This document shows positions 1 to 64,000 of a stretch of 64,000 nucleotides of DNA, one piece after another (within the stretch, counting starts at the first letter, position 1; each line of letters begins with the position of its first letter). Made by a program: the position numbers and the translations under genes. A model generated the notes under the pieces. It was not told the DNA's origin, made no database searches, and saw only the letters and a list, made by a program, of their open reading frames with translations. Source of the stretch: a virus; IMG/VR virus record IMGVR_UViG_3300009512_000010, positions 32,001-96,000 of that record; one strand, given 5' to 3'.

Positions 1-364
1 TCAGCGTGTCTCCAATGATAGAGTGAAGCTTACCCACGTTCTTAGCACTCTTTAGATTAGCTCCGATCTTAGACAAGTCATCGCCTGTCTCAGCTTTAAT
101 CTTAGCAATAATCTTAGGTGCTTTAGAAGCGGCTAGTTTCAATGCATCAACATCAAAGACTTTGCCTTCAAGTCCTACGAGATTGTCTTTGACAAACCCC
201 TTACCCGATCCCGCTCCGCCCGCCATAATAACAACGTTACCAAACTTAGGATAGGCTCTACCACCAAACGTAATAAGCTTTTCAAGGAGAATATCAAAGT
301 GGGCTTCGATATACTCCTCGTCTAGCACTTGGGTGTCTGCCATAAAATTTCTAAAATTCTTCAA
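1..364 (-). CDS. P-loop kinase (zeta-toxin/AAA-like), probable internal head protein; runs off the left edge
   Basis: Manual translation MKNFRNFMADTQVLDEE...VIMAGGAGSGKGF (Walker A). TTG start with GGAG RBS, downstream of a late promoter. Not in the ORF track. Confidence 0.7.
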   Translation of the reverse strand, partial: MKNFRNFMADTQVLDEEYIEAHFDILLEKLITFGGRAYPKFGNVVIMAGGAGSGKGFVKDNLVGLEGKVFDVDALKLAASKAPKIIAKIKAETGDDLSKIGANLKSAKNVGKLHSIIGDTL

Positions 365-393
365 CTCTAATCTCCATAGATGCTTTTCACATC

Positions 394-401
394 TATTTAT
401 A
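394..401 (-). promoter_or_regulatory. T4-type late promoter TATAAATA
   Basis: Exact TATAAATA on the minus strand, about 30 nt upstream of the kinase gene; gp55 is encoded in the window. Confidence 0.75.
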
Positions 402-807
402 CAACTTGGTAAGGCTTGTTCCACTTACCAACATTGATATCTAAATAATAAGCAATGTGGAAGTAGTCAGTCATCATATCACTCTCGTCAAACCAACCAG
501 TACCTTTCATAGCTCCGATCAACTCACCGAAGAATTTACCGATAACACCTTCGCCTTCGTCAGCACGGTAAGGATTAACTTGGTAATAACCGTCTGTGAT
601 CTCATAGGCTTGTTCGCCACGCCACTCAGCCTTTTCAGCATTAGACTTGTTAGCCGCACCGATAAAGTCTAGAGCACCTTCTTTAAGGTTAACAACTAGG
701 CTAGAGTGATGACGAATAGCGATAGTGCCTTTAACGCCGTACTTCTTAAGAACAGCTTTGATTGAAGGAGCTAATGCTTTTTTGTCTTCTTGTGAAATGT
801 AGGCCAT
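397..807 (-). CDS. hypothetical early phage protein
   Basis: 136 aa ORF directly behind an early promoter/leader cassette. Confidence 0.8.
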   Translation of the reverse strand: MAYISQEDKKALAPSIKAVLKKYGVKGTIAIRHHSSLVVNLKEGALDFIGAANKSNAEKAEWRGEQAYEITDGYYQVNPYRADEGEGVIGKFFGELIGAMKGTGWFDESDMMTDYFHIAYYLDINVGKWNKPYQVV

Positions 808-840
808 GATGTATCTCGCTTTCTTTGTTTCTATACCATC

Positions 841-869
841 TTTGTATTTGATTCGGATTGGTTTGTCAA
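841..869 (-). promoter_or_regulatory. early sigma70 promoter with GANTC motif in spacer
   Basis: TTGACA-17-TACAAA; CGAATCA at 849-855. Confidence 0.75.
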
Positions 870-1005
870 CCCTCTTATTTCAATAAATAAATCTTTTGGC
901 ATAACACCAAGACCAACAGAAGTTCTGGTCTGGCAGTAATGAGCGTAATCTTTACACTCACTAGCTGATGGAAGTTCGTAGGCGGAAGGAAAAAAATCTA
1001 ACATA

Positions 1006-1395
1006 TTAAGATCCTGTTACTAATTCAAATGAACCGTCTGCTTGTCTATCGAAACCTTCCACATATCTGTGGTGGTTGTCTTGCTCAATAGCAGACTGTG
1101 TGATCAAGTATTCGGCGGCTTTCCAAAACTCTTTGACAGTGTTGCCCATGACATAGGCTTTGTAAACGATCTTCTCATGAGTGTTGTTCATCATCTGCTC
1201 AACTGTAGCACCTTTAGCAATAACTTCATAAGTGATCTTCTGTTGACCGTCACCCTTTTGGGCAGAACCTTCCCACTCACCTTCATACATCACTTGATCA
1301 AGGCTAGTGAACTCGGTGTCACAAGACCAGATTGAGTTGTAGTTCAGAGCATCTTGGTGGAAACCGAAGTATTTGCTTTGTTCATCGTAGGTCAT
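1006..1395 (-). CDS. hypothetical early phage protein
   Basis: 129 aa ORF behind an early promoter cassette. Confidence 0.8.
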   Translation of the reverse strand: MTYDEQSKYFGFHQDALNYNSIWSCDTEFTSLDQVMYEGEWEGSAQKGDGQQKITYEVIAKGATVEQMMNNTHEKIVYKAYVMGNTVKEFWKAAEYLITQSAIEQDNHHRYVEGFDRQADGSFELVTGS

Positions 1396-1427
1396 GTAAG
1401 TCTCACTTTCTTTGTTTCTATACTATT

Positions 1428-1456
1428 TTAATAGCACACCGATTCGGGGTTGTCAA
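1428..1456 (-). promoter_or_regulatory. early sigma70 promoter with GANTC motif in spacer
   Basis: TTGACA-17-TATTAA; CGAATCG at 1440-1446. Confidence 0.75.
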
Positions 1457-1459
1457 GCA

Positions 1460-1621
1460 CTAAATTGCAAGTATTAGATTCATTTCATCAACGATATCTT
1501 GGTATTTGGCAATCTTCTTCTCAATTGCATACTTCTTCATTCTTACTGATGAAGTGTTACCGTAAAACGTAGTTAGATATTTTTCTAACTTTTTGATTTC
1601 ATTTTCATACTGTTCTAGCAT
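1460..1621 (-). CDS. small hypothetical protein (53 aa)
   Basis: Manual translation MLEQYENEIKKLEK...; GAGGAG RBS. Confidence 0.6.
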   Translation of the reverse strand: MLEQYENEIKKLEKYLTTFYGNTSSVRMKKYAIEKKIAKYQDIVDEMNLILAI

Positions 1622-1635
1622 TTCAATCTCCTCTA

Positions 1636-1818
1636 CTAATCTACATAAGAATTAGTTATTTTATCCCATCCCCAAGCAACAAACTTGCCCATCTCTTCGC
1701 CTTCTTTAATGCCCACATTAAAAGCACACTCTTTAAAAGCAGAAGTGATCTCTAAATCAGGATACATATCGATTATCTGACACGCTTGATTATAGGCATT
1801 TTCAAAATTAGTATTCAT
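1636..1818 (-). CDS. hypothetical early protein
   Basis: 60 aa ORF, AGGAG RBS, own promoter. Confidence 0.75.
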   Translation of the reverse strand: MNTNFENAYNQACQIIDMYPDLEITSAFKECAFNVGIKEGEEMGKFVAWGWDKITNSYVD

Positions 1819-1834
1819 AAAAATCTCCTTGTTT

Positions 1835-2155
1835 CTACATTACACTCATAGCTGATTCGGATCGACTTGTCAACCCCTTTATTGCCATCTGCGCAACTTC
1901 TTCGAATTCGACATTGGCAATCATATCCTCAAGACGATCTTGGATCTCGACTAACTCGTCAAACGATTTGTCCATATCAAAGACAGCATCATTACAAGCA
2001 CCTGTGAGTTCTTCAATCTGCTTTTCGGTATCCCAATCAAAATCACCGCTTAGGGCATTTGATAGAGCACGTTCAGCATCACGCTTATTTGCTTTAAGAG
2101 CATTAGACGCTATGATGATATCTTCAAGAGTTTCTTTGATTAACTGGATAGACAT
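1835..2155 (-). CDS. hypothetical coiled-coil early protein
   Basis: 106 aa acidic helical ORF, AAGGA RBS, own promoter. Confidence 0.75.
   Translation of the reverse strand: MSIQLIKETLEDIIIASNALKANKRDAERALSNALSGDFDWDTEKQIEELTGACNDAVFDMDKSFDELVEIQDRLEDMIANVEFEEVAQMAIKGLTSRSESAMSVM
1845..1873 (-). promoter_or_regulatory. early sigma70 promoter with GANTC motif in spacer
   Basis: TTGACA-17-TATGAG; CGAATCA at 1853-1859. Confidence 0.7.
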
Positions 2156-2184
2156 TGCGAATCCTTTCTGAGATTACCCTTATA

Positions 2185-2213
2185 GTAATAGCGAATGATT
2201 CGTCCTATGTCAA
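2185..2213 (-). promoter_or_regulatory. early sigma70 promoter with GANTC motif in spacer
   Basis: TTGACA-17-TATTAC; CGAATCA at 2196-2202. Confidence 0.7.
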
Positions 2214-2216
2214 GCA

Positions 2217-3296
2217 CTATTTTCCGATATATTCGTGTGAGTAACACACTCTATCTGCGTGTTTGAAATGACTATCAGCAAATCCACCATAACTAGGTTT
2301 ATCTGGGTTTGCCATTGATCCTGTCTTATAATCCTGTCTGGATATACCATTCTTGGATGTAGCTCTCCATTTTTCGCTACGGTTACGATACTCTCCCAAT
2401 CTAGGGTGAGCCGTTTTTGTAAAATATCTTTTACCTTCGGCTAAATGAATATCGCCCAAAGCATCAGTCAACCTAGCACCTATGCCCAATCCTTGATACT
2501 CTGGTAATACCACTGTGCGATGACCTCGCCAAGCTTTCTTTAAACTACCAGAAGGCATGCTTAAGCTAGAAAGAAATCCGACAAGTCTGCCGTTCCATGT
2601 TGCGATCCAACAAGATGCACCTTTGTGGATGTGGTAGTCGAGATAGTGATGGTCGCTGAAGGTCGTCCAGATGTCTCTGGTACAAGGCTTGATTTCCAAA
2701 ACGATATCTGGCCTTTGATACCCCCTTGTGGTCAGCTTACCTGTTTGAGTATCGAATACCCAATCAGGTTGCAACCACTCAATGATGTCATAGTGACAAG
2801 AGGAGAATACGATGTTCTTTAGATTATTTCTTTTAACATAACGTGAGATAGCATTAGAGCAACTCTTAGCGACATCTCTATCAATAACAGATGTGAACTC
2901 ATCCACAACAATATTACTGCCTAGTTGCCTAGCTAACCTAGCTCGGAACTGTTCTCCATTAGAAAGAACATGATAGGGACGCATCCAAGAGGGAATACTG
3001 TTAAACCCAACAGCACCTAAACGATCTTGAACATCATCAATATCCTTGAAATGAGAAGCGATAGATTTGTTATCAAACCAATAAGGATCCTGTTCAGAAC
3101 CAAATTCTTTAAGTAGAGTGGTCTTACCAGATCCCGAAGGTCCTACAATAAGACCAATACCAAAGTCTTTGAGCGTTGTCTCACGATCAATTGAATTGAT
3201 TTCATGTGGATGAAACGTAGATGTCCCATCAAACTCATAGTCAAAGATCCGACTGATCTCATCCGTGATACCATCACGCTCTACTGTTACTTCCAT
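2217..3296 (-). CDS. ABC-type ATPase fused to GNAT (Mom-like) acetyltransferase
   Basis: Walker A GPSGSGKT, signature LSNGE, Walker B IVVDEF, H-loop SCH. C-terminal HHYL motif and acetyl-CoA motif RTVVLPEYQGLGIG. Confidence 0.8.
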   Translation of the reverse strand: MEVTVERDGITDEISRIFDYEFDGTSTFHPHEINSIDRETTLKDFGIGLIVGPSGSGKTTLLKEFGSEQDPYWFDNKSIASHFKDIDDVQDRLGAVGFNSIPSWMRPYHVLSNGEQFRARLARQLGSNIVVDEFTSVIDRDVAKSCSNAISRYVKRNNLKNIVFSSCHYDIIEWLQPDWVFDTQTGKLTTRGYQRPDIVLEIKPCTRDIWTTFSDHHYLDYHIHKGASCWIATWNGRLVGFLSSLSMPSGSLKKAWRGHRTVVLPEYQGLGIGARLTDALGDIHLAEGKRYFTKTAHPRLGEYRNRSEKWRATSKNGISRQDYKTGSMANPDKPSYGGFADSHFKHADRVCYSHEYIGK

Positions 3297-3816
3297 TTCG
3301 CTTTCCTTTCATCTTTGGGTTGTTAGCCCAATATATAGTGTTGGGTGGTAGGATCCCATGCATGAACCAAGCATTACCAAAGTGTGGTGCGCCACCACCT
3401 GTGAAGTCTACTCTGTTATTATACACCAGTGTAGACATTCCATAGTCCATGAACATCTGTCCACGTTTACCACCTTGGAACGATGCTACAGGTAGGAATA
3501 ACGCAAATGGTTTGCCTAACGAATAGCAATGCTCAATAAACTTATCCTTCAGACTGTATGGTGGATTAGTTATAATACCGTCATATACATCATCAGGTTG
3601 ACACCCAAAGAAATCTTTTCCCTGACTGCCTACCATATTATAACCGAATTTGTGCATTCCGTCAAGTATATTCGAAGAGATCCCCGAAGTAGCTTCGTAG
3701 TATGTCTTATCCTTATCTAGATATTCCAACAAAGGAATGATTTGATCTGATGGCGTGTAGCACTCATCACTTTCAGCATTCCGACTAGTTCGTTTAATCA
3801 TTTCAAGATTTGACAT
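3274..3816 (-). CDS. short N6-adenine (amino) methyltransferase
   Basis: DECYTP, DFF and catalytic IITNPPYS motifs. Confidence 0.75.
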   Translation of the reverse strand: MSNLEMIKRTSRNAESDECYTPSDQIIPLLEYLDKDKTYYEATSGISSNILDGMHKFGYNMVGSQGKDFFGCQPDDVYDGIITNPPYSLKDKFIEHCYSLGKPFALFLPVASFQGGKRGQMFMDYGMSTLVYNNRVDFTGGGAPHFGNAWFMHGILPPNTIYWANNPKMKGKRNGSNSRA

Positions 3817-3827
3817 TCTGTTCCACC

Positions 3828-3956
3828 TTAGTCATTTCTTTCATCCCGCCCCTTCTTAATTTCAAGGTACCTAGTCACCACTAAGTATGCGGCACCTATG
3901 TATGCAACTGATACCAACGGTACACTCAACAGTAGTCCAAGCAATTCTTTAGTCAT
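3828..3956 (-). CDS. small single-TM membrane peptide (42 aa)
   Basis: MTKELLGLLLSVPLVSVAYIGAAYLVVTR...; start overlaps the upstream stop (TAATG). Confidence 0.55.
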   Translation of the reverse strand: MTKELLGLLLSVPLVSVAYIGAAYLVVTRYLEIKKGRDERND

Positions 3957-4648
3957 TACATAAACTCCTCAAGGCTGTTACCCAAAGTAATCGAATGGGA
4001 ATTAACACAGTATCTGCGCATCTCAGTCATATTCAACCTCAACTCCAGTCTACGCTTTCCTAATTGAAGATATGTTCTACCGTACTTAGGATCTATCAAT
4101 GGTATGTCTACGTTTCGAGTTCCACGAAGCACCATCTCATCAATTAAATTGGGATTATGACGTTGTATTACTTTCAATAAGCAATACCAAACCTGACCAT
4201 CCTCTTTATCACGTATAGCACACAGCACGTGAAGATTGTTGGTCTTACTAACTTTTCTGATAAACGGTTCTATGAACATCTCATTTAGACCTTCATAGTC
4301 ACCCTTCTTTAACTGTACATAAAAATTATCTTGGCTTGATTGTAAGTTTTGAAGAATACTGGCTTCACTTGTTATGCTTTGTAGATTATTGCAACTGATA
4401 CCTTTAACATCAATATCAAGCCTTGGCGTTACGACATCAACAACGTTATTGCCTGCGCCACACCACTTAGCATTCTCTATACTATCCGATACAGCATACT
4501 CCCAAGTCTCCTTACCGATGTTAACAGTTCTAGACTTGTTTTGGTAAGGGGCATAGTAATCATTCATCTCTTTAGCAAACTTTTCATTAAAGTCTGAGCC
4601 TATAAGAGCATCATGCTTATCTATCGAAATTGGCTCATAGTATATCAT
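3956..4648 (-). CDS. putative PD-(D/E)XK restriction-endonuclease-like protein
   Basis: WE...DVV...DIDVK pattern. Start moved to ATG 4648 because the longer ORF overlaps tRNA-Trp. Confidence 0.5.
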   Translation of the reverse strand: MIYYEPISIDKHDALIGSDFNEKFAKEMNDYYAPYQNKSRTVNIGKETWEYAVSDSIENAKWCGAGNNVVDVVTPRLDIDVKGISCNNLQSITSEASILQNLQSSQDNFYVQLKKGDYEGLNEMFIEPFIRKVSKTNNLHVLCAIRDKEDGQVWYCLLKVIQRHNPNLIDEMVLRGTRNVDIPLIDPKYGRTYLQLGKRRLELRLNMTEMRRYCVNSHSITLGNSLEEFM

Positions 4649-4659
4649 ATATTTCCTAT

Positions 4660-4733
4660 TGGCAAAGGTGGAAGGAGTTGAACCCTCGCTTGCGGATTTG
4701 GAATCCGCCGTGCTACCATAACACTTCACCCCT
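4660..4733 (-). tRNA. trnW: tRNA-Trp (CCA)
   Basis: Cloverleaf: acceptor AGGGGTG/CACCTTT, anticodon arm GCGGA-TTCCAAA-TCCGC, GGTTCAA T-loop, encoded CCA end. Confidence 0.92.
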
Positions 4734-4740
4734 ACGCATT

Positions 4741-4818
4741 TGGTGTTTCCTGTAGGACTCGAACCTACGGCCTAGTCATTAGAAGTGACTTGCTCTAATC
4801 CAGCTGAGCTAAGGAAAC
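4741..4818 (-). tRNA. trnR: tRNA-Arg (TCT)
   Basis: Acceptor GTTTCCT/AGGAAAC, TAGCTCAG D-arm, AGTCA-CTTCTAA-TGACT anticodon arm, GGTTCGAGTCC, CCA end. Confidence 0.93.
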
Positions 4819-4824
4819 TAACTC

Positions 4825-5322
4825 TTATTTCACAAACTCTGTCGTGTAAGTAATACCATCAATTTTCCAATTAATGATTGAGTAACTATACTCTGTACGC
4901 TCAACGGTACGATAATAAGTTACGTAATCACAACGGTTCTCAGTTCGGTATCCTGTAATACCTTGACCGGGTTTTGGTTTAGCACCTTTGTCAGCACCCA
5001 CAAGACCACCAAAGATAGCTCCTGCGGCGGCACCCTTATCGTCGCCTGTGACACCTTTACCAACAAGACCACCAAGGATCATACCAAGTAAGGCTCCCTC
5101 TGCGGCATTGCCTTGTTTATGGACTGTACCATATACTGGAACATTTACATTCACACACTCTTTTTTAGTGTATGGTTCACTGTCCTGTACTACTGAATAG
5201 TAGTCCATCACTGTGCCCTTAATAGGTGTTGAATTCTCAGCACTAGCCTTTGTTGCCACAACAGCAGTTAGTAGCATAGCCGCACCAATGATCGTGTTAG
5301 TAATTAACTTATCTTTATTCAT
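4825..5322 (-). CDS. secreted/membrane glycine-zipper protein
   Basis: Signal peptide plus GALLGMILGGLVG...GAAAGAIFGGLVG glycine zipper. Confidence 0.75.
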   Translation of the reverse strand: MNKDKLITNTIIGAAMLLTAVVATKASAENSTPIKGTVMDYYSVVQDSEPYTKKECVNVNVPVYGTVHKQGNAAEGALLGMILGGLVGKGVTGDDKGAAAGAIFGGLVGADKGAKPKPGQGITGYRTENRCDYVTYYRTVERTEYSYSIINWKIDGITYTTEFVK

Positions 5323-5464
5323 CTTTTTCTCCTATCCAAACGTTTATTGTTACCATTCTCTCATTATGGTTCTGAAAAACTGCCCATTCGAGATCTGCTC
5401 CGCTTAATGCATTTCGTAAGACTTCCATCTTAGGCGTCTTAGGAATTGTTTGTTTCGGCATCAT
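5315..5464 (-). CDS. small hypothetical protein (49 aa)
   Basis: Manual translation MMPKQTIPK...; AGGAG RBS and upstream TTGACT-17-TATCAT promoter. Confidence 0.55.
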   Translation of the reverse strand: MMPKQTIPKTPKMEVLRNALSGADLEWAVFQNHNERMVTINVWIGEKDE

Positions 5465-5530
5465 GCGATTCTCCTTGTTAAAGTTATGATAACATCGTTT
5501 GTATTCTAAGTCAAGGTTTAAATTTATCTC

Positions 5531-5791
5531 TTAGGTTCTTCGTATATCTAATAGAGCACCTTCCACTCTTGATGGATACTCTCCAAGATATGTTCCTGCC
5601 ATAAGCATGTCCTTAGTTAGAAACTTCTTGTGTTGATGCTCTACGGTGTCCCACACCTTTAGCAACTTCTTAGCCAACCTATCAAACATAACGTCTTCTA
5701 GGATGGGATCGTCATCTATATAGTAAGCATACGCCGCCATCAAATACCAAGGAACAAGCATGTTATCGTTGTTATCAATGGTATCCATCAT
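5531..5791 (-). CDS. stand-alone NAD-dependent DNA ligase N-terminal (Ia)-like domain protein
   Basis: AYAYYIDDDPILEDVMFDRL resembles LigA YYxxDxPxxxDxxYDxL; start codon uncertain (ORF is open to 5875). Confidence 0.55.
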   Translation of the reverse strand: MMDTIDNNDNMLVPWYLMAAYAYYIDDDPILEDVMFDRLAKKLLKVWDTVEHQHKKFLTKDMLMAGTYLGEYPSRVEGALLDIRRT

Positions 5792-5939
5792 GATCTTTGT
5801 AATTTTGGCTATACTTCTACTTTTCTTCTTTTGGTTTGGGGATTGTGTGTTTTGACCAGTCATCGCAAGGGTCATCCTTCTCGTTGTCGAAGGAAGTTGA
5901 ATTAATCATCATGATGGTGTCCTTCTATACTCGGTTTAT

Positions 5940-5975
5940 TATTTATATAATAACAAACTACAATATAGATGTCAA
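5940..5975 (-). promoter_or_regulatory. tandem sigma70 (TTGACA-17-TATTAT) and late (TATAAATA) promoters
   Basis: -35 at 5970-5975, -10 at 5947-5952, TATAAATA at 5940-5947. Confidence 0.6.
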
Positions 5976-5980
5976 TAGCC

Positions 5981-6580
5981 TTATGGCGTTACAATTGTAA
6001 CATTCTGTGGGCATTCCATCTTAGTATTAGAATGTTTATGGAATAGTCTGAACTCCGTGTCAGGGAACTCTTTAAACAACTGAGGCCAAATTCCTCGCCA
6101 GTTGTTAGCCAGTCTGTTGGTGTTCTGTTGACCACGATCTGATTCTAGATAGAAATCAGTAGAGCTTGTCATGTCAAAGTCGAAGATAGAGTTAAAGCCA
6201 AACATGTTACACACCTTTGGTTTCCATCTACTGACGCCATAGTGTGTTGCTACGTGACCACAGTTGAAATCGGTTGCATTACGTGCGTATGGTGGCACAT
6301 CAAGGTAGAAGCCACGGATCTGTGATGCATGTCTTAGATAGAAAGAAGAGTTCTGTTCCATGTGGATCTTAGGTCTGTTGCCAAGGATCCAATGACCAGG
6401 AACTTGTACACTACCATCTTGGATTGCTCTCATCATTTTAAAGTCAACCATTATAGTCGCAAATACATTATCGATAGCCATGGGTGGTAGATTGCACGTT
6501 AGTCTAATACCCTTTTGGTCATCTCTAAAGTACCCTGCACTTTGACCATTACCAATAATGTTTACAATATCTTCGCTCAT
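5981..6580 (-). CDS. GT29/Maf(DUF115)-like glycosyltransferase-related protein
   Basis: N-terminal VNIIGNGQS and later MFGF motif; last gene of the GT cluster. Confidence 0.45.
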   Translation of the reverse strand: MSEDIVNIIGNGQSAGYFRDDQKGIRLTCNLPPMAIDNVFATIMVDFKMMRAIQDGSVQVPGHWILGNRPKIHMEQNSSFYLRHASQIRGFYLDVPPYARNATDFNCGHVATHYGVSRWKPKVCNMFGFNSIFDFDMTSSTDFYLESDRGQQNTNRLANNWRGIWPQLFKEFPDTEFRLFHKHSNTKMECPQNVTIVTP

Positions 6581-7209
6581 TACTTCATCATCTCTTTAAT
6601 TACTTCTTTACCCTTACCGCCTGTCCAATGCACGATAGCCGCATCGTCAAACCCTGGGTACTTATCTTGTATATCTAGGCGTAGGAAATTGTACCTTGCT
6701 GGCAAATGATTGATATGGGTAATCTCTCTGATGGGATCCCCACCAAGCATCCAATTCAACACTTCCTGATCACCAACTTCATTCGTTAGACCATCTTTGA
6801 TGTATCTAGCCCATTCAGATAGAATAGGTGGAATACCTTCAAACCCCACAACACCACTGTTGTACCAAGTACCACGATCACCACGTCTTGTAGTCCATGG
6901 ACGATCTACTGCCATAGTCAACTTCTGAGATGAAATGTGATTAAAGATACCGTCTAGGTTCTTCTTAACTTCGCAATCGCTGTCGATCCACACAACCTGA
7001 TCTGCAATAGCGGAAGCATCCATCATAGCGGCAGGTTTCTTAAACCAACCCTGTAGATCCTGTCTGAAGGTGTCAAACTCATAGACTGCTAGTTGCGCAT
7101 CTGGATTGTGTAGGGTAAAGTTTTCTTCGAACCACGGCAACATCCAATCAGTCTTTTTATCAGCCCCTGTGATATAGAGTTTGTTAAACTGCTTCTTAGA
7201 TAATGCCAT
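6580..7209 (-). CDS. GT-A nucleotide-diphospho-sugar transferase (GT8-like)
   Basis: WIDSD, NSGVV, GDQEVLN, HWTG motifs. Confidence 0.8.
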   Translation of the reverse strand: MALSKKQFNKLYITGADKKTDWMLPWFEENFTLHNPDAQLAVYEFDTFRQDLQGWFKKPAAMMDASAIADQVVWIDSDCEVKKNLDGIFNHISSQKLTMAVDRPWTTRRGDRGTWYNSGVVGFEGIPPILSEWARYIKDGLTNEVGDQEVLNWMLGGDPIREITHINHLPARYNFLRLDIQDKYPGFDDAAIVHWTGGKGKEVIKEMMK

Positions 7210-7837
7210 AGTCTTCTCCATAATTATGTTTGGCTAGACAGCCTGTCTCATTCTGAATAGTAGTAAAACTATCGTCACAGTCTACAGGCCATGGATAGTA
7301 CTCTTCTAGCCATGGGAATAGTCTGTTGTTAAGATATATATCTGTGGGTTGTGCATTGAATACCGCTTCGGCAATGATAGCTTCAGCACCCCTTGGAGTG
7401 ACTGCATATGCGTGTGCTCCGGGTAAGTATTGTTTTGAAACCAATTTACCAAGACCTAGATTGGGCATAATGTATTTACCATAGGATGGTTTACCGATGT
7501 TTACCAACCCATTGAATGGCATCTTGGGGATAGCCGCCTTGACAACCGCATCGTGCTCGAAGATAATGATTGATTCATTTAGTTCCACACACTTCTTCCA
7601 CAATAGGAAGTGTGACATGAATGCCGACACAACTCTATCATATCTTGAATACTTCTCAAGGAAGTTCTTAACAGGGATGCCGTGCTTTTCTGCCAAAGAA
7701 AACACACTCTGTTCTGGTGTGATAGCGTCAAACACCTCTATACTATCATCATTATGCCGTTTAAACGACTTTATGCAACGATCAGACATCTCCACACTCT
7801 GTGGATTATCTTTTATTGTGATAACAAATGCTCTCAT
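7196..7837 (-). CDS. glycosyltransferase family 25
   Basis: AFVI...FDAI...SHFLLWKKC...IIFEHDA...GAHAY. Confidence 0.85.
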   Translation of the reverse strand: MRAFVITIKDNPQSVEMSDRCIKSFKRHNDDSIEVFDAITPEQSVFSLAEKHGIPVKNFLEKYSRYDRVVSAFMSHFLLWKKCVELNESIIIFEHDAVVKAAIPKMPFNGLVNIGKPSYGKYIMPNLGLGKLVSKQYLPGAHAYAVTPRGAEAIIAEAVFNAQPTDIYLNNRLFPWLEEYYPWPVDCDDSFTTIQNETGCLAKHNYGEDYGII

Positions 7838-8529
7838 AGTGTAGTCGTACTCCTAGTACGTTGTATCGTGGTATAATACTTCTTAGTCACACCGATATTC
7901 TTAATAATCTGTCTGCACATTATAGCATCATTAGGCCATAGGCCATACTGATAACATGCTCTCAACAGATCATCTGCCCCATCTGGTGTTAGTATATATG
8001 CACTGTTTCCAGCGATACCTTGAGGCACACCCCAACCATCTATATGAGGAACTGGTTGCACCACTTCTTTTCTATTCTGTATTACATCATGAAACTGTTG
8101 CGATTTGCGTGTTGCTCCTAGTGGAGAATTAACACCTATGATATTATACCCTTTGTTTAGGTAATTGTCAACATTAAGATTGGTGGTAAATATCGCATCG
8201 TGTTCGAATATCAACATAGGTGCTTTGTTTCTAGAACATCTGTCCCACAACCTAAAGTGGCTCATAGAGCATGCTACACGTGCATGTCTATTGGCTGTCT
8301 GATATGCCACCTTCCTCAGTCCAGAAGCCATATCGTGGATCTCTCCATCCCAAGGCCAATTCCACTGAAGCTTGTATGCCTTAACCCACTCTTCAACATC
8401 GTCTGGCGTAGTGGCCTCGAAGGTCTTTATCTTAAATTTGTTATCAAACTTAGCAGAGGATGCAATGCAATTTGCGGCGGCAGTTTCGCTTACTTCGTTA
8501 CCCTTAATGGTTATAACGTGTGCTTCCAT
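7834..8529 (-). CDS. glycosyltransferase family 25
   Basis: ACSMSHFRLW...LIFEHDA...GNSAY; paralog of the neighbouring gene. Confidence 0.85.
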   Translation of the reverse strand: MEAHVITIKGNEVSETAAANCIASSAKFDNKFKIKTFEATTPDDVEEWVKAYKLQWNWPWDGEIHDMASGLRKVAYQTANRHARVACSMSHFRLWDRCSRNKAPMLIFEHDAIFTTNLNVDNYLNKGYNIIGVNSPLGATRKSQQFHDVIQNRKEVVQPVPHIDGWGVPQGIAGNSAYILTPDGADDLLRACYQYGLWPNDAIMCRQIIKNIGVTKKYYTTIQRTRSTTTL

Positions 8530-9209
8530 TATAAAATACCTTTATCAACCAATGCCTGATAGTTCTTGATCTTCTCTTGCTTCGGTCCTGATGGTGTAAT
8601 CTTTGTACGTACATGGATCATACCAGCGTATTGTGGATACTCTAGGTAGTTGTCATAGCACCACTTTGGATGTAGGAACTGATCGTCGGAGATCTTAACA
8701 CCTGTTTTGAAAGCAAGTGTGTGAAAGATACCCTCGTCTTCCCATTGATACGGTTTATTGTATGCGTTCATCCAACTCTCATTACCACCAAGTCCACCAC
8801 GTAGTTTCTGTCGCAATGCTCTATCCATCTTGTAGATAGCACCACCCCAATAAGGAGCATTCATGGATCCTTGGAATGAGTTTTGTCTTACAAGCTTAGT
8901 GTGTAGATTCTGTTGAATAGGGTTGTATAGACCAACCCCCACTTCGTCAAAGATGTCCTTATCCATATTCTTTGGAACAAACATATCAATGTCTACCATC
9001 AGGACGTTGTCATAATCGTCATACTCTTCGTCTATCATGTAAACTTTTTGACAAGGTGCTGTTAGATGATCACGGAATGGCATGCCCAAGACAAGCGAAT
9101 AGTCCGCACCCACCTGTACTGCATACTCTTGAATGTTCTTTTGACTTTTCTTGTCAAGTTCTCCCATGTTGTCAAACTTGTCGAAGTGTTGTAGGATTAT
9201 ATTACGCAT
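8529..9209 (-). CDS. GT-A fold glycosyltransferase
   Basis: YDNVLMVDID (DxD), DEG motif, C-terminal His. Confidence 0.7.
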   Translation of the reverse strand: MRNIILQHFDKFDNMGELDKKSQKNIQEYAVQVGADYSLVLGMPFRDHLTAPCQKVYMIDEEYDDYDNVLMVDIDMFVPKNMDKDIFDEVGVGLYNPIQQNLHTKLVRQNSFQGSMNAPYWGGAIYKMDRALRQKLRGGLGGNESWMNAYNKPYQWEDEGIFHTLAFKTGVKISDDQFLHPKWCYDNYLEYPQYAGMIHVRTKITPSGPKQEKIKNYQALVDKGIL

Positions 9210-9771
9210 CTCGTTTTAGCACCGTAAAGCCTACATTAACTATGCCACGTTCAATGATATTCCATTGACTATTGTTATTACAGAAACGCTCTAGGCAAGC
9301 TTGGAGTTCTGGTACTGAGTTGGTGTCATGTGCTACGATATACTTCTTAGCAAGTCCAGAGTGTAGATCCAACTCTTTCGTCATATGATAAGCTTTGTGG
9401 ATACTATCGATCAACAACATATCTACCTGTTGACCTACTGCACCTAGACCAGAACTATCAACTTCTTTCATAACAAGTTTAATGCCGTTCTCTCGTGCAT
9501 AGTGTTCCGCATGGGGTTGACAGAATTTGCGATAGCGGCTCATGTCGATATCCACACCTTCTACATAATCAAATCCACTTAGAAGTGCATTGGCTAGTGT
9601 GCCGCCTTGGTGCGTACCCAACTCACGATAGGAAGAACATTCAGATGCATAGAACTTGATTGCATCATGTTGACCACAATAATCATCACCATGCGCACCT
9701 TCTTGACCGCTACGGATCTCATCATAAAATTCTACCAAGTTCTTTACGTGGCCTAGTTCAACGTTAATCAT
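9202..9771 (-). CDS. class I SAM-dependent methyltransferase (Methyltransf_24-like)
   Basis: ELGTHQGGT motif I, DMLLIDSIH, IVAHD. Confidence 0.75.
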   Translation of the reverse strand: MINVELGHVKNLVEFYDEIRSGQEGAHGDDYCGQHDAIKFYASECSSYRELGTHQGGTLANALLSGFDYVEGVDIDMSRYRKFCQPHAEHYARENGIKLVMKEVDSSGLGAVGQQVDMLLIDSIHKAYHMTKELDLHSGLAKKYIVAHDTNSVPELQACLERFCNNNSQWNIIERGIVNVGFTVLKRDA

Positions 9772-9808
9772 ATTAATTCCTCTTCAAAGTATTCGATGTT
9801 ATCTATAC

Positions 9809-10597
9809 TCATAGGTTCCACCCCTCAACAGGTTTGTTAGCAATATCTTTCATAGTCCACAGGGTAAAATCGCCTTTACCTCGTATCTGTACATGTACAA
9901 ACTTAGTATCTTTTGTTCTTAAATCATTGATAGGTCTCGGATCCTGTGTCTCTGGAACGTAGTTCACTGAGCTATTCCAAGTATAGTCTAGCAACCCCCA
10001 ATTAACACCACACATCATTACATTCAAATAGTTCTGATCAAGTGTATAAAATCTAGGAAATCTACTAGCTCCATTTATGTAATTAGTAACCGATAACTCA
10101 AAGTTACCGACAAGAGTACGAAACTTCTTTCGTCCTTCTTTAGAATATAGCACGACACCAGAATTAAATACTCTTACTCTACCGTCTTCGGTTCTAGGTA
10201 CAGATGCGCCATATGTGCGTTTAGCCCATTCTGCCCACTCATTATCTCGTGCACCAGTAATACCACCAACATTGTATTTGGCTCTTGCTTCTGGTTGGTT
10301 CCATTCTTCGGCAATCAATACATCACGATCATTCATCTCATCAAAGATATTATCGGTAAGCCCATCAATAGGAATGATATCGCAATCTGCAAATAGGATG
10401 TTGTCATACTTATCAAACTCAGGATCAATCACTGGACGAAATGCGCCATAGTATGGATTGCTCTTAATCCACCCCTGATTATCATCAAAGATATATTCAG
10501 CACCAATTCTTTCAGCATAATCTTTCATAAGAAGAACACCAGCCGCCACACCAGTGGTTACCTTACCCTCATAGTACTGATATATTAGATTAGACAA
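9809..10597 (-). CDS. GT-A (GT8-like) glycosyltransferase
   Basis: ILFADCD, FNSGVV, DQNYLN. Confidence 0.8.
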   Translation of the reverse strand: MSNLIYQYYEGKVTTGVAAGVLLMKDYAERIGAEYIFDDNQGWIKSNPYYGAFRPVIDPEFDKYDNILFADCDIIPIDGLTDNIFDEMNDRDVLIAEEWNQPEARAKYNVGGITGARDNEWAEWAKRTYGASVPRTEDGRVRVFNSGVVLYSKEGRKKFRTLVGNFELSVTNYINGASRFPRFYTLDQNYLNVMMCGVNWGLLDYTWNSSVNYVPETQDPRPINDLRTKDTKFVHVQIRGKGDFTLWTMKDIANKPVEGWNL

Positions 10598-11375
10598 TTT
10601 TCTTCAACTCCTCTACGTTCTCGCCCCTATCAGGTAGTTTATCTTTAAGGAAGAAGTGAATGAAGTGTGCGTCTTTCAGAAGTTCATTAGGAATAGCAGT
10701 GTACAATGCATTAAACTTATAGTCTAAATGCTTTACCTTCATACCAGTCATATTAATGAATGTGTTAAGTAACGTCTGATCCGTAGACCATTTCCATGTG
10801 CCCTTACCATCAACGAATGCTTTAAACATAGGTTGGGTGATCCACTCTTTGGGTGACATACCATTTAATTGTTTTGAGAACGATTTATTCATAACCATCA
10901 TACCCATGTTCATAAACGCACCACCATTAGGATGATTGAAGTCGAAGTCCATACCAGACTGACCGTCAAGAGAACCATACTGCATTCTAGAATAGTTACG
11001 GATCTTATTAGCGTATTGGGGAGTTACAGGCATCTCACGTTCATAGACACCACCAAAGTCATGATCATCTAACTCGTCAAACACATTAGGGGAGTTCTCA
11101 CGAATGTAGATGTCACTGTCGATGATAGCGATCTGATCATACTCAGGGAAATACTCAAAGGCATTCTCTTTCTCAAAGATAGGTAGATACCCCAAACGAG
11201 AAGCACCCTCACTACGATTGGTAGTAAAGGGATCTGGTTTGATAAACAGTTTAGGTGATGTCAGTAGAACATAATCGGCGTTAATGCTATCGGCATATGC
11301 CTTTACACTCTCGGTACACCAATTGTATAGGTTGGACGATTGCCCAACATAGACTTGATAGATCAATCTTTTCAT
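10590..11375 (-). CDS. GT-A (GT8-like) glycosyltransferase
   Basis: IAIIDSD, NMGMM, DQTLLN, HFF. Confidence 0.8.
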   Translation of the reverse strand: MKRLIYQVYVGQSSNLYNWCTESVKAYADSINADYVLLTSPKLFIKPDPFTTNRSEGASRLGYLPIFEKENAFEYFPEYDQIAIIDSDIYIRENSPNVFDELDDHDFGGVYEREMPVTPQYANKIRNYSRMQYGSLDGQSGMDFDFNHPNGGAFMNMGMMVMNKSFSKQLNGMSPKEWITQPMFKAFVDGKGTWKWSTDQTLLNTFINMTGMKVKHLDYKFNALYTAIPNELLKDAHFIHFFLKDKLPDRGENVEELKKIV

Positions 11376-11389
11376 AACAAACTTTCATA

Positions 11390-11758
11390 TTACTTCTTAG
11401 CGGCATTAGACTTGATAGCGGCGGCACCAAAGAATGCCGCAATTATTCCTGCAACTGCAATGAAGTACACACCAGCCATATCACCAAGGATCTTGGCGGC
11501 ACTGTCTACTCCAAACACAACTGCTAGGATAACCGCAAATGGATAGCCTAACATTCCCACGAGACAGAACCATGCCATGGCTCTTTGGGCGTCTTCCTTC
11601 TTGTCTTCATTCTCAAGACGGATTAGACGCTCTTGTCGTGCTATTTCTGCATCAGTAATGATACCGTCATTATTAGTATCAGCACTATTAAGATCTGAGT
11701 CGACACACAGCACCTTCGGGGTTACGCCGAACGAATTCGGCTTTTCTTCTATTGCCAT
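11390..11758 (-). CDS. EF-hand-containing two-TM membrane protein
   Basis: Canonical EF-hand loop DTNNDGIITDAE plus two hydrophobic helices; AGGAG RBS. Confidence 0.7.
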   Translation of the reverse strand: MAIEEKPNSFGVTPKVLCVDSDLNSADTNNDGIITDAEIARQERLIRLENEDKKEDAQRAMAWFCLVGMLGYPFAVILAVVFGVDSAAKILGDMAGVYFIAVAGIIAAFFGAAAIKSNAAKK

Positions 11759-11924
11759 TGGCTTCTCCTATAATAGCTTTAGCAATATCACAGGCTCTCG
11801 TCTTACGAGTACACTGCTTTACAAAAGCTGTTAAACTATCTATATCACTTTTAAATGACTTTTTGTTCTTAAACATAATATCGTCAAATTCTGAGCGTAG
11901 GTTCAAGATGGAGAATATGTTCAT
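11688..11924 (-). CDS. hypothetical protein
   Basis: Short co-oriented ORF filling the gap; probable start MNIF. Confidence 0.55.
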   Translation of the reverse strand: MNIFSILNLRSEFDDIMFKNKKSFKSDIDSLTAFVKQCTRKTRACDIAKAIIGEANGNRRKAEFVRRNPEGAVCRLRS

Positions 11925-12020
11925 TTTCGTAGCTTCCAATCAGTCCAGTTGTTGATAGAATAAAATTTAGAGAAGACAAACGAGTAGTTCATCTTCCCAT
12001 TACGCTTACGTTCCCACTGT

Positions 12021-12707
12021 TTAGCTGAGTGGGTTTTTAGCTTTATCCGCCCAATAGAGATCAACCGTTTCAAGTAACTTGGGAACCCAAGTGTCACGGT
12101 GCTCTTTATATACAACAGGTTCATGTCCATCTACATCCATTATTGTTACAAGGTTTGTAATGGGCATTCCTGTACGCTCTTCCCACATAATAGCATATGC
12201 GGCTTCCTGTGCAAAGTAGCTTGTTACCCATTCACGTTTCTTAGGTCTTTTACTTGTTTTGAAATCAATTATACTAGGTACTCCGTCAAAGTATCCAATA
12301 CAGTCAACTCGTCCTGCCACACCAAGGTGTTTAGAATAGAGTGGAGCTTCTTGAATAAAGATGTCGCCAATACGCTCATCTAAGATGGGCATAAGGTTCA
12401 TCCAACTTTGTATCACATCATGTGTATATTTAGTAGGATCGATAGTTTCATTATCTAGGTACTTCTCCACAATATCGTGCACTGCCGTGCCTCGTGTGGA
12501 AGCCCGATGGGAAACCTTATTGGCTTCCTCATCTCCTACTTTTCTTCGCCATGCGGCAATGGAGTCTCGACTGAGGATTGATAAGACAGTGGTGATACTA
12601 GGATATCGATTACCTTCTGGATCGATATACGTTCTACCAGTTGACTTGGTTTCTGCCAATAGGTCTTCATACCCTAAGTCCAATGGTGTGTGGTTGAACT
12701 TTCTCAT
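12021..12707 (-). CDS. PD-(D/E)XK exonuclease (Cas4/RecB-like, T4-like marine phage type)
   Basis: YPSITTVL, RGTAVH, AGRVDCI, IIDFKTS, QxxAY. Confidence 0.85.
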   Translation of the reverse strand: MRKFNHTPLDLGYEDLLAETKSTGRTYIDPEGNRYPSITTVLSILSRDSIAAWRRKVGDEEANKVSHRASTRGTAVHDIVEKYLDNETIDPTKYTHDVIQSWMNLMPILDERIGDIFIQEAPLYSKHLGVAGRVDCIGYFDGVPSIIDFKTSKRPKKREWVTSYFAQEAAYAIMWEERTGMPITNLVTIMDVDGHEPVVYKEHRDTWVPKLLETVDLYWADKAKNPLS

Positions 12708-12824
12708 TCTCTAAATCCTTCACTTTCTTTTCAGTGGGCTTAATTCGAAGGTCTTTCTCTAAAGCCTTAACCTTGTTTCGTCCCATTTTCTTATTTCTTG
12801 GATCATATCTGGCGAATTTAGCCA

Positions 12825-13520
12825 TTACCTTACTCCGTTCATCTCCTTGGTCATAATATAATCTCGTACAATCCCTGATCGTACAATGTCTTTCCAGTCA
12901 AAGTTTACAGTCGTGAAGTCTTTCATCTGCTCCAATAGGTTTAAGAAAGGGGGCAGTCCATTCTTCTCGTCCTCAAAGCGGAAATCCGACTGATGAAAGT
13001 CTCCGCAAAAGATAATCTTACAGTTGTTGCCGATACGAGTGATAACTGAATCTAGCTCGTGAAAGGTCAAGTTCTGCATTTCGTCAACGACAATGATTGT
13101 GTCGTTTAGTGTGATACCACGAATAAAAGACGTACTCTCAAAAGAAACACTGTTAGACGCTTGTAACTTCATCCATGCTTGGTTGTCTTGAAACAACTCA
13201 GTCAGGATCCCCAAATAGGGTGCGGCATAGGCTTGCTTCTTTTCGTCTTCATTTCCTGGTAGGAACCCAATGTCCCTTGTAGGAACAATAGATCTGATTA
13301 CCGTTAGTTTATCATATTCTGTCTCTTTGTCAAGCACTTCTTCAAGACCTAAAGAAATTGCTAGGAACGTTTTACCTGTACCAGCAGATCCAGACAGGAC
13401 AAGGTTATCGCCCTCTTCCCATGCTTCACACGCCAGTGCTTGGTTTTCGGTAATCGGTTCAAATTCAGCCATATTATCTAAACGTAGGATCATGCTCTTA
13501 GTCGTTTGTTTACGGCTCAT
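12825..13520 (-). CDS. phoH: PhoH-family ATPase
   Basis: GSAGTGKT, IGFLPG, FIRG, DEMQN, GDFHQSD. Confidence 0.93.
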   Translation of the reverse strand: MSRKQTTKSMILRLDNMAEFEPITENQALACEAWEEGDNLVLSGSAGTGKTFLAISLGLEEVLDKETEYDKLTVIRSIVPTRDIGFLPGNEDEKKQAYAAPYLGILTELFQDNQAWMKLQASNSVSFESTSFIRGITLNDTIIVVDEMQNLTFHELDSVITRIGNNCKIIFCGDFHQSDFRFEDEKNGLPPFLNLLEQMKDFTTVNFDWKDIVRSGIVRDYIMTKEMNGVR

Positions 13521-13750
13521 ATTTTCATTTTGCTTTCTCGACCTGCGTGTTTGTGCATTGATTTAGTCAAGTCTTTCCACCCATCAGAGGTCTTGGCAAT
13601 AGAACCACCAACTGAAGATAGGATCTTGGGTGTAGATAAAACTTGGGTGTAGAGGGGGTTTTCAGATAGATACTCTGTAAGCTGAGACCAAGACATTACT
13701 GTGTCCCACTCTTCATCACTACTGGTATCTCGTATTGTATATACTGGCAT
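13517..13750 (-). CDS. small FmdB-like conserved phage protein
   Basis: MPVY start, DGWKD motif, located before phoH. Confidence 0.6.
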   Translation of the reverse strand: MPVYTIRDTSSDEEWDTVMSWSQLTEYLSENPLYTQVLSTPKILSSVGGSIAKTSDGWKDLTKSMHKHAGRESKMKI

Positions 13751-13777
13751 GCTATGCTTCCATTATGTGTTACGCTT

Positions 13778-14347
13778 TTATATAGCTACGTTATATCGGA
13801 ACCAATCGGGTACGACAGAGTTAGTCCAGACCATAGAGAAACGCTCTTGCTTGGTTTGATAGAACTTACGGTATGATCCAATAGGATCTGACTTGTCAAT
13901 ACACTCTGGTGATGCACCCATAGCAAGTTCAAACGGTGTTACAATATTGCTATAGCATGTCATAGTAGGAGCACGTTTGAGCAAATCACGTAACTTAGTA
14001 TCAGTCATATGCACTTTACCATAACGTTTTGTATACTCGTCACATAGCGCAATGAAGTGTTTATAATGCCAATTGTAATTGGAGTTAGTTTTCATAGTCC
14101 ATACAGTACAGGGATGGCCTGTGTGTACAGCCTTATATAACGCTTGCTCCATGACAGGGTTTTTGAGTTCCCAATACTTTGACATAGTCTTGCCTGATTG
14201 TGATGGACGTTTGGTTAACTTACCGTCTAACATACGGTGTGCAGTCGATAGCATCTGACCACTCTCTAGGATCATCTTGACTACATGTTTGTCGCACTGC
14301 ATTTGTGCTGATTTGATTGGGCACTTATCTAATATAAAGATATTCAT
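13778..14347 (-). CDS. pyrimidine-dimer DNA glycosylase / endonuclease V-like protein
   Basis: MNIFxLD...DKHVVKMILE.QMLST...HPCTVW...EY..RYGKVH. Confidence 0.75.
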   Translation of the reverse strand: MNIFILDKCPIKSAQMQCDKHVVKMILESGQMLSTAHRMLDGKLTKRPSQSGKTMSKYWELKNPVMEQALYKAVHTGHPCTVWTMKTNSNYNWHYKHFIALCDEYTKRYGKVHMTDTKLRDLLKRAPTMTCYSNIVTPFELAMGASPECIDKSDPIGSYRKFYQTKQERFSMVWTNSVVPDWFRYNVAI

Positions 14348-14381
14348 GGTACTCTCCACCTTTGCTTAACAATGTTACTTT

Positions 14382-14418
14382 ATTATACACACGTTAGGCA
14401 AAGGTGTCAAGTGATTCG
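14382..14418 (-). promoter_or_regulatory. consensus sigma70 promoter with GANTC motif just upstream of -35
   Basis: TTGACA-17-TATAAT; CGAATCA at 14412-14418. Confidence 0.8.
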
Positions 14419-14423
14419 TTTTC

Positions 14424-14597
14424 CTAATTAAACTTAGCGTGTTCCGATACTACATCTGCGATATGTTGATCGATGAACTCTTTCTTTAACATGATTTTAT
14501 GAACTAGATCGGTTCTACCCTTCTTCTCTAGTTTTTTTCCATATGTTGTAAGCTCACGACTGTCTCTTTTGAGACGTTCAATTTGTGCTGATATCAT
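14424..14597 (-). CDS. small hypothetical protein (57 aa)
   Basis: Manual translation MISAQIERLKRDSREL...; AAGGA RBS. Confidence 0.6.
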   Translation of the reverse strand: MISAQIERLKRDSRELTTYGKKLEKKGRTDLVHKIMLKKEFIDQHIADVVSEHAKFN

Positions 14598-14619
14598 ATT
14601 AGTAAGTTTTCCTTAAAGT

Positions 14620-14652
14620 AAAAAAGGTCAACCCACAAGTGAGACGACCTTT
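14620..14652 (-). terminator. probable intrinsic terminator
   Basis: AAAGGTC...GACCTTT stem followed by a U-tract on the minus strand. Confidence 0.55.
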
Positions 14653-14679
14653 GTTATAGTTGTTATGGATGGATATTCA

Positions 14680-15105
14680 TTAGCCAGATGCATCCCTGAG
14701 TAGACCAGGAAATGCTTCGTAAACTACCTTGCGGGTCAAACCTTTTACTGCACGTTTTTGGTTAACCATATTGATCACGTGTTTGGCGTCCTCTGGATGA
14801 ATTGACTCCAGAATTTCTACAAACAAGTTCTCTCTACGGATAGGGGGCATGTTGTCCCCAGGACCACCTTTAATGAAGTTAACAAACTTCTTGTGCTGTC
14901 GGTGAAGGTTGGATGGTTCGGAACCATTTTTGTTGGGCGTATATGGTGGTGCGCCCACAGGCAAATTCCACACAATAGTGCTGTCCATAGTTCCTCGAAT
15001 GATGTCCTTTAAAGGCCAAGATTCGTTCTTCTTAAGGATCTCGACACGATCCTCTTTAGTTGATGCTTTGACTAGGTCTTCAAGCACCTCATATACTAGT
15101 GTCAT
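14680..15105 (-). CDS. conserved T4-like hypothetical protein
   Basis: WxLPxGAPPY...RRENLFVEILESIHPEDA; follows rnh. Confidence 0.7.
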   Translation of the reverse strand: MTLVYEVLEDLVKASTKEDRVEILKKNESWPLKDIIRGTMDSTIVWNLPVGAPPYTPNKNGSEPSNLHRQHKKFVNFIKGGPGDNMPPIRRENLFVEILESIHPEDAKHVINMVNQKRAVKGLTRKVVYEAFPGLLRDASG

Positions 15106-15950
15106 TAAATAAACTCTCCTACACTTTCAATTAATAATCTACATCTGTTAGTCAAGAGATAGTTAAGAACCTTGGTGTTATTTGCCGTAGGATCTTGGCT
15201 ATCGTAGTTATTTATAATATCTTGTTTGACAACTTCTGGACATTCCTTCAAGTCGATCAACTTTCTGTTACGATGTATATTACGAAGCACTTCATCTCCC
15301 AATGCAGATGGATCTTCCATGAGCATTGCCTTCTTCTTGGCAGTCAGCGTATTCTGCCTACGCTCATCTACAAAGACATTATCATCAGACAGTACGTTAG
15401 GCACACCATCAGACGAGTCTCCCTTGAGGATGTGATCAGCTAGGAATAGTCGTGGATTTGGCTCCACTAGGAACTTTTTAGTAACCGTCGAATACTGCTT
15501 AACGTTCTTCATCGTCTGCAACTGCAAAAAGTCTTTATCTCCTGAGACGATCATGACAGGCTCGTGCTTGCCAAACTCTTGAGTTTCGTAACACAACTGA
15601 GCAATCGCATCATCGGCTTCACAGCCCTCTTGATGTATGACCTTGTATGGAAAGTTGTCACGAATGTCATCACGAACAAGATCTGAACAACGGTACACTT
15701 CATTCCAATCAACCTTGCTCTCATTACGAGTTTTCTTACGCTTGGCCTTATATTGTGGAAAGATCTCTCTACGAAAGTTATTCGTACCATTATCAGCAAC
15801 AACACAGATTTCTCCATATTCTCGCTGAAACCTTCCACGATATATGCGGATTTGGTTAAGGATCATGTGCCGCATCGAATCCTCATCAGGCAACATCTTT
15901 GAGGCTAGAAACGTACTAATCGCAACAGCATTATAATCAATTAATATCAT
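15105..15950 (-). CDS. rnh: T4-type RNase H (5'-3' exonuclease)
   Basis: MILID, YKAKR, EADDAI, SGDKDFLQL, GDSSDGVPN. Confidence 0.93.
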   Translation of the reverse strand: MILIDYNAVAISTFLASKMLPDEDSMRHMILNQIRIYRGRFQREYGEICVVADNGTNNFRREIFPQYKAKRKKTRNESKVDWNEVYRCSDLVRDDIRDNFPYKVIHQEGCEADDAIAQLCYETQEFGKHEPVMIVSGDKDFLQLQTMKNVKQYSTVTKKFLVEPNPRLFLADHILKGDSSDGVPNVLSDDNVFVDERRQNTLTAKKKAMLMEDPSALGDEVLRNIHRNRKLIDLKECPEVVKQDIINNYDSQDPTANNTKVLNYLLTNRCRLLIESVGEFI

Positions 15951-16126
15951 ATGAACTCTTCCATTCCCACATCACGGTGATCAATAACGAAACTCTCTAA
16001 CAGATTCGTACTGTTAGCTTCAGTAACCCAAGTCATAGCTTGCTTATCTGTATAGAAGTAAGCTTCCTTGGTAACGTCATTATATAGCTTATACTTAGCC
16101 ACAAACATTTTTTGTTTTAGTCCCAT
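15947..16126 (-). CDS. small hypothetical early protein (59 aa)
   Basis: Manual translation; AGGAG RBS and TTGACA-17-TATATT promoter (16156-16184). Confidence 0.6.
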   Translation of the reverse strand: MGLKQKMFVAKYKLYNDVTKEAYFYTDKQAMTWVTEANSTNLLESFVIDHRDVGMEEFI

Positions 16127-16186
16127 TCGAATCGCTCCTATTTGTTATCATAACTAATATAGCATGTAGCAAATGGGGTGTCAAGA

Positions 16187-16417
16187 CTAATCGTAACCTA
16201 GACGTGCCACCTTAGAGATCTCTTTGGCCTCTTCTTCTAGTCTATCAGACCAAGCAAGCTCAAAGCCTATGAGCCTATAACAGTATTCGTGGTTCCCCCA
16301 CATGCGTTTAAGGTAACTGTCATAGATCTTTTTGATCTCATCTAAGTCATTTCCCTTGGGGATCAGGTGACCCTTGACCGCCCAATGTAGTTCATTGGCG
16401 AATTTAACGTCCACCAT
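16187..16417 (-). CDS. hypothetical protein
   Basis: 76 aa ORF overlapping the upstream gene. Confidence 0.65.
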   Translation of the reverse strand: MVDVKFANELHWAVKGHLIPKGNDLDEIKKIYDSYLKRMWGNHEYCYRLIGFELAWSDRLEEEAKEISKVARLGYD

Positions 16418-16844
16418 TGATCATTTCCGGGGCTAAATGAGAAACGTGCTTTGAATGGCACTTTAACCCTATGAATTCATTGTAATAATTAGGGTCAAAA
16501 AGTACGTTTTTCTCGAATTGTTCTTTAGCTTCCATATAAGACATTTCCCCCTTACTGACACACAAACGCACGATAGAACGTCTAAAACGATCTCCACTAT
16601 GTTCGGTCAGTATTTGTTTGATTGCTTCGTTGGATCCATAGTAATCCATCCAGTCGGATTCTTTTACTATCACACGTTTACGGCTCTTTCCCTTAAGTGG
16701 TGGCAACCGTCTAGTAGACCAAAAGTTCTTCTTTCCGATATACTTCATACCGTTAGCGGTATCAAGGATCTCATACACAAAACCCACCCACGATGATAAC
16801 TCATCAGGGGTGGGCTTAAATTCTTTATCTTCTAATAACCACAT
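16404..16844 (-). CDS. GIY-YIG-like nuclease domain protein
   Basis: GFVYEI...KYIGKK...YYGS...E...YYN. Confidence 0.7.
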   Translation of the reverse strand: MWLLEDKEFKPTPDELSSWVGFVYEILDTANGMKYIGKKNFWSTRRLPPLKGKSRKRVIVKESDWMDYYGSNEAIKQILTEHSGDRFRRSIVRLCVSKGEMSYMEAKEQFEKNVLFDPNYYNEFIGLKCHSKHVSHLAPEMINGGR

Positions 16845-16870
16845 AATTCACCTTTTCATTACGGTGTTAT

Positions 16871-17020
16871 TTAGTCATCTTCTAACTCTTCATATCCTTC
16901 TTCTTCCATAATGATTGGATAGCCACACATAGGACAGTGGCAAGGAACTTCTCCTGAGATTACTTCTATCAAAGTTTCCTCTTCACAGATCGTACATTCG
17001 TGTTTGATTGGTTTCGCCAT
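16871..17020 (-). CDS. small CxxC/CPxCG zinc-ribbon (rubredoxin-like) protein
   Basis: MAKPIKHECTICEE...CHCPMCG; abuts the nrdA stop. Confidence 0.65.
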   Translation of the reverse strand: MAKPIKHECTICEEETLIEVISGEVPCHCPMCGYPIIMEEEGYEELEDD

Positions 17021-18673
17021 TTACGCCTCACATGCCGCACAGTTCATGATATCTCGTACCAATTCCTGAGCTGGGTTAGCTGATCGTTGGTAATAGAACG
17101 TCTTGACGCCCAACTTCCAACCTTCGATAATCAAAGCATTGACATCTTTTGCTGGTACATCGGGATGGATCAGAATGTTCAAGCTCTGTGCCTGATCGAT
17201 ATACTTCTGTCGAGCACCTGCTTGCTGTACAATGACCAATGGTGCAATCTCTGAGAATGTCTTAAAGACAGCTTTCTCTTCATCAGACAAGAAGTCTAGT
17301 TGTTGTACGGATCCACCGTGCTTCAGAATGTCCAACCAAGTCTTATCATCATTCTTACCATGCTTTGTCAGAACATCATCAAGATATGGGTTGCGGTATG
17401 TAAACTTACCTTTAGCCAAGTCTTTGGTGAAGTAGTTAGAAGCCAATGGTTCGATAGAAGGTGACACTTGACCTAAGATGAAAGACGAACTTGTTGTCGG
17501 AGCAATTGCACATGTAGTCAGGTTGCGCATACCATAACCAAGCATACCTTCTGGTTCACCATATTCAATAGCAAGTTCTTTAGATGCCGCCCAAGAACGG
17601 TCTTGAATGAACTTAGAGATCTCAACAGTTAGGATGTGTGCATCAAACGACTCAAATGGGATCATCTTAGACTGTAGGTACGAATGCCAACCAAGTTGAC
17701 CTAGACCCAAAGCTCTCCAACGTCGAGCAAACTTGTTAGACGAACCCATGAATGGAACATCATCAGTCTTCTCAATGTATTCTTCCATGACAGCATCAAG
17801 GAACCAAATCATTGTCTCAACAGCGTCTGTCTCTTTCCACTCATCATACTTCAGTACGTTCATAGATGCTAGGTTGCACACAAACGATTCATCTTCTGAA
17901 GATGGTAGTGCAATCTCTGAACATAAGTTAGATGCCCAAATCTTGATACCCTGATCACGCAATGCTTTTGGTGCGGCATTATTAATCGTATCTTTAAAGA
18001 ACAAATAAGGATAGCCACTCTCACGGCGTTTGCGTAGGATACGTGCCCAAACAGTACGCTTGTCCTGATCACCGTCGATCATAGACTGCATCCACTCATC
18101 ACCAATACAAACACCAAGGCTTAGATTGATGATAGAGGATCCCTCTTCACGTGCATCTAGGAACTCCATGATGTCAGGAGATTCAACATCAAGATATGCC
18201 GCCATGGATCCACGACGAACATTACCCTGTGCCACAACATCAACTGTTGTTTCCCATAGGTTCATAAAGTGTACAGGACCATCGGCTGTACCACCACTCT
18301 TAATAGGAGCACCTCGGTGACGTAGTGCACCAAAGTATGCAGATGTGCCTGCACCCATCTTAGTCTGCATACCAACTTCTGCAACCTTAGCTAAGATCGA
18401 TGGCATGTTGTCCTCTACCTTAACCCCATTGCATGAGATTGGTAGTCCTTTACTTGTAGCATAGTTTGCCCACACAGGAGAAGACAATGAATAGAAGCCA
18501 CGACTCATATAGTCGTAGAACTTATCAGCCCATCCTGTGCCTTCCAAGCCAAGAGATTTCTCCCCAGCTTGTGCAATATTTCTTGTTCTTTCTTCAACGG
18601 TCATATTACCGTCGATGTATCCACGGCTCAAAAACTTCCGTGAATCATCATTTGCCCATTCGAAACCCATCAT
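17021..18673 (-). CDS. nrdA: ribonucleotide reductase class I alpha subunit (no ATP cone)
   Basis: PISC, SNLCSEI, APTTSSS, KTFYY, C-terminal CAACEA. Confidence 0.95.
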   Translation of the reverse strand: MMGFEWANDDSRKFLSRGYIDGNMTVEERTRNIAQAGEKSLGLEGTGWADKFYDYMSRGFYSLSSPVWANYATSKGLPISCNGVKVEDNMPSILAKVAEVGMQTKMGAGTSAYFGALRHRGAPIKSGGTADGPVHFMNLWETTVDVVAQGNVRRGSMAAYLDVESPDIMEFLDAREEGSSIINLSLGVCIGDEWMQSMIDGDQDKRTVWARILRKRRESGYPYLFFKDTINNAAPKALRDQGIKIWASNLCSEIALPSSEDESFVCNLASMNVLKYDEWKETDAVETMIWFLDAVMEEYIEKTDDVPFMGSSNKFARRWRALGLGQLGWHSYLQSKMIPFESFDAHILTVEISKFIQDRSWAASKELAIEYGEPEGMLGYGMRNLTTCAIAPTTSSSFILGQVSPSIEPLASNYFTKDLAKGKFTYRNPYLDDVLTKHGKNDDKTWLDILKHGGSVQQLDFLSDEEKAVFKTFSEIAPLVIVQQAGARQKYIDQAQSLNILIHPDVPAKDVNALIIEGWKLGVKTFYYQRSANPAQELVRDIMNCAACEA

Positions 18674-18680
18674 ATATCCT

Positions 18681-19652
18681 CTAAAATAAATCGTCTGCGG
18701 AGATGCCTTTACCCTTTGCATACTCAACAGGTCTCTTCTGAAAGAAGTCTGTCATGTTTGCGCCAAATAGTTCTTCATCAAACCAGAACGTTTGCTTAAT
18801 GTGATCATCGTCATAAACGATTTCACTGCTATCTATGCCAATTGAATCCATGCTATCTGACATGCGTTTCGCAATGAAAGACTTTAGGATATCAGCACTT
18901 AGACCATCGGCGGTGTGTCCGTCCATAATCCACTCAATAACTTTACTCTCAGCCTTCAAAGACTCAATGCACTCATGCTTGATACGCTCTTCTAGCTCTT
19001 CGTCAAACAGTTCTGGATACTCTTCACGCAATGTCTGGATCAGCTTGATGCCAACTTGAGCATGCAACATCTCTTCGTTACGTGTGTATTGTACTTGTTG
19101 TGCACAGTCCTTCATTACCGCTTTGTTGCGATTCATGTGCATGATAATGTAGAACTGTGAGAACAAACTAACATTTTCCACAAACAATGTAAAGAGGATA
19201 ATTGAGTAGATGTACTGCTTTCGGTCATCAGCATATACTTTTTTATTGTATTTACGTAGGTAATCTACACGACCCTTTACGACCTCTACATTGAGGTTCT
19301 CTTCGAATACATGGGTGAGGTGTAGAACATCTAAGATCTTTTCATAAGCCATGTTGTGAATGACTTCTGAGTTCGCCATAGCGTAACCTAGATCTTTAAT
19401 TGATGGGTGTGGTAGGTTGTTACCTACGTCTGCCCAAAATGATTTAACCGCAATTTCAATCTGTCCAATAGCGGACATTGTTTTGACAACAACTTGTTGT
19501 TCTGCTGGGGTTAAATCATTTTTGAATTGGGAATAGTCTGAGCGGAAATTGAATTCTTCGGGTGTCCAAAAGCCTTTCCAAATCGCCTCAATGAACTGTT
19601 TAGTCCAAGGGTATTGATCAGGCTTTCGTGAGATTTGTTCTTCGAACAACAT
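18681..19652 (-). CDS. nrdB: ribonucleotide reductase class I beta subunit (class Id-like)
   Basis: FWTPEE, QIEIAVK, EVIHNMAY, VENVSLF, EEMLH, DFFQKRPVEY. Confidence 0.93.
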   Translation of the reverse strand: MLFEEQISRKPDQYPWTKQFIEAIWKGFWTPEEFNFRSDYSQFKNDLTPAEQQVVVKTMSAIGQIEIAVKSFWADVGNNLPHPSIKDLGYAMANSEVIHNMAYEKILDVLHLTHVFEENLNVEVVKGRVDYLRKYNKKVYADDRKQYIYSIILFTLFVENVSLFSQFYIIMHMNRNKAVMKDCAQQVQYTRNEEMLHAQVGIKLIQTLREEYPELFDEELEERIKHECIESLKAESKVIEWIMDGHTADGLSADILKSFIAKRMSDSMDSIGIDSSEIVYDDDHIKQTFWFDEELFGANMTDFFQKRPVEYAKGKGISADDLF

Positions 19653-19706
19653 AAACGGCGTCTCCATAGAAAATGGGATGAGAGAATACTCACCCCAGTT
19701 GGTAGT

Positions 19707-19735
19707 AGTATATAGCATGTTGGGTAGTTTGTAAA
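19707..19735 (-). promoter_or_regulatory. sigma70 promoter of nrdBA
   Basis: TTTACA-17-TATACT. Confidence 0.65.
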
Positions 19736-19780
19736 TAGCTAAATGTAGTAGATAATCAAATTAATGTACTACATGTGACA

Positions 19781-20146
19781 CTAAGGCTCAGATGGTGTTA
19801 GAGCTTCTTCATAGTAGCCTACAACAGCCTGTGTGTCTTTGATATATCGGCGTAGATCCCCAATACCCAAGGCAAGGTTTTCATATCCTTTAGGTGTAAT
19901 AGCAAAGAAGACTGGTTGTCCAGTATCGTTTTGAACTCTCTCTAGGAATTCCTCAACGTTATCTCCGTTAACCACATACCAATCCACAGGTGGCATTGAT
20001 ACACCTTTGGGACGTGCTTGGATAGGCACCGATTGCTCCACAAACTCTGTCTGTGTAATGATTTTTGGTTCGATTAGTCGAGACGCCGCACCACAGTTAA
20101 TCAGCAGTAGCGGTGCTGTCAACAGGAGGAGATGTCTCAGTTTCAA
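19781..20146 (-). CDS. o-spanin (Rz1-like lipoprotein)
   Basis: Hydrophobic leader with LLINC lipobox, Pro-rich segment, overlaps the i-spanin 3' end; start uncertain. Confidence 0.7.
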   Translation of the reverse strand: MKLRHLLLLTAPLLLINCGAASRLIEPKIITQTEFVEQSVPIQARPKGVSMPPVDWYVVNGDNVEEFLERVQNDTGQPVFFAITPKGYENLALGIGDLRRYIKDTQAVVGYYEEALTPSEP

Positions 20147-20501
20147 TTCTTTTAATAAGTTTAGCGACTGCATTGTCAACCCTTTCTTCCAAACCCTGTG
20201 GGTTTGTTATAGCTTCCATAGTTAAATCAATCTTCGAGAACTTGTTTCTCAAAGCGTCCAAGTGCACCTGTGAGTTCTGTAGTGCTTTAGATAGGTTTGC
20301 GTTCAATTCTTCATTACGTTCCGCATTCTCTGTCATCGTTTTGATGGTGTTAGCTTGTGTGACCGTAACGGCCTCTAGCTTCACATTGTTCTCACGAAGA
20401 GTATTCATAGTTTCTTGGCTCCATAGGTAGTATTTGTAACCACCATATCCAGCCGATCCCATAATCCCTACGACTATAAGAAATAGATATACTTTAATCA
20501 T
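20097..20501 (-). CDS. i-spanin (Rz-like)
   Basis: N-terminal TM helix followed by a long coiled coil; overlaps the lipoprotein gene. Confidence 0.7.
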   Translation of the reverse strand: MIKVYLFLIVVGIMGSAGYGGYKYYLWSQETMNTLRENNVKLEAVTVTQANTIKTMTENAERNEELNANLSKALQNSQVHLDALRNKFSKIDLTMEAITNPQGLEERVDNAVAKLIKRIETETSPPVDSTATAD

Positions 20502-20670
20502 AACTCAATCCTTCCACAAACTTCCTAAACCGCTTTAGCAGTACAGGTTGTTTCTTCTTTGAATGTCTTTTGTCAGTTACATTGATCTCTTTAGGCTTAG
20601 GCAATGCATTCGGTGCCATGTCCACGCCACCATGAGCGATAGAGTTAGTCGGTGCATCTTCTTTAATCAT
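20494..20670 (-). CDS. small probable virion protein (58 aa)
   Basis: Manual translation MIKEDAPTNS...; coupled to both neighbours. Confidence 0.55.
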   Translation of the reverse strand: MIKEDAPTNSIAHGGVDMAPNALPKPKEINVTDKRHSKKKQPVLLKRFRKFVEGLSYD

Positions 20671-21227
20671 CTGATTAGTTCCCCTGCCGTTATATAGATA
20701 TTCTTACCTGTTCGCATATGAGTTACCTCATAGATGTCTAATCCTAGAACTTCGCCAACAGGGAATGTATCTTCTTTAATTCGTACTTGATCTCTTTTGA
20801 TAACAACTTCATCACAAGTTTCGTTGATTACCTTGCTTCCGTTCACCCTAAACACTCCGGGAGACAGTTGCTTGTTTTCCAAAACAAACCACTCACTGGA
20901 CTCTGCTACCATATCAACTGGATCTATCCCACTCTCTTTGAGGATCTTGTCAAAGCAGGTTACTCCATACTTCTCCTTTAAAAGGAATAGTGCGGCGGCA
21001 TATGAGCCAAATCGTTTTCCGGGCAAAAGCCTCTTGATGTTGAACACGAGCTTGTGAAAAGCATTATAAACATTCTTGTCTTCTGGTGTGACTGCTTTCT
21101 TTATAACTTTCCCCGAACCGTCAATAAGACCTGCTTCGAATGCACCTGTGTTTTCCCAAGGCGTGGTTAGTAGCCTCAGAAAGCGCAAGGTGTATACTAG
21201 ATCTCCTGCTCTGGATAGAATGCCCAT
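20667..21227 (-). CDS. conserved T4-like hypothetical protein
   Basis: RFLRLLTTPWE..AF..GLID..G...FHKLVFNIKRL pattern. Confidence 0.7.
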   Translation of the reverse strand: MGILSRAGDLVYTLRFLRLLTTPWENTGAFEAGLIDGSGKVIKKAVTPEDKNVYNAFHKLVFNIKRLLPGKRFGSYAAALFLLKEKYGVTCFDKILKESGIDPVDMVAESSEWFVLENKQLSPGVFRVNGSKVINETCDEVVIKRDQVRIKEDTFPVGEVLGLDIYEVTHMRTGKNIYITAGELIR

Positions 21228-21590
21228 TTAGATGTTCCTCAACCTTTCGACCACTTGTGGATCCATAGGCGTATTTGTTATTTCGTCGTTTTTAATGTAT
21301 CTTAGAAAAACTAAGAATGGTTTTATCACACTCATCTGACTATCTGTCAGTTTAATCTTCAACATATTAACACCCGGTGTGATACCAAACACATTATGAA
21401 TGACTATCAAGTGATTGAGTATTAAGCGGTCAGCTAGGTAATCTGTTTCGATATACCTATTCACCAACCGCTTAATATACTTAAGTCGTTTTAAGTCCTC
21501 TATGAATTCCTCATGATCTGAACCAAGTGGATTGTAGTAATGCTTGGCGGCATATAGTGGGATGTTATCCTCAGTTAATTGCATTTCCAT
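21228..21590 (-). CDS. conserved T4-like hypothetical protein
   Basis: YAAKHYYNP...EFIEDLKRLKYIKRL...RLILNH. Confidence 0.7.
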   Translation of the reverse strand: MEMQLTEDNIPLYAAKHYYNPLGSDHEEFIEDLKRLKYIKRLVNRYIETDYLADRLILNHLIVIHNVFGITPGVNMLKIKLTDSQMSVIKPFLVFLRYIKNDEITNTPMDPQVVERLRNI

Positions 21591-21606
21591 AGATTGTTCA
21601 CTTTGA

Positions 21607-21942
21607 TTAGGAGAATTTAATTGCTTTCTTAACACTATCTATCAAAGTTTTTTTACCCTTTCGGCGGTCAAGTTCGATACCATTTTGACGCCCAAGAGCC
21701 TCAAGTTGTACCTTAGTCATACTATCCAAGTCGCCTGCAACAGGAGCTTCAGTCAACATAGAAGGTTCTGGTGTTTGTGGAACTTCCACGATCACTTCGG
21801 GTTCACCGTTCATATGGTTCATGTACTCGTCTACCTGTTCTTGAGTGAAGCGCATAGGCTTCAAGATTTCTCTACGTGCGTGGTGTTTCCAACCACGTAC
21901 TGTTGGAACTGCCTTTGAGCACCATTGTGGGGGTTTAATCAT
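21607..21942 (-). CDS. hypothetical protein with C-terminal SAP/Rho-N-like helical motif
   Basis: LDSMTKVQLEALGRQNGIELDRRKGKKTLI. Confidence 0.65.
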   Translation of the reverse strand: MIKPPQWCSKAVPTVRGWKHHARREILKPMRFTQEQVDEYMNHMNGEPEVIVEVPQTPEPSMLTEAPVAGDLDSMTKVQLEALGRQNGIELDRRKGKKTLIDSVKKAIKFS

Positions 21943-22887
21943 TTACATCCTTCCTTCTGGCTTATCCGCCTTCAAGTCGCCTTGCTTATTGTCGCCTGGA
22001 CGAAGTGGAGCGGCTTTCATTGGGTTATCAATAGCATGTTTATTCTTAGCCATTGCAATTGTAATATCGGCTTTATCTGCTTGCCTGTCTGCCGTGCCCA
22101 TCTTCTCATGGTCATCAACAAACTTCTTTTCTTCACCAGATTGATTATCTTCTGGATCCATAGCTTTAACAGAGTTCTTAGTTTGATCACCACGAACCTT
22201 TTCCATGATACGATTGTATACAGTCCACTTAGTATTTTCTGTTTTGGTTTCTGTTTTGGTTTCTGCTTTAGGATTCATAACAGCCTTCTCAGCACCACCC
22301 TTTTCAACATCAGGGTTCTTTGGGCAATCCTTAGCATGGTTCTCTGTAGATCCATCGCATTCACTACAAGGAGTAGTTTCATCTGCTTCTTCGGTATAAG
22401 CTTTAAGAGACTTACGGCGACCAGATTTCACATGGCGACCCATAGCATCAGCATGCGCTTTATCTTTTGCACGTTGAATTTTAATGGAATCTCCACCCAT
22501 CTTTGGAGCACCTTTGCGACGAGCGGCTTCTTCAAGATCGACCTCTTCTTTGGCAATAGATTTGCCAACAGCCTTACGGCGTTTATGAAGGTACTCATCA
22601 GACGAGTCAGTATCACCATCGTTGTCAAGATCTTTATCTTTACGATCTTTGAACTTCTTCTTAGCGGCTTTAGGATCTGCTTTATCTAGACCTTCGCCAT
22701 CATCGGACTTGTCGTTAGAAGCATCTTCTTCAACTTCTTCCTTCTTGTCCCACGGTGCCTTCTTAAGAGACACCTTGTCTTTTGGTTGAGCATCTTTAGC
22801 GGCTTTAGCCAATGCTCTTTGCTTTAGTGTAGCTTCTTGGACTTCTGCGTATGCATCGCCCAATCTGTTCATTACATCTTTTTCCAT
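21943..22887 (-). CDS. highly charged probable internal head/scaffold-like protein
   Basis: K/D/E-rich, DLDNDGDTDSSDEYL motif, multiple (V/L/I)xE sites. Confidence 0.6.
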   Translation of the reverse strand: MEKDVMNRLGDAYAEVQEATLKQRALAKAAKDAQPKDKVSLKKAPWDKKEEVEEDASNDKSDDGEGLDKADPKAAKKKFKDRKDKDLDNDGDTDSSDEYLHKRRKAVGKSIAKEEVDLEEAARRKGAPKMGGDSIKIQRAKDKAHADAMGRHVKSGRRKSLKAYTEEADETTPCSECDGSTENHAKDCPKNPDVEKGGAEKAVMNPKAETKTETKTENTKWTVYNRIMEKVRGDQTKNSVKAMDPEDNQSGEEKKFVDDHEKMGTADRQADKADITIAMAKNKHAIDNPMKAAPLRPGDNKQGDLKADKPEGRM

Positions 22888-22900
22888 GTGTGTTTTCCTT

Positions 22901-23176
22901 TTACATCCACAATTGGGCGGCAATTGATCCTGAGATAGCAACAACTGCTACCCAGAATAGTTTGTTAATGAGACCTACAGTTGCGGCATTGTCCGCAACC
23001 GACTTCTCTATATCATCCAGTTTCTGACTGAACTTATTCATTCTATCATAATTTGCAGAGTTCTTCAACTCCATTTGTATCAATTTCTCTTCGGTTCGTG
23101 CGATAGCTATCAGTGCGTCAGATAGTTTATCTATCTTCGCTTCAATTCTATCCAATCTGTGCAAGTCATCTGGCAT
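22901..23176 (-). CDS. coiled-coil protein with C-terminal TM (XhlA/holin-like)
   Basis: RLDRIEAKIDKL coiled coil plus hydrophobic C-terminus. Confidence 0.65.
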   Translation of the reverse strand: MPDDLHRLDRIEAKIDKLSDALIAIARTEEKLIQMELKNSANYDRMNKFSQKLDDIEKSVADNAATVGLINKLFWVAVVAISGSIAAQLWM

Positions 23177-23247
23177 ATTAATCCACTTTTCCCATTTTTA
23201 GGTTATTGTTACTACTACTGCTTTGGTCTTCTGGTCTTACGAACCAA

Positions 23248-24297
23248 TTACTTATTTCTTGGTGGTAGGGATTTGCTTTCTTGCATATTGTTATTACTAG
23301 ACCGAACAAGAGTGATGTCACTAGTATCATTGCGATCATACACACCATAGTCTTTATTGGCCTTCGGGGTTCTAAACGGATCATTTAGTTTAACCTTTCT
23401 ACCTTGATATTCCGCTTCTGTTATAAAACTTGCAAATGAATATTTGGTATCTGGTTTGGCTACATCTTCCTTAACATGTCCGCACACTTTACCACTAACC
23501 TTCTCCACTGACTCCAACCATTGACGTGTTCGTCCTTTGGCTGTGTCAACAATTAGGTAGTTAGCACCAAGCATTGAGATAGTTCCTACCTCATCGCTTT
23601 CTTTAATAATTACGGAATCTCCGAGCGAAAAGAGATCTCCATTTACAAAAGCTTCACGTTCTTCAGAGACTGACTCTAGTTCTACGTGATGCCTAAACGA
23701 TGCTTCTTCCTTAATGCCCATAGCATTACGAATATCGCTGAATAGCTTTTTCGCATCTGAATTACTTAATGGTTTGGGTACACCCTGTGAAAATGTGGTG
23801 AAGTCATTGGCCTTCGCACTTCCACGTTGTTTGCTAGAACTTTCTAAATCTGGATTTTCGCCAGCCGATACGACTGTGATCTTCTTAAAGTTATAGAAAC
23901 CATGTCTACCCTTGACACCGTTATATTTTTGTAGTAGAATCTCGAATTCGTTTACCCTCTCAGACCCAACAGTCATCACAACAGTCTTAAAACCCTCATC
24001 ATATAGCACAGTTGCTACATCTATAGGTTTCTTAACTTTAGTGTTGACCATGATCTGTCGAGCATGCTTGGGAAACATCTTTCGAGCATACTTAATCTTT
24101 TCTTTGTACAACAAAGGGTTCTTGTTCTTGTCTTGACTTTGTGACAAGTAAACCCTATACGGATTCCTACCCGCTTTAGCCGCTAGTTTATTCAATAGTT
24201 TGTCATGATCAATAGTCGGAGGATTCATTTCACCAAAAGTGAAATAAACAGCTTGCTCCTCTTCGACTAAGAACTGGCTAAATGATGCGAATGCCAT
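23248..24297 (-). CDS. cytidylyltransferase-like (HIGH-fold) virion-associated protein, degenerate
   Basis: FTFGEMNPPTIDH (HxGH-like), VGSERV.EF..LL.KYNG; N-terminal MAFASFSQFLVEE. Confidence 0.75.
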   Translation of the reverse strand: MAFASFSQFLVEEEQAVYFTFGEMNPPTIDHDKLLNKLAAKAGRNPYRVYLSQSQDKNKNPLLYKEKIKYARKMFPKHARQIMVNTKVKKPIDVATVLYDEGFKTVVMTVGSERVNEFEILLQKYNGVKGRHGFYNFKKITVVSAGENPDLESSSKQRGSAKANDFTTFSQGVPKPLSNSDAKKLFSDIRNAMGIKEEASFRHHVELESVSEEREAFVNGDLFSLGDSVIIKESDEVGTISMLGANYLIVDTAKGRTRQWLESVEKVSGKVCGHVKEDVAKPDTKYSFASFITEAEYQGRKVKLNDPFRTPKANKDYGVYDRNDTSDITLVRSSNNNMQESKSLPPRNK

Positions 24298-24302
24298 AAA
24301 GG

Positions 24303-25151
24303 TTACTTCTTTCCACGTTTTCTTGCTATCTCTGCTTTACGCACATCTTTCATCATACGCTTTGCTATATTATTTATACGTGGTCTCATCTTGTCTAAAC
24401 GCTTTTCGATCTCAGCCTTACGTGCTGGAGTCATGTCCTTTTTAGGACCATCCTTAGCAATCTTAAGAGCCATTTGAGTACGAGCCTGTCTTTGGGCACG
24501 TTTCTTCAACTTATCTGTAGAAGCAATCTTATTAGCGGCTTTACGTCTGCCCATTGCCATCTTGGTCTTGTTCTTACGAGCGGAAATACCCCGATCACGG
24601 CGTTGCTTGATATTTAGAACCTCATCCAGTTCTTCATTAGGAAACATCATAGCCGTTGCACGTGCAGTAGCTTCTGGTGTACCCTCTTGGTGTACGTTAG
24701 GATCATAATCCTCATCAAATTTGATATTTGGATACTTTTTACGGAAATCTGCATGATCTTTAGCGGCGGCTTTAGATCTAGCACTAGCATCCTTCTGATC
24801 TTTTTGGTTCTGAGAGTGTGTCTTATTTACAGACCTTGCGAATGCAGTACCCTTCACACCTTTGCGGTGTAACAGACCCTTATGACGAATACCTTCTTCT
24901 ACAGGATTGTCACGCATGCGTGGCTCTCTACGGTTCTCGCCCGGATCTTCGAGACGTAAGTTCTTAGGATCGTTGTTCAAAGGATCATTGTCCTTGTGCC
25001 CAACGTCTTTGCCCTTGACGTTCATCTTCTTAGCCATCAAACGTCGAGCTTTATTACGAGAAGATCTCTTCTCGATTTGCTCAGGTTTACCCTGATAGTT
25101 TTCGTATTCTTTGGCATAGTTTCGTTCTAAGAACAACTTAAACGTTTTCAT
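24303..25151 (-). CDS. basic probable internal head protein with N-terminal HNH-like domain
   Basis: MKTFKLFLE; DVGHKD...N...NLR...NR; very K/R-rich. Confidence 0.6.
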   Translation of the reverse strand: MKTFKLFLERNYAKEYENYQGKPEQIEKRSSRNKARRLMAKKMNVKGKDVGHKDNDPLNNDPKNLRLEDPGENRREPRMRDNPVEEGIRHKGLLHRKGVKGTAFARSVNKTHSQNQKDQKDASARSKAAAKDHADFRKKYPNIKFDEDYDPNVHQEGTPEATARATAMMFPNEELDEVLNIKQRRDRGISARKNKTKMAMGRRKAANKIASTDKLKKRAQRQARTQMALKIAKDGPKKDMTPARKAEIEKRLDKMRPRINNIAKRMMKDVRKAEIARKRGKK

Positions 25152-25442
25152 TTAACACTTCCACCTTCTAAGCGACATTGCTTTACGAGTTGGTCTACCC
25201 TTCTCGTCTTTCATAGGACCCTTCATTCCACTCATACGAGCACAGAATGATTTGCGGCGTCCAGCATCTTTACTGCCTGCTTTAACTTTGCCTGTAACGG
25301 CTGTTTTGAGTTTACTTCCTGGGTTCTTACGTCTATAGGCGGCGACACCTTTAGGGGTCATACCAGCACCATCTTTGGTTGCTATCTTGTGTCCCTTGGA
25401 ATCTTCCCCACGAGCTTCTCGTATTGCCTTAAACGTTTTCAT
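25152..25442 (-). CDS. small basic probable internal head protein
   Basis: MKTFKAIRE; GMTPKGVAAYRRKNPGSKL...RRKSFCARM. Confidence 0.65.
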   Translation of the reverse strand: MKTFKAIREARGEDSKGHKIATKDGAGMTPKGVAAYRRKNPGSKLKTAVTGKVKAGSKDAGRRKSFCARMSGMKGPMKDEKGRPTRKAMSLRRWKC

Positions 25443-25443
25443 G

Positions 25444-26337
25444 TTAACGTTTACTTTTTTGGTAAGCGTTGTACTCTTTACGGCGTTCTGCTTCGGCTTT
25501 CTTTTTTGCTGGAGTATCCTTTGACATGGATCCAGTCTTAACAACACCAGAGTTCTTAATACGATTGATAAGCTTCAAGTTCTCATCAAGAGATTCTTTG
25601 TACATATTCAATTCGTACTTACTGCCCATGTTATAGACTTGTACTTGAATAGCACCCTTGTCACCCTTTAGGCGATAGCTGTTTGTCTTACCATTTCCTG
25701 GTTTACGTGGGCCAGAAGCAACCTTGTCATCAATTTCACTAGGCTTAACGGTAATTCCGTAGTTCTTTTTGGCAGACGCATATGCGTGTTGCATAGCACC
25801 AGAGAAGTCTTTGTGGTAAATTTCGTATGGAGCTTTTTTGGCTTCAGATACTTGACGCAACATAGCTTCAGATAAAGCAGATTCCATTGCAGTTTTCTTA
25901 ACCAAGGCGTGAAACTGATCATCCCCTTTAACCTTATTAACAGCCTTTGACATAATCTTCCTGTGCTCAGGACCATTAAGCATTTGCTTGTATAGCTTAT
26001 CAAACTTCTTCTTTTGTGCAGAAGTCATTTCATCAAGTTCTACAGACTCAACAAATCCTTTGTCGCCCTGCTTCTTGCCATGGTTCATGACCTTTTTGCC
26101 AATAGGGGTAAGATTGCCCTTCTTGTCATACATTGTATTGACAAGCTTCTTTTCGGCGGCAGTGAGTTCTTGTACTACTTCTACCTCTTCTTTAGGCACA
26201 CAGTTAGGAACTTCTTTTCCACCCTTTTTCTTCATACCAACTTGTTTGTGACTATCCCAACAAGGATCGTCATTCTCATTAGTTGCCTTGAATTTAAGGT
26301 TCTCTAATAGCTTATCTTTGAATGTCATTTTAGTCAT
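25444..26337 (-). CDS. probable internal head protein (modular)
   Basis: MTFKDKLLE; DPCWxxxKQVGMKKKGGKEVPNCVP module; repeated LxE/VxE sites; late promoter upstream. Confidence 0.65.
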   Translation of the reverse strand: MTKMTFKDKLLENLKFKATNENDDPCWDSHKQVGMKKKGGKEVPNCVPKEEVEVVQELTAAEKKLVNTMYDKKGNLTPIGKKVMNHGKKQGDKGFVESVELDEMTSAQKKKFDKLYKQMLNGPEHRKIMSKAVNKVKGDDQFHALVKKTAMESALSEAMLRQVSEAKKAPYEIYHKDFSGAMQHAYASAKKNYGITVKPSEIDDKVASGPRKPGNGKTNSYRLKGDKGAIQVQVYNMGSKYELNMYKESLDENLKLINRIKNSGVVKTGSMSKDTPAKKKAEAERRKEYNAYQKSKR

Positions 26338-26373
26338 CTTTCCCAGAAGTTCCCATATCTTACGTTGTTAAGA

Positions 26374-26568
26374 CTATTTATAAGATTTAATTTGGCTATT
26401 TTTTACTGATTCGACAGGCAAAACCTTACGTGCTTTCCGAAGTTTGCGGTACTCTTCGGACAGGTGTACGGTTACACCACTCACTATGTTGTGTGCGGCC
26501 TTCGTCCTGTTTACTACCCCATAGAGTTGCTCTTGAGATGGTATCGAATAAACGGATCCTATTTTCAT
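26374..26568 (-). CDS. hypothetical protein
   Basis: 64 aa ORF coupled (ATGA) to the nuclease gene. Confidence 0.55.
   Translation of the reverse strand: MKIGSVYSIPSQEQLYGVVNRTKAAHNIVSGVTVHLSEEYRKLRKARKVLPVESVKNSQIKSYK
26375..26382 (-). promoter_or_regulatory. T4-type late promoter TATAAATA
   Basis: Exact match about 40 nt upstream of the internal-protein cluster. Confidence 0.75.
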
Positions 26569-27440
26569 ACGCTCTTTACCTCAAACAGTTCGTGAAGATC
26601 TTTGACGTTATCAAGGCTGTATCTAGATTTGACGTGCGATTTCAATCTACCCTGACAACGATAACCAGCACCAACAACACGATAGGTCTTATCACCAACC
26701 GTGCGTACTTTACTGCCTGATGCACCTAATCGAAACTCTACGTCCATAGCTCCTTTTAGCTCAGGTATGGGTAGTCTCAGGGGATTTTTGCCAAGATAGA
26801 ACAGACCTGCGCCACCGATCTGAATGTAATAAACATTCTTACGATTGTATGCCTTGGCAATGTTCTTAGTATCGGGAAATGATCGTGTGGCATTCATTTC
26901 TTTTAACAAGCCCGCATTCTTAGCGGCAATCCAAGCTTCTTTAGTCACCGAACCAAATGGTATCGTATATGGCACTTTGCTATGAAGTTCTTTGGGTTCT
27001 TGTTTACGAATGAAATCCACCCAAACCTTGAGTGGAGCATCTTGCACTTTAGCGGCTTTCATAAAGAATGGGATAGCGTCAGCATCAACCGCATCGGGCT
27101 GAACAAGAGTACATGTTTTTTCATTACTGTCTATTCGTATAGACGTACCACCCATCTGTGGAAACATGTCAAGTTTGACCTCAATATTGAATTGCTCACC
27201 TCTGTAAGTTGCTTCAATATCTCCTGCGCCTTGGTTACTGAACCCTGCACCATTAACACTACCAACATCTAATCCATCAATCTTGGCGGATTTCATGATA
27301 TCAAAAACTTTTGTTTCGTAATCTAAGGCTCTTGATCCTGTTGGTTCTTCTAGTGGCGTTGCTAACGCCTCTGCTTCATAGTTCATATTGATCTGCCAAT
27401 GTAGATCATGATGCCTCGTTGATCTGCCTTTATATATCAA
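26565..27440 (-). CDS. putative PD-(D/E)XK endonuclease
   Basis: YE...GDIE...NIEVK pattern; TTG start with AGGAG RBS behind a late promoter. Confidence 0.55.
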   Translation of the reverse strand: MIYKGRSTRHHDLHWQINMNYEAEALATPLEEPTGSRALDYETKVFDIMKSAKIDGLDVGSVNGAGFSNQGAGDIEATYRGEQFNIEVKLDMFPQMGGTSIRIDSNEKTCTLVQPDAVDADAIPFFMKAAKVQDAPLKVWVDFIRKQEPKELHSKVPYTIPFGSVTKEAWIAAKNAGLLKEMNATRSFPDTKNIAKAYNRKNVYYIQIGGAGLFYLGKNPLRLPIPELKGAMDVEFRLGASGSKVRTVGDKTYRVVGAGYRCQGRLKSHVKSRYSLDNVKDLHELFEVKSV

Positions 27441-27466
27441 CTCACTTCTCCTTGATAAGTTGATAC

Positions 27467-27474
27467 TATTTATA
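27467..27474 (-). promoter_or_regulatory. T4-type late promoter TATAAATA
   Basis: Exact match in an intergenic gap. Confidence 0.75.
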
Positions 27475-27478
27475 CCAT

Positions 27479-27661
27479 CTACTTGCGGCGAATAAACACC
27501 TTATTACCGATACTCTCTACATAGAATTGGTATTGTTCGAAATTGTCATCCATAAGATCTACGTTAAGAGTTTTGATAGTAGCTTGCAGAGATACCATCT
27601 CTGCTTCGCTAACATCTTCGGCATATAGATCTGGATCACGTTTGTCCATAATCAGTTTCAT
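27479..27661 (-). CDS. hypothetical protein
   Basis: 60 aa ORF downstream of the DUF932 gene. Confidence 0.65.
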   Translation of the reverse strand: MKLIMDKRDPDLYAEDVSEAEMVSLQATIKTLNVDLMDDNFEQYQFYVESIGNKVFIRRK

Positions 27662-27671
27662 AACCTATCCC

Positions 27672-28646
27672 CTATGAAGCCAGTGCGTATTGCACTGCCT
27701 TCTCTGCCGCTTTCATCTTGCGGTTTTGGTTTGCGCCGAACCACTGGCTGTGGAGACGATTTTCTGCATTACGACCTTGAACGTGGTCTGTAACATAAGT
27801 TACTGAGTTGAATGCTTGCCACCAAGATCCTTCGGCGTAGTTGGCTCCCGGTTGGCTCTCTAACACATCATAGCAGTTCTTTGCTTGACGTGACAGATCA
27901 TCAACTGTCTTCACTGAGGCAACCTTACGCTTAGTGTCAGTGTGTGGGAACACATCGTTGTAGAAGTTGATGAGTTCTTCGGCACCGTAGCGGCGTGATC
28001 CAATGAACTGAGCCATCTCTTTATACTTCTCAAACTTCTCGTGTGCGATACCCAAGTGCTCTTTAGCCTGTTGTGGATCAAAAGCTTTACGGTGTGACAC
28101 CTTCTCAACACGCTTATCGTTAGCGTTAAGAGACATAGTCAATGTGTTGTTGCATACCACACGAACAGGTGTGAAGCGCACATCGATTGACTTACCGTAC
28201 ATGTGTGGATTGGAGAACAGCAAGAATGATTCTACTGTATCATCACCAAAGACATCGAAGCTTTCCTTGACCTTAGCCAAAGCCCATACCTGTTGACCAC
28301 CTTTAAGCGATCCCGCAGTATGCATCTCCATATCTCCTGCGGCAATGTATTCCGCAAAGAATTCAAACGCAGTCTCGTTCTGCACAGGGTTCCAATTCTC
28401 TCCAACATTGGTCAGAACTGAGTTATCAGATGTACGGATCAGGGACTGTTGTCCTGTCTTGATCTGTTGACCGTTAACGTTCACGAATGAATCGTGCTTC
28501 TCGACGTTCCAATCAAGACCCGCTTTTTGCATCATCTGAACAGGAGTGAGTTCGTTAGATACCTGAGTACCCAAGCCATGCCAAGGCGTATCGCCCGCAT
28601 AAGCCATCTGAGCAACACCGTCGATAATTTCTACTTCATGTGACAT
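27672..28646 (-). CDS. DUF932 (LGT_TIGR03299-like) family protein
   Basis: MAY.G.TPWHGLG...AGLDW.V...TAGSL.GG..VW.LA...TPVRVVCNNTL. Confidence 0.88.
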   Translation of the reverse strand: MSHEVEIIDGVAQMAYAGDTPWHGLGTQVSNELTPVQMMQKAGLDWNVEKHDSFVNVNGQQIKTGQQSLIRTSDNSVLTNVGENWNPVQNETAFEFFAEYIAAGDMEMHTAGSLKGGQQVWALAKVKESFDVFGDDTVESFLLFSNPHMYGKSIDVRFTPVRVVCNNTLTMSLNANDKRVEKVSHRKAFDPQQAKEHLGIAHEKFEKYKEMAQFIGSRRYGAEELINFYNDVFPHTDTKRKVASVKTVDDLSRQAKNCYDVLESQPGANYAEGSWWQAFNSVTYVTDHVQGRNAENRLHSQWFGANQNRKMKAAEKAVQYALAS

Positions 28647-28684
28647 TGTATTTCCCTTCACTTGTTTTCATAACTAATATAAAC

Positions 28685-28713
28685 AATATAGCATATTGAT
28701 TCGGAGTTGTCAA
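28685..28713 (-). promoter_or_regulatory. early sigma70 promoter with GANTC motif in spacer
   Basis: TTGACA-17-TATATT; CGAATCA at 28697-28703. Confidence 0.75.
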
Positions 28714-28716
28714 CCC

Positions 28717-28902
28717 CTAATCGAAGAAGTTTCCTTCAACCCAATCAAAAGCATTAGTGATCCCAACTTGGAACCATGCGCCATCTTTAGATCCTGCAAA
28801 TTTCCACAGGAGTTCTTTGTTGGCGGCTTCCATGGCACGGCTACAAGTTCCGTGCTCTTCAGTAAAGGTTACCCCATATGCGTTGAATGTATAAGTTTCC
28901 AT
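28717..28902 (-). CDS. hypothetical early protein
   Basis: Probable start METY with AGGAG RBS. Confidence 0.65.
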   Translation of the reverse strand: METYTFNAYGVTFTEEHGTCSRAMEAANKELLWKFAGSKDGAWFQVGITNAFDWVEGNFFD

Positions 28903-28912
28903 AATATATCTC

Positions 28913-29182
28913 CTAAGCGAACATTGGTTGCATGTTTGAGAACACAGCATTGTAGGCATTTACTTCACTGCTATAGTACTCAAAGAATTCGTCATCATCT
29001 TCAAAAGCTACAACAGCTACTTTTCCGTTGAAGAAATCATTTTGACTTGCAACGTATTCTGTCCAACAACGATCCATAGCTTCCATACCCTCAAGAGTAT
29101 CACCACGACCATGGCGTTTCATAGTGTCCCAACCTTCTTGGAAGGATACTTCGTCTTGGTAAAAATTAGGAATTCTAAACAT
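28913..29182 (-). CDS. hypothetical early protein
   Basis: 89 aa ORF behind a promoter/leader cassette. Confidence 0.75.
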   Translation of the reverse strand: MFRIPNFYQDEVSFQEGWDTMKRHGRGDTLEGMEAMDRCWTEYVASQNDFFNGKVAVVAFEDDDEFFEYYSSEVNAYNAVFSNMQPMFA

Positions 29183-29187
29183 GTAAG

Positions 29188-29220
29188 TCTCGCTTTCTTT
29201 GTTTCTATACCATCTTTGTA
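29188..29220. repeat. 33-bp exact dispersed repeat (-10/leader cassette), second copy at 814-846
   Basis: tctcgctttctttgtttctataccatctttgta is identical at 814-846 and 29188-29220; related copies near 1393-1423 and 63499-63530. Confidence 0.9.
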
Positions 29221-29243
29221 CCTGATTCGATATCAGATGTCAA
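29215..29243 (-). promoter_or_regulatory. early sigma70 promoter with GANTC motif in spacer
   Basis: TTGACA-17-TACAAA; CGAATCA at 29223-29229. Confidence 0.75.
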
Positions 29244-29250
29244 GCCCTAT

Positions 29251-29634
29251 TTAATTATATTCGACAATTTGTAGAAGTTCTGTTACCAAACGCTTACCGT
29301 AGGCGGTGAACAAGATCCCTTGCTTCCAAACCCAACCTTCTACACACTGACTATTATAGAATGTCTCAGTTTGGGTCATCCAACGTAGAGCACTTTTACG
29401 ATTAGGGGCACCAAGCTTCATGTATGCTTTGATGTCTTGCTCCACCTGTGCAACAGCTTTCAACTCTTGTACACGATCAAACTCAGCATTAGATGCCAAC
29501 TCTTCGCAAAGCTGATCCCAACGAACTTGCTTTTCAGTAGGTGCCATTGAGTTCCAGTTATCCATGATTACACCACGAGGGCGGAAGCCATAGACTTCTT
29601 TGTGAAGATCTGAAAATACGTTATCGTCATACAT
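29251..29634 (-). CDS. hypothetical early protein
   Basis: SDLHKEVYGFRPR motif; TTGACA-17-CATATT promoter at 29662-29690. Confidence 0.75.
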   Translation of the reverse strand: MYDDNVFSDLHKEVYGFRPRGVIMDNWNSMAPTEKQVRWDQLCEELASNAEFDRVQELKAVAQVEQDIKAYMKLGAPNRKSALRWMTQTETFYNSQCVEGWVWKQGILFTAYGKRLVTELLQIVEYN

Positions 29635-29693
29635 GATTCTCTCCTATTTGCTTTCATAACTAATATGACACAAAGGAGTTTAGCTGTCAAGTC

Positions 29694-31727
29694 TTATTTT
29701 GTGGTTGCTCTAAAGATCCCATCCCAATCCTTTGGGAGATCTTGTGTCTTCATATACTCACAACGTTCAATCCAGATGTCATAATAGTCATCCATCTTGC
29801 CTTCGAACTTACCCTTCATATCTTTACAGATGTAGATAGCTTCGTCAAAGTGCTGTGTTGCATAGAAGTTGTGCATAGTGTTGTGATTGAGCATATCCAC
29901 ACCATGTTTGTTAAGGTCAATGTCTAATACTGTATAAATCGTTAACCCTACAGTCTTACCCTTAACGGCAAGATTGTCAAGTTGTAAATAAAAGAAATCA
30001 TTTTGCGTTAGCTCGTAGGTATGGGGTCCCACAATTAATAGAACCCCATACCCTTTGCATGCGCTCTCTAGTCGAGCGGCTGTACTGACACTGTCTCCGA
30101 GGATATCATAGGAGTGTCTGGATGTAGAACCCATCTCTCCAATATAACCAAGGCCAGTATTAATGCCAGCACCCATACCGACTTGCGGTTTACCTTGTTC
30201 CATAAGTTTTTCATTAAATTTCTCCACTGCTTTTAGCATGTTTAGTCCAACCTGTACCGCAGTCTTTGGATGACTGGGATCTGGGATTGGAGCGTTGTGT
30301 ATGTGCATAGTTGCGTCACCGATATATTTGATGATCATTCCGTTGGCATCTAGCACAGGTTGTGTTATTGCATCCATGTAACTGTTCATCACTGTTGTCA
30401 AACCTTTAACATCATCTCCGAACGATTCACCCAATGGGGTGAAACCTCTAAGATCAGAAAATACAATGCTTACTTTTTTCTTCCGACCTTCTTTAATTAG
30501 TTGTGGGTTCTTCTGTAGTAACTCCACAACTTCTGGTGAAGCATATCCACCGAATTGTTTCTTAATTGCTTGTTTCTCTAGGAACTCTCTAACAAACTTA
30601 ATACCATATACTTGCAATGCTATGATCACAAAGACTATGGTAGGTGCTGTCACATCTATTAGCATCTTCTCTGTATTATACATGTACATTGAATATGGTA
30701 TGACAGAACCGATAAGAACACCTGTCGCAATCAGTCCTACTATCATCCATTTGCTTAGTGCAATTAGAGCCAAGCCACCAATCACAATAGCAAGTAGTTC
30801 CGCCATTGGTGCCCAATCGGGACGTTGGATGTTAGTTCCATTAAACATTGTGCCTAGAACTGCCGCTTGGACTTCCCCTGCATATACAGATCCCATAGCA
30901 GTTGGGGTAGGATTGGCTATACCTGCGGCTGTCACGTCAACGATAACAACTGCACCATCAAAGTTTGGTAGATCCGTTATGGACACTCTCTTACTCTTTT
31001 GGCTCCAATCGATCCAGACACGACCTTCACTGTCAGTTGGGATAATACCGAACTGAGGGATCCTCATCTTCTCTATACCGTTGGGCTGTAATTTGATTTG
31101 AAAGCTAATGTCGCCTGCAAGAACACGTAATGTCTCAAGTGCTAGGCTAGGGTATAGTGTACCATCAACCATTGCTACGGTTGGCATACGTCTAACCACA
31201 CCATCTATCTCTGGTTCTGTGCTAATGATCCCTGCACCAACAGAGTTTTGTTCTATGATTGGGACGTTAGCAATTATGCCATCGTATGGAAGAATTGCAT
31301 GCAAATGCTCTGGATTGATAATAGCCGCACCAGGATTGATAGGTTCGTTCTTAGTTTTGTCTGATGGGCGTGAAGCTAGGACTACAGGATAATCGTATAG
31401 AATATCACCCATATATGCATCACCACCTAAACGATCCTCTTCTGGCATCATGATTGTCCAGACCACAAGACCCGCACCCGAATCATATAAACCTTTTATT
31501 ATATCACCATAAACGTTTCTTGGAAAGGGGTATTGACCATATTTGTTTAAAGCTTCTTCATCTATCTCTGCAACATAGATGTTATTATCTACAGGCTCTT
31601 GGTTAATGATCAGTTGATCAAAATAGTTCAGTCTAATGCTTTGTACAAAGTTAGACGGATATACAAACGTATATACTAAAACTGCTAGGGTTAATATTGC
31701 CCACCAAGGACTCAATAGTTTCTTCAT
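29694..31727 (-). CDS. CHASE2-domain class III adenylate cyclase
   Basis: CHASE2 (IDEEAL..YGQYPFPR, DGVVRR, PSLALE), three TM helices, cyclase motifs FSDLRGFT, KYIGDA, GAGINTG, GEMGS, GDSVSTAARLE. Confidence 0.93.
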   Translation of the reverse strand: MKKLLSPWWAILTLAVLVYTFVYPSNFVQSIRLNYFDQLIINQEPVDNNIYVAEIDEEALNKYGQYPFPRNVYGDIIKGLYDSGAGLVVWTIMMPEEDRLGGDAYMGDILYDYPVVLASRPSDKTKNEPINPGAAIINPEHLHAILPYDGIIANVPIIEQNSVGAGIISTEPEIDGVVRRMPTVAMVDGTLYPSLALETLRVLAGDISFQIKLQPNGIEKMRIPQFGIIPTDSEGRVWIDWSQKSKRVSITDLPNFDGAVVIVDVTAAGIANPTPTAMGSVYAGEVQAAVLGTMFNGTNIQRPDWAPMAELLAIVIGGLALIALSKWMIVGLIATGVLIGSVIPYSMYMYNTEKMLIDVTAPTIVFVIIALQVYGIKFVREFLEKQAIKKQFGGYASPEVVELLQKNPQLIKEGRKKKVSIVFSDLRGFTPLGESFGDDVKGLTTVMNSYMDAITQPVLDANGMIIKYIGDATMHIHNAPIPDPSHPKTAVQVGLNMLKAVEKFNEKLMEQGKPQVGMGAGINTGLGYIGEMGSTSRHSYDILGDSVSTAARLESACKGYGVLLIVGPHTYELTQNDFFYLQLDNLAVKGKTVGLTIYTVLDIDLNKHGVDMLNHNTMHNFYATQHFDEAIYICKDMKGKFEGKMDDYYDIWIERCEYMKTQDLPKDWDGIFRATTK

Positions 31728-32500
31728 TAGTTACCGTTCTGGTCTATGTTAAGTGCGCAACCAGTATCAAGAAAACAAGTTCCCACAACAGAATATGTCA
31801 TACTGTTAGATCCGTACTGTGTAGAGTTAATATCTGCCATTGCATTACTTCCTGTTTCAATATCTATACTCACAGAATGGTTGCCAGATCCTGTCTGAGA
31901 TATATCGAAATCATGGGGTGAGCCTAACATATCGAGAAATGCGTATTTGGATGATCCTGTCTGTGTCAACAGCACGTCATTATCATCACCACTAACCATG
32001 ATATCTGCTTCATGGGTATTACCATCTTGGTCTACAGTAATAGTATTGTCATCACCGTTTGCTTCTATTTTCGCACTATTGTAATCACCGTCTTGATCAA
32101 TAACAATAGTTTGATCATTATCACCACCATTACCTAGTTCGCCATTTGCAAGGTTATAATTGCCATTTTGTTCAATATCAATAACACAATTATTACCATG
32201 GCAATCTAAACTTGCTGAGTTGTTATCACCTGTTTGCGACAGATTGTTTATTCCATTACCAGAACTCATCCATACCCACGCTTGATTATTGTCACCTGTT
32301 TGCGCATATGTAGTGCTTGTGTTGTTACCACTCACTTGAGCCTTACCGCCCGAACCAGTTATCTTATTGTTAGCACCATCTTGAGTGATGGTCATGTCTG
32401 TATTATCACCAACTTGCCTCACATAAACCTCATTAGACCAACTAGCGTTGCTGATAAATGTCAATAGAGTTGCCAGTGTTATCCCCCAACCTGTAGTCAT
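31727..32500 (-). CDS. curlin-repeat protein (CsgA/CsgB-like)
   Basis: Signal peptide plus many QxGxxN repeats (ITQDGANN, AQTGDNN, SQTGDNN, EQNGNYN, DQDGDYN). Confidence 0.8.
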   Translation of the reverse strand: MTTGWGITLATLLTFISNASWSNEVYVRQVGDNTDMTITQDGANNKITGSGGKAQVSGNNTSTTYAQTGDNNQAWVWMSSGNGINNLSQTGDNNSASLDCHGNNCVIDIEQNGNYNLANGELGNGGDNDQTIVIDQDGDYNSAKIEANGDDNTITVDQDGNTHEADIMVSGDDNDVLLTQTGSSKYAFLDMLGSPHDFDISQTGSGNHSVSIDIETGSNAMADINSTQYGSNSMTYSVVGTCFLDTGCALNIDQNGN

Positions 32501-33575
32501 ATAACTCCCAATCGTTCTGTTGCAGATCTATGGTATAACCATATGCCTGATTTAATCTTAGTTGTACGAAGTTTTCTCCGCTATCATTTCTTCTAGAGAA
32601 CACCCAATTAGGTGTTTGGTTTAGTAAGGAGATACCTGTCAATGGATCTAATCCGTATATATTCGCTTCCTGTCTTAGTAGCATTGCATTCTGATCGGCA
32701 AGCTCATCACTAAACAACCTCTTTAATGCCTCATTCAATTGATCTAACATATCATACAGTAAGTCTTTAAGGTAGTCTACGTCCAAGTCGAGTTCAGTAA
32801 GCCAAATTCCCTCTATTGAATCAACTAAGGCGTCATAGTCCAATCCCTCATACTGTAAAAAGTCTAACCCAAGAAAGTCTGCGGCCTGTCGTTTCTCAAT
32901 TAGAATTCTACTTTGCTCTTCAAAGTATGGGTTCTTCTTACGTAGGATCAACAGTTGGTTGATCATGCTTTCATCAATGTCCAACAAAAGTGGTGGTGTT
33001 GGTTTATTGTTACTAGTTGATGCTACCGTAACTTGAAATGCTTTATTAAGTACGACAAATCCAGCATCTGTCTCGACTGTTATCTCTCCTGTGTAGCACA
33101 TACCTGCGGCATCACAACTTGGAAGTAATGTGACCATACTACTACCTGTTTCATCTACAACCATAATGAAGTCTGTGCCACGAACACCAATCGTTGCAGA
33201 TGGAGTTCGTATTCTTACCCTCTGTCTACTATTTTTAGCAATCTGACCACTTGCGTATCGGATTGTTCCTAAACTTGCTTTGAGACCAAGTGATCCCTTT
33301 CCAGTAGATGGGTCATAAACAAAGTCATCAATGATGAGACGTGAGTGTTCTGTTATGTCAACTCTTGTCTCATCAATGAAGTTGATAGTCATGGCAGAGT
33401 TAGCCGTAACTGCCGTATCATCCATTTGTATTCCAGTACCCTTCTCCGCACTTATTTCGGAGTTATCACGCTCAATCGCCGCACCACCTTCTTTACCTTT
33501 AAGTTGGGCAATCTCGCCAATGTTTGCATATGCCGAAGTAGACATACACACTAATAATAAAAAGTACTTTAACAT
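32442..33575 (-). CDS. secreted FecR-domain protein
   Basis: Signal peptide; F.DET.V.I.E.S.L.ID, IRTPSATIGVRGTDF. Confidence 0.85.
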   Translation of the reverse strand: MLKYFLLLVCMSTSAYANIGEIAQLKGKEGGAAIERDNSEISAEKGTGIQMDDTAVTANSAMTINFIDETRVDITEHSRLIIDDFVYDPSTGKGSLGLKASLGTIRYASGQIAKNSRQRVRIRTPSATIGVRGTDFIMVVDETGSSMVTLLPSCDAAGMCYTGEITVETDAGFVVLNKAFQVTVASTSNNKPTPPLLLDIDESMINQLLILRKKNPYFEEQSRILIEKRQAADFLGLDFLQYEGLDYDALVDSIEGIWLTELDLDVDYLKDLLYDMLDQLNEALKRLFSDELADQNAMLLRQEANIYGLDPLTGISLLNQTPNWVFSRRNDSGENFVQLRLNQAYGYTIDLQQNDWELYDYRLGDNTGNSIDIYQQR

Positions 33576-34294
33576 CAGTCAGATTGTGTGATGTTTATAG
33601 CTTGTGTATCGCCATTTGTGTGAAGATCAATTACGTTGTCGTATATACCACTTTGGTTTATAACAACAGCATGCCCACGACCCTTTAGGTCAAGACTGAT
33701 TGTGTGTCCGTTAAGATCTCCATCACCAGAAACGTCAATGTCTAATGTGCTGTTACTCGTTTCAAGACTTGCGTTCTTATCAATTGCTACTGTTATAGAC
33801 GCACTTGTACCATCAACATCTGTTGTGATAACGTTTCCGCTATCGTCAACTGTGAAGTTGATTGTAGAGTTACTCGCATCTGCGGTTTCACCAATATTGA
33901 TTGTATAGTCTTGGTTGTCGCCATCGGCATCAATGTTGAGTGTCACAGTATCACAGTTACCCCCAGCGGCACTAGAACACATAAGATCGATCTCGTTATT
34001 ACTACCCAATATGTCCCAAGTACCTACATAGGTACTACCAAGAATTTGTGCCGTAATGCTGTTCGAGTTACCTGTCTGTGTTATGCTGAATGTCATAGAG
34101 TCGGAAGCACCACTAACAGATCCTAAAACTACATCTTGTAGACTAGTACCTATGGTGTTGTTCTGACCGTCTTGGACAATGTCCAAATCTAAAGTGTCGC
34201 CAACCTGTGTTATGTATATGTCGTTTGCATTAATCGGTGTCAGTGGTATACAAAGTGCGCATACCAATAGTATAAACTTTGATGAATACTTCAT
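33575..34294 (-). CDS. curlin-like secreted beta-solenoid protein
   Basis: Signal peptide; IYITQVGD, IVQDGQNN, ITQTGNSN, INQSG repeats; D/N/T/S/I-rich. Confidence 0.7.
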   Translation of the reverse strand: MKYSSKFILLVCALCIPLTPINANDIYITQVGDTLDLDIVQDGQNNTIGTSLQDVVLGSVSGASDSMTFSITQTGNSNSITAQILGSTYVGTWDILGSNNEIDLMCSSAAGGNCDTVTLNIDADGDNQDYTINIGETADASNSTINFTVDDSGNVITTDVDGTSASITVAIDKNASLETSNSTLDIDVSGDGDLNGHTISLDLKGRGHAVVINQSGIYDNVIDLHTNGDTQAINITQSD

Positions 34295-34306
34295 TGTTCT
34301 TTCCTA

Positions 34307-35107
34307 TCATCCGCCAGTCTTTGGATCTACCAAAAACTTCCAGAATTGTCTGTTTTTCCCTTCGTTAATAAGTTCAATAACGCCAGCTTCTATCGCTGAT
34401 CTGACTGCATAATTAACTGGTTCATTCAAACTATAACCAGTTTCCGCTTCAACTAACTTAGTTCCCATATCAAAGAACTTGAACATATCTGCACCTGTTT
34501 GGTGACTTGCTATGTTCTTTTCAGTAGCAACACTCAGTAATACCTTACCTGTGTTAACACTAACTAATCTCATGACTATTGTGACGGTATCAACTCTATA
34601 TTGTTGTTGAACACCAAGACCAAGATACTTTGCACCTGATCCACCTGTAGCCACACTTGAGTCATAACCAACAATGCCACCCTCAAGAATGAGACCAGCA
34701 AATACCATTGGCTTTAGAGGCGTAGGTCCGTCTGCGAGGTTCTTCTCATAGACTTCTCTTGTGTTTCTAACAAGCTGTCTCTCTCTGATTAAATTGTCAA
34801 GACCAACTCGTTCAACAACCTCAAACCATGTTCCGTGACCAACATCTTGTAATGCTTTGATCACCCATACTTCCGCACCTTGAGTAACGGCACTACTTAA
34901 ACTTGCACCCCCACCGCTAGGCTTTCTCTGTCCTGTCATATCCTTAAACTGATAAACAGCAATGGTCATAATCTTACCATCCATCTGAGGATAGTCGGAA
35001 ATATCATTAGGAGAAACCTGTACCACAGGCTCTTGTCCTATAGGATACTGCGAAGGATCCACACAACCTGCAAGTAATGCTATTATCGTTATCAAAGCAA
35101 AACGCAT
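34307..35107 (-). CDS. csgG: curli secretion channel CsgG (lipoprotein)
   Basis: LAGC lipobox; AVYQFKDMTGQRKP, SSAVTQG, WFEVVERVGLDNL..ERQ, EGGIVGYDS, E.G...NEP. Confidence 0.93.
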   Translation of the reverse strand: MRFALITIIALLAGCVDPSQYPIGQEPVVQVSPNDISDYPQMDGKIMTIAVYQFKDMTGQRKPSGGGASLSSAVTQGAEVWVIKALQDVGHGTWFEVVERVGLDNLIRERQLVRNTREVYEKNLADGPTPLKPMVFAGLILEGGIVGYDSSVATGGSGAKYLGLGVQQQYRVDTVTIVMRLVSVNTGKVLLSVATEKNIASHQTGADMFKFFDMGTKLVEAETGYSLNEPVNYAVRSAIEAGVIELINEGKNRQFWKFLVDPKTGG

Positions 35108-35571
35108 CAGAAGTTAAACTCCCCTGATCCTGGAATAGTAATGGTTGTAGTACCATCGTCATTTGTTATGACTAAGGTGATAGATCCTGTAGTAGAATCT
35201 TTAGACCACTCAATCGTACTTCCCTCAATCTCTGTAGATCCGCTACTAGCGCAATCATCTCCTGTACACTCCGCAAACATGGAGTCAACCATCTGTTTAC
35301 TCAGTGTCGCATATATTCTACTCTCAAGGTTCTTAATAAATTTGTTTAATGTAGTATTCTCTAGCTCACGCTCAATGCGATTAGCTTCCGCTCTCATTTC
35401 GTCTTTTCGGTCTTTATTCCTATTGAACAGTAATTGCTCAGTAGATAGTGCATGGGACGAATATCCTTGCCCACTAAAGGAAGGGTTCTTAAAAGTAAAA
35501 GTTAACTCCGCATTACTTTGTGTTGGGAGTAACACCAAAGCTATTAGGCTTAGGATCATCTTCTTTTTCAT
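35107..35571 (-). CDS. csgF: curli assembly factor CsgF
   Basis: Signal peptide then ELTFTFKNPSFSG; C-terminal GTTTITIP; directly upstream of csgG. Confidence 0.85.
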   Translation of the reverse strand: MKKKMILSLIALVLLPTQSNAELTFTFKNPSFSGQGYSSHALSTEQLLFNRNKDRKDEMRAEANRIERELENTTLNKFIKNLESRIYATLSKQMVDSMFAECTGDDCASSGSTEIEGSTIEWSKDSTTGSITLVITNDDGTTTITIPGSGEFNF

Positions 35572-35863
35572 CGGCTTGACCTGTTGAGTTGTGCGTTTCG
35601 CTCGTTGATTGGAACTTAGCAACTTCATTATCCATGCCACGATGTTCCAACACCATCGAAAGCTTACTGTTTAATCTTATCATATCATTATCAAGCATAC
35701 GAACTCTATCGACCAACCGTATCAGAGTCATCATAGTTTCGCCAATAACAGGGTCAATAGTTTCCGTAACCCACTTCCATATAAAGTAGATAAAGTAACC
35801 CATGCCAACAGAGGCAACGACAGGAAAGCCGTATTCACTTATAGCTTGGGTTACACTATCCAT
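35513..35863 (-). CDS. small membrane protein (GFP-motif TM + coiled coil, YvrJ-like)
   Basis: ISEYGFPVVASVGMGYFIYFIW; RVRMLDNDMIRL; paralog of 36102-36380. Confidence 0.7.
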   Translation of the reverse strand: MDSVTQAISEYGFPVVASVGMGYFIYFIWKWVTETIDPVIGETMMTLIRLVDRVRMLDNDMIRLNSKLSMVLEHRGMDNEVAKFQSTSETHNSTGQADEKEDDPKPNSFGVTPNTK

Positions 35864-35864
35864 C

Positions 35865-36101
35865 CTAGTCCTTATTCTCATAAATTATAGAAGCATATGA
35901 TTGATCATCAATAGCTTCATTATGAATATTACCGTGTATACTGCCAACATTCTCAAAGTATCCGTTAGGACCTACTCTGAACATATCACCAATTTCGAGT
36001 TTCACATCATCAATAACGAAGAACTTATCATCTGTGTTCTTTCCATTGAGAATCCGAAACCCATTACTAAACTTAGATAGTACCAAGTCTTTCCAAATCA
36101 T
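35865..36101 (-). CDS. hypothetical protein in curli operon
   Basis: 78 aa ORF abutting both neighbours. Confidence 0.65.
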   Translation of the reverse strand: MIWKDLVLSKFSNGFRILNGKNTDDKFFVIDDVKLEIGDMFRVGPNGYFENVGSIHGNIHNEAIDDQSYASIIYENKD

Positions 36102-36380
36102 TTAATCTCTCCTTGCGTCTTCCTTACCTTCGTTAGCCGCAATACGGTCAATATTAGGTTTGACATTTAGAGCATAACTAAGTAAGGCATCAATTTTCAC
36201 TAAATCGTTGTTCATTGTCTGCACCCTATTGTCAAGGGAACCGATTATACTTCTAAGAGTTGTTACAGATTCTGTAACACTCGCTAGGATAAACCTCAAT
36301 GTGATAAACACGAACACCCCTGCGGCCATTGCCCCAGCTATCGGAAATCCCACTTTATCTATTATTGCAAATATATCCAT
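36102..36380 (-). CDS. small membrane protein (GFP-motif TM + coiled coil, YvrJ-like)
   Basis: IDKVGFPIAGAMAAGVFVFITL; RVQTMNNDLVKI. Confidence 0.7.
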   Translation of the reverse strand: MDIFAIIDKVGFPIAGAMAAGVFVFITLRFILASVTESVTTLRSIIGSLDNRVQTMNNDLVKIDALLSYALNVKPNIDRIAANEGKEDARRD

Positions 36381-36385
36381 ACACC

Positions 36386-36393
36386 TATTTATA
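36386..36393 (-). promoter_or_regulatory. T4-type late promoter heading the curli/cyclase operon
   Basis: Exact TATAAATA between the terminator and the first gene of the operon. Confidence 0.75.
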
Positions 36394-36394
36394 C

Positions 36395-36426
36395 AAAAAG
36401 AAAGGGGAACCCGAAGATTCCCCTTT
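36395..36426 (-). terminator. intrinsic terminator after porin gene
   Basis: AAAGGGGAA-(T)CTTCGG(G)-TTCCCCTTT stem with cUUCGg loop, then TTTCTTTTT. Confidence 0.85.
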
Positions 36427-36483
36427 ACATCGTTCTCTAACCGTAGAGTTCATCGGATGTGTTAGGCCATCACACCATTCGTA

Positions 36484-37251
36484 TTAGAATGAAAAGGACA
36501 AATTCAAGGAAGGTGAATATTGTTCGCTATTCATGTCGTAGTTAAGCTTGCTTTCGATAGAAGCGGCATCACTAAGACCAATTAGATAAGAACCACCAAG
36601 GTTCTGTGTCAGGTCATTTTCGTCACCGTTCAAGTAACCTGTGATACCAAGCAATGTTGTTGAGCCTTCGTATGCCCATACATCGTTTGCGTATGTCATT
36701 ACGGTATCAACAGATTGGTCCTTGATCTCAAGACCAAAACCCACACCAACAGCAATATCTTTAGTGTTGATGTTATAGTCGGCAGAAGTAGATGCTGTAA
36801 TACCACCAAGTTCTAGTTGGTAAGCACCTTGCAAACTTGCAATGTCTGTTACGTCTGTACCGATATCAGTAAATGCGAGACCTACACTTACACCAGACCA
36901 AGCGGCTTGCAATGATGTTCCCATAGACGGATCTGCAAGTGGGCTATTTGCGGCAGAAGCTTCACCTTCTACGAAAAGGTTTCCTTGTTTACCAAAAGAC
37001 AGACTAGCTGAACCAACTGCGTGGCCTACGTTCCAGTCGCCTACTGCTAGTTTGTCGTCTGCACCAGCAACTACTTCGACGCCACCAAAGGCATCGCCTA
37101 CGGCAGTCACATCAAAAGCGATTTTCTTTGTGGCGATATACTTACCCGCAGTGTTTTCTGTGATGTCAATGTCAGCATCTACGGCGATATCCGCACCAAA
37201 TGCACTTGTTGACATAGCAATCATTGCTAGAGAAGAGATTAATAGTTTCAT
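36484..37251 (-). CDS. outer-membrane porin-like beta-barrel protein
   Basis: Sec signal peptide, alternating amphipathic beta pattern, C-terminal LNLSFSF BAM motif. Confidence 0.7.
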   Translation of the reverse strand: MKLLISSLAMIAMSTSAFGADIAVDADIDITENTAGKYIATKKIAFDVTAVGDAFGGVEVVAGADDKLAVGDWNVGHAVGSASLSFGKQGNLFVEGEASAANSPLADPSMGTSLQAAWSGVSVGLAFTDIGTDVTDIASLQGAYQLELGGITASTSADYNINTKDIAVGVGFGLEIKDQSVDTVMTYANDVWAYEGSTTLLGITGYLNGDENDLTQNLGGSYLIGLSDAASIESKLNYDMNSEQYSPSLNLSFSF

Positions 37252-37277
37252 GTTCTTGTTATTCCTTGTTAATTGTT

Positions 37278-37592
37278 AGTACGACTTTTCTGTTGCTAGG
37301 TAAGTCGCCAACCCCCTTAAATTAGGCCGCTAGGCGCAATTCAGAAGGAGCAAAGTTATTGTTTGCATTTAGTAGTTTTGACCAATTACGCAGTCACCCG
37401 ATAAACTCCACGTTCACTTTCACACCTGTCGATCCTAGTTCGCCCCCATCAAAAGCACATCATCTTCAACCCTCGTGAGGTCTGTGTCTCTGCAAAAACA
37501 CCTTATTGCAGTAAGGCGTAATGTGCTTGTGGTGGAGGCGTTGGGTACTGCCCCCAAGTCCAGAATGTGTCCACGTTGCTTCAACGTCTACA
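37278..37592 (-). ncRNA. ssrA: circularly permuted two-piece tmRNA (alphaproteobacterial type)
   Basis: Acceptor piece ends CGCCTCCACCA (37530) with GGCAGTA T-loop. Coding piece starts GGGGGCG (37447), giving a G3:U70 pair. Tag ANNNFAPSELRLAA* at 37322-37366. Confidence 0.93.
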
Positions 37593-37598
37593 AGTTAT

Positions 37599-37627
37599 AT
37601 AGTATCACAGACCACCTAAAGTGTCAA
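37599..37627 (-). promoter_or_regulatory. sigma70 promoter of tmRNA
   Basis: TTGACA-17-TACTAT with TG extension. Confidence 0.8.
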
Positions 37628-37662
37628 CAGTCTGCGACATTGATTTAATGTTGTGATATATA

Positions 37663-38304
37663 TCACACAGGAGCGGCATACGTCTGTTCTAGTTCAACAG
37701 GTTGTGGTTCGTTGTAATCTACTTCGAACCCACCCTTATCAAACTTAGGCGGTGGCGCATTCATCTTCATTAGATGAGACACACCACCATGCAACTGTTC
37801 CATCAAGTTACGAGTGTTAAACTGCAACTCTTCAAGATCTCCATTGTTGTCGATAGTAAAGTCTGCCATCCACTGTTTAAGGCTCATGCTGTCATCGCCT
37901 TCACTAGGCAAATGATCTGAGCGATCAATCCAAATACAGAAGTCATAAACACCTGTATTCTGCATAGCAAAGAACTCACGTTTGTTACGTAGTCCACAGT
38001 AGATATCATACTCAGCAAACATTTGGCGACCTAATCGTGCGGCATCCTTCTTGTTGTATGCACAGATTGCATCATACCATTCAGCACGATGATTGTGTCG
38101 ATCTGCATAACACTCTTCAATATCTTTATAACCATATTTTGGCTTTAACATATCATAGATGAAGTGTTTACAACAAAAGTGACTACTGCTTTCAAATGTA
38201 TAGCCCATATTGTCTCTGAGCATTTCACACACGGTATCTTTACCATGCCTTCCATGCCCAATGATTAGTAGTTTTAGTTTAGGTAGTTCTGGTGCTGTTT
38301 CCAT
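37663..38304 (-). CDS. deoxynucleoside monophosphate kinase-like P-loop protein
   Basis: IIGHGRHGKDT; GLRNKRE; DFTIDNNG. Confidence 0.75.
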   Translation of the reverse strand: METAPELPKLKLLIIGHGRHGKDTVCEMLRDNMGYTFESSSHFCCKHFIYDMLKPKYGYKDIEECYADRHNHRAEWYDAICAYNKKDAARLGRQMFAEYDIYCGLRNKREFFAMQNTGVYDFCIWIDRSDHLPSEGDDSMSLKQWMADFTIDNNGDLEELQFNTRNLMEQLHGGVSHLMKMNAPPPKFDKGGFEVDYNEPQPVELEQTYAAPV

Positions 38305-38309
38305 AATGA

Positions 38310-38804
38310 TTATTTCGCTTTGTAAAAGATGTGGGTTCCGATTGTTGTTGTTTTATTCATGTATTCTTCAGTAGCCCAATTAGGACTTACGTAGTCTGCG
38401 TGGTAGTGGTCTGCACCACCAGTATTGTCTTCAACACGTTCTCTCAACACATCGTCGGCAATGAGTTTAGCCTTGTGATATGCATAAAGATCCTTGGGAC
38501 TATGATCATCTATCTGCCATGTCCAAGAGAATTGTTTACGAGCGTATACAACTTCGCATACGGTGTTGCCATGTTTAGAGGAATCCACACGGTTCATAGT
38601 AACATGAGCCACTGCGTACTGTCCCTCTTCAGATTCACCACGTGCTTCGTGATACACATTTAATGCCAAGCATTCCTTAGCTTCTGCGTATTCTTTAGTA
38701 ACGATGGTTATACATGCGCCCAACGAAAGCATCATTGCCATCGTCAGGCCACCTGATAGAATGTTTCTGATACGTATCATAAGTACCCCTGTAATTCGCC
38801 TCAT
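38310..38804 (-). CDS. cell wall hydrolase (SleB/Hydrolase_2 lytic transglycosylase)
   Basis: CLALNVYHEARGE..EGQ.AVA.V..NRV, QFSW, GADHYHADYV.P.W, IG.HIFY; alternative start at 38780. Confidence 0.9.
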   Translation of the reverse strand: MRRITGVLMIRIRNILSGGLTMAMMLSLGACITIVTKEYAEAKECLALNVYHEARGESEEGQYAVAHVTMNRVDSSKHGNTVCEVVYARKQFSWTWQIDDHSPKDLYAYHKAKLIADDVLRERVEDNTGGADHYHADYVSPNWATEEYMNKTTTIGTHIFYKAK

Positions 38805-38846
38805 AAGTACCCCTAATATACTTCTGTTTTTACGACTTGTCAATGA

Positions 38847-39065
38847 CTAAATGTATTCTTTTTCAAGTTTCTTGATACCCAAAGACCAGTTTTCTGCGGC
38901 ATCTTGGATATATCGGATAGAATGGTTTGGAAAGTGTTCTGTGTAAAACATCTTGTCGTTACTATCAAAGTACTTAATGTAACCTCTTTCGGTTTTATAA
39001 TCGAAATGAACTTCACATTTGCCCTTTCCATCTTCAGCTTTGTAGGTTTCGAGTTTTCTACCCAT
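38847..39065 (-). CDS. hypothetical protein
   Basis: 72 aa ORF coupled to thyX. Confidence 0.65.
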   Translation of the reverse strand: MGRKLETYKAEDGKGKCEVHFDYKTERGYIKYFDSNDKMFYTEHFPNHSIRYIQDAAENWSLGIKKLEKEYI

Positions 39066-39732
39066 CTTGAACGAACTCCTTTGTCATTGGAAATATCTTT
39101 GAGATCTCGACGGCAATGGCACGTGCCAGTTCCATATGTTCTAGTTGAGTTCCGTTGCCGCTTCTCAGTTCTATATAGTGTATCCAAGAACGCAAGGTTG
39201 CGTTTGCAAACAGACGAGATACAGTATTTCCTTCGGGTAGGACAGATCTCGCTTGTTCCTTTGCAATGCCCATTGAGATTGCCCAGTTATATGCCAACTT
39301 AGCTTCGTGGATGATCTGATCTTGTTTCATTCTCCATGCTCTAGCAAGTTCTTTATCCGTATTAGGCACGGAGTTCTGTCGGTTCTTAGTATCTTGCATA
39401 CGTGCTTCTCGAACAACAAATGCCTGTTTCATATCTTGAGGATCTGCATAGCGTTGCGAAAACTCTTGAAAAGACATTGAACGGTGGCGCAACAGTTGAC
39501 GTGCGATATCACGAGTTGTTTCCACACCAAGTGTACACGACACCATCTCCAACGGTGACCAATGTTTATGCTTAACCAAATATCGGATAAGCTTATCGGC
39601 AGTTTCCGTGTTCATTTCATTGGCTGGGTTTGATACCCTAGCACAATAACTAATAAGATCTTGAGCATCTTTGATACCCCCCTCAAACAGTTCTTTTGAG
39701 GGTTGAGGTGTTACTACTGTCCATACTTTCAT
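39058..39732 (-). CDS. thyX: flavin-dependent thymidylate synthase
   Basis: HWSPLE, RQLLRHRSMSFQEFSQRY. Confidence 0.95.
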   Translation of the reverse strand: MKVWTVVTPQPSKELFEGGIKDAQDLISYCARVSNPANEMNTETADKLIRYLVKHKHWSPLEMVSCTLGVETTRDIARQLLRHRSMSFQEFSQRYADPQDMKQAFVVREARMQDTKNRQNSVPNTDKELARAWRMKQDQIIHEAKLAYNWAISMGIAKEQARSVLPEGNTVSRLFANATLRSWIHYIELRSGNGTQLEHMELARAIAVEISKIFPMTKEFVQDG

Positions 39733-39736
39733 CGTA

Positions 39737-41104
39737 TCATTCCATCTTGAAGTTATTGAATTTCTCTTGTGCGGTGGTATTATCGAATACAGGAATATCC
39801 TTCATCAGACCTTCAGTCGGATCCCCTTCGGCATCCATCAGTCTCATTCGTGATCTATCTATACCCACAACAAACCGCTTATTAGTACTAACGTCATTAT
39901 ATCGGTTCTTAAGCTGTTTAACCATAACTTGACCAACAGCATCTAATTCCTCAGTTGCTATCAAAGCAACCATCAGGTCTGCCGTAGCGGGTAATCCAAA
40001 AGACTCACTCGTGTCTTCAAGCCCAACATCCGAGTTACCAAAACCAGAACGTGTCGTTTGCGTTGCAGTGAAGAGCGGGAGATCGAATTCCACCGCCAGT
40101 CCACGAAGTTCTTCTGCAATCGCCTTAATGTAAGTATAAGAATTAATTGATCCCCCCATTGCTTTCATACGTGAAGAAGAACAGATGTTCAGATAATCAA
40201 TAAAGATGATATCTGGCTTGAACTTCTTCTTTAGCTTTAATTCATTTAGTAGTGCTCTAAAGTGTCCTGCGTGTGCAGAACCTGTTGGATACTCTTTAAC
40301 AATAAGCTTACCACAGTTGCCTTTACGAAGACGTGCAATCTTTTCAGAGTATGCATCACGAGACAGTGTGTCTAGTTCGTTAATAGGAACGTTTAGAATA
40401 TTTGCATCAACACGTTCCGCAATACGTTCTTCGCTCATCTCCATTGTGATATAGAGAACGTTCTTACCTTGCTCCATAGCGGCACCAGCAATGTGACACA
40501 TGGCAAGAGATTTACCAACGCCTGTACCTGCAAGGATAACGTTTAGAGACTTGTTAGGAATACCACCTTTAGTGATTGTATTTAGCATCTCAATATCGAA
40601 AGGCATTTTCTCTTCATCAGCGTGATAGAAGTCGAAACGCTTATCGAAGTCTTCAATATAGTCGTGACCAATGTTGGCATCAAAGCTAACACTTAAAGCA
40701 TCAGACAACAGATCAGGCAAAGCATTCTTAGTCAGGGATTGGTGCTTACCATCAATGATGCTAATACCTTCCATGATTGCATTATGAACCGCACGATCTT
40801 GACACCACTTCTCAGTCTTATCAACTAGCCATTCCATGTCGATCTCTTCAATCTTGAAGATTTCTGGTAGTAGCTGAACCGCTTCATTGTATACGGCATC
40901 AGATAATCCAGAAGCTTCATCAAGTTCGATCTTGAATGACTCTAGGGTGGGAAGCCTGTTGTACTTGCCAACAAACTTCCCTACTTCTAGAAACAGCTTA
41001 GAATATACACTCCCGAAGTATTCGGGCTTGATAAAAGGTAGTACCTTGCGCATGTAGTTTTCGTCAACCAATATGTTGCGAAGTATTACCTGATCTATAT
41101 TCAT
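39737..41104 (-). CDS. 41: replicative DNA helicase gp41 (DnaB-like)
   Basis: AGTGVGKS, ITMEM, KEYPT, IDYLNI, ATQT.R, SESFGLPATAD, QLKNRY. Confidence 0.95.
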   Translation of the reverse strand: MNIDQVILRNILVDENYMRKVLPFIKPEYFGSVYSKLFLEVGKFVGKYNRLPTLESFKIELDEASGLSDAVYNEAVQLLPEIFKIEEIDMEWLVDKTEKWCQDRAVHNAIMEGISIIDGKHQSLTKNALPDLLSDALSVSFDANIGHDYIEDFDKRFDFYHADEEKMPFDIEMLNTITKGGIPNKSLNVILAGTGVGKSLAMCHIAGAAMEQGKNVLYITMEMSEERIAERVDANILNVPINELDTLSRDAYSEKIARLRKGNCGKLIVKEYPTGSAHAGHFRALLNELKLKKKFKPDIIFIDYLNICSSSRMKAMGGSINSYTYIKAIAEELRGLAVEFDLPLFTATQTTRSGFGNSDVGLEDTSESFGLPATADLMVALIATEELDAVGQVMVKQLKNRYNDVSTNKRFVVGIDRSRMRLMDAEGDPTEGLMKDIPVFDNTTAQEKFNNFKME

Positions 41105-41421
41105 TTTGATTCCCTTGTTTCTACCGATTCATCTTTAATTGAGTTTACTAATACTGCCGATAATACATCACCTACGACTAATTGTAAAGCAGTATCTTCG
41201 GGTTCTAGATCAGGATCTGGTGTAGATATGATATCAAAGTTGAACGACATCATTGGCTCTTCATTTTCGCCACTAACCTTCAACTCACCGAAAGCAAATA
41301 CAGTTTCTACGAAATCGCCTGTCATGATACGAATACACCAGTTTTCCTCTTCCCCAGGAACCATCTCATAATCTACATTCTCTTCGGGTAGTTCCCTATC
41401 GAACTGTTCATCGTATTTCAT
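41101..41421 (-). CDS. acidic protein, positional gp40-like
   Basis: Lies between uvsX and gene 41 as T4 gene 40 does; sequence match not verified. Confidence 0.55.
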   Translation of the reverse strand: MKYDEQFDRELPEENVDYEMVPGEEENWCIRIMTGDFVETVFAFGELKVSGENEEPMMSFNFDIISTPDPDLEPEDTALQLVVGDVLSAVLVNSIKDESVETRESK

Positions 41422-42470
41422 TACTCTTCCTCTATTAACTTATCGAAGTCGATATTACTCTTGTAACCGATAGTGAAGGTCTGTTTGATAAAGTCTTTGA
41501 AGTCTGTCTCTGCCATGATACGTGTCCAGAACTCTTCTTTGAGCGCATCTGCCGCACGTGACTTAGATGTAAGAACTTCACCAGTTTCTGGATTAATACC
41601 CTCATACCAACCAATAGTTGGTTTACGAACAAATCCACCTGCAAGAGCAACCTCTAACAACCCACTATACTTCTCAACTCCACCTTCCCATGATACTGAG
41701 ATAGGGATCTTAGACTTCTCTTTAACAGAACGAGACTTCTCAATATTGATAACAAAGTCATACCCTGTAATATTTACACCAGTCTTAACTTGTCTACGAC
41801 CAAGGATCCAGATATCATTAGCAGAGTAGTAAATACCTGTACCACCAGACACAACTGCTTTAGAGAACATCTCTTGAGTTTGATATGTGTGGTTAACAGC
41901 CAACAATGGGATATCCTTCATAGCCAAGTATGGTGTACACATACGGAACAAACTCTTAAGTTGTTTGGCACGTGTCATATCACCTACAGACTTTTCGGAT
42001 ACTGCGTCATCCTTTTCCTTCTTGGATGCAAGGTTGCCGATAGAATCGATAACAACGACAACATTATCTTTCTTATCCATGCCCTCTAGTTGTGAGATCA
42101 AATCAAACTTGAGTTCTTCGATATCAGTAATAGGTGTGTGTAGTACACGAGATGTGTCGATACCAAACTGTTCGAAGTAACTTTGTGGGGATCCAAACTC
42201 GCTGTCATAAAACAATAGAACAGCATCTTTGTTGGCATCAAGATATGCCCCTGCCATAAGCAAGGCAAACGATGTCTTAAAGTGCTTAGATGGTCCTGCC
42301 AGAACTGTCAATCCCGGAGATAGACCCCCATCCACAGATCCAGACAAAGCAACATTGACCATAGGAACCGATGTTGGAACCATGACCTTGTTGTTGAAGA
42401 AGTCCGATTCAGAAAGCACTTCCGTGGCCTTCAGCTTCGTGTTCTTCTTGAGTTTATCCATTATACTCAT
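41421..42470 (-). CDS. uvsX: RecA-like recombinase UvsX
   Basis: AGPSKHFKT, FYDSEFG, DSIGNLASKKE, GGTGIYYSA. Confidence 0.95.
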   Translation of the reverse strand: MSIMDKLKKNTKLKATEVLSESDFFNNKVMVPTSVPMVNVALSGSVDGGLSPGLTVLAGPSKHFKTSFALLMAGAYLDANKDAVLLFYDSEFGSPQSYFEQFGIDTSRVLHTPITDIEELKFDLISQLEGMDKKDNVVVVIDSIGNLASKKEKDDAVSEKSVGDMTRAKQLKSLFRMCTPYLAMKDIPLLAVNHTYQTQEMFSKAVVSGGTGIYYSANDIWILGRRQVKTGVNITGYDFVINIEKSRSVKEKSKIPISVSWEGGVEKYSGLLEVALAGGFVRKPTIGWYEGINPETGEVLTSKSRAADALKEEFWTRIMAETDFKDFIKQTFTIGYKSNIDFDKLIEEE

Positions 42471-42895
42471 TTAGTCTTCCTTTCATTGCAAACACGTTCT
42501 CGTAGATCACTCGTAGAGAACCTATGTGTTCGACTGTTATAATATGTTTCGATCCCCAACTGTCGAGCAAGCTCTTTACCAGTAAAGTCTCTATTCTTAT
42601 ATTCGTCACCAAGTATGCGAACATTAATTGGATACATGTTAATTATATCAATCAAATCTGATTCTGTACAGTAGATAATGACCTCATCAACATATTCAAT
42701 AGCTTCAAGTTGTGCTTGTCTTTCTACAATGCTTTGTATAGGACTATTCTTCTCATTACGATCAACAGAGGGATCAATCTGCAAGGCACAGATTAGCCAA
42801 TCACATTGTGACTTAGCCTCACGCAACATCATCACATGACCTGCATGCAATAAATCAAATGTAGAGGCAGTTAGCCCCACACGTTTAGTTGACAT
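42467..42895 (-). CDS. glycerol-3-phosphate cytidylyltransferase-like (TagD)
   Basis: STFDLLHAGH, RILGDEY, RTHRFSTS. Confidence 0.85.
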   Translation of the reverse strand: MSTKRVGLTASTFDLLHAGHVMMLREAKSQCDWLICALQIDPSVDRNEKNSPIQSIVERQAQLEAIEYVDEVIIYCTESDLIDIINMYPINVRILGDEYKNRDFTGKELARQLGIETYYNSRTHRFSTSDLRERVCNERKTK

Positions 42896-43862
42896 TATAG
42901 TATTCCTTATACCACCCTACAAACTTAGCAACCCCATCTTTCATAGGTGTAGTCGGATTATACCCCAATTTCTTAAGTTTGTCAATAGACGCCCAAGTGT
43001 CTTTTGCATCTGCTTTGTGCATTGGGACTGGATTACGAATTGCCTTGCGTCCCAAGTTATACTCAATAGCATCAACAAAATCGGTTAGTGGGATACGTTT
43101 ACCATATGCAATGTTAAAGACTTCGTTGTAATGTTCCTCATGATTAGGATGTAATCCCTGAGCGTGTGTGTGCTTCAACGTAATCATGATACCTTGTACA
43201 ACATCATCAATGTAAGTGAAGTCTCTTGACATATCACCGTAGTTATACAAATCAATACGATCCTCATCAATGATCTTGGTGGTGAAATCGAATAGTGCCA
43301 TATCGGGGCGACCCCAAGGACCGTAAACCGTAAAGAACCTAAGTCCTACTGTATTGCGAATTGGACTAGACATAAACTGCGCTTCATTAGCGGCTTTAGT
43401 AAATGAGTATGGATTGAGTGCACGTGGTAGCTTTTCGTATTCATCTTGTGGCATAGGATTACCTGCCATAACCGAAGACGAAGATGCGTACACAATGTTC
43501 TCAATACCTGCTTCCTCACAGGCTGTGATCAAGTTCTGCGAACCTGTCATGTTATTATCAATGTATTGCTGTGGATTATTAAGAGAATGTCTAACCCCAG
43601 CATATGCCGCTAGGTGCATTACGATGTCGGGGTATTCTCCCATGATGAAATCAGTGATACTATCCAGATCTTTGAGATCCATATAGGATGTCTCTACACC
43701 ACGCATTCTTAGATTGTTTGCTCTAGCATTCTTTAGAGAAACATCATAATAGTGGTTGAAGTTATCAAATCCTACAACTTCATGTCCATCGTCTAGTAGC
43801 GAGTTGGCAAGGTGATATCCTATAAACCCTGCCATTCCTGTGATCATTACTTTCATATCCAT
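42885..43862 (-). CDS. NAD-dependent epimerase (UDP-glucuronate 4-epimerase-like)
   Basis: TGMAGFIG, HLAAYAGVR.S, ASSSSV, YxxxK, LRFFTVYGPWGRPDMA. Confidence 0.9.
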   Translation of the reverse strand: MDMKVMITGMAGFIGYHLANSLLDDGHEVVGFDNFNHYYDVSLKNARANNLRMRGVETSYMDLKDLDSITDFIMGEYPDIVMHLAAYAGVRHSLNNPQQYIDNNMTGSQNLITACEEAGIENIVYASSSSVMAGNPMPQDEYEKLPRALNPYSFTKAANEAQFMSSPIRNTVGLRFFTVYGPWGRPDMALFDFTTKIIDEDRIDLYNYGDMSRDFTYIDDVVQGIMITLKHTHAQGLHPNHEEHYNEVFNIAYGKRIPLTDFVDAIEYNLGRKAIRNPVPMHKADAKDTWASIDKLKKLGYNPTTPMKDGVAKFVGWYKEYYNVN

Positions 43863-43886
43863 CTCCTTTAATGCATTATAGCATAT

Positions 43887-44708
43887 CTAGGAAACGTTGT
43901 AAACCACTTTCTGCTCTTTTTCTCTATCATCCAGTTCGTATTGTGAACGGATCTTGTTATTCTCTTTAATCACTAGATCAAGTATTGACATTGTTCCGCT
44001 ACCAAATGCACTGAATGCATTAGTATCTTTAGGGAAGCAAGCACCACCAAAACCAAAACGACCATCTTCACCAGGAACCACAGTATGGGAAGAATTAATC
44101 CTCTCATCAGCACCAATAGCACTAATAACAGTATCGTAATCAGAACCATTTCCATCAATCAACTCCTTAAATTGGTTGAACCACATAACCTTTGTGGCAA
44201 GAAACGAATTAACCCCATACTTAACAAACGATGCATCTTGTGCAGTCATCTTGTGTACTGGACACGGTTTACATTTACTCGATTCTTTATATAACTTGTG
44301 TAGATCATCGGTTGACTGATCAGATCCACCAAAGATGTGCATAGGCGGATTAACAAAGTCGTGTAGTGCGTTTCGTTCTGTGAGGAACTCAGGATTGTAG
44401 ACCACCCTGTCAAACATACCAGACAACTGTTTAACTATACTTGGAATGACTGTAGACTTAATAATGATAAGTCCGTTTGTTATCAAAGCAAGTTTAGTAA
44501 CCACACTTATAACTGTTGAGGCGTCAATAGATCCGTCTTCACCAAATGGTGTTGGTACGCAAACAAATGATGCATCCGTATCAGGATCCACATCATCAAC
44601 ATCTGTACCTAAATTAGGATCTATTAACTGCAATTTGTTATCCTTGTAGGTAAAGCCATGTTCAACAGCTTTACCCACAAATCCATAACCAACCACTGCA
44701 ATACGCAT
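43887..44708 (-). CDS. ugd: UDP-glucose/GDP-mannose dehydrogenase (short form)
   Basis: GYGFVG, VCVPTP, KSTV, NPEFL, GFGGACFPKD. Confidence 0.88.
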   Translation of the reverse strand: MRIAVVGYGFVGKAVEHGFTYKDNKLQLIDPNLGTDVDDVDPDTDASFVCVPTPFGEDGSIDASTVISVVTKLALITNGLIIIKSTVIPSIVKQLSGMFDRVVYNPEFLTERNALHDFVNPPMHIFGGSDQSTDDLHKLYKESSKCKPCPVHKMTAQDASFVKYGVNSFLATKVMWFNQFKELIDGNGSDYDTVISAIGADERINSSHTVVPGEDGRFGFGGACFPKDTNAFSAFGSGTMSILDLVIKENNKIRSQYELDDREKEQKVVYNVS

Positions 44709-44709
44709 A

Positions 44710-44904
44710 TTACCCACCACCTTGAAAACCAACCTTTACTCTATACCACACTTTCTGATGGAAGATCTTGGCCTTTAATTCCTCAATTTCACTTGTCTCA
44801 AAGCCCACTGCACCCATTCTATGGTGTTGCAGTAGAGCTAGAGCCTCATCAATTAGCGCAATATCATTCACGCTTAATTCAAATTTAGTATTGGGTTTAG
44901 CCAT
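44710..44904 (-). CDS. hypothetical protein
   Basis: 64 aa coupled ORF. Confidence 0.65.
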   Translation of the reverse strand: MAKPNTKFELSVNDIALIDEALALLQHHRMGAVGFETSEIEELKAKIFHQKVWYRVKVGFQGGG

Positions 44905-45241
44905 GCCCTACAGTTTCTCTTTTAATATCTTGATGATTGAATTCTGCCCAATACAATTCAAAGGCAACACCTTCTTCAAGACATTCAAACTGATGATACA
45001 CCCCAGGCTTTACCTTAGTGTACATCCCAGGATCTAGAATAGTCTCGTCAACAAGATCATAATCATTCTGCCAAACACGAATGAGCATACGCCCACTCTC
45101 GACATAGAAACCATTCCATTTGAATTCGTGGAGATGCTTAGAGCATACTCCACCTTTATTCATTTCAATACGATGAAACTCTAAAGCACCATTTGCTTCT
45201 ACAAGTTCCGTATTTCCCCATACTTTTCCAGCTACTGTCAT
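44897..45241 (-). CDS. cupin (sugar isomerase-like)
   Basis: KVWG, CSKHLH..K...FYV.SG, PGVYHQF. Confidence 0.8.
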   Translation of the reverse strand: MTVAGKVWGNTELVEANGALEFHRIEMNKGGVCSKHLHEFKWNGFYVESGRMLIRVWQNDYDLVDETILDPGMYTKVKPGVYHQFECLEEGVAFELYWAEFNHQDIKRETVGHG

Positions 45242-46201
45242 TTAATATCCATTCGGTACTAGGACGTAATGTATCATAAGGACAATTCCCAACGAAGCAC
45301 CAAGCCCAACCATCATCTTCAAGAAGTCTTTACCTATTAATGGAAACACTGTCTTGAGTTTTCCCTTACCTGTATATGTAGCCATTGCTAACTCACGTCC
45401 ACATAAGAGACCTACAAACACCCATGTTGTTGACATAGGAATATCATTCAACTCTTTAAAGAAGAATAGAATTGCCCAATAGACTGCATCGATAATAGTA
45501 GCAGAACGTACATAACGTGTGTTGTGCTTCTCAATAACAATCTGTTGGATCTTACCACCACCTTCACGTAGCATGAATGCCAAACCACCAACAAAGACTA
45601 CACTAATCATAATCATCAATGGAACGTCAAGTTGTCTTGGAAGGAACACTGCGATATTAGCTACATCATGAGACAACCAAGTAAACCATAGGAAACCTGT
45701 TGTAACCCATTGACCAACTCGCCAATACGCTTTGTGCTCTTCTTTGACTGGTTTAGCTTCATCCAGAAGCCGACTTACGATCATCCAGATTGCATAAGCG
45801 GCAACTGCAGCAACAGCATAACCCATCATAGATTTCATTAGCATTTTCTCTAACACGAATGTAGAAGCAAATGCCGATAGAACCAAGAATGATGTGGATA
45901 CTGGAACCCCCACTCTGGTCAATAGTAAAAGTACTGCTGGTGCCATTGCATGATACCACTGTACTTCTTGAAACGGAATCTTATTAAGTCTTCCATAACT
46001 AATATCACCACCATTCGTATACCAACCATACCAAAGAGTATAGAGTAGTACACCAGAAGCGGCTAACCACATAGTCTTCCAACTAAATCTTTCGTTATTA
46101 CTTGCAATCCATGTACCCAAAGTCTGTACCGAATCGTTTGCTATTACTGAGTAAGCGGCGAATATAAATCCTACCACCATCCATATCGTCAATGCATCCA
46201 T
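45242..46201 (-). CDS. polytopic membrane transporter, PiT/PHO4-like phosphate transporter
   Basis: About 10 TM helices; duplicated ANDSVQ/HDVAN and PVSTS/PMSTT motifs resembling PiT signatures. Confidence 0.65.
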   Translation of the reverse strand: MDALTIWMVVGFIFAAYSVIANDSVQTLGTWIASNNERFSWKTMWLAASGVLLYTLWYGWYTNGGDISYGRLNKIPFQEVQWYHAMAPAVLLLLTRVGVPVSTSFLVLSAFASTFVLEKMLMKSMMGYAVAAVAAYAIWMIVSRLLDEAKPVKEEHKAYWRVGQWVTTGFLWFTWLSHDVANIAVFLPRQLDVPLMIMISVVFVGGLAFMLREGGGKIQQIVIEKHNTRYVRSATIIDAVYWAILFFFKELNDIPMSTTWVFVGLLCGRELAMATYTGKGKLKTVFPLIGKDFLKMMVGLGASLGIVLMIHYVLVPNGY

Positions 46202-46202
46202 T

Positions 46203-46874
46203 TTATATCCTCTTTCTTCTCCACTTGTTAGCATCCTTTGGTGTATTTATTTCTATACCATTCCAGTCAACAGGATGACAACCAATTGTTGTGCCCATAT
46301 GCATCCATCTAAGTTGCTCCAAACCGTGTTCAATCTCCATGGCACAAGGTGTCGTACCATAGAATTGCAATGCTTCTCTACTATATCCGTATACACCTAA
46401 GTGGTGCTCATCTAATAGTAAAGTACGAGTAAACGATTTGGCTGTATTGGTTTTAACATCTCTGTCAACCTTAACACAATTAGGATCTCGACTTGGATTC
46501 TTAGCACACACTGTGGTCACGTCATATGTATTCAATCCTTTGAGGATCATATCGATCACATCCACAGTAACGTCTGGCATATCTCCTTGAACATTAATAA
46601 AGCGATTATACTTATGAAAGAACCCATTGTCAATAGCCCCTGCACATCTTTCTGTGCCATTATTATAAGGGGTTTCATCTATCCAACAATACCTAGATCC
46701 AAACAGTTCAAAGATCCGCATATCATCTGTGAGCACAAACGTGTCTAGTCCAGACTTTGTGCACTCATCAAACACACGTTTGATCATAGGCTTTCCATCA
46801 AGATCTACTAATGGCTTACCTTCGTATCTAGTAGATCCCCATCTAGCGGGAATAAGAATAGCGGTAGATATCAT
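46203..46874 (-). CDS. kdsB: CMP-Kdo synthetase
   Basis: IPARWGSTRYEGKPL, GTER, INVQGD.P, HLGVYGY, LEQLR, INTP.D. Confidence 0.9.
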   Translation of the reverse strand: MISTAILIPARWGSTRYEGKPLVDLDGKPMIKRVFDECTKSGLDTFVLTDDMRIFELFGSRYCWIDETPYNNGTERCAGAIDNGFFHKYNRFINVQGDMPDVTVDVIDMILKGLNTYDVTTVCAKNPSRDPNCVKVDRDVKTNTAKSFTRTLLLDEHHLGVYGYSREALQFYGTTPCAMEIEHGLEQLRWMHMGTTIGCHPVDWNGIEINTPKDANKWRRKRI

Positions 46875-47610
46875 AGACTATATCCTTAAAGTTTTTTAGA
46901 TACACCATATTAGCACCATCACTTGGTGCGCTTGGCGGATCCTTATGTACCTCTAAAAAGAAGTTGTTAACGCCCAAAGCAGAGGCAGAACGAGTAAGAC
47001 CTGCAACGTAATCACGATTACCACCAGACGATTTACCGAGTGCACTAGGCTTTTGTACTGAGTGCGTTGCATCAAATACCAACGGTACATCGTAGTTATC
47101 AAGCATGTACTGAATACCATTAAAATCGACCACAAGATTGTTATAACCAAAACAAACACCTCTCTCTGTAATCCATACTTCTTTAGCTCCTTCTGTTTTG
47201 GATAGCACACCAGATATATCCCAAGGTGCCATAAATTGACTTTTCTTGATATTCACGATACAGTCTGTTTCACATGCGACCTTAATAAGATCTGTTTGTC
47301 TTGCTAGGAATGCTGGAATTTGCAATACATCAACAGTACCCTTTACTCTATTAATCTCCCCTGTTGTGTGAACATCAGTAAGGATCTGAAGATTAGGAAG
47401 TTCTTTCCGCATCTCCCTAAAGGCTTTAAGTGTCTTATCTATACCAAGACCACGAACTCCACTCTCATGACTTCGGTTAGCCTTATCATAACTCGCTTTG
47501 AATATGTAATCGAACCCAAAGCTTCGACACACACTTTCACACTCAGCCGCAATTTCCATGGACTGTTCAAAGCTTTCGTGTTGACAAGGACCTGCAATGA
47601 TCCGTGTCAT
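46843..47610 (-). CDS. kdsA: Kdo-8-phosphate synthase
   Basis: IAGPC, FKASYDKANRS, QIPAFLARQT, TERG..FGYNNLVVD, DATHSVQ.P, SDG. Confidence 0.93.
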   Translation of the reverse strand: MTRIIAGPCQHESFEQSMEIAAECESVCRSFGFDYIFKASYDKANRSHESGVRGLGIDKTLKAFREMRKELPNLQILTDVHTTGEINRVKGTVDVLQIPAFLARQTDLIKVACETDCIVNIKKSQFMAPWDISGVLSKTEGAKEVWITERGVCFGYNNLVVDFNGIQYMLDNYDVPLVFDATHSVQKPSALGKSSGGNRDYVAGLTRSASALGVNNFFLEVHKDPPSAPSDGANMVYLKNFKDIVYDIYRYSYSR

Positions 47611-47735
47611 TTACCCTTCTTTCTCATACGACGAAGTTTGGCATAAAGACTTTTAGTCTTACCCTCAATAATCCCCTTAATCACGGAACGGCGTACACGA
47701 GCGGTACGATCCTTTGCAATACGTTGTGCCTTCAT
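47607..47735 (-). CDS. small basic protein (42 aa)
   Basis: Manual translation MKAQRIAKDRTAR...; coupled to both neighbours. Confidence 0.5.
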   Translation of the reverse strand: MKAQRIAKDRTARVRRSVIKGIIEGKTKSLYAKLRRMRKKGK

Positions 47736-48667
47736 TATATAACTCCATTTTTGTATATATATTCCAATGCCCGATCTGCTTCAACTTGCAGTGGACGGTT
47801 GTTATACCAGTTTCCATTCTCTGCATCAAACTGAGAACACATCTCTGCAATCTGATCAGACGTTATAGGATAACCACGATAGCTTGCATTCCCTGCCGTC
47901 TTAACCATTATAGCATACATCTTAGAATACCAACCAGTCTCACTGATCGAAGCGTATTCGATTGCTAGGTTCTTAGGCCAGAATGGGCAGTCACGATAAC
48001 CTGTCCAAGTATACTGAGTATTGTTTAGTTTTGATTTGCGGTGCTCTAGCACGGCGACTTGCATCTCTGGTGAGAGACGGTCTATAAAGTTCTTACTATC
48101 ACGACTTTTGTCATATGGGTGTGATGCTAGAAGAGCATCGACATCAATAGGCCGACCAGTATTAACATAAAAGAAGCTGTTAGCGTTAGGGTAGTCAGCT
48201 GGTATGTAATACATACGAGACATGTCCTTAGTCTGTGCATCTCCAATTGAACCAAGCCACTTGTTGAGGGCATACCAGAAGTGATGAATTCTAGATTGCT
48301 CAACCTCTGTTTCAAGATCGAATACAATGCGAAACTTAGGATGTACGTCCGTGCTACTAGCAGTGCTATAAACAACGTAATTATAATCACCGTACTTAGA
48401 AGCAAGCTCATGTTCTAGGTTCCCTTCGAAGACATGATCATCAACATCAACAGCACCCCAACATCCCCAAGACAGGACATTTTTGTTCGCTCTAGTTGTA
48501 CCAGATGTATAAACAGCTGGTGATATAAGTTCTGCATGCTTTTTCCCTTCGGATGGTGTCGTTGACAGCTTCCGCAATAGTTCAACAAACTCAGGCCAAG
48601 TTTGGAAGTCAATCCGCTTGTCTGTTTTGTTATCATACTGATTCTTGAATACTGTCAACGAGTACAT
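47735..48667 (-). CDS. primase/VirE-N-like (prim-pol family) protein
   Basis: ISPAVY, DVD, YSTASS, KFRIVF, D.QTKD.SRMYY.P. Confidence 0.7.
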   Translation of the reverse strand: MYSLTVFKNQYDNKTDKRIDFQTWPEFVELLRKLSTTPSEGKKHAELISPAVYTSGTTRANKNVLSWGCWGAVDVDDHVFEGNLEHELASKYGDYNYVVYSTASSTDVHPKFRIVFDLETEVEQSRIHHFWYALNKWLGSIGDAQTKDMSRMYYIPADYPNANSFFYVNTGRPIDVDALLASHPYDKSRDSKNFIDRLSPEMQVAVLEHRKSKLNNTQYTWTGYRDCPFWPKNLAIEYASISETGWYSKMYAIMVKTAGNASYRGYPITSDQIAEMCSQFDAENGNWYNNRPLQVEADRALEYIYKNGVI

Positions 48668-48702
48668 ATTATATCCTTATCTATACGTTAGTATAACACA
48701 TC

Positions 48703-49068
48703 CTATTCTGTTTGTAAAGACTTTTCATAAGACATCTCATGGGGCAGTGGTTGCATATCACCCTCTTTAACAAAGACACCATCAATCATCTTGCCTTTAC
48801 GATCTTTGATATCATCATAAGCAACCTGTAGACACTCTTCCATAGTCAACTCATTACGTGTCATGATGTTGATAAGAACAACCATCATATCACCAATGTC
48901 ATCACGAATGTCTTGACCCTTGCAGATGTTATCAGACAACTCCCCTGCTTCTTGGATCAATTTCATATATTGATCTTTATCGGTACTACCCTCAATCAAG
49001 TTGCGATCATGGTGCCATTGCGCAATCTTATCGACTAGATTGTTTGTAGATGATTTCCAAATAGACAT
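48703..49068 (-). CDS. mazG: MazG-like NTP pyrophosphohydrolase
   Basis: KL.QE.GEL...DDIGD..VVL...AY.DIKDRKG. Confidence 0.85.
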   Translation of the reverse strand: MSIWKSSTNNLVDKIAQWHHDRNLIEGSTDKDQYMKLIQEAGELSDNICKGQDIRDDIGDMMVVLINIMTRNELTMEECLQVAYDDIKDRKGKMIDGVFVKEGDMQPLPHEMSYEKSLQTE

Positions 49069-49763
49069 TAAACAATTCCTTTTAATACTTCGTAGGTATT
49101 TTCCCACGACTTTACTGCATGTACCACACTCTGTGGCCTACTACTTACCGCTACCGCAATATCATGGTCATTACCACCTAGCGCAGTCTTGTCTCCAAAG
49201 AAGACTATCTCTCCTTCAAAATCTGGTAGGATCTGAGCCTTACCACATCCTACAGGGGTGATATCCAATCCAGTGTCACCAGCTACTGTAGCTTGAATGT
49301 GACCCTTGAATCTATAGTTGAACTCGTCAGCAATTGCTTTACGTTCATTAGTCATCTCATCATACCAAACATAGTCTTGGCGTTGATAAGGTCCTGCACC
49401 ACGACCAACCACACTGAAGTTACACAACCCAGGACGGTGATCAAAATGCTTACCTGTCCTAACACTATACAACGATCCATGCAATCTGTCAAGCAAGAAC
49501 AGGTTGGCTTCGTTAGTCAGTTTCCAATCATTTGTTTTGATACCAACTCCCTTATTATAGACATCATTACCAGAACACTGATAGACTTTTAGTTTCTCCC
49601 ATAGGTCAAAGCCAATCTGATCTATGGTCATTTCCTTTGGAGATCCTGTGACCAATGTTGTATTATGGGTAGCAATCCAATTAGTAAAGAATTCTAGGAA
49701 CTCCTTATCCATCTTAGATCTACTAGGTGTAAGCGTTCCGTCTACGTCAAATATGTAATTCAT
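49068..49763 (-). CDS. HAD-family phosphomannomutase (eukaryote-type PMM-like)
   Basis: FDVDGTLT, VTGS, NFSVVGR, FFGDKT..GGND. Confidence 0.85.
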   Translation of the reverse strand: MNYIFDVDGTLTPSRSKMDKEFLEFFTNWIATHNTTLVTGSPKEMTIDQIGFDLWEKLKVYQCSGNDVYNKGVGIKTNDWKLTNEANLFLLDRLHGSLYSVRTGKHFDHRPGLCNFSVVGRGAGPYQRQDYVWYDEMTNERKAIADEFNYRFKGHIQATVAGDTGLDITPVGCGKAQILPDFEGEIVFFGDKTALGGNDHDIAVAVSSRPQSVVHAVKSWENTYEVLKGIV

Positions 49764-52273
49764 ACAAAAAAGTCCTCTAATGTCATTGTGTCTTCGTGTC
49801 TCCAACCAATCGCAGATAAGATAGGCTCTAGGGGATCTAGGAACGTCTTCTCAAACTGCTTTTCATAATCGATGTACTTATGTAGAGCCATCTCTTGAGG
49901 TAGATATTGTGGAAACGCCAAAACGTTCTCTTTGAGTGGGTTGGGTAGACGCATGTATGCAAACTTGATCTTCTCGCCATTCTGGATTAACCCATAACGC
50001 TTGTTCAGCGAAAGACGTTTGATCTCGTTGTTATAAACCAACGCACCACGAACATGAATAGGACAACCTTTTGCATAAGGCTTATTCTTGTTCTGAGTGC
50101 TTGGAACTGCTACCCACTTATCGACATCGCTCACCCCACGAGGGAATGATACCGCTTCGGGTCCTAGAGTGTTAAACTCTTTACGGAATTCCGAAATGTA
50201 CTGTTGAGTTGTTTGCTCAGTACCGTTGATGATTACATGAAAGATCTCTTTAAGTTTGGTTCGAACTACCATAGGCGTAGAAGATTTGATAGCTTCAATA
50301 CCCATGATCTTAAGCTTAGGTTCTGTGTACTGCACACCTTCGTTGTTATGAACATTCAAGATGTACCGCTTCTTGGCAGTCCAAATACCACGGTCTGCAA
50401 TCGCTTCACGCTCCATGTCCATACGGTTTGTAAGGGCATTCATGTGAGTAAACAACTCGGCGTATGAAATCTCTAGCTTCTTAACAAAATGCTCTTCACA
50501 GATCTTATCCAATCCTTTGACAGGATCTTTGAGATCTAGCCTATTGACGAGATCAGCAAACGAGACATACAAAGAGTCAGTATCAATCGCAATCACATAG
50601 TCTTTATCTTTTGTTTTGAGAATAGAATTCATCTCTTTGTTTACGGCTTTCTCTGCCCATAGAATGGACAACTGACCAGACAACGTAATGCCTTCTGCCA
50701 AACGCAAATCGTAGTAACGGAAGTAGCGGTTGCCTAACGCACCATACAAAGAGTTCAATAGGATCTTAATAGCCATCTGTTGGTTCTCAAGGTTATTGAT
50801 CAACTTCTCATCTTCGATAGAGCCTGTCTTCTCGAAACGCTTCTTGGCTTCGATCATCTTACCCTTAACGGCTTTACGTTCCGCATAGTAATCTACAATG
50901 ATCTTTGGTAGGATGCCTTGCTTGTCTTTACGATATTGCGAACCGTTAGCCGCAACTGAATACTCGCTATTAGCTGGGGATCCATTCAAGTAACGTTCCA
51001 CACCACCTTCTACCATACCAGGCATTAGTGTCTCAGGTGACATGTTGTATTGGACAATCAGGTTAGGATAGAGTGACGCAAGGTCAAATGATACAACCCA
51101 ATCATGAGCACCAACCATAGGATCTTTAACATACCCACCCGGATATGACATCTTAGGGTGATCTTGAACAGGCGGAACAATGATATTGTCTTGAGCCAAC
51201 TTACGATAAATGATGCTATCCCAAATGGCTGTAGTGCCGAATGTGTCAGATACGTTCACACCACCACGATATGTCATAGTCAGAACTAGAGCAATCAAGC
51301 CCATCTTCTCATCAATACGCTCCACAACTTGAACATCACGGATGTTATAGTCGATGAACTTTTGATAGTCATTCTTGTACAACTCGTGCAATGATCCATG
51401 CTCTTCATAGGACAACTTGCGCTCACCTAAAACTGTGTGTGCAATATGGTCTAGGGCATAGGACTCTTGTGTGCCGTATGAGTAACCAAACTTCTTGAAC
51501 AACTCCATGTAGTCGGCTTGTTGGATACCAACCAAATCATAGTATTGGTGCTCACGCCCCATGATGGTCTTGTTACGGTCATTAACCATATTCCAAGGAG
51601 ACATCCGCTTAACTGCCGTAGGAGATCCGATACGAGCCAAACGATTAATCAAGTAAGGCACGTCAAAGAACTTGATGTTCCAACCTGTAATAATGTCAGG
51701 TGGGTTCTTCTCCCAATAGGTTAAGAACTTAGTAAGTAGTTCCTCTTCACTAGCACACTTGGTGTATTGTATGAGGTCACTGCCCATGTTCAATTCTGTC
51801 TTCTCATAGTCATAGTCACCAAGACCCCACACATGGTAGACTTGAGACTTACTTGATTTCAAAGCAATTGAGATAACAGGGAATAGCGCATCTTCTGGTT
51901 TAGGGAATCCTTCATCAGAAGCAACCTCAATATCAAAGTTTACTACGTTTACATGCTCTTTCTTGAACTTGATATCATTAGGGAAACGTTCAGTAACGAA
52001 CTGTGCAATGAAGTTGGTGTTACCATAGATCTTGAAAGACTCAAGATCCTTGTACTTGTCACGAAAGTCCATAGCCTCTTTCATAGATCCAAAGTTCATA
52101 GGAGCTAGAGGCCAACCATCTAAACCACGACAAGGTGGGTTATCACGATCTTGAGATGTAATGTATAGGGTTGGTTGGAACTTGATCCGCTTGGTAATCG
52201 CAGATCCATTATCGTTATAGCCACGATATAAGAGCGTGTTGCCGTATTTGTTGATAGACGTATAGAACGACAT
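49760..52273 (-). CDS. 43: family B DNA polymerase gp43
   Basis: FDIEV, GWN..FFD, FDLASLYP, KILLNSLYG, IDTDS, KKRY. Confidence 0.97.
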   Translation of the reverse strand: MSFYTSINKYGNTLLYRGYNDNGSAITKRIKFQPTLYITSQDRDNPPCRGLDGWPLAPMNFGSMKEAMDFRDKYKDLESFKIYGNTNFIAQFVTERFPNDIKFKKEHVNVVNFDIEVASDEGFPKPEDALFPVISIALKSSKSQVYHVWGLGDYDYEKTELNMGSDLIQYTKCASEEELLTKFLTYWEKNPPDIITGWNIKFFDVPYLINRLARIGSPTAVKRMSPWNMVNDRNKTIMGREHQYYDLVGIQQADYMELFKKFGYSYGTQESYALDHIAHTVLGERKLSYEEHGSLHELYKNDYQKFIDYNIRDVQVVERIDEKMGLIALVLTMTYRGGVNVSDTFGTTAIWDSIIYRKLAQDNIIVPPVQDHPKMSYPGGYVKDPMVGAHDWVVSFDLASLYPNLIVQYNMSPETLMPGMVEGGVERYLNGSPANSEYSVAANGSQYRKDKQGILPKIIVDYYAERKAVKGKMIEAKKRFEKTGSIEDEKLINNLENQQMAIKILLNSLYGALGNRYFRYYDLRLAEGITLSGQLSILWAEKAVNKEMNSILKTKDKDYVIAIDTDSLYVSFADLVNRLDLKDPVKGLDKICEEHFVKKLEISYAELFTHMNALTNRMDMEREAIADRGIWTAKKRYILNVHNNEGVQYTEPKLKIMGIEAIKSSTPMVVRTKLKEIFHVIINGTEQTTQQYISEFRKEFNTLGPEAVSFPRGVSDVDKWVAVPSTQNKNKPYAKGCPIHVRGALVYNNEIKRLSLNKRYGLIQNGEKIKFAYMRLPNPLKENVLAFPQYLPQEMALHKYIDYEKQFEKTFLDPLEPILSAIGWRHEDTMTLEDFFV

Positions 52274-52299
52274 ATTTACTCCTTCAAGTTTGTTAGCTC

Positions 52300-52328
52300 A
52301 TTATAATACAAATGTGGGATAATGTCAA
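52300..52328 (-). promoter_or_regulatory. consensus sigma70 promoter of gene 43
   Basis: TTGACA-17-TATAAT. Confidence 0.8.
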
Positions 52329-52340
52329 ACCCCAAATGGT

Positions 52341-52367
52341 AAAAGGGGGCAATTAATGCCCCCCTTT
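52341..52367. terminator. bidirectional intrinsic terminator
   Basis: AAAAGGGGGCA-ATTAA-TGCCCCCTTTT perfect inverted repeat. Confidence 0.85.
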
Positions 52368-52371
52368 ATAT

Positions 52372-52542
52372 TTAAAGATCTTTGGTATCTGTCATCATTA
52401 GATACTTAGCTTCTTCATGGTAGCCCATTCTAGCCAATTCGGATGCGGCACGAGCCTTACCTACGGATAGAAAGAAGCTGTTAAATCCGCTAAACAACCC
52501 ACTAAGTGGTGCGTTAACGTAGTTCAAGATTGCAGTAGCCAT
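52372..52542 (-). CDS. small hypothetical protein (56 aa)
   Basis: Manual translation MATAILNYV...ARAASELARMGYHEEAK; coupled to the DUF1127 gene. Confidence 0.65.
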   Translation of the reverse strand: MATAILNYVNAPLSGLFSGFNSFFLSVGKARAASELARMGYHEEAKYLMMTDTKDL

Positions 52543-52823
52543 TACACTGAACCTTTCAAGTTAGGATTTACTTCTTTGATGAATTCATCGCTAAAGTTAA
52601 TTCGTTCACTTAAATGTCCTACACTGCCATTGGCAATGCTGTAAATGTCACCTCTACATAGACCGATATCATTTAGGTCTTTTGTAGATAGTTTGTTCAA
52701 CTCTTTAATAGTTTCACGAACTAATGATGCATGTCTGTGGTGTGCATAAAGCGATCTGAACGCTTCAAAGATTGTTTCGATTGCCCGAACCGAAAAGCTA
52801 TGGGCTGTTAGTATGTGTTGCAT
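52542..52823 (-). CDS. DUF1127 family protein
   Basis: RETIKELNKLSTKDLNDIGLCRGDI matches the ELxxLsDxxLxDIGLxRxDI motif. Confidence 0.85.
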   Translation of the reverse strand: MQHILTAHSFSVRAIETIFEAFRSLYAHHRHASLVRETIKELNKLSTKDLNDIGLCRGDIYSIANGSVGHLSERINFSDEFIKEVNPNLKGSV

Positions 52824-53259
52824 TGTTAGGTTTATCCTCTGAACCAATATTGATTTTTCGAGGACGCTGATCTTCTGGGACGAGAAAGTTCAATTTAATT
52901 GCTAGAATACCGTCTTGAATATCTGCTCCGTGCACTTGCACGTGTTCTGATAGCCTAAAGGTGCGTTTGAACTTCTTCGTGGAAATACCACGATGAACGT
53001 ATTCACGACCCTTACTTTTGTGTTCTCCAGTAACAGTTAATGTCCGTTCATGCAACTCAATGTCGATACCCTCTTTACTGAAACCTGCGACTGCTAACTC
53101 AATTAGATAGTCACTCTCAGATGTCTTGAGGATATTGTGAGGTGGATAATGATCATGGGCATGTTTAGTAACATGATCCAATTCTTTAAAAAGGTGATCA
53201 AAGCCCACGAATGCGGCGGATGGAAATAGCCCTGTGGCTGTAGTGTGTTTGCTTATCAT
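52798..53259 (-). CDS. hsp20: small heat shock protein Hsp20 (IbpA-like)
   Basis: VGFDHLF, YPPHNI, IELAVAGF, HRGIS...F.R.F.L, DGIL.I.L. Confidence 0.93.
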   Translation of the reverse strand: MISKHTTATGLFPSAAFVGFDHLFKELDHVTKHAHDHYPPHNILKTSESDYLIELAVAGFSKEGIDIELHERTLTVTGEHKSKGREYVHRGISTKKFKRTFRLSEHVQVHGADIQDGILAIKLNFLVPEDQRPRKINIGSEDKPNNATHTNSP

Positions 53260-53318
53260 AATGGTTTCTCCTGTAAAGCAAGAATAGGTTAATAGCCAGA
53301 GTAATTCTGCACTACGCC
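53257..53318 (-). promoter_or_regulatory. ROSE-like RNA thermometer in hsp20 5' UTR
   Basis: UUCUU-G-CU-uuac-AG-GAGAA hairpin (U(U/C)GCU motif, bulged G opposite the SD) plus an upstream hairpin. Confidence 0.7.
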
Positions 53319-53341
53319 CTTATTTAGTCATTTAATGTCTT

Positions 53342-53758
53342 CTACTTGTTACCTATGTTGTACTTGGGACATAGTTCCCACTTCACCTTCTCTTTGAAGG
53401 GAATGATTTTAATCTGTCTTAATGGGGCTAGAGGCTCTATATTCTGACCAGACACGATTGATACTAATCCCCAATCGGACATCAGTGTTGTAATGGTATT
53501 TCGTCTAGCGAGATCGTTCTCTTCCAAGTTTGATTTCTTACCATCCAGTAAGAAGAGTTCTTTGAAGTGTACGATAAAGTATCTACCCTGTTTGTGTAGG
53601 ATATGACAGGACTGAAACAGCTTGTTATCTTTCCTACTTGCCACACCGATACGAGTCAATGTCTCCCTAATCTTAAGGAAATCATCTGGTTCATTTAGAG
53701 TAATCTCAAGCATATGCTTGGGAGTCCACTCCACAATCTTAGTTTCTTCTTTTTCCAC
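53342..53758 (-). CDS. regA: translational repressor RegA
   Basis: DDFLKIRETLTRIGVASR, QSCHILHKQGRYFIVHFKELF, W.L.PKY.IG. Confidence 0.95.
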   Translation of the reverse strand: MEKEETKIVEWTPKHMLEITLNEPDDFLKIRETLTRIGVASRKDNKLFQSCHILHKQGRYFIVHFKELFLLDGKKSNLEENDLARRNTITTLMSDWGLVSIVSGQNIEPLAPLRQIKIIPFKEKVKWELCPKYNIGNK

Positions 53759-54134
53759 CCTTATTCACCTTATTCTTAATTATCGTTAATTGCTCAGGTG
53801 ACAATAGAGCCAAAGTTTGTAGGGCGATTCTGTTACTATACCCATAATATTCCTTGACAGCTTCAATATCACTTTCAGTAGACGCCTTAGTCCACTTAGA
53901 AAAGCGTTTTCTTTTCCTTACTATATTTATAAGAAATTGGAACTGTAGTTTGCTGTCGAGGTGGTGGTTAATGTTCATTTCATTAGCCACCGCTACTGTG
54001 TCTGGAAAGTAACTTAATGATCTGTTGATCATAAAAGCGGAATATGACTTCTCGGTCATATCATCTATCATGATGTCCTTCTTACTTGAGTTGATTGCGT
54101 TGAGCCAATCGAATGGACTTAATCCTTTACTCAT
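53739..54134 (-). CDS. 62: clamp loader small subunit gp62
   Basis: FMINRSLSYF.D, NEMN, RKRKRFSKW, VKEYYGYS. Confidence 0.93.
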   Translation of the reverse strand: MSKGLSPFDWLNAINSSKKDIMIDDMTEKSYSAFMINRSLSYFPDTVAVANEMNINHHLDSKLQFQFLINIVRKRKRFSKWTKASTESDIEAVKEYYGYSNRIALQTLALLSPEQLTIIKNKVNKGGKRRN

Positions 54135-54379
54135 TCGATACCACCATCAATGTTAGGCCACTCAATACGCTCAATACGACTTTCGAGATTGCTTCTATCA
54201 AGATCCGTAGAAGATCCTAGCTGTACGTCTCTGCCCTTGTAATACAATTGTGGATAGGTGGAATGGCCTTTTGGTAATGGCTCATTATTAACCGTTTCAT
54301 ATTCTAACTCCCAATCATCAAGCTTCTCTTTGAGAAAATGACAATAAACGCATTTATCTTTGGTGTATAATACTAGCAT
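54131..54379 (-). CDS. glutaredoxin
   Basis: LYTK..CVYC, TYPQL. Confidence 0.85.
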   Translation of the reverse strand: MLVLYTKDKCVYCHFLKEKLDDWELEYETVNNEPLPKGHSTYPQLYYKGRDVQLGSSTDLDRSNLESRIERIEWPNIDGGIE

Positions 54380-55317
54380 TAGACAAACTCCACGTTAGCC
54401 ATGATCTCAGTCATACAAGCCACAACGTTTAGCTCATGATCTGCGACAAATGCATTCTTATATTGATAATCTGCTAGGATTAGAACTAGTTGAGGAATTG
54501 ACTGTGGGGAAACCTTTTCACCCATAGCATCGTAGATACCACGAAAGATAGCAGAAGCATCAACATCAATGTTGTTGACAACCCATGTACGCATCTTCTT
54601 AAAGTTCTTATCTTTAAGATGTCCTAAGAGATCATTATACTGACTACTAGTGCCCACCATCCGATTACTAATAACCAAGTGCCCACTCGTTCCAGAACGT
54701 TGTGCTTCGTTAAGAATCCTTCGCCAGTCGGGGGCGTGTTTAAGGATGATCTCTGCCGCATCTTTTGTTTCATAGGTTACACCTTCTGAATTAAGAATTG
54801 TGCCAAGACGACCTAAGAAACCTTCAGCTAGAGTAGCCATCTGCTTCTTAGACGTGTTGAATTCATAGACGCCACACCGTGAGTGGAGTGGTTCGATAAT
54901 ACGGTTCTTGAAGTTACATGTCAGGATAAACCGACAATTGTTCGAGAACTCTTCAATAAAGCCACGCAATGCTGGTTGCGTAGACTGTGGATTTAGATAG
55001 TCAGCCTCATCAAGGATAACCACCTTGTAGCCACCTTGCAATGATACAGACGAAGCAAACTGCTTAATCTTACCACGCAAGGTGTCAATGTTACCTTCTT
55101 CGGATCCATTAACTAAAATGTAATCCAAGTCTAGTTCATTACATAGTGCTTTGGCTACGGTTGTCTTTCCAAGTCCCGCTGTACCAGTGAATAGCATATT
55201 AGGCACTTCACCAGAGTCAACGATACCTTGGAAAGTATCTTTCAAATCTTTAGGCAAGATAGTATCTTTAATAGTCTTTGGGCGATACTTCTCTACCCAT
55301 AAAAAGTCTTTAGACAT
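54379..55317 (-). CDS. 44: clamp loader large subunit gp44
   Basis: WVEKYRP, GTAGLGKTT, LDEAD, LHSRC. Confidence 0.95.
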   Translation of the reverse strand: MSKDFLWVEKYRPKTIKDTILPKDLKDTFQGIVDSGEVPNMLFTGTAGLGKTTVAKALCNELDLDYILVNGSEEGNIDTLRGKIKQFASSVSLQGGYKVVILDEADYLNPQSTQPALRGFIEEFSNNCRFILTCNFKNRIIEPLHSRCGVYEFNTSKKQMATLAEGFLGRLGTILNSEGVTYETKDAAEIILKHAPDWRRILNEAQRSGTSGHLVISNRMVGTSSQYNDLLGHLKDKNFKKMRTWVVNNIDVDASAIFRGIYDAMGEKVSPQSIPQLVLILADYQYKNAFVADHELNVVACMTEIMANVEFV

Positions 55318-55381
55318 TCACGTTCTCCATGATCAAGTTAATTCATTATATAGTATATTGGAGTGGTTGTAAACCTCTAGT

Positions 55382-55606
55382 TTACGACTTGCTTCCCTTC
55401 GCTTCATATGCTTCAGACAAAGAGATAGCTTGAATGGATTGGTCACGCAATGTGCCAATTGTAGAAAGCTCTTCTCCACGAAATCCACCACGTTGTACAA
55501 TAGCGTCAATAACTGCGACTGTACTGCGTCCGATTTGAGCCATCAGACTATATGCCTGAGCATGCTCGTCTGTCGTAGGGGTTGGGGTAGGTGTATTCTT
55601 GCTCAT
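55382..55606 (-). CDS. hypothetical protein
   Basis: IDAIVQRGGFRGEELSTIG.LR motif. Confidence 0.7.
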   Translation of the reverse strand: MSKNTPTPTPTTDEHAQAYSLMAQIGRSTVAVIDAIVQRGGFRGEELSTIGTLRDQSIQAISLSEAYEAKGSKS

Positions 55607-55609
55607 AAT

Positions 55610-56290
55610 TTAAGCTCCGTATGTTGATGATTTTTCGAATGCAATCCAGTAAGAGATGCCAAGTTCGGCACAACTGAATAGTGAGATGTTCTTTGATGAG
55701 ATAGAAACTTCATAATTACCTGGAATCAGTTTAAGATTAGCAATTGTTACAATGAAGTTAAATGTCGCAGTAGTGTCAAAGTCACCAACTACGTCGATAG
55801 AGTATACATTAGAAGTGGCATTCTTACTATCAACAACAGACAACGTAAGCACACCATCACTGCCTGTAATGGATAACTCTGTATGTCCTAGTGCGGATGC
55901 GGCTCGTTTAACACGACCTAGAGTGTCAGCATCTAATGTGAAGTTTACGTCACTTGTTGGCATTACCACATTCTTACGTGGTTTAGTCAACATCTCAGGA
56001 TCTGAATAGAAATACTTGATCTTACTTCTACCAGAAGAATCACTAACGGTAAGATAGTCGTCAGAGAAATCTAGATTGGGAGTATCAACTAAGGACAACA
56101 CCCCAAGGAATGAGTTCAAGTCATATACACCGAATGTAGTCGGAAAGTCTTCAACAATTTGTGCTGATGACAAGATATTAGTGGCTTCCGAAATTGTTCG
56201 GACAGTGTTACCCTTCTCAATGACCATGTTGGAATTGATACCAGCATAGTTCTTAAGGATTGATAGCGTGTTTTCAGATAGTTCCATCAT
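55610..56290 (-). CDS. 45: sliding clamp gp45
   Basis: LS..TL.ILKN.A.IN, FG.YDL..FL, Y.IA.E..S; syntenic with genes 44/62. Confidence 0.93.
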   Translation of the reverse strand: MMELSENTLSILKNYAGINSNMVIEKGNTVRTISEATNILSSAQIVEDFPTTFGVYDLNSFLGVLSLVDTPNLDFSDDYLTVSDSSGRSKIKYFYSDPEMLTKPRKNVVMPTSDVNFTLDADTLGRVKRAASALGHTELSITGSDGVLTLSVVDSKNATSNVYSIDVVGDFDTTATFNFIVTIANLKLIPGNYEVSISSKNISLFSCAELGISYWIAFEKSSTYGA

Positions 56291-56349
56291 ATGGCTCCAT
56301 AGTTATAATGTAAATTAGTATAGCTCAGTTAGAACTATATGTCAAGTAG

Positions 56350-58065
56350 TTACTTCATCTTACTGAAGTTTTTGTCCTTAAAGAAGGTTAGCTTCTTATC
56401 GAACTTTCCGTCTAAGATCTCTCCTTTATGTGAGATTACAAATACGTTTGTTTCATCTCCCAAACTATATATGATCTTCATTAGATTGTCAACCCCATCA
56501 TGATCCAATGACGAGTCAAATGTTTCGTCAAGGATTAATAGGTTAGTGGATATTGAATTCTTCATCTTAGCAATCATGCGCCAAGTGAATAGTAGTGCTA
56601 GATCGATGCGTTGCTTCTCGCCTTCTGAGAATGAATCGTATGAGAATGTGTCACGATGACGTGATCTGATAGTCTCACTGAAGTTCTCATCCAGATTAAA
56701 GTGCACAAAGAAGTCTAGAATTTGTAGGTACTTATTCACCAAGTTATTGATGACAGGCAAATACTGTTTAATGATCTTAGTCTTGATGCCTGTGTCTTTA
56801 AGCATCTCACTCATAGCAATGTTGTATGCCAATGTCTCATTATCTGTAAGACGAGTTTCGAATGCGGTTTCACGCTCTTCTTGTAGATCTACAAGGTTGT
56901 TGCGCTCCTTAGAGATGTCGCCATCTTTACCACGAATAGCTTCCATTTTATCTTGGAGATCTTTGATGTGAGACTGTAGTCTAGCTATCTCCCTATTGTT
57001 AGCATTAGTGTCATTTGTTTTCGAAGCAATTATCTGTACCTTTTCATTTAATACATTCAGCCTATCCTCAATGGTACGTGCTTCACTATTAGCCTTAGTC
57101 AATCCCTTTTTAAGTTCAACCGCACGGCTCTTAGCCTTTTTAAGCTTCTGCCCCTTAAGATCTTCGGTGATGCCCTGTTCACATGTAGGGCAGTTATCAT
57201 TAGTATCAAAGAACTGCGCTTCAGCGACCACCGTACTAATCTGTTGAGTAATAGTCGCTTGGAAATGTAACAGTGATGTCTTATTGTTGTTAGTAGTGGA
57301 TAGACCATCAGATAGGCCATCAGATAGGGATTCTATCTCAAGACCAATAGATTCATTCTCTTCTTGCAATTGACGAATAGTTTCACGAGACATATCAACT
57401 TGCTCTTCACTATCGCTAATTTGTTCACCGCTTAGGTTCTCAACCTCTCGAATATACTTCTTCTGTAGGTCAATCTTCTCTTGGTATAGATCAATTTGGT
57501 ATGTAGTCTCACGAATGTTCTCTTTGAGTTCAGAGTTCTTCTCTTTAACCAATCCGTTCATCTTAGAGAATACACCAATGTCCAAGAGATCCTCAATCAC
57601 CTCACGACGATGTGCCGAAGACAACTGCATGAATGGTACGAATGATGACGAACCAAGCACAACGATTTGATGGAATGATTTGTGATTAAGCTTTAAGATG
57701 TTCTGTTCTAAGATCCGTTGGTAATCACGTGCATGTGATGACTGGTTGATCATACCACCATCTTTGTAGATTTCAAATTTAGTAGGCTTAATACCACGCA
57801 CAACCCTAAAGTCGGTCTGCCCAATAGAGAACTCTACCTCAACGATACAATCCTTCTTGTTTATTGAGTTGACTAACTGTCCCTTTGAAATGCTACGATG
57901 TGGTTTTCCGAATAGAGCAAGTGAGATACCGTCTAACATAGTAGACTTACCTGCGCCATTATGACCAAGGACAAGTGTGGACTTAGTATCAGTAAAGTCT
58001 ATCGTAGTCCAAGTGTTCCCAGACGATAGTAAGTTCTTATACTTAAGAGTTTTGAATACAATCAT
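56350..58065 (-). CDS. 46: recombination ATPase gp46 (SbcC/Rad50-like)
   Basis: GHNGAGKST, CPTC hook, FSEGEKQRIDLALL, LDETFDSSLD, ISH. Confidence 0.95.
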   Translation of the reverse strand: MIVFKTLKYKNLLSSGNTWTTIDFTDTKSTLVLGHNGAGKSTMLDGISLALFGKPHRSISKGQLVNSINKKDCIVEVEFSIGQTDFRVVRGIKPTKFEIYKDGGMINQSSHARDYQRILEQNILKLNHKSFHQIVVLGSSSFVPFMQLSSAHRREVIEDLLDIGVFSKMNGLVKEKNSELKENIRETTYQIDLYQEKIDLQKKYIREVENLSGEQISDSEEQVDMSRETIRQLQEENESIGLEIESLSDGLSDGLSTTNNNKTSLLHFQATITQQISTVVAEAQFFDTNDNCPTCEQGITEDLKGQKLKKAKSRAVELKKGLTKANSEARTIEDRLNVLNEKVQIIASKTNDTNANNREIARLQSHIKDLQDKMEAIRGKDGDISKERNNLVDLQEERETAFETRLTDNETLAYNIAMSEMLKDTGIKTKIIKQYLPVINNLVNKYLQILDFFVHFNLDENFSETIRSRHRDTFSYDSFSEGEKQRIDLALLFTWRMIAKMKNSISTNLLILDETFDSSLDHDGVDNLMKIIYSLGDETNVFVISHKGEILDGKFDKKLTFFKDKNFSKMK

Positions 58066-58289
58066 GCTACACCTATCATCTCAACGTCTGCTTCGGTTTC
58101 AATCCACAGTTTAGCACCACACGGTCTAGGGGAGTCGGGACGGTAAACCATCTTTGAAGATCCCTTGATATCAACTTCCATACAGTATGTGATATCACGA
58201 CCCTGTTCTACTCGAACCACAGGCTTACTCTCATCACGTTTGTTATTACGCTGAATGATGTTCCTGTTAATGTGTATAATAGTTGTCAT
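58062..58289 (-). CDS. hypothetical protein
   Basis: IIHINR...P.PCGAKLWIET conserved phage motif. Confidence 0.7.
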   Translation of the reverse strand: MTTIIHINRNIIQRNNKRDESKPVVRVEQGRDITYCMEVDIKGSSKMVYRPDSPRPCGAKLWIETEADVEMIGVA

Positions 58290-59353
58290 ACTATTTCCAA
58301 CGACTGAGCCTCAGTAAATAGGTCTCGCATGCTCATCTTTAATCGATCCTTGTCAAGTTCCGTTACGACATTTTCGATATAGGCGTCTAGTAAAACAGAA
58401 GTCTCTTCAGCCGATATACCTTCATCAGATACTTTGTCACCAAGAAACTCTTGAAAGGTCTCGGCAATCTTAAGATCATGAATGTCTCTGTTTTGTATTC
58501 TATCAACAAATCGATCAAATGTAAAGAGGTCAATCTTAGTTAATACGATTATCTTTACAAACTTGCCATCTACTTGACTGAAGTCGTATGCGTCATACTT
58601 ATCAGACTTATGAGAATCGTCATAATATATACGATGAAACAGAGTATGTGGATTACGCACTTCGGTAATCTCACGTGTTTCGGTATCTAATGTATGGAAG
58701 TATTTGTTGTCATGAGCATCAGACCAAGTGAACTCTAACTGAGATCCAAGGTAATGAATGTTGTCTTGATTCGATTTAGTGTGGAAGTGTCCAGACATAA
58801 CTAACTCAAACCTAGAGAACAATGCAGGATCCATACCTTTAGGGTTTACTACACCCTTCATCATATCAAAACCCTGTAGCTCTAGGTGACCACCCAAGAT
58901 ATCAGCCTTACAGTTTGCAATGAAGTCTAGGCTTTCAGCTTCGTTCTCATCACAAATCCAAGGCAACAATGCCATCTTCATACCATCGTAGTCCATCACT
59001 GTAGGTTTGTGTACAATGTGGATCTCATTCATATAGTGACCAAGTAGCTCTTTCAAGCTATTCAGTTCATTAGTATTCTTGAAGAATGTGTCATGGTTAC
59101 CACAGATGATGTCCATGGTAATGCCATAGTCTCTCAGTTTCGCAAGAAAGAACTGGCGGTTACGATTAAGAGCATTGAAGTTAATGAACTTTCTGTTATC
59201 AAAGTAATCACCAAGATGCACGATATGCTTAATATCATGCGCCAAAAGGTGAGGAAAGAATACATCAGTATAGAACTTCTCAGCATTATTGAGAAAGATA
59301 TCATCACTATTGCGCACCCCAAGATGGGTATCATTTAGAATTGCAATTTTCAT
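58286..59353 (-). CDS. 47: recombination nuclease gp47 (SbcD/Mre11-like)
   Basis: DTHLG, HLGD.FD, GNHD, GHLE, SGHFH. Confidence 0.95.
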   Translation of the reverse strand: MKIAILNDTHLGVRNSDDIFLNNAEKFYTDVFFPHLLAHDIKHIVHLGDYFDNRKFINFNALNRNRQFFLAKLRDYGITMDIICGNHDTFFKNTNELNSLKELLGHYMNEIHIVHKPTVMDYDGMKMALLPWICDENEAESLDFIANCKADILGGHLELQGFDMMKGVVNPKGMDPALFSRFELVMSGHFHTKSNQDNIHYLGSQLEFTWSDAHDNKYFHTLDTETREITEVRNPHTLFHRIYYDDSHKSDKYDAYDFSQVDGKFVKIIVLTKIDLFTFDRFVDRIQNRDIHDLKIAETFQEFLGDKVSDEGISAEETSVLLDAYIENVVTELDKDRLKMSMRDLFTEAQSLEIV

Positions 59354-59359
59354 TATAAA

Positions 59360-59965
59360 TTAGTCCTTATCGTTTAGGAACTCACTAAGATCAGAATCGG
59401 CTTTAACTTCTCGCTTCTTACGTTTCTTCTCCGCTTTAACAAACTCTTTAACAACACTATCGTTCTCTTTGACCTTTTCGATACGATCTTTCAAGATATC
59501 AACATAGTTAGTACCAACCAACCTACTGAACTCTTCAGACATGTCTAGGCTCATAAACGCTTCAACGCCTTGAGTTGTCATAAATTTGTACTTAATGTCT
59601 TGTTGTTTCTTCTCTTTAGCGATCCGTCGAAGGAATGCATACCAAGAGATCTGAGTGAAGTACGCAAACGCATTGGGTTTACCTGTACGTGTAGCCGCCT
59701 CAATGTTGTAATTTTCAACTGCACGTAAACAATTCTCAACTGCATCCATAACCATCTCTTCACGGTAAGTGTACCGAATGAAGTTAGATTTGTGAGACAG
59801 TCCTTCAGCAATCTTTAGAAAGCATTGAGCAATGTAATTAGGAACAATAGGTAGTGCAACCTCATTGTCCTTAGCAATCATAACAGTCTTCACATACTCA
59901 ACAACAGACGCAGAAAACTCTGCATTGTTAACGTAGTGAATACTAGCTCTTTTGGTTCGTGCCAT
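59360..59965 (-). CDS. 55: late-transcription sigma factor gp55
   Basis: HYVNN..F, IAEGLS..NF..YTYREEMV.D, NAFAYFTQI...AFLRRI.KEKKQ. Confidence 0.95.
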   Translation of the reverse strand: MARTKRASIHYVNNAEFSASVVEYVKTVMIAKDNEVALPIVPNYIAQCFLKIAEGLSHKSNFIRYTYREEMVMDAVENCLRAVENYNIEAATRTGKPNAFAYFTQISWYAFLRRIAKEKKQQDIKYKFMTTQGVEAFMSLDMSEEFSRLVGTNYVDILKDRIEKVKENDSVVKEFVKAEKKRKKREVKADSDLSEFLNDKD

Positions 59966-59989
59966 TAGTGGCTCCTTTCAATTACAATT

Positions 59990-60018
59990 ATTGTACCACA
60001 TATGACACAGGTTGTAAA
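59990..60018 (-). promoter_or_regulatory. sigma70 promoter of gene 55
   Basis: TTTACA-17-TACAAT. Confidence 0.65.
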
Positions 60019-60030
60019 GCATAAAATAGA

Positions 60031-60118
60031 GTTGTACTTTGATGCCTACAAAGTATAACTAATGCCTGCATGTTGTACTTTGATGCCTACAAAGTATAAC
60101 TAATGCCTGCATGTTGTA
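60031..60118. repeat. 41-bp tandem repeat (two copies plus a partial) with internal palindrome
   Basis: gttgtactttgatgcctacaaagtataactaatgcctgcat at 60031-60071 and 60072-60112, then gttgta. Confidence 0.92.
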
Positions 60119-60127
60119 TTTTAGGGG

Positions 60128-60156
60128 TTGACAGAATCGCTATTCTATAGTATAAT
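60128..60156 (+). promoter_or_regulatory. perfect sigma70 promoter firing antisense to the uvsW region
   Basis: TTGACA-17-TATAAT on the plus strand, GAATC at 60134-60138, no credible plus-strand gene downstream. Confidence 0.75.
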
Positions 60157-60189
60157 AAAGTAACACTTTGGGAAACAGGGGAGAGAGTA

Positions 60190-60594
60190 TTAATGCATCT
60201 TATCTTTGCGATTCCTTAAAAAGGAAATGATGTTATCTTTCTCTTCTTCTGTCACTACAGACAGGCTTTCCTCTATAGATTCCTCAACAGCCTCTTCTAG
60301 ATTCATATCTATTTGAAGAAACTTAACTGTTTCTGTGTAGTTATCTATAGTCTCTGGTGCGGGCTGTGCATCAAGAGTGATGTGTCCAGCATTCAAAACC
60401 ATAATCATATCATGTTGTACTTGTTGTAGCATCCACGGACGCATAGAGCACATACGATGCTCATCCTTCATCACATAGTGTATGACTAGGGCATTCTTAA
60501 TGACAACCTCATCAGATTCATCACTGTTCCAATCTATTACGTCACAGACAATCTCAGACCCATCTACTAGCTTAAACTGTCTTATATCACTCAT
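60190..60594 (-). CDS. conserved T4-like hypothetical protein (possible Sm-like fold)
   Basis: KLVDGSEIVC...MRPWM pattern; lies between uvsW and gene 55. Confidence 0.7.
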   Translation of the reverse strand: MSDIRQFKLVDGSEIVCDVIDWNSDESDEVVIKNALVIHYVMKDEHRMCSMRPWMLQQVQHDMIMVLNAGHITLDAQPAPETIDNYTETVKFLQIDMNLEEAVEESIEESLSVVTEEEKDNIISFLRNRKDKMH

Positions 60595-62105
60595 TGTTTT
60601 AGTTCCACTTCATATATTTTGTGCTTAAATGATTCCCTTGCGTATATCTTAACACGTTCTGCCGAATGTAAAAGGGTGTAATTCTTTCGGCTCTTCCAGT
60701 GTAAATCATCTGCAATATCATATAACTGTGTAGTCGATCCATCATCTGAGTTACGCAGTCCACGTCCGATAGACTGTAGGACTTTAACCTGTGACTTAGA
60801 CGGTGATGCAAACACAATGTTATGTAGGTTACGAATATTGATCCCTGTAGAGAACGTACCTAAACTTGCTACAATGATTGCATTCTTTTGTGTTTCAATG
60901 ATTTGCCTGATTGCTTCCCTATCATTAGTATCTACCTCACCAGACACAAAGAAGATCTTACGCTTACTGTGTGCTTTGTTCTTAATTAACTCATATAGTA
61001 CTTTACCATGCTTTTCAACATATTGAAAGAGAACTAACGTGTTCCCACTCTGATCTAAAGCTAGGTTAGTGATTAAGCGGTTTCTTGCTTCATTTTTTAC
61101 GATAAAGTCTAGTTCCGCATGGTAGTCTTTCTTACCCCAAGCCTTTCTAACATCTTCTGGATATTTAAGTAATAGAACCTTAATATCTAACGGTGCTAGT
61201 GTATTATCGTCTTGAAGCTTCTTTGTGGTTGTAACATTATATATACGTCCAAATAGTCCTTCTAACACCAACTTGTGTGTTTTAGTTCCATCAAGTGTAC
61301 CTGTTGTACCAAATCTATACTCAGCTTCTCTACTCTTATTCATGATGCCAGTAAGCGACTTGGATTTAAAGTTGTGTACCTCATCTCCAAAGATGGTGCC
61401 AAACTGTTCAAACCATACTCCAGGTAATTTGTAGATAGACTGCCATGTCGATACGAATACACGTTGGCTCATGTTCATCTTAGGTTTACCAGAATAGATC
61501 CTGTGCACTTCCTTCTCTACATCAAAGCTCTCGTCATAGGTTGAGTAGTCTTCGAAATCTGCATACATCTGTTGCACCAAGGATGTTGTGGGAACAACAA
61601 CCAACACCTTCTTAGTGGAGTTCTGTAGCATCCACCGCATCAGCATATAGATGATCAATGACTTACCAGATCCTGTTGGTGATAGTAGAATGGCTCTTTT
61701 ACGATGAACAGCCTCTACCATTGCCTCTAATTGGTATTCTCTAGGAGCAATCTTATTACCCCGACTTGTTAACTTTAGTCCTTTTACGAAGTTGATTAGA
61801 TCATCAAAGTCGATATCATTAACCGAGTCAGGTCTACCATAGTACGAATCGTGCTCAATTTCAATCACATAGCCACGTGCTTTGGCGAACTCTTCTACGT
61901 ATGAGAACAGGCCAATGGGCAACTCGCATGACTGAGAATTAAAGAGTCGGATCTTTCCATCCCACATCTTATTCCTATACGATGGTACGAACTTGTATCC
62001 TGGCACATAGAATGAGAAGAAGTCAACTAATTCATTTGCTATTCCGGGTATTGTGTGTACAAGACATACAGATTGATTCTTTTGGGTTATTACTAATTTA
62101 TCCAC
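60591..62105 (-). CDS. uvsW: DNA helicase UvsW
   Basis: SPTGSGKS, DEVH, TGTL, STGINI.NL, QSIGRGLR. Confidence 0.95.
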   Translation of the reverse strand: MDKLVITQKNQSVCLVHTIPGIANELVDFFSFYVPGYKFVPSYRNKMWDGKIRLFNSQSCELPIGLFSYVEEFAKARGYVIEIEHDSYYGRPDSVNDIDFDDLINFVKGLKLTSRGNKIAPREYQLEAMVEAVHRKRAILLSPTGSGKSLIIYMLMRWMLQNSTKKVLVVVPTTSLVQQMYADFEDYSTYDESFDVEKEVHRIYSGKPKMNMSQRVFVSTWQSIYKLPGVWFEQFGTIFGDEVHNFKSKSLTGIMNKSREAEYRFGTTGTLDGTKTHKLVLEGLFGRIYNVTTTKKLQDDNTLAPLDIKVLLLKYPEDVRKAWGKKDYHAELDFIVKNEARNRLITNLALDQSGNTLVLFQYVEKHGKVLYELIKNKAHSKRKIFFVSGEVDTNDREAIRQIIETQKNAIIVASLGTFSTGINIRNLHNIVFASPSKSQVKVLQSIGRGLRNSDDGSTTQLYDIADDLHWKSRKNYTLLHSAERVKIYARESFKHKIYEVELKQ

Positions 62106-62547
62106 CAGCTTCGAACTGCCTCCATTTAATCATGTTACCAATTGTTTGATGTCTCCAATTGATATTAGTAACGATTTCCTTAAGTGCTTCTACGTTAGTC
62201 TGTCGCAGTGTGATTAGTTCCACAGTCTTTTGGATATCAGTGTCAGCATCATAGTAGTAGTCCATCTCCCCCTTAAGAACTTTAAGACCATTGAACGGAT
62301 CGTATTCCCAACCCAAATCTTCAATTTGGTCTTGAGTTAGCTTACCATTATAGTAGAGCCACTTTTTCTTTAACAGTGATTTTTGTGAAAGTTCTGCCTT
62401 CTTCAACTGCAACTTGGCAATTGATAGAAGTTCTAGATACTTTGCGTGTAGTGTTGGTGAATTTCTACTAGTCTCATCTAGGTTGAATTGCTCAATAACA
62501 CTATCGGTTTTCCACATTTCCAGAACAGTTTCTAGGTTCATTATCAA
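62098..62547 (-). CDS. uvsY: recombination mediator UvsY
   Basis: LHAKYL, YYNGK, I.N.I.W..F.AG. Confidence 0.92.
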   Translation of the reverse strand: MIMNLETVLEMWKTDSVIEQFNLDETSRNSPTLHAKYLELLSIAKLQLKKAELSQKSLLKKKWLYYNGKLTQDQIEDLGWEYDPFNGLKVLKGEMDYYYDADTDIQKTVELITLRQTNVEALKEIVTNINWRHQTIGNMIKWRQFEAGG

Positions 62548-62574
62548 ACTCCATAATCATTTTATATACCTTAT

Positions 62575-63063
62575 CTATACGATATCAAAGTAGGTAAAAC
62601 TGAACGATATCGGCGCAGTGATGTATTGCACATCCGCCGCATTAGCAGTTAAGTTTACACTCCCAAGCAAAGTTGGGACGCAGTCTCTGTAGATGAATTT
62701 GTTCGTTGTGTTGTTGTGGCTAGACAGTATGGACAGTGTAATGTCGGCTACTGAAGAAACTCCTGCATCACTCGCACGAACATCTTTAGTCTCAACCAAG
62801 CGTTCTAACCATGTGTACATTTCTTTATAACCACTCATGTCCTCATCTAATAGGATCTCCATAGTCAATTCGTCATACAGGATCTTATCACCAGCAGTAT
62901 GAATTGCGACACGACTATACTGTACCTCAGTCTGTGCTACAGATACTGATGGGTGTACTACCGATTGAACAAAGAACTCAAGGTTAGGATAGTTTTTCCT
63001 ATTGATTGATATCTTGTATCCAGTTGGTTGTAAGAAGTTCTCGTTCTTGGTTAAAGTTGCCAT
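62575..63063 (-). CDS. 3: tail completion / sheath stabilizer gp3-like
   Basis: NFLQP.G.K, P.LEFF.Q.V..P, DE.M..Y.E...W, L.ILSS.N; located before uvsY. Confidence 0.8.
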   Translation of the reverse strand: MATLTKNENFLQPTGYKISINRKNYPNLEFFVQSVVHPSVSVAQTEVQYSRVAIHTAGDKILYDELTMEILLDEDMSGYKEMYTWLERLVETKDVRASDAGVSSVADITLSILSSHNNTTNKFIYRDCVPTLLGSVNLTANAADVQYITAPISFSFTYFDIV

Positions 63064-63072
63064 GGTCTTTCC

Positions 63073-63432
63073 TTAGAATTGTGGGACAGCTAGAGCATCG
63101 ATGTCGAAGTTTACGCTAACTCCACATCCACAACTACTCTTAGCGTTGGGGTTATTGACTTCAAAGTTGCTTCCTGTGAGACTTTGCACATAGTCAACTT
63201 CAGTGCCAATTAGAAACATAACACTAGCTGTGCTAATTACGAAGTTACCAGACTCACATTCAATGACTTCATCTTGAGGGTTTACTTCATCCGATTGCAT
63301 TGTACCCCAATCATACTCAAATCCTGCGCAACCACCACCTTTAAGGTTTAGGCTAATCGCATAACAATCGTTCTCAATACAAAGCCTACTAATCTGTGCA
63401 TCTGCTTTGGGGGTGACTGTGCATATAGTCAT
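63073..63432 (-). CDS. iscA: HesB/IscA Fe-S cluster carrier
   Basis: GGGCAGFEY, NPNAKSSCGCGVS. Confidence 0.9.
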   Translation of the reverse strand: MTICTVTPKADAQISRLCIENDCYAISLNLKGGGCAGFEYDWGTMQSDEVNPQDEVIECESGNFVISTASVMFLIGTEVDYVQSLTGSNFEVNNPNAKSSCGCGVSVNFDIDALAVPQF

Positions 63433-63453
63433 ATAGGTTCTCCTCTTCATGTC

Positions 63454-63461
63454 TATTTATA
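63454..63461 (-). promoter_or_regulatory. T4-type late promoter TATAAATA
   Basis: Exact match upstream of iscA and gene 3. Confidence 0.75.
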
Positions 63462-63475
63462 CTCAAAAATAATGC

Positions 63476-63504
63476 TTGACTGTGCATTTCGAATCATATA
63501 TAAA
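63476..63504 (+). promoter_or_regulatory. early sigma70 promoter with GANTC motif in spacer
   Basis: TTGACT-17-TATAAA; CGAATCA at 63490-63496. Confidence 0.7.
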
Positions 63505-63534
63505 GATGGTATAGCAACAGAGAAAGAGATCGAC

Positions 63535-63732
63535 ATGCACAAGAAAAACAGTTATTTCTTTGAGTCAAAAGAAGAAGCGCAAAAGTATATGGAAGGGTTT
63601 AATATGCCAAATACTGGACGCCCTGATCGTGACACATATGTAACAGGACCTTTCGATCATGATAGCGGTCACCAAGTTGGAGACCCAAAACGTCAAGTCG
63701 GGTTTGCTGTCGAAGTTGAAATCTATAAGTAA
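63535..63732 (+). CDS. hypothetical early protein (only credible plus-strand gene)
   Basis: ATG follows a leader related to the 814-846 cassette; has its own terminator. Confidence 0.7.
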   Translation: MHKKNSYFFESKEEAQKYMEGFNMPNTGRPDRDTYVTGPFDHDSGHQVGDPKRQVGFAVEVEIYK

Positions 63733-63737
63733 ATTGC

Positions 63738-63781
63738 AAAAAAAAGGCTATCGCCTTAGTTGATACCTAGAAGCGATAGCC
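63738..63781 (-). terminator. intrinsic terminator after gene 23
   Basis: GGCTATCGC...GCGATAGCC stem followed by U8 on the minus strand. Confidence 0.8.
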
Positions 63782-63792
63782 AGTAATGATGT

Positions 63793-63819
63793 GGGTGGGG
63801 TTTGATCCCCACCCTTTTT
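63793..63819 (+). terminator. intrinsic terminator for the plus-strand gene
   Basis: GGGTGGGG-TTTGAT-CCCCACCC-TTTTT. Confidence 0.8.
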
Positions 63820-63826
63820 GTTATGT

Positions 63827-64000
63827 TTATGCAGAAACCATGATGTTGTCTACACGGAAGATTCTGTAGTATTGGTTAGTCTTAGCAGTTGCCAAGCCAT
63901 CACGTCCAGAAGCCGCACCAACGAATGGGTTAGAAACCATGCCGTAGCGTGTTTTGAAACCGATTTTTGGTTGGAAGTTATCTTCACCAACAGCCCGCAT
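63827..64000 (-). CDS. 23: major capsid protein gp23, C-terminal end (partial)
   Basis: RAVGEDNFQPKIGFKTRYGMVSNPF...NQYYRIFRV. Confidence 0.93.
   Translation of the reverse strand: MRAVGEDNFQPKIGFKTRYGMVSNPFVGAASGRDGLATAKTNQYYRIFRVDNIMVSA

Follow-up and report, generated by a model that had tools for sequence, protein, structure and literature searches.

The genome of an uncultured T4-like phage (G000; 160 kb, 91% complete) carries a class of promoters in which the word CGAATC(A/G), here called the box, lies in the spacer that separates the -35 element from the -10 element. The window, the 64,000-nt part of this genome to which all coordinates refer, contains seven such promoters with TTGAC(A/T) and a 17-nt spacer, six on the minus strand and one on the plus strand, where a sequence-only reading had placed them (Table 1), and 13 are found in the whole genome. 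Each has a sigma70-type core, TTGAC(A/T)-N17-TAnnnn, with a ribosome-binding site and start codon directly downstream, and in all seven the box has the same orientation while the remaining spacer bases differ. Additional copies reported by the same reading were also recovered, including one adjoining a -35 element (at 14412), one following a -35 element (at 60134) in a promoter that is one of three plus-strand promoters with a common conserved 45-nt leader, and a CGATTCG within a leader. The promoters of gene 43 and of the tmRNA lack the box, as had been noted.

Table 1. Promoters, RNA and methylase-like gene discussed in the text, in window coordinates
Feature	Position	Strand	Sequence elements	Gene driven, or evidence
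Early promoter	841..869	-	TTGACA; 17-nt spacer; CGAATCA at 849-855; -10 TACAAA	136-aa gene 397-807 (phrog_10415)
Early promoter	1428..1456	-	CGAATCG at 1440-1446; -10 TATTAA	129-aa gene 1006-1395
Early promoter	1845..1873	-	CGAATCA at 1853-1859; -10 TATGAG	60-aa gene 1636-1818
Early promoter	2185..2213	-	CGAATCA at 2196-2202; -10 TATTAC	106-aa gene 1835-2155
Early promoter	28685..28713	-	CGAATCA at 28697-28703; -10 TATATT	DUF932 gene 27672-28661
Early promoter	29215..29243	-	CGAATCA at 29223-29229; -10 TACAAA	Small genes 28913-29182 and 28717-28959
Early promoter	63476..63504	+	TTGACT; CGAATCA at 63490-63496; -10 TATAAA	Small gene starting at ~63535
Consensus promoter	60128..60156	+	-10 TATAAT; GAATCG immediately 3' of the -35, centre ~-27
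Consensus promoter	14382..14418	-	CGAATCA at 14412-14418, adjoining the upstream edge of the -35
Leader copy	~16128		CGATTCG
Gene 43 promoter	52300..52328		Box absent	Gene 43
tmRNA promoter	37599..37627		Box absent	tmRNA
Two-piece (permuted) tmRNA, alphaproteobacterial type	37231..37631	-		ARAGORN; Rfam alpha_tmRNA, 114.9 bits
P0001, 180-aa minimal N6-adenine methyltransferase-like protein	3274..3816	-	NPPY motif	phrog_799 match, 5.6e-30

Placement and conservation of the box

The motif count that had been suggested earlier was carried out, and CGAATC emerged as the top 6-mer of the 17-nt spacers, being present in 11 of the 55 TTGACW-N17-TA sites of the genome against 0.09 expected (P = 5e-20). 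When every TTGACW in the genome is considered regardless of a -10 element, the word follows within the next 17 nt at 11 of 289 sites (0.46 expected, P = 3e-12) and its reverse at none. It is placement rather than abundance that is enriched, as the total of CGAATCR in the window, 14 against 11.7 expected, is at background. Statistics for GANTC, anchored on the promoters, give 14 occurrences in spacers against 1.2 expected and chance level in the 40 nt upstream. The final C of the word is itself favoured, occurring in 14 of 19 spacer GAATN words even though GAATC is the rarest GAATN genome-wide. Of the nine full CGAATCR boxes, eight read TGATTCG on the template strand, and boxes occupy at least four different offsets with variable neighbouring bases. 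Over the genome as a whole GANTC is depleted about 2-fold, with an observed/expected ratio of 0.43-0.56; in CcrM-bearing Alphaproteobacteria the depletion is at least 2-fold. The ratio in the jumbo phage G003 is 0.58, the lowest of any word in its class.

Presence of the box is also associated with the quality of the -10 element. A T at position -7 is found in 1 of 9 full-box promoters as compared to 15 of 16 box-less ones (P = 7e-5), and in the jumbo phage G003 the corresponding figures are 9 of 25 and 45 of 54 (P = 5.5e-5). Such weak -10 elements at boxed promoters argue for activation by the box rather than repression.

Recurrence among phages, and the probable host

The same promoter class recurs in unrelated jumbo phages of ~350 kb that carry the same type of tmRNA, with about 25 such promoters each, and the box is common to T4-like and jumbo lineages. 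In G003, CGAATC is invariant in 25 promoters while the six to seven bases before it vary. G000 and G003 exchange promoter-plus-gene cassettes: the G003 ortholog of the gene at 397-807 sits downstream of the same promoter type, and that of the gene at 1006-1395 has a CGAATCA promoter upstream. They also share 18 proteins, at no more than 74% identity, that are absent from phages Cr30 and C48C1; several of these have no known function, and no DNA-binding candidate was found among them. The class is absent from the enterobacterial phages RaK2 and fHe-Yen9-04, from Vibrio phage Va1 and from C48C1, as well as from Cr30, phiCbK and phiM9, cultured phages whose hosts contain GcrA. Enterobacterial hosts for the RaK2-like jumbo contigs were considered and rejected, RaK2 and fHe-Yen9-04 having just 3 and 2 pattern matches, and a BLAST lead to Va1 proved to be chance, the match lying inside a coding sequence and the whole record giving 2 pattern matches versus 3 in a control.

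Early promoters of the Sinorhizobium phage phiM12 are alike in having TTGACN, a conserved CG(G)AAT element near -20, GGAAT after the -35, a -10 of TAATTT type and a leader that is similar, ATAGAGAGAAACGAAAG. The two sets of early promoters are evidently homologous and of shared ancestry. The phiM12 element differs in its final base, with GAATT in 15 cases and GAATC in 8, and is mostly CGAATTT or GGAATTT, so that most of its copies are not GANTC and hence not CcrM sites. No published description of such phage promoters was found in the literature searched.

The phage probably infects an alphaproteobacterium, a class assignment drawn from the tmRNA alone. The tmRNA is of the alpha type in both G000 and G003, and its core word, when sought in bacterial genomes, was found in named Alphaproteobacteria among the 80 matches listed, apart from a handful of MAGs with generic or odd labels. 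Efforts to narrow the host further returned nothing closer: the phage tmRNA, compared by BLAST with 120 alphaproteobacterial loci, matched conserved cores only, a host search of 401 genomes sampled from Alphaproteobacteria gave no match at E<=1e-8, a back-translated CsgG recovered no relative from the bacterial genomes searched, and a look-up of clusters yielded no taxonomy. A megablast search with the window as query gave no match among cultured phages. GcrA was present in all five alphaproteobacterial genomes tried, two of them SAR116.

Genes for the GcrA/CcrM system were sought in the phage itself. No PF07750 GcrA homolog was matched in G000 to G005, a custom GcrA HMM run on six-frame ORFs gave nothing better than E ~2, and no CcrM-family methylase was found in the 91% of the genome that is represented. 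The option that the phage encodes its own GcrA, left open in the sequence-only reading, is accordingly rejected for that portion of the genome. The only candidate found for methylating the phage's own DNA is P0001, whose AlphaFold2 model (pLDDT 83) has gamma-class adenine DNA methyltransferases as its best Foldseek matches and of which G003 carries a copy that is 74% identical. A strict linkage of the P0001 family to the promoter class was rejected, as the T4-like contigs L166 and L168 carry the family without such promoters nearby; in the fragments G001 and G002 the promoters occur without the family.

Resemblance to GcrA promoters and competing readings

The box resembles the site read by GcrA. 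The optimum for GcrA, a MEME consensus, is TGATTCG (PMC4647560), the same as the template-strand box here, and all seven of these bases are contacted by the GcrA DNA-binding domain. The scaffold used for cryo-EM of GcrA with RNA polymerase has TTGACA-N6-CGAATC-N5-TATAAT on the nontemplate strand with the box centred at -20 (PMC9976885); with the start site assumed, the phage box shares this strand and is no more than 2 bp away from that position. As in Caulobacter crescentus GcrA promoters such as PcsM (Haakonsen 2015, PMC4647560; Wu 2018, PMC5887438; Wu 2023, PMC9976885), the phage promoters combine a sigma70 -35/-10 core with a TGATTCG/YGAKTCK box, hold this box in the spacer close to -20 (and close to -30) with CGAATC as its nontemplate-strand reading, and apparently need help in forming the open complex. 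Unlike them, they lie on a lytic genome, drive small early genes and have box centres at -18, -19 or -22 as compared to -20. With the -10 hexamer as reference point and the transcription start site assumed, the centres in G000 fall at -18 (n = 5), -19 (2), -20 (1), -21 (1), -22 (3) and -27 (2), and in G003 at -19 in 24 of 28. Published GcrA boxes occupy -20+/-1 and -30+/-2 within the promoter, or +5 to +30; given the assumed start site, the phage boxes come within 1 bp of these windows without all falling inside them, the G000 boxes at -18 and -22 being 1 bp beyond.

The box would act in cis in one class of early promoters of the sigma70 type, and its reader is most likely host GcrA, a reading to which a probability of about one in two is assigned. 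The N-terminal domain of GcrA, the sigma70-bound cofactor of Alphaproteobacteria, docks within the -35/-10 spacer on GANTC that is N6-methylated, and aids open-complex formation; here the box would make up for poor -10 hexamers, most of which lack T at -7. The presence of the box in about a dozen early promoters suggests that the phage may use the GcrA/CcrM system of its host to start infection. We infer that the host is an alphaproteobacterium with both GcrA and CcrM, and that the adenines carry methyl groups set either by CcrM of the host or by an enzyme of the phage, for example P0001. The GcrA/CcrM interpretation first proposed from sequence stands in part: the word, its strand and near-position, its excess in the spacer, the weak -10 elements, the alpha-type tmRNA, the depletion of GANTC, the recurrence of the class in jumbo phages, its absence from the enterobacterial and Vibrio phages and from C48C1, the occurrence of GcrA in the alphaproteobacterial genomes tried and the lack of MotA and AsiA genes speak for it, whereas the lack of gcrA and ccrM in the phage, the prevalence of CGAATTT in phiM12, the absence of the class from Cr30, phiCbK and phiM9, the occurrence of the P0001 family without such promoters, the box centres 1 bp outside the published window and the deviating spacer of the close relatives L169-L171 speak against it.

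An unlikely but by no means negligible alternative is that some other sequence-specific factor reads the box, which would then match the GcrA word by coincidence. Such a factor might come from the phage, as a protein that is injected or produced early, or it might be some non-GcrA regulator of the host, and it might act as an activator or as a spacer-bound repressor for shut-off, the latter being at odds with the weak -10 elements. The CGAATTT and GGAATTT elements at the same place in phiM12 fit a reader of CGAAT rather than one of methylated GANTC, and the absence of a CcrM-family gene from the phage, and of the promoter class from cultured Caulobacter phages, point the same way. The shared proteins of no known function could supply a reader, but their inspection yielded no DNA-binding candidate; moreover, the match to the GcrA box extends over seven bases plus strand plus position, C is selected where it completes GANTC, and GANTC is depleted in the rest of the genome.

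That no trans-acting reader is involved is a good deal less plausible. The box would then be an intrinsic spacer feature sensed by RNA polymerase through DNA shape, or a relic of duplicated promoter-leader cassettes, and there is indeed duplication: several G000 promoters have the leader GGTATAGAAACAAAGAAAG in common and are clearly paralogous cassettes, and cassettes pass between G000 and G003. Against this reading, flanking spacer bases differ and offsets vary in G000, the G003 word is invariant despite its variable upstream bases, the box is retained across T4-like and jumbo lineages, and it is tied to weak -10 elements. It is very improbable that methylation acts without GcrA, with N6-methyladenine of the spacer GANTC altering sigma70 promoter melting directly or blocking a host silencer such as MucR. 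The retention of GANTC in promoters of a genome otherwise depleted of it, and the adenine methylase-like gene, would suit such a mechanism, but conservation extends past the CcrM site to its flanks (C before, A or G after), which agree with the extended preference of GcrA, and a symmetric methylation mark has no need of the strict orientation observed.

Relation to other phage strategies

In the middle promoters of phage T4 a MotA box substitutes for the -35 element, and sigma is appropriated by MotA and AsiA. The promoters described here are similarly a T4-type class set by an extra box with a sigma70-associated factor as the putative reader, and differ in keeping an intact -35 TTGACA and having their box within the spacer. 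Neither PF09114 nor PF09010 was matched in the phage, and MotA and AsiA genes were thus not found. Because these two proteins are lacking, early-gene timing in T4-like phages outside the enterobacteria is, to our knowledge, largely unknown. Should GcrA read the boxes, the onset of infection by lytic phages of one of the major classes of bacteria would be coupled both to a cell-cycle cofactor of the host and to DNA methylation, which would be a new viral means of sensing host state and of distinguishing injected from replicated DNA. Since the box recurs in T4-like phages as well as in jumbo phages of ~350 kb, all from aquatic metagenomes, the strategy would then be widespread and no mere curiosity.

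A further, decidedly doubtful extension is that the phage marks itself: ahead of packaging, the GANTC boxes would be methylated by P0001 or, at a late stage of infection, by host CcrM. Genomes would then be fully methylated on injection and be fired at once by host GcrA-RNA polymerase, and new unmethylated copies would lose the promoter class. Were this true, T4-like and jumbo phages of Alphaproteobacteria would possess an epigenetic early-to-middle switch that replaces the missing MotA/AsiA, and infection could be gated to S-phase hosts containing GcrA.

Two other groups of phage invite comparison. The phiCbK-like Caulobacter phages (Gill 2012, PMC3556154) likewise engage the alphaproteobacterial GcrA module, but by encoding a GcrA homolog, gp222 in phiCbK; phiCbK brings the protein and has no such promoter class (0 pattern matches), whereas the present phage brings the DNA sites and no gcrA gene. 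For alphaproteobacterial phages with CtrA sites or homologs, Mascolo 2022 (PMC9437464) likewise proposes that phage expression is tied to a host cell-cycle master regulator; regulator and motif differ, and the present box is not a CtrA box. The close relatives L169-L171 have a repeated spacer of another kind, in which TGATTCT, at about -15, runs the opposite way.

The spacer box and its placement

The seven promoters of the sequence-only reading were all recovered, each consisting of TTGAC(A/T), a 17-nt spacer containing CGAATC(A/G), and a -10 hexamer, and six further box promoters lie in the rest of the genome record. The total number of CGAATCR 7-mers in the window is unremarkable (14 versus 11.7 expected), but their placement is not: across the spacers of 55 TTGACW-N17-TA sites, no other 6-mer is as strongly enriched as CGAATC (11 versus 0.09 expected, P~5e-20). 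The proposed enrichment thus holds for promoter spacers and not for the window as a whole, while the single orientation is borne out, the reverse word occurring 0 times in those spacers. GANTC occurs 14 times in spacers versus 1.2 expected, and is at chance level in the 40 nt upstream, meaning that the excess is found only in the spacer. Moreover, 14 of 19 spacer GAATN words end in C despite GAATC being the rarest GAATN genome-wide, and the base completing GANTC is therefore under selection. That the CGAATC(A/G) box functions as a promoter element is almost certain.

Full-box promoters also differ in their -10 hexamers, with T at -7 kept in 1 of 9, as compared to 15 of 16 promoters in the same genome that lack the box and are followed by an RBS and start codon (Fisher P=7e-5). 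This loss suggests activator dependence. Three plus-strand consensus promoters have a conserved ~45-nt leader in common, TATAAT-AAAGGATCAGCTTCGA...AGGGGAGAGAGT.TTAAT.

Positions of box promoters and other features (w, window; g, genome record)
Feature	Position	Strand	Remark
Box promoter	w 841	-	
Box promoter	w 1428	-	
Box promoter	w 1845	-	
Box promoter	w 2185	-	
Box promoter	w 28685	-	
Box promoter	w 29215	-	
Box promoter	w 63476	+	
Box promoter	g 21790		
Box promoter	g 24770		
Box promoter	g 25057		
Box promoter	g 25093	+	leader copy; precedes radical SAM operon
Box promoter	g 92128		
Box promoter	g 139159	+	leader copy
Consensus promoter	w 60128-60230	+	leader copy; antisense, directed into gene 60190-60594
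P0001	w 3274-3816	-	180-aa NPPY methyltransferase-like protein
CHASE2/FecR/CsgG/CsgF cluster	w 29694-35640	-	
tmRNA	w 37231-37631	-	
P-loop protein gene	w 37663-38304	-	213 aa; beside tmRNA gene
tmRNA, jumbo phage	L150 5986-6380	-	
tRNA, CUA anticodon, jumbo phage	G003 132737-132811 (locus L147)		ARAGORN call tRNA-Pyl

Phage and host

The window covers bases 32,001-96,000 of a 159,934-bp IMG/VR virus record (91% complete) and encodes a family B DNA polymerase, UvsW, UvsX, a gp41-type helicase, a gp46-like protein and NrdA; by this gene content the phage is T4-like. The nearest relative overall is 'Phage C48C1', with 71 proteins in common and 56% identity over the shared core; for the DNA polymerase alone, identity is 56% with C48C1 and ~46% with T4-like cyanophages. 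One gene cluster, kept in two relatives (L170 and L171), encodes a CHASE2 adenylate/guanylate cyclase, a FecR-domain protein, CsgG and CsgF.

The two-piece tmRNAs of this phage and of the jumbo phage G003, a 342-kb record, score best with the Rfam alphaproteobacterial model (114.9 and 91.7 bits), and a 20-nt tmRNA core word is found almost only in alphaproteobacterial genomes among the matches listed, pointing to a probable host in that class. The T4-like and jumbo phage tmRNAs are 76-81% alike over 260 nt, closer to each other than to any of 120 alphaproteobacterial tmRNA loci, and the adjacent P-loop protein (phrog_38514, weak dNMP kinase match) is 71% identical in G003. GANTC observed/expected is 0.43-0.56 in the T4-like phage; in G003 it is 0.58, the lowest value of any word in its class. 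These values match the at least 2-fold depletion reported for CcrM-bearing Alphaproteobacteria. GcrA was present in 5 of 5 alphaproteobacterial genomes tried, including two SAR116.

Other words are also strongly avoided in the T4-like phage: CGCG, CGATCG, ACCGGT, AGCGCT, CCTAGG, CGTACG, CTCGAG, GACGTC and GAGCTC have 0 occurrences, and CCGG, GGCC and GGNCC stand at 0.25, 0.36 and 0.30 of expectation. Such avoidance suggests hosts rich in restriction systems, and because so many other palindromes are avoided, restriction avoidance may contribute to GANTC depletion.

The promoter design in other phages

When IMG/VR was scanned with the pattern, many contigs proved to hold several promoters of this type. 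Three of these contigs come from ~350-kb jumbo phages, distant relatives of RaK2, either as fragments or as near-complete genomes, with some 25-30 of the promoters per record. In G003, GAATC occurs in 28 of 131 promoter-like sites, 25 of the 28 having CGAATC(A/G) and 24 centring at -19; the gap from CGAATC to TATAnn is always 4 nt, that from the -35 to CGAATC being variable. The link with a weak -10 holds there too (T at -7 in 9 of 25 box versus 45 of 54 box-less promoters, P=5.5e-5), and the two phages have early genes in common behind this promoter type. Enterobacterial RaK2, Yersinia fHe-Yen9-04 and Vibrio phage Va1 lack the design, as do Caulobacter phage Cr30, C48C1, HTVC008M, phiM9 and phiCbK. 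G003 carries 28 tRNAs, of which the one with a CUA anticodon may be an amber suppressor.

Candidate readers of the box

The GcrA site derived by Haakonsen et al. is TGATTCG, or more broadly YGAKTCK (PMC4647560), and according to Wu et al. the GcrA DNA-binding domain touches all seven bases. Eight of nine full phage boxes read TGATTCG on the template strand (CGAATCA nontemplate), the orientation of the GcrA activation-complex scaffold (nontemplate TTGACA-CCCGGG-CGAATC-CCTGC-TATAAT; PMC9976885), whose geometry is identical to that of the promoter at genome position 21790. Reported GcrA boxes are centred within the spacer (-20+/-1 and -30+/-2) or between +5 and +30; counted from the -10 hexamer, those of the phage centre at -18 (n=5), -19 (n=2), -20 (n=1), -21 (n=1), -22 (n=3) and -27 (n=2). 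GcrA is reported to promote open-complex formation, and full-box promoters without T at -7 fit such a factor.

The sequence-only reading had allowed for a host or a phage GcrA. The latter fails, as the 91% complete record contains no gcrA homolog, nor was a CcrM-family methylase found in it. Site word, orientation, near position, GANTC depletion and alpha-type tmRNA speak for the former, and host GcrA acting on methylated GANTC would, judged from sequence, be the best single explanation (probability about 0.5). Sinorhizobium phage phiM12 possesses early promoters of the same layout and a similar leader, but most of the conserved elements in its spacers read CGAATTT or GGAATTT (GAATT 15, GAATC 8), words that are not methylatable by CcrM. 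Relatives with the same CHASE2, FecR and CsgG genes have another repeated spacer, ending TTGATTC-TATAAA, with GANTC in the opposite orientation at ~-15. These comparisons of sequence show that the spacer element evolves, and are also compatible with a reader that is not GcrA. That another sequence-specific factor reads the box is a less probable alternative. An intrinsic or inherited promoter feature is unlikely, and methylation acting without GcrA is very unlikely. Neither MotA nor AsiA was found in the 91% complete record.

No phage promoters of this kind were described in the literature searched; the closest precedents in print are phiCbK, which features a GcrA homolog (PMC3556154), and a GcrA-dependent prophage operon of Brevundimonas. 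P0001 has a match to a PHROG that carries the annotation DNA methyltransferase, and structure prediction gives it a fold like that of gamma-class adenine DNA methylases. Its highly conserved family, without Pfam match, numbers at least 750 metagenomic proteins and is not confined to phages with these promoters; the G003 copy is 74% identical. In G001, a fragment with such promoters, there is a beta-class methylase to which CcrM is the closest relative of solved structure. In the phage's relatives L169-L171, which carry the repeated promoter TTGACT-CTACTTTGTTTTGATTC-TATAAA, the heme-pathway genes URO-D, coproporphyrinogen oxidase and porphobilinogen deaminase adjoin the methylase gene.

Follow-up and report, generated by a model that had tools for sequence, protein, structure and literature searches.

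What kind of system is encoded by a block of phage genes in which curli-type (type VIII) secretion stands beside a FecR-domain protein and a CHASE2 adenylate cyclase, and what might it do during infection? The block lies in a 64-kb window, i.e. the whole stretch of DNA that was analysed, from a virus record of 159,934 bases (~159.9 kb; 91% complete by CheckV; GC ~41%) that gave no megablast match to deposited phages. PHROGs matches to gp43, gp41, UvsX, gp46/47 and NrdA identified its source as a T4-like myophage. An ORF check on the minus strand reproduced the nine genes, in the order and at the coordinates listed by a first-pass annotation of the window (Table 1). The identities proposed there were borne out by domain assignments drawn from Pfam, NCBIfam and PDB sequences and by paralogue comparison, and the block reads as a single late-type unit.

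Table 1. Features of the cassette and its boundaries, in the direction of transcription.
Feature	Position	Strand	Description
Intrinsic-terminator-like hairpin	36401..36426	-	11 pairs, loop TTCG, then CTTTTT; closes the porin-like gene upstream and delimits the unit
TATAAATA, T4-type late-promoter motif	36386..36393	-	5 nt ahead of the unit's first ATG
Nine ORFs of the cassette	29694-36380	-	Positions as first annotated
TM1	36102..36380	-	92-aa single-pass membrane protein; phrog_18771 (3.7e-30); predicted helical tail
78-aa soluble protein	35865..36101	-	No family match
TM2	35513..35863	-	116-aa membrane protein; phrog_18771 (2.9e-28)
CsgF homologue	35107..35571	-	Pfam PF10614 1.3e-14; signal peptide; mature N-terminus ELTFTFKNPSFSG
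CsgG homologue	34307..35107	-	Pfam PF03783 1.6e-49; outer-membrane lipoprotein channel; lipobox LAGC
Curlin-like protein 1	33575..34294	-	239 aa; signal peptide; Pfam-negative
FecR-domain protein, predicted periplasmic	32442..33575	-	377 aa; Pfam FecR 4.6e-10; signal peptide
Curlin 2	31727..32500	-	257 aa; Curlin_rpt, four stretches, 5.5e-25
Membrane receptor adenylate cyclase (predicted)	29694..31727	-	Pfam CHASE2 (4e-31) and Guanylate_cyc (1.4e-18)
Sigma70-like promoter	29662..29690	-	TTGACA-17-CATATT with TG extension; start of the next unit

The terminator, the late-promoter motif and the downstream sigma70-like promoter are all present as annotated, the last of these beginning three bases past the cyclase stop. 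Reading of the junction sequences also confirmed the one-base stop/start overlaps at 35107 (TGATG, shared by the CsgF stop and the csgG start), 33575 (TGATG) and 31727 (TAATG). Exact copies of TATAAATA number nine in the window, all on the coding strand, against a mean of 4.4 in the shuffled window, where none of 100 shuffles reached nine; relatives also have exact or near copies upstream of the orthologous TM1 gene, the match being exact for 18 of the 46 distinct upstream regions. With just 5 nt between the motif and the first start codon, the late transcript may lack a leader or leave out TM1. The most likely starts are the ATG at 35571 for CsgF (MKKKMILS...), rather than the GTG at 35640, and position 35863 for TM2. 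Judged from its sequence, the cassette is probably one late-type, translationally coupled unit encoding an envelope system.

This cassette is almost certainly a further copy of the type VIII secretion (curli) cassette known from T4-like marine phages. According to Wittmers et al. (2022; PMC9599517), a conserved viral module consists of CsgF, CsgG, CsgA/B, FecR, a second, optional CsgA/B and an adenylate cyclase, with one or two small 'HK' genes ahead; the same paper covered its distribution, its alphaproteobacterial origin, its abundance in the ocean and its expression in metatranscriptomes. The present locus shows the gene set, the conserved order and the small genes ahead of that module, which is carried by marine myo- or podophages, and its source genome belongs among these. 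The first-pass annotation, which knew of no previous description of the combined module, is contradicted on this point by the 2022 paper; the curli genes that it mentioned for SAR11 myophages are indeed known, e.g. in Pelagibacter phage HTVC008M. The cassette is already published and not new, and the role proposed below is one that we infer. HTVC008M (KC465899), Methylophilales phage Melnitz (MZ577097) and HTVC023P-type podophages carry the same families in the same order, i.e. two small membrane proteins, CsgF, CsgG, curlin, FecR, curlin and cyclase (PMC7029224, PMC9004378, PMC9599517). Like the source phage, the known pelagiphages and methylophages have a T4-like myophage background in which a permuted tmRNA lies close by; per-protein identities are 33-77%. 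Unlike the known viral modules, that of the source phage has an extra 78-aa gene between the two membrane-protein genes and a porin-like gene directly upstream, and its cyclase is the Asp541/Ser548 variant, whereas that of HTVC008M is Ser/Asn.

The linkage of csg genes, FecR and cyclase expected in relatives proved tight in a synteny survey: of the viral loci seeded on CsgG, all 43 with 7 kb or more of DNA downstream had FecR and cyclase there, and wherever viral loci seeded on the cyclase extended far enough upstream, CsgF, CsgG and FecR preceded it. FecR invariably precedes the cyclase on the same strand or adjoins it. Phage lineages that share as little as 33-50% identity, jumbo phages among them, retain linkage and order while the flanking genes have changed.

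Sec or lipoprotein signal peptides, read by eye, open CsgF, CsgG, both curlins and the FecR protein. They rule out the curlins as virion fibres, and conserved Cys pairs are consistent with an extracytoplasmic location. No match to CsgF was found by phmmer among PDB sequences. CsgG aligned with E. coli CsgG over residues 2-257 (E 1e-49), with the constriction residues Y51/N55/F56 replaced by S/S/L (3x2r alignment: KPYP-ASNF versus KPSGGGASL), so that channel properties may differ. Curlin-like protein 1 is a paralogue of curlin 2 (31% identity over 243 aa, E 1e-20), which matched the CsgA model at 4.6e-19 and that of CsgB at 5.3e-17, falling short of the equivalog cut-off in both cases. The family as a whole retains two paralogous curlins, each with a signal peptide, the position of curlin 2 being variable among relatives. 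CsgG, CsgF and curlin-repeat subunits are common to the phage cassette and Enterobacteria curli (csgBAC-csgDEFG), whereas the phage cassette has no CsgE, CsgC or CsgD, differs in the CsgG constriction, encodes longer curlins (239-257 aa) with Cys pairs, and adds FecR, the cyclase and two small membrane proteins.

The FecR-domain protein has a PupR-like beta domain (residues ~20-200), then an acidic linker, helical at low confidence, and at the C-terminus a small beta domain ending in a curlin-like IxIxQ motif. Its N-domain, modelled confidently, resembles the periplasmic signalling domain of PupR (Z 15.2, rmsd 2.3, 128 residues aligned), and the similarity to PupR is limited to that domain. 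A FecIRA-type anti-sigma factor was rejected, as the protein has neither a cytoplasmic anti-sigma domain nor a TM helix and begins instead with a signal peptide, the beta domain following from ~20. The N-terminal part also matches the cell-surface anchoring domain of MpIBP (Z 9.3, 73/76 residues aligned, 26% identity), and the C-terminus matches the last curlin repeat at a profile-profile probability of 50% (E 1.6e-4).

In the cyclase, a TM segment, a periplasmic CHASE2 domain (~16-320) and TM helices precede a class III cyclase domain (414-593), the key residues being D425, K467, D471, D541, S548, R552 and K589. The metal Asp residues, the Lys and the Arg are invariant among relatives, while the transition-state Asn position is S548 in the cyclase of this clade. 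Asp541 is paired with Ser548 in 40 sequences and Thr or Ser541 with Asn548 in 30, a covariation that argues for selection on cyclase activity; the class III catalytic residues appear intact, the Asn position being occupied by a Ser that covaries with Asp541. CHASE2 is conserved to the same degree as the catalytic domain and lies between transmembrane helices with a FecR-domain gene directly upstream, the arrangement of a CHASE2-FecR pair. A rhizobial cyclase deprived of CHASE2 produces cAMP constitutively (PMC5498481).

TM1 and TM2 both match phrog_18771 and are therefore paralogues. They are found only in phages, being confined to cassette-carrying records among 50,697 phage records, without matches in NCBIfam and with viral neighbours only in the atlas, and they remain beside the cassette even after a shift to its other side and the other strand. 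By position they are probably the 'HK' genes of PMC9599517; the histidine kinase label was rejected, as proteins of 92 and 116 aa gave no Pfam match to HisKA or HATPase_c even at E up to 10. In size and layout, though by resemblance only, they are like small phage lysis regulators; no sequence link to holins or antiholins was found. The 78-aa gene is an optional member: Melnitz has it downstream of the cyclase, other relatives between TM2 and TM1.

FecR-domain genes next to CHASE2 sensors, which the first-pass annotation had mentioned for bacteria, were seen both in bacterial loci and in the literature (PMC5192318, PMC5498481). FecR-CHASE2 cyclase pairs occur at bacterial loci L095-L103. Ten bacterial FecR loci have a divergent CRP-family gene as neighbour, and nine of these ten show a CHASE2 cyclase next to FecR. 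Like the phage enzyme, the bacterial CHASE2 cyclases with a divergent CRP-family regulator (L095-L103, L107) have a FecR-domain gene directly upstream and a class III cyclase output. Other FecR/CHASE2 systems include Sinorhizobium CyaD1/CyaD2/CyaK with Clr and a Burkholderia LysM-FecR protein with a CHASE2 histidine kinase (PMC5498481; PMC5192318). The bacterial cassettes lack csg genes and themselves supply a TPR protein and a cNMP-binding regulator of the CRP type, whereas in the phage form csg genes are present and a receptor is missing; identity between the phage cyclase and these bacterial ones is only ~21%. In free-living proteobacteria the pathway from FecR through CHASE2 to cAMP is encoded beside its own CRP-type regulator.

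A csgF-csgG-curlin-FecR-CHASE2 cyclase locus lies on the chromosome in Henriciella, where its neighbours are ordinary bacterial genes, namely those for TonB-dependent receptors and metabolism. This Henriciella / Hyphomonadaceae MAG locus (L090, L091) has the five families in cassette order at 35-48% identity per protein, lacks TM1/TM2 and a second curlin, and encodes a single curlin of 504 aa. It was found in only 1/201 genomes sampled from that family and branches outside the viral clade.

Beyond the gene identities, order and linkage, the signal peptides and lipobox and the seemingly intact class III active site reported here, we infer a sensor-relay mechanism running from fibre through FecR and CHASE2 to cAMP, tentatively and at somewhat less than even probability. 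Late in infection, Sec would export the CsgG lipoprotein and CsgF to form an outer-membrane channel, the cargo of which would be the two paralogous curlin-repeat proteins, giving a surface structure. The periplasmic FecR-domain protein and the CHASE2 cyclase would constitute the input half of a FecR-CHASE2-cAMP pathway and report the state of the envelope or of secretion as cAMP, and the phage-specific TM1 and TM2 would belong to the same system.

It is improbable, though conceivable, that the FecR protein is a trans-outer-membrane tether, with pull on the surface structure or its loss switching cAMP via CHASE2. The folded N-domain would then remain on the periplasmic side, below the CsgG channel or next to it; in LapA/MpIBP-type adhesins the retention module stays in the periplasm. 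The acidic linker, of roughly 100 residues, would thread the CsgG pore, and the C-terminal domain, sharing IxIxQ with the curlins, would act outside the cell as a seed or cap for the curlin structure. A superinfecting virion or cell contact might thus pull on the surface structure and shift FecR relative to CHASE2, so that cAMP synthesis is switched, the cAMP being read by a receptor other than a canonical cNMP-binding protein.

The encoded curlin repeats and complete CsgG/CsgF pair, together with the abundance and expression of the viral module in the ocean (PMC9599517), also agree with the fibre or aggregation device of Wittmers et al. (2022) and Zaragoza-Solas et al. (2020), which would serve in sibling capture or as a superinfection shield. 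FecR, the cyclase and 'HK' would in that case regulate curli, with cAMP acting on secretion, and in E. coli cAMP-CRP does feed into csgD (as cited in PMC9599517). We nevertheless consider it unlikely. A single phage late-type promoter precedes the translationally coupled genes, and neither CsgD nor CRP is encoded, leaving no visible point for cAMP control of the curli genes; CHASE2 and FecR are periplasmic input domains; the 'HK' proteins, at 92-116 aa, match neither HisKA nor HATPase even at E 10; FecR carries a signal peptide instead of a cytoplasmic anti-sigma part; and Buchholz et al. observed no clumps among cells infected with Melnitz (PMC9004378).

The S/S/L constriction triad, the absence of an encoded CsgE gate, the lysis-regulator-like size and layout of TM1/TM2 (a resemblance only) and the late-type promoter would suit the proposal of Buchholz et al. 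(2022) that CsgG/CsgF is a repurposed gated channel timing lysis or admitting solutes, with the curlin-like proteins, FecR and cyclase as gate or trigger. Its premise of missing CsgA/B is wrong, given two curlin paralogues with signal peptides kept across the family, an outer-membrane pore does not by itself depolarise the inner membrane, and TM1/TM2 have no sequence link to holins or antiholins, making it a poor prospect. Least probable of all is a stand-alone cyclase for host takeover (cAMP flood or ATP use) that adjoins csg genes through block inheritance from an alphaproteobacterial donor, for although the Henriciella locus has the same block and branches outside the viral clade, and unrelated cyclase domains occur in other phages, linkage and order have held down to 33-50% identity, jumbo phages included, while flanks changed, CHASE2 is conserved as strongly as the catalytic domain, and FecR always keeps its place upstream on the same strand or beside the cyclase.

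On the output side of the sensor-relay mechanism, neither this virus record (91% complete) nor 23 related records, two complete isolate genomes among them, yielded a cNMP-binding domain; of the 121 Pelagibacter-family genomes searched, one turned up in only 6 and in none of the other 115. Output through host CRP-type regulons would thus seem weakened, at least for SAR11-type hosts, in which it has no visible receptor. As the phage has no recognisable cAMP receptor, the signal would have to act on a host factor or on an unrecognised phage factor. The best explanation as a whole, to which we would give about an even chance, is that a known viral curli cassette acts as an envelope-to-cAMP system.

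The cassette comprises nine minus-strand ORFs between 36393 and 29694, in a window whose genes are all carried by the minus strand and which corresponds to positions 32001-96000 of a 159,934-base virus record. PHROG matches in the window to a gp43-type DNA polymerase, gp41 helicase, UvsX, gp46/47 and NrdA identify the phage as a T4-like myophage, and a megablast search of the cassette region against 50,697 phage records returned no match. Three gene junctions are one-base stop/start overlaps (TGATG, TGATG and TAATG), and a 78-aa ORF sits between the genes for two small membrane proteins, TM1 and TM2. The unit is preceded by an 11-pair hairpin with a T-run and then by the T4-type late-promoter motif TATAAATA, and a sigma70-like promoter directly follows the cyclase stop codon. 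Thus every particular of the sequence observation made in the first-pass annotation (genes, overlaps, terminator, late promoter and downstream promoter) was confirmed.

Features of the window and of compared loci, with the evidence for each assignment
Feature	Position	Strand	Evidence
DUF932 protein, two genes downstream of the cassette	27672-28661	-	PF06067 1.9e-39; phrog_1221
CHASE2 and class III cyclase protein	29694-31727	-	Pfam
Protein with four curlin repeats	31727-32500	-	Pfam
FecR-domain protein	32442-33575	-	Pfam
239-aa curlin paralogue	33575-34294	-	31% identity over 243 residues to the curlin, E 1e-20
CsgG	34307-35107	-	Pfam
CsgF	35107-35571	-	Pfam
TM2	35513-35863	-	phrog_18771
TM1	36102-36380	-	phrog_18771
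Late-promoter motif	36386-36393	-	
255-aa secreted porin-like protein, C-terminal ...LNLSFSF	36484-37251	-	atlas neighbours
Permuted alphaproteobacterial-type tmRNA	37278-37631	-	Rfam alpha_tmRNA 114.9 bits; ARAGORN tag ANNNFAPSELRLAA
Added 112-118-aa gene of relatives	L018:8410-8748; L055:8648-8989; L030:3018-3362 and 7564-7908; L084:7795-8151		
Autotransporter beta-domain protein of a relative, 853 aa	L053:4178-6739		PF03797, 1e-20
CRP-family regulator, proteobacterial examples	L099:8869-9816; L096:9213-9908	-	cNMP_binding and HTH_Crp_2

Exact copies of TATAAATA occur nine times in the window, all on the coding strand, against a chance expectation of 4.4, and an exact or near copy usually lies upstream of TM1 in relatives. 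Because the motif ends just 5 nt before the TM1 start codon (36380-36393, minus strand), the late transcript may be leaderless or begin inside TM1. In Melnitz, a Methylophilales phage, the motif overlaps the TM1 ATG rather than leaving this gap, and in other relatives it stands 15-30 nt upstream of TM1 with a normal ribosome-binding site present. About 900 bases separate the cassette from the tmRNA upstream of it, an arrangement similar to that of Melnitz. The 255-aa protein encoded between them has no match in Pfam, PHROG or NCBIfam; its atlas neighbours are viral, with a Gram-negative porin as the nearest named cluster (0.95), and homologues (30-37% identity) or an OMP_b-brl gene recur no more than a few kb from the cassette, both in distant relatives and in jumbo phages.

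Taken together, the cassette most likely encodes a late envelope system, for which we infer the steps beyond domain content: it would be expressed late in infection, the CsgG/CsgF channel would export the two curlin-like proteins, and the FecR and CHASE2 cyclase pair would convert envelope or secretion state into cAMP. CsgG aligns over its full length to Escherichia coli CsgG (E 1e-49); the constriction residues Y51/N55/F56 of the latter are S/S/L in the phage protein. No CsgE, CsgC or CsgD was seen among the nine ORFs. The 239-aa curlin paralogue lacks a Pfam match and carries the N-terminal NEIYIxQxGD and C-terminal IxITQ motifs common to the curlin family. A role of the curlin-like proteins as virion fibres, one of the outcomes named in the first-pass annotation as refuting its reading, was rejected on their signal peptides and Cys pairs.

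The first-pass annotation had also called for a synteny survey of the csgG, FecR and CHASE2 genes, and the survey found them linked in relatives. In a cyclase-seeded scan of viral contigs, every locus with enough upstream DNA has CsgF, CsgG and FecR upstream, usually together with one or two curlin-like genes; with an alignment of CsgG as a second, independent seed, FecR and cyclase were both present in 43/43 loci with 7 kb or more of downstream DNA. What lies between FecR and cyclase varies: the slot is empty or occupied by a second curlin of 250-640 aa or by another gene, such as the 853-aa autotransporter beta-domain protein of one relative, which has no curlin there. Several relatives carry, between the second curlin and the cyclase, an added conserved protein of 112-118 aa (M..L.YG.AL..HL.F.G.YN..HPH.R...), which lacks a Pfam match and does not occur in the window. 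A shorter form of the cassette occurs on contigs of 212-332 kb with T4-type genes.

TM1 (92 aa) and TM2 (116 aa) each have a single helix at the N-terminus followed by a helical tail. In relatives they adjoin the cassette in one of two arrangements, immediately upstream and on its own strand or downstream and on the other strand, and among deposited phage genomes they were found only in Melnitz and the Pelagibacter phage HTVC008M, the isolates with the cassette. Their position suggests that they are the genes labelled 'HK' by Wittmers et al. 2022 (PMC9599517). If so, that label would not be supported by their sequences, which gave no HisKA or HATPase match at E values up to 10 and no NCBIfam match; their atlas neighbours are exclusively viral, with a weak YvrJ-like lead. 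They constantly accompany the cassette and are absent from its bacterial form, which marks them as a phage-specific addition. The phage form with TM1/TM2 was also found on contigs binned in metagenome-assembled genomes labelled Legionellales, Polynucleobacter, Pelagibacter, Flavobacteriaceae, Bacteroidetes and Sphingobacteriales (L083-L089 and L092). These were rejected as bacterial carriers on the presence of TM1/TM2 and, in L089, of further phage-type genes beside the cassette; most likely they are phage contigs mis-binned with bacteria.

Since a signal peptide replaces the cytoplasmic anti-sigma domain at the N-terminus of the FecR protein, a function as anti-sigma factor or iron regulator was rejected. 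Its model (mean pLDDT 74.7) has three parts: a beta domain predicted with confidence (residues 20-185), an acidic helical stretch of poor prediction quality (200-305) and a small beta domain (308-375). The periplasmic signalling domain of PupR is a match for the N-domain (Z 15.2, rmsd 2.3, 128 residues aligned), the first part of which also matches the cell-surface anchoring domain of a Marinomonas ice-binding adhesin (Z 9.3, rmsd 2.2, 73/76 residues aligned, 26% identity). The protein ends in the IxIxQ motif common to curlins, and its last 44 residues match the last curlin repeat with a profile-profile probability of 50% (E 1.6e-4). Folded alone (mean pLDDT 77.9), the C-terminal domain had no Foldseek match in the PDB at E <=0.001 and no CsgA-like match, and the family profile retrieved nothing relevant among PDB sequences. 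Because no solved structural relative was found, the curlin-like reading of this domain rests on the profile match and the shared end motif, and a FecR-curlin link is a lead, not a result. In Henriciella, the C-terminal motifs of FecR and curlin seemed at first to covary, a reading that was rejected once the sequences were read.

The closest solved relative of the cyclase is Pseudomonas aeruginosa CyaB (E 2e-22), and its N-terminal half shows the usual CHASE2 layout of one helix, a periplasmic domain and more helices. Mapping of the class III catalytic residues identified D425 and D471 as metal-binding, K467 and D541 as substrate residues of the adenylate type, R552 as the transition-state arginine, and K589; the transition-state Asn position is occupied by Ser548. 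Across 74 relatives there is essentially no variation at the Asp, Lys and Arg positions. As positions 541 and 548 covary perfectly over 70 relatives (Asp-Ser in 40, Thr/Ser-Asn in 30), the pattern may be read as selection on a working active site. A complex prediction for CHASE2 residues 26-312 and FecR residues 18-205, both given as alignments, scored 0.00 against a mark of 0.32 and carries no weight either way.

When genomes, one per species, were scanned with the FecR alignment, two kinds of bacterial loci emerged. In Henriciella, a 396-kb contig carries csgF, csgG, a gene for a curlin-repeat protein of 504 aa, the FecR gene and the CHASE2 cyclase gene in the phage order, and the genes on either side encode TonB-dependent receptors, an ALO-type oxidase, an FAA hydrolase and 2OG oxygenases; unlike the phage cassette, the locus lacks TM1/TM2. 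Its proteins also occur in Hyphomonadaceae metagenome-assembled genomes on contigs of 587-705 kb, and a locus of this type was found in one of the 201 genomes sampled from the family, that one being the query genome. The next-best FecR homologues to the Henriciella protein, on contigs of 212-332 kb, were rejected as bacterial, being those of jumbo T4-like phages. In a quick tree, with a very distant outgroup and a midpoint root only, the viral cyclases form a supported clade (SH-aLRT 95) that excludes those of Henriciella. The Henriciella locus contradicts the published statement that FecR and cyclase are never found within bacterial T8SS operons.

The second kind, found in Rhodocyclaceae, Sterolibacterium and other proteobacteria, has no csg genes. 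In nine loci (L095-L103 except L100, plus L107) the FecR gene is directly followed by the CHASE2 cyclase gene, and in ten, L100 and L107 included, a CRP-family regulator divergently adjoins FecR (L099, L096 and eight further loci); a TPR protein follows the cyclase in both annotated loci. Regulator, FecR, cyclase and TPR gene form a compact cAMP signalling cassette, which mirrors both the Sinorhizobium CHASE2 cyclases with Clr, which has FecR-domain and TPR proteins among its targets (PMC5498481), and the Burkholderia operon of a LysM-FecR protein and a CHASE2 kinase (PMC5192318). FecR and CHASE2 cyclase can thus be recognised as a bacterial sensor pair that normally produces cAMP for a dedicated CRP-type regulator to read.

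In contrast to these bacterial loci, the phage cassette has no CRP-type regulator. A search for the cNMP-binding family gave no match in the source virus record (91% complete by CheckV), in 23 records of related viruses, among them the complete genomes of Melnitz and HTVC008M, or in 115 of the 121 Pelagibacter-family genomes searched. The GC content of the phage is about 41%, which we take to be above expectation for a SAR11 phage. Given this value, a host CRP route is possible for the window phage; given the Pelagibacter-family genomes, it cannot be general for the cassette family. The cAMP receptor is the clearest gap in the proposed mechanism.

Melnitz and HTVC008M share the gene order of the cassette, and their deposited records annotate CsgF, CsgG, curlin repeat proteins and cyclase, with FecR annotated in Melnitz. 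Zaragoza-Solas et al. 2020 (PMC7029224) and Buchholz et al. 2022 (PMC9004378) reported curli genes only, mentioning neither cyclase nor FecR. The first-pass annotation, correct in gene identities and linkage, knew of no functional description of the combined module in a phage; this does not hold, as PMC9599517 described the full module of podo- and myophages in 2022 (one or two 'HK' genes, CsgF, CsgG, CsgA/B, FecR, a second CsgA/B and adenylate cyclase), with its global distribution, metatranscriptome expression and alphaproteobacterial origin. The window cassette is a further carrier of that module, and the result is confirmatory. None of the three papers mentions CHASE2 or addresses function experimentally. 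The present analysis extends them by recognising CHASE2 in the cyclase, by the bacterial counterparts of the FecR-cyclase pair that are linked to CRP, by the chromosomal Henriciella locus, by finding that the 'HK' genes lack a kinase domain and by the absence of cNMP-binding proteins from the phages searched.

At about 0.1% of assembled viral proteins (PMC9599517), the cassette ranks among the commoner accessory blocks carried by ocean phages, and it would supply streamlined hosts with an envelope function missing in them. If the FecR-CHASE2 pair does report envelope state as cAMP, the missing receptor becomes a concrete question to answer, and the cassette would constitute a phage-encoded sensory pathway active during infection.
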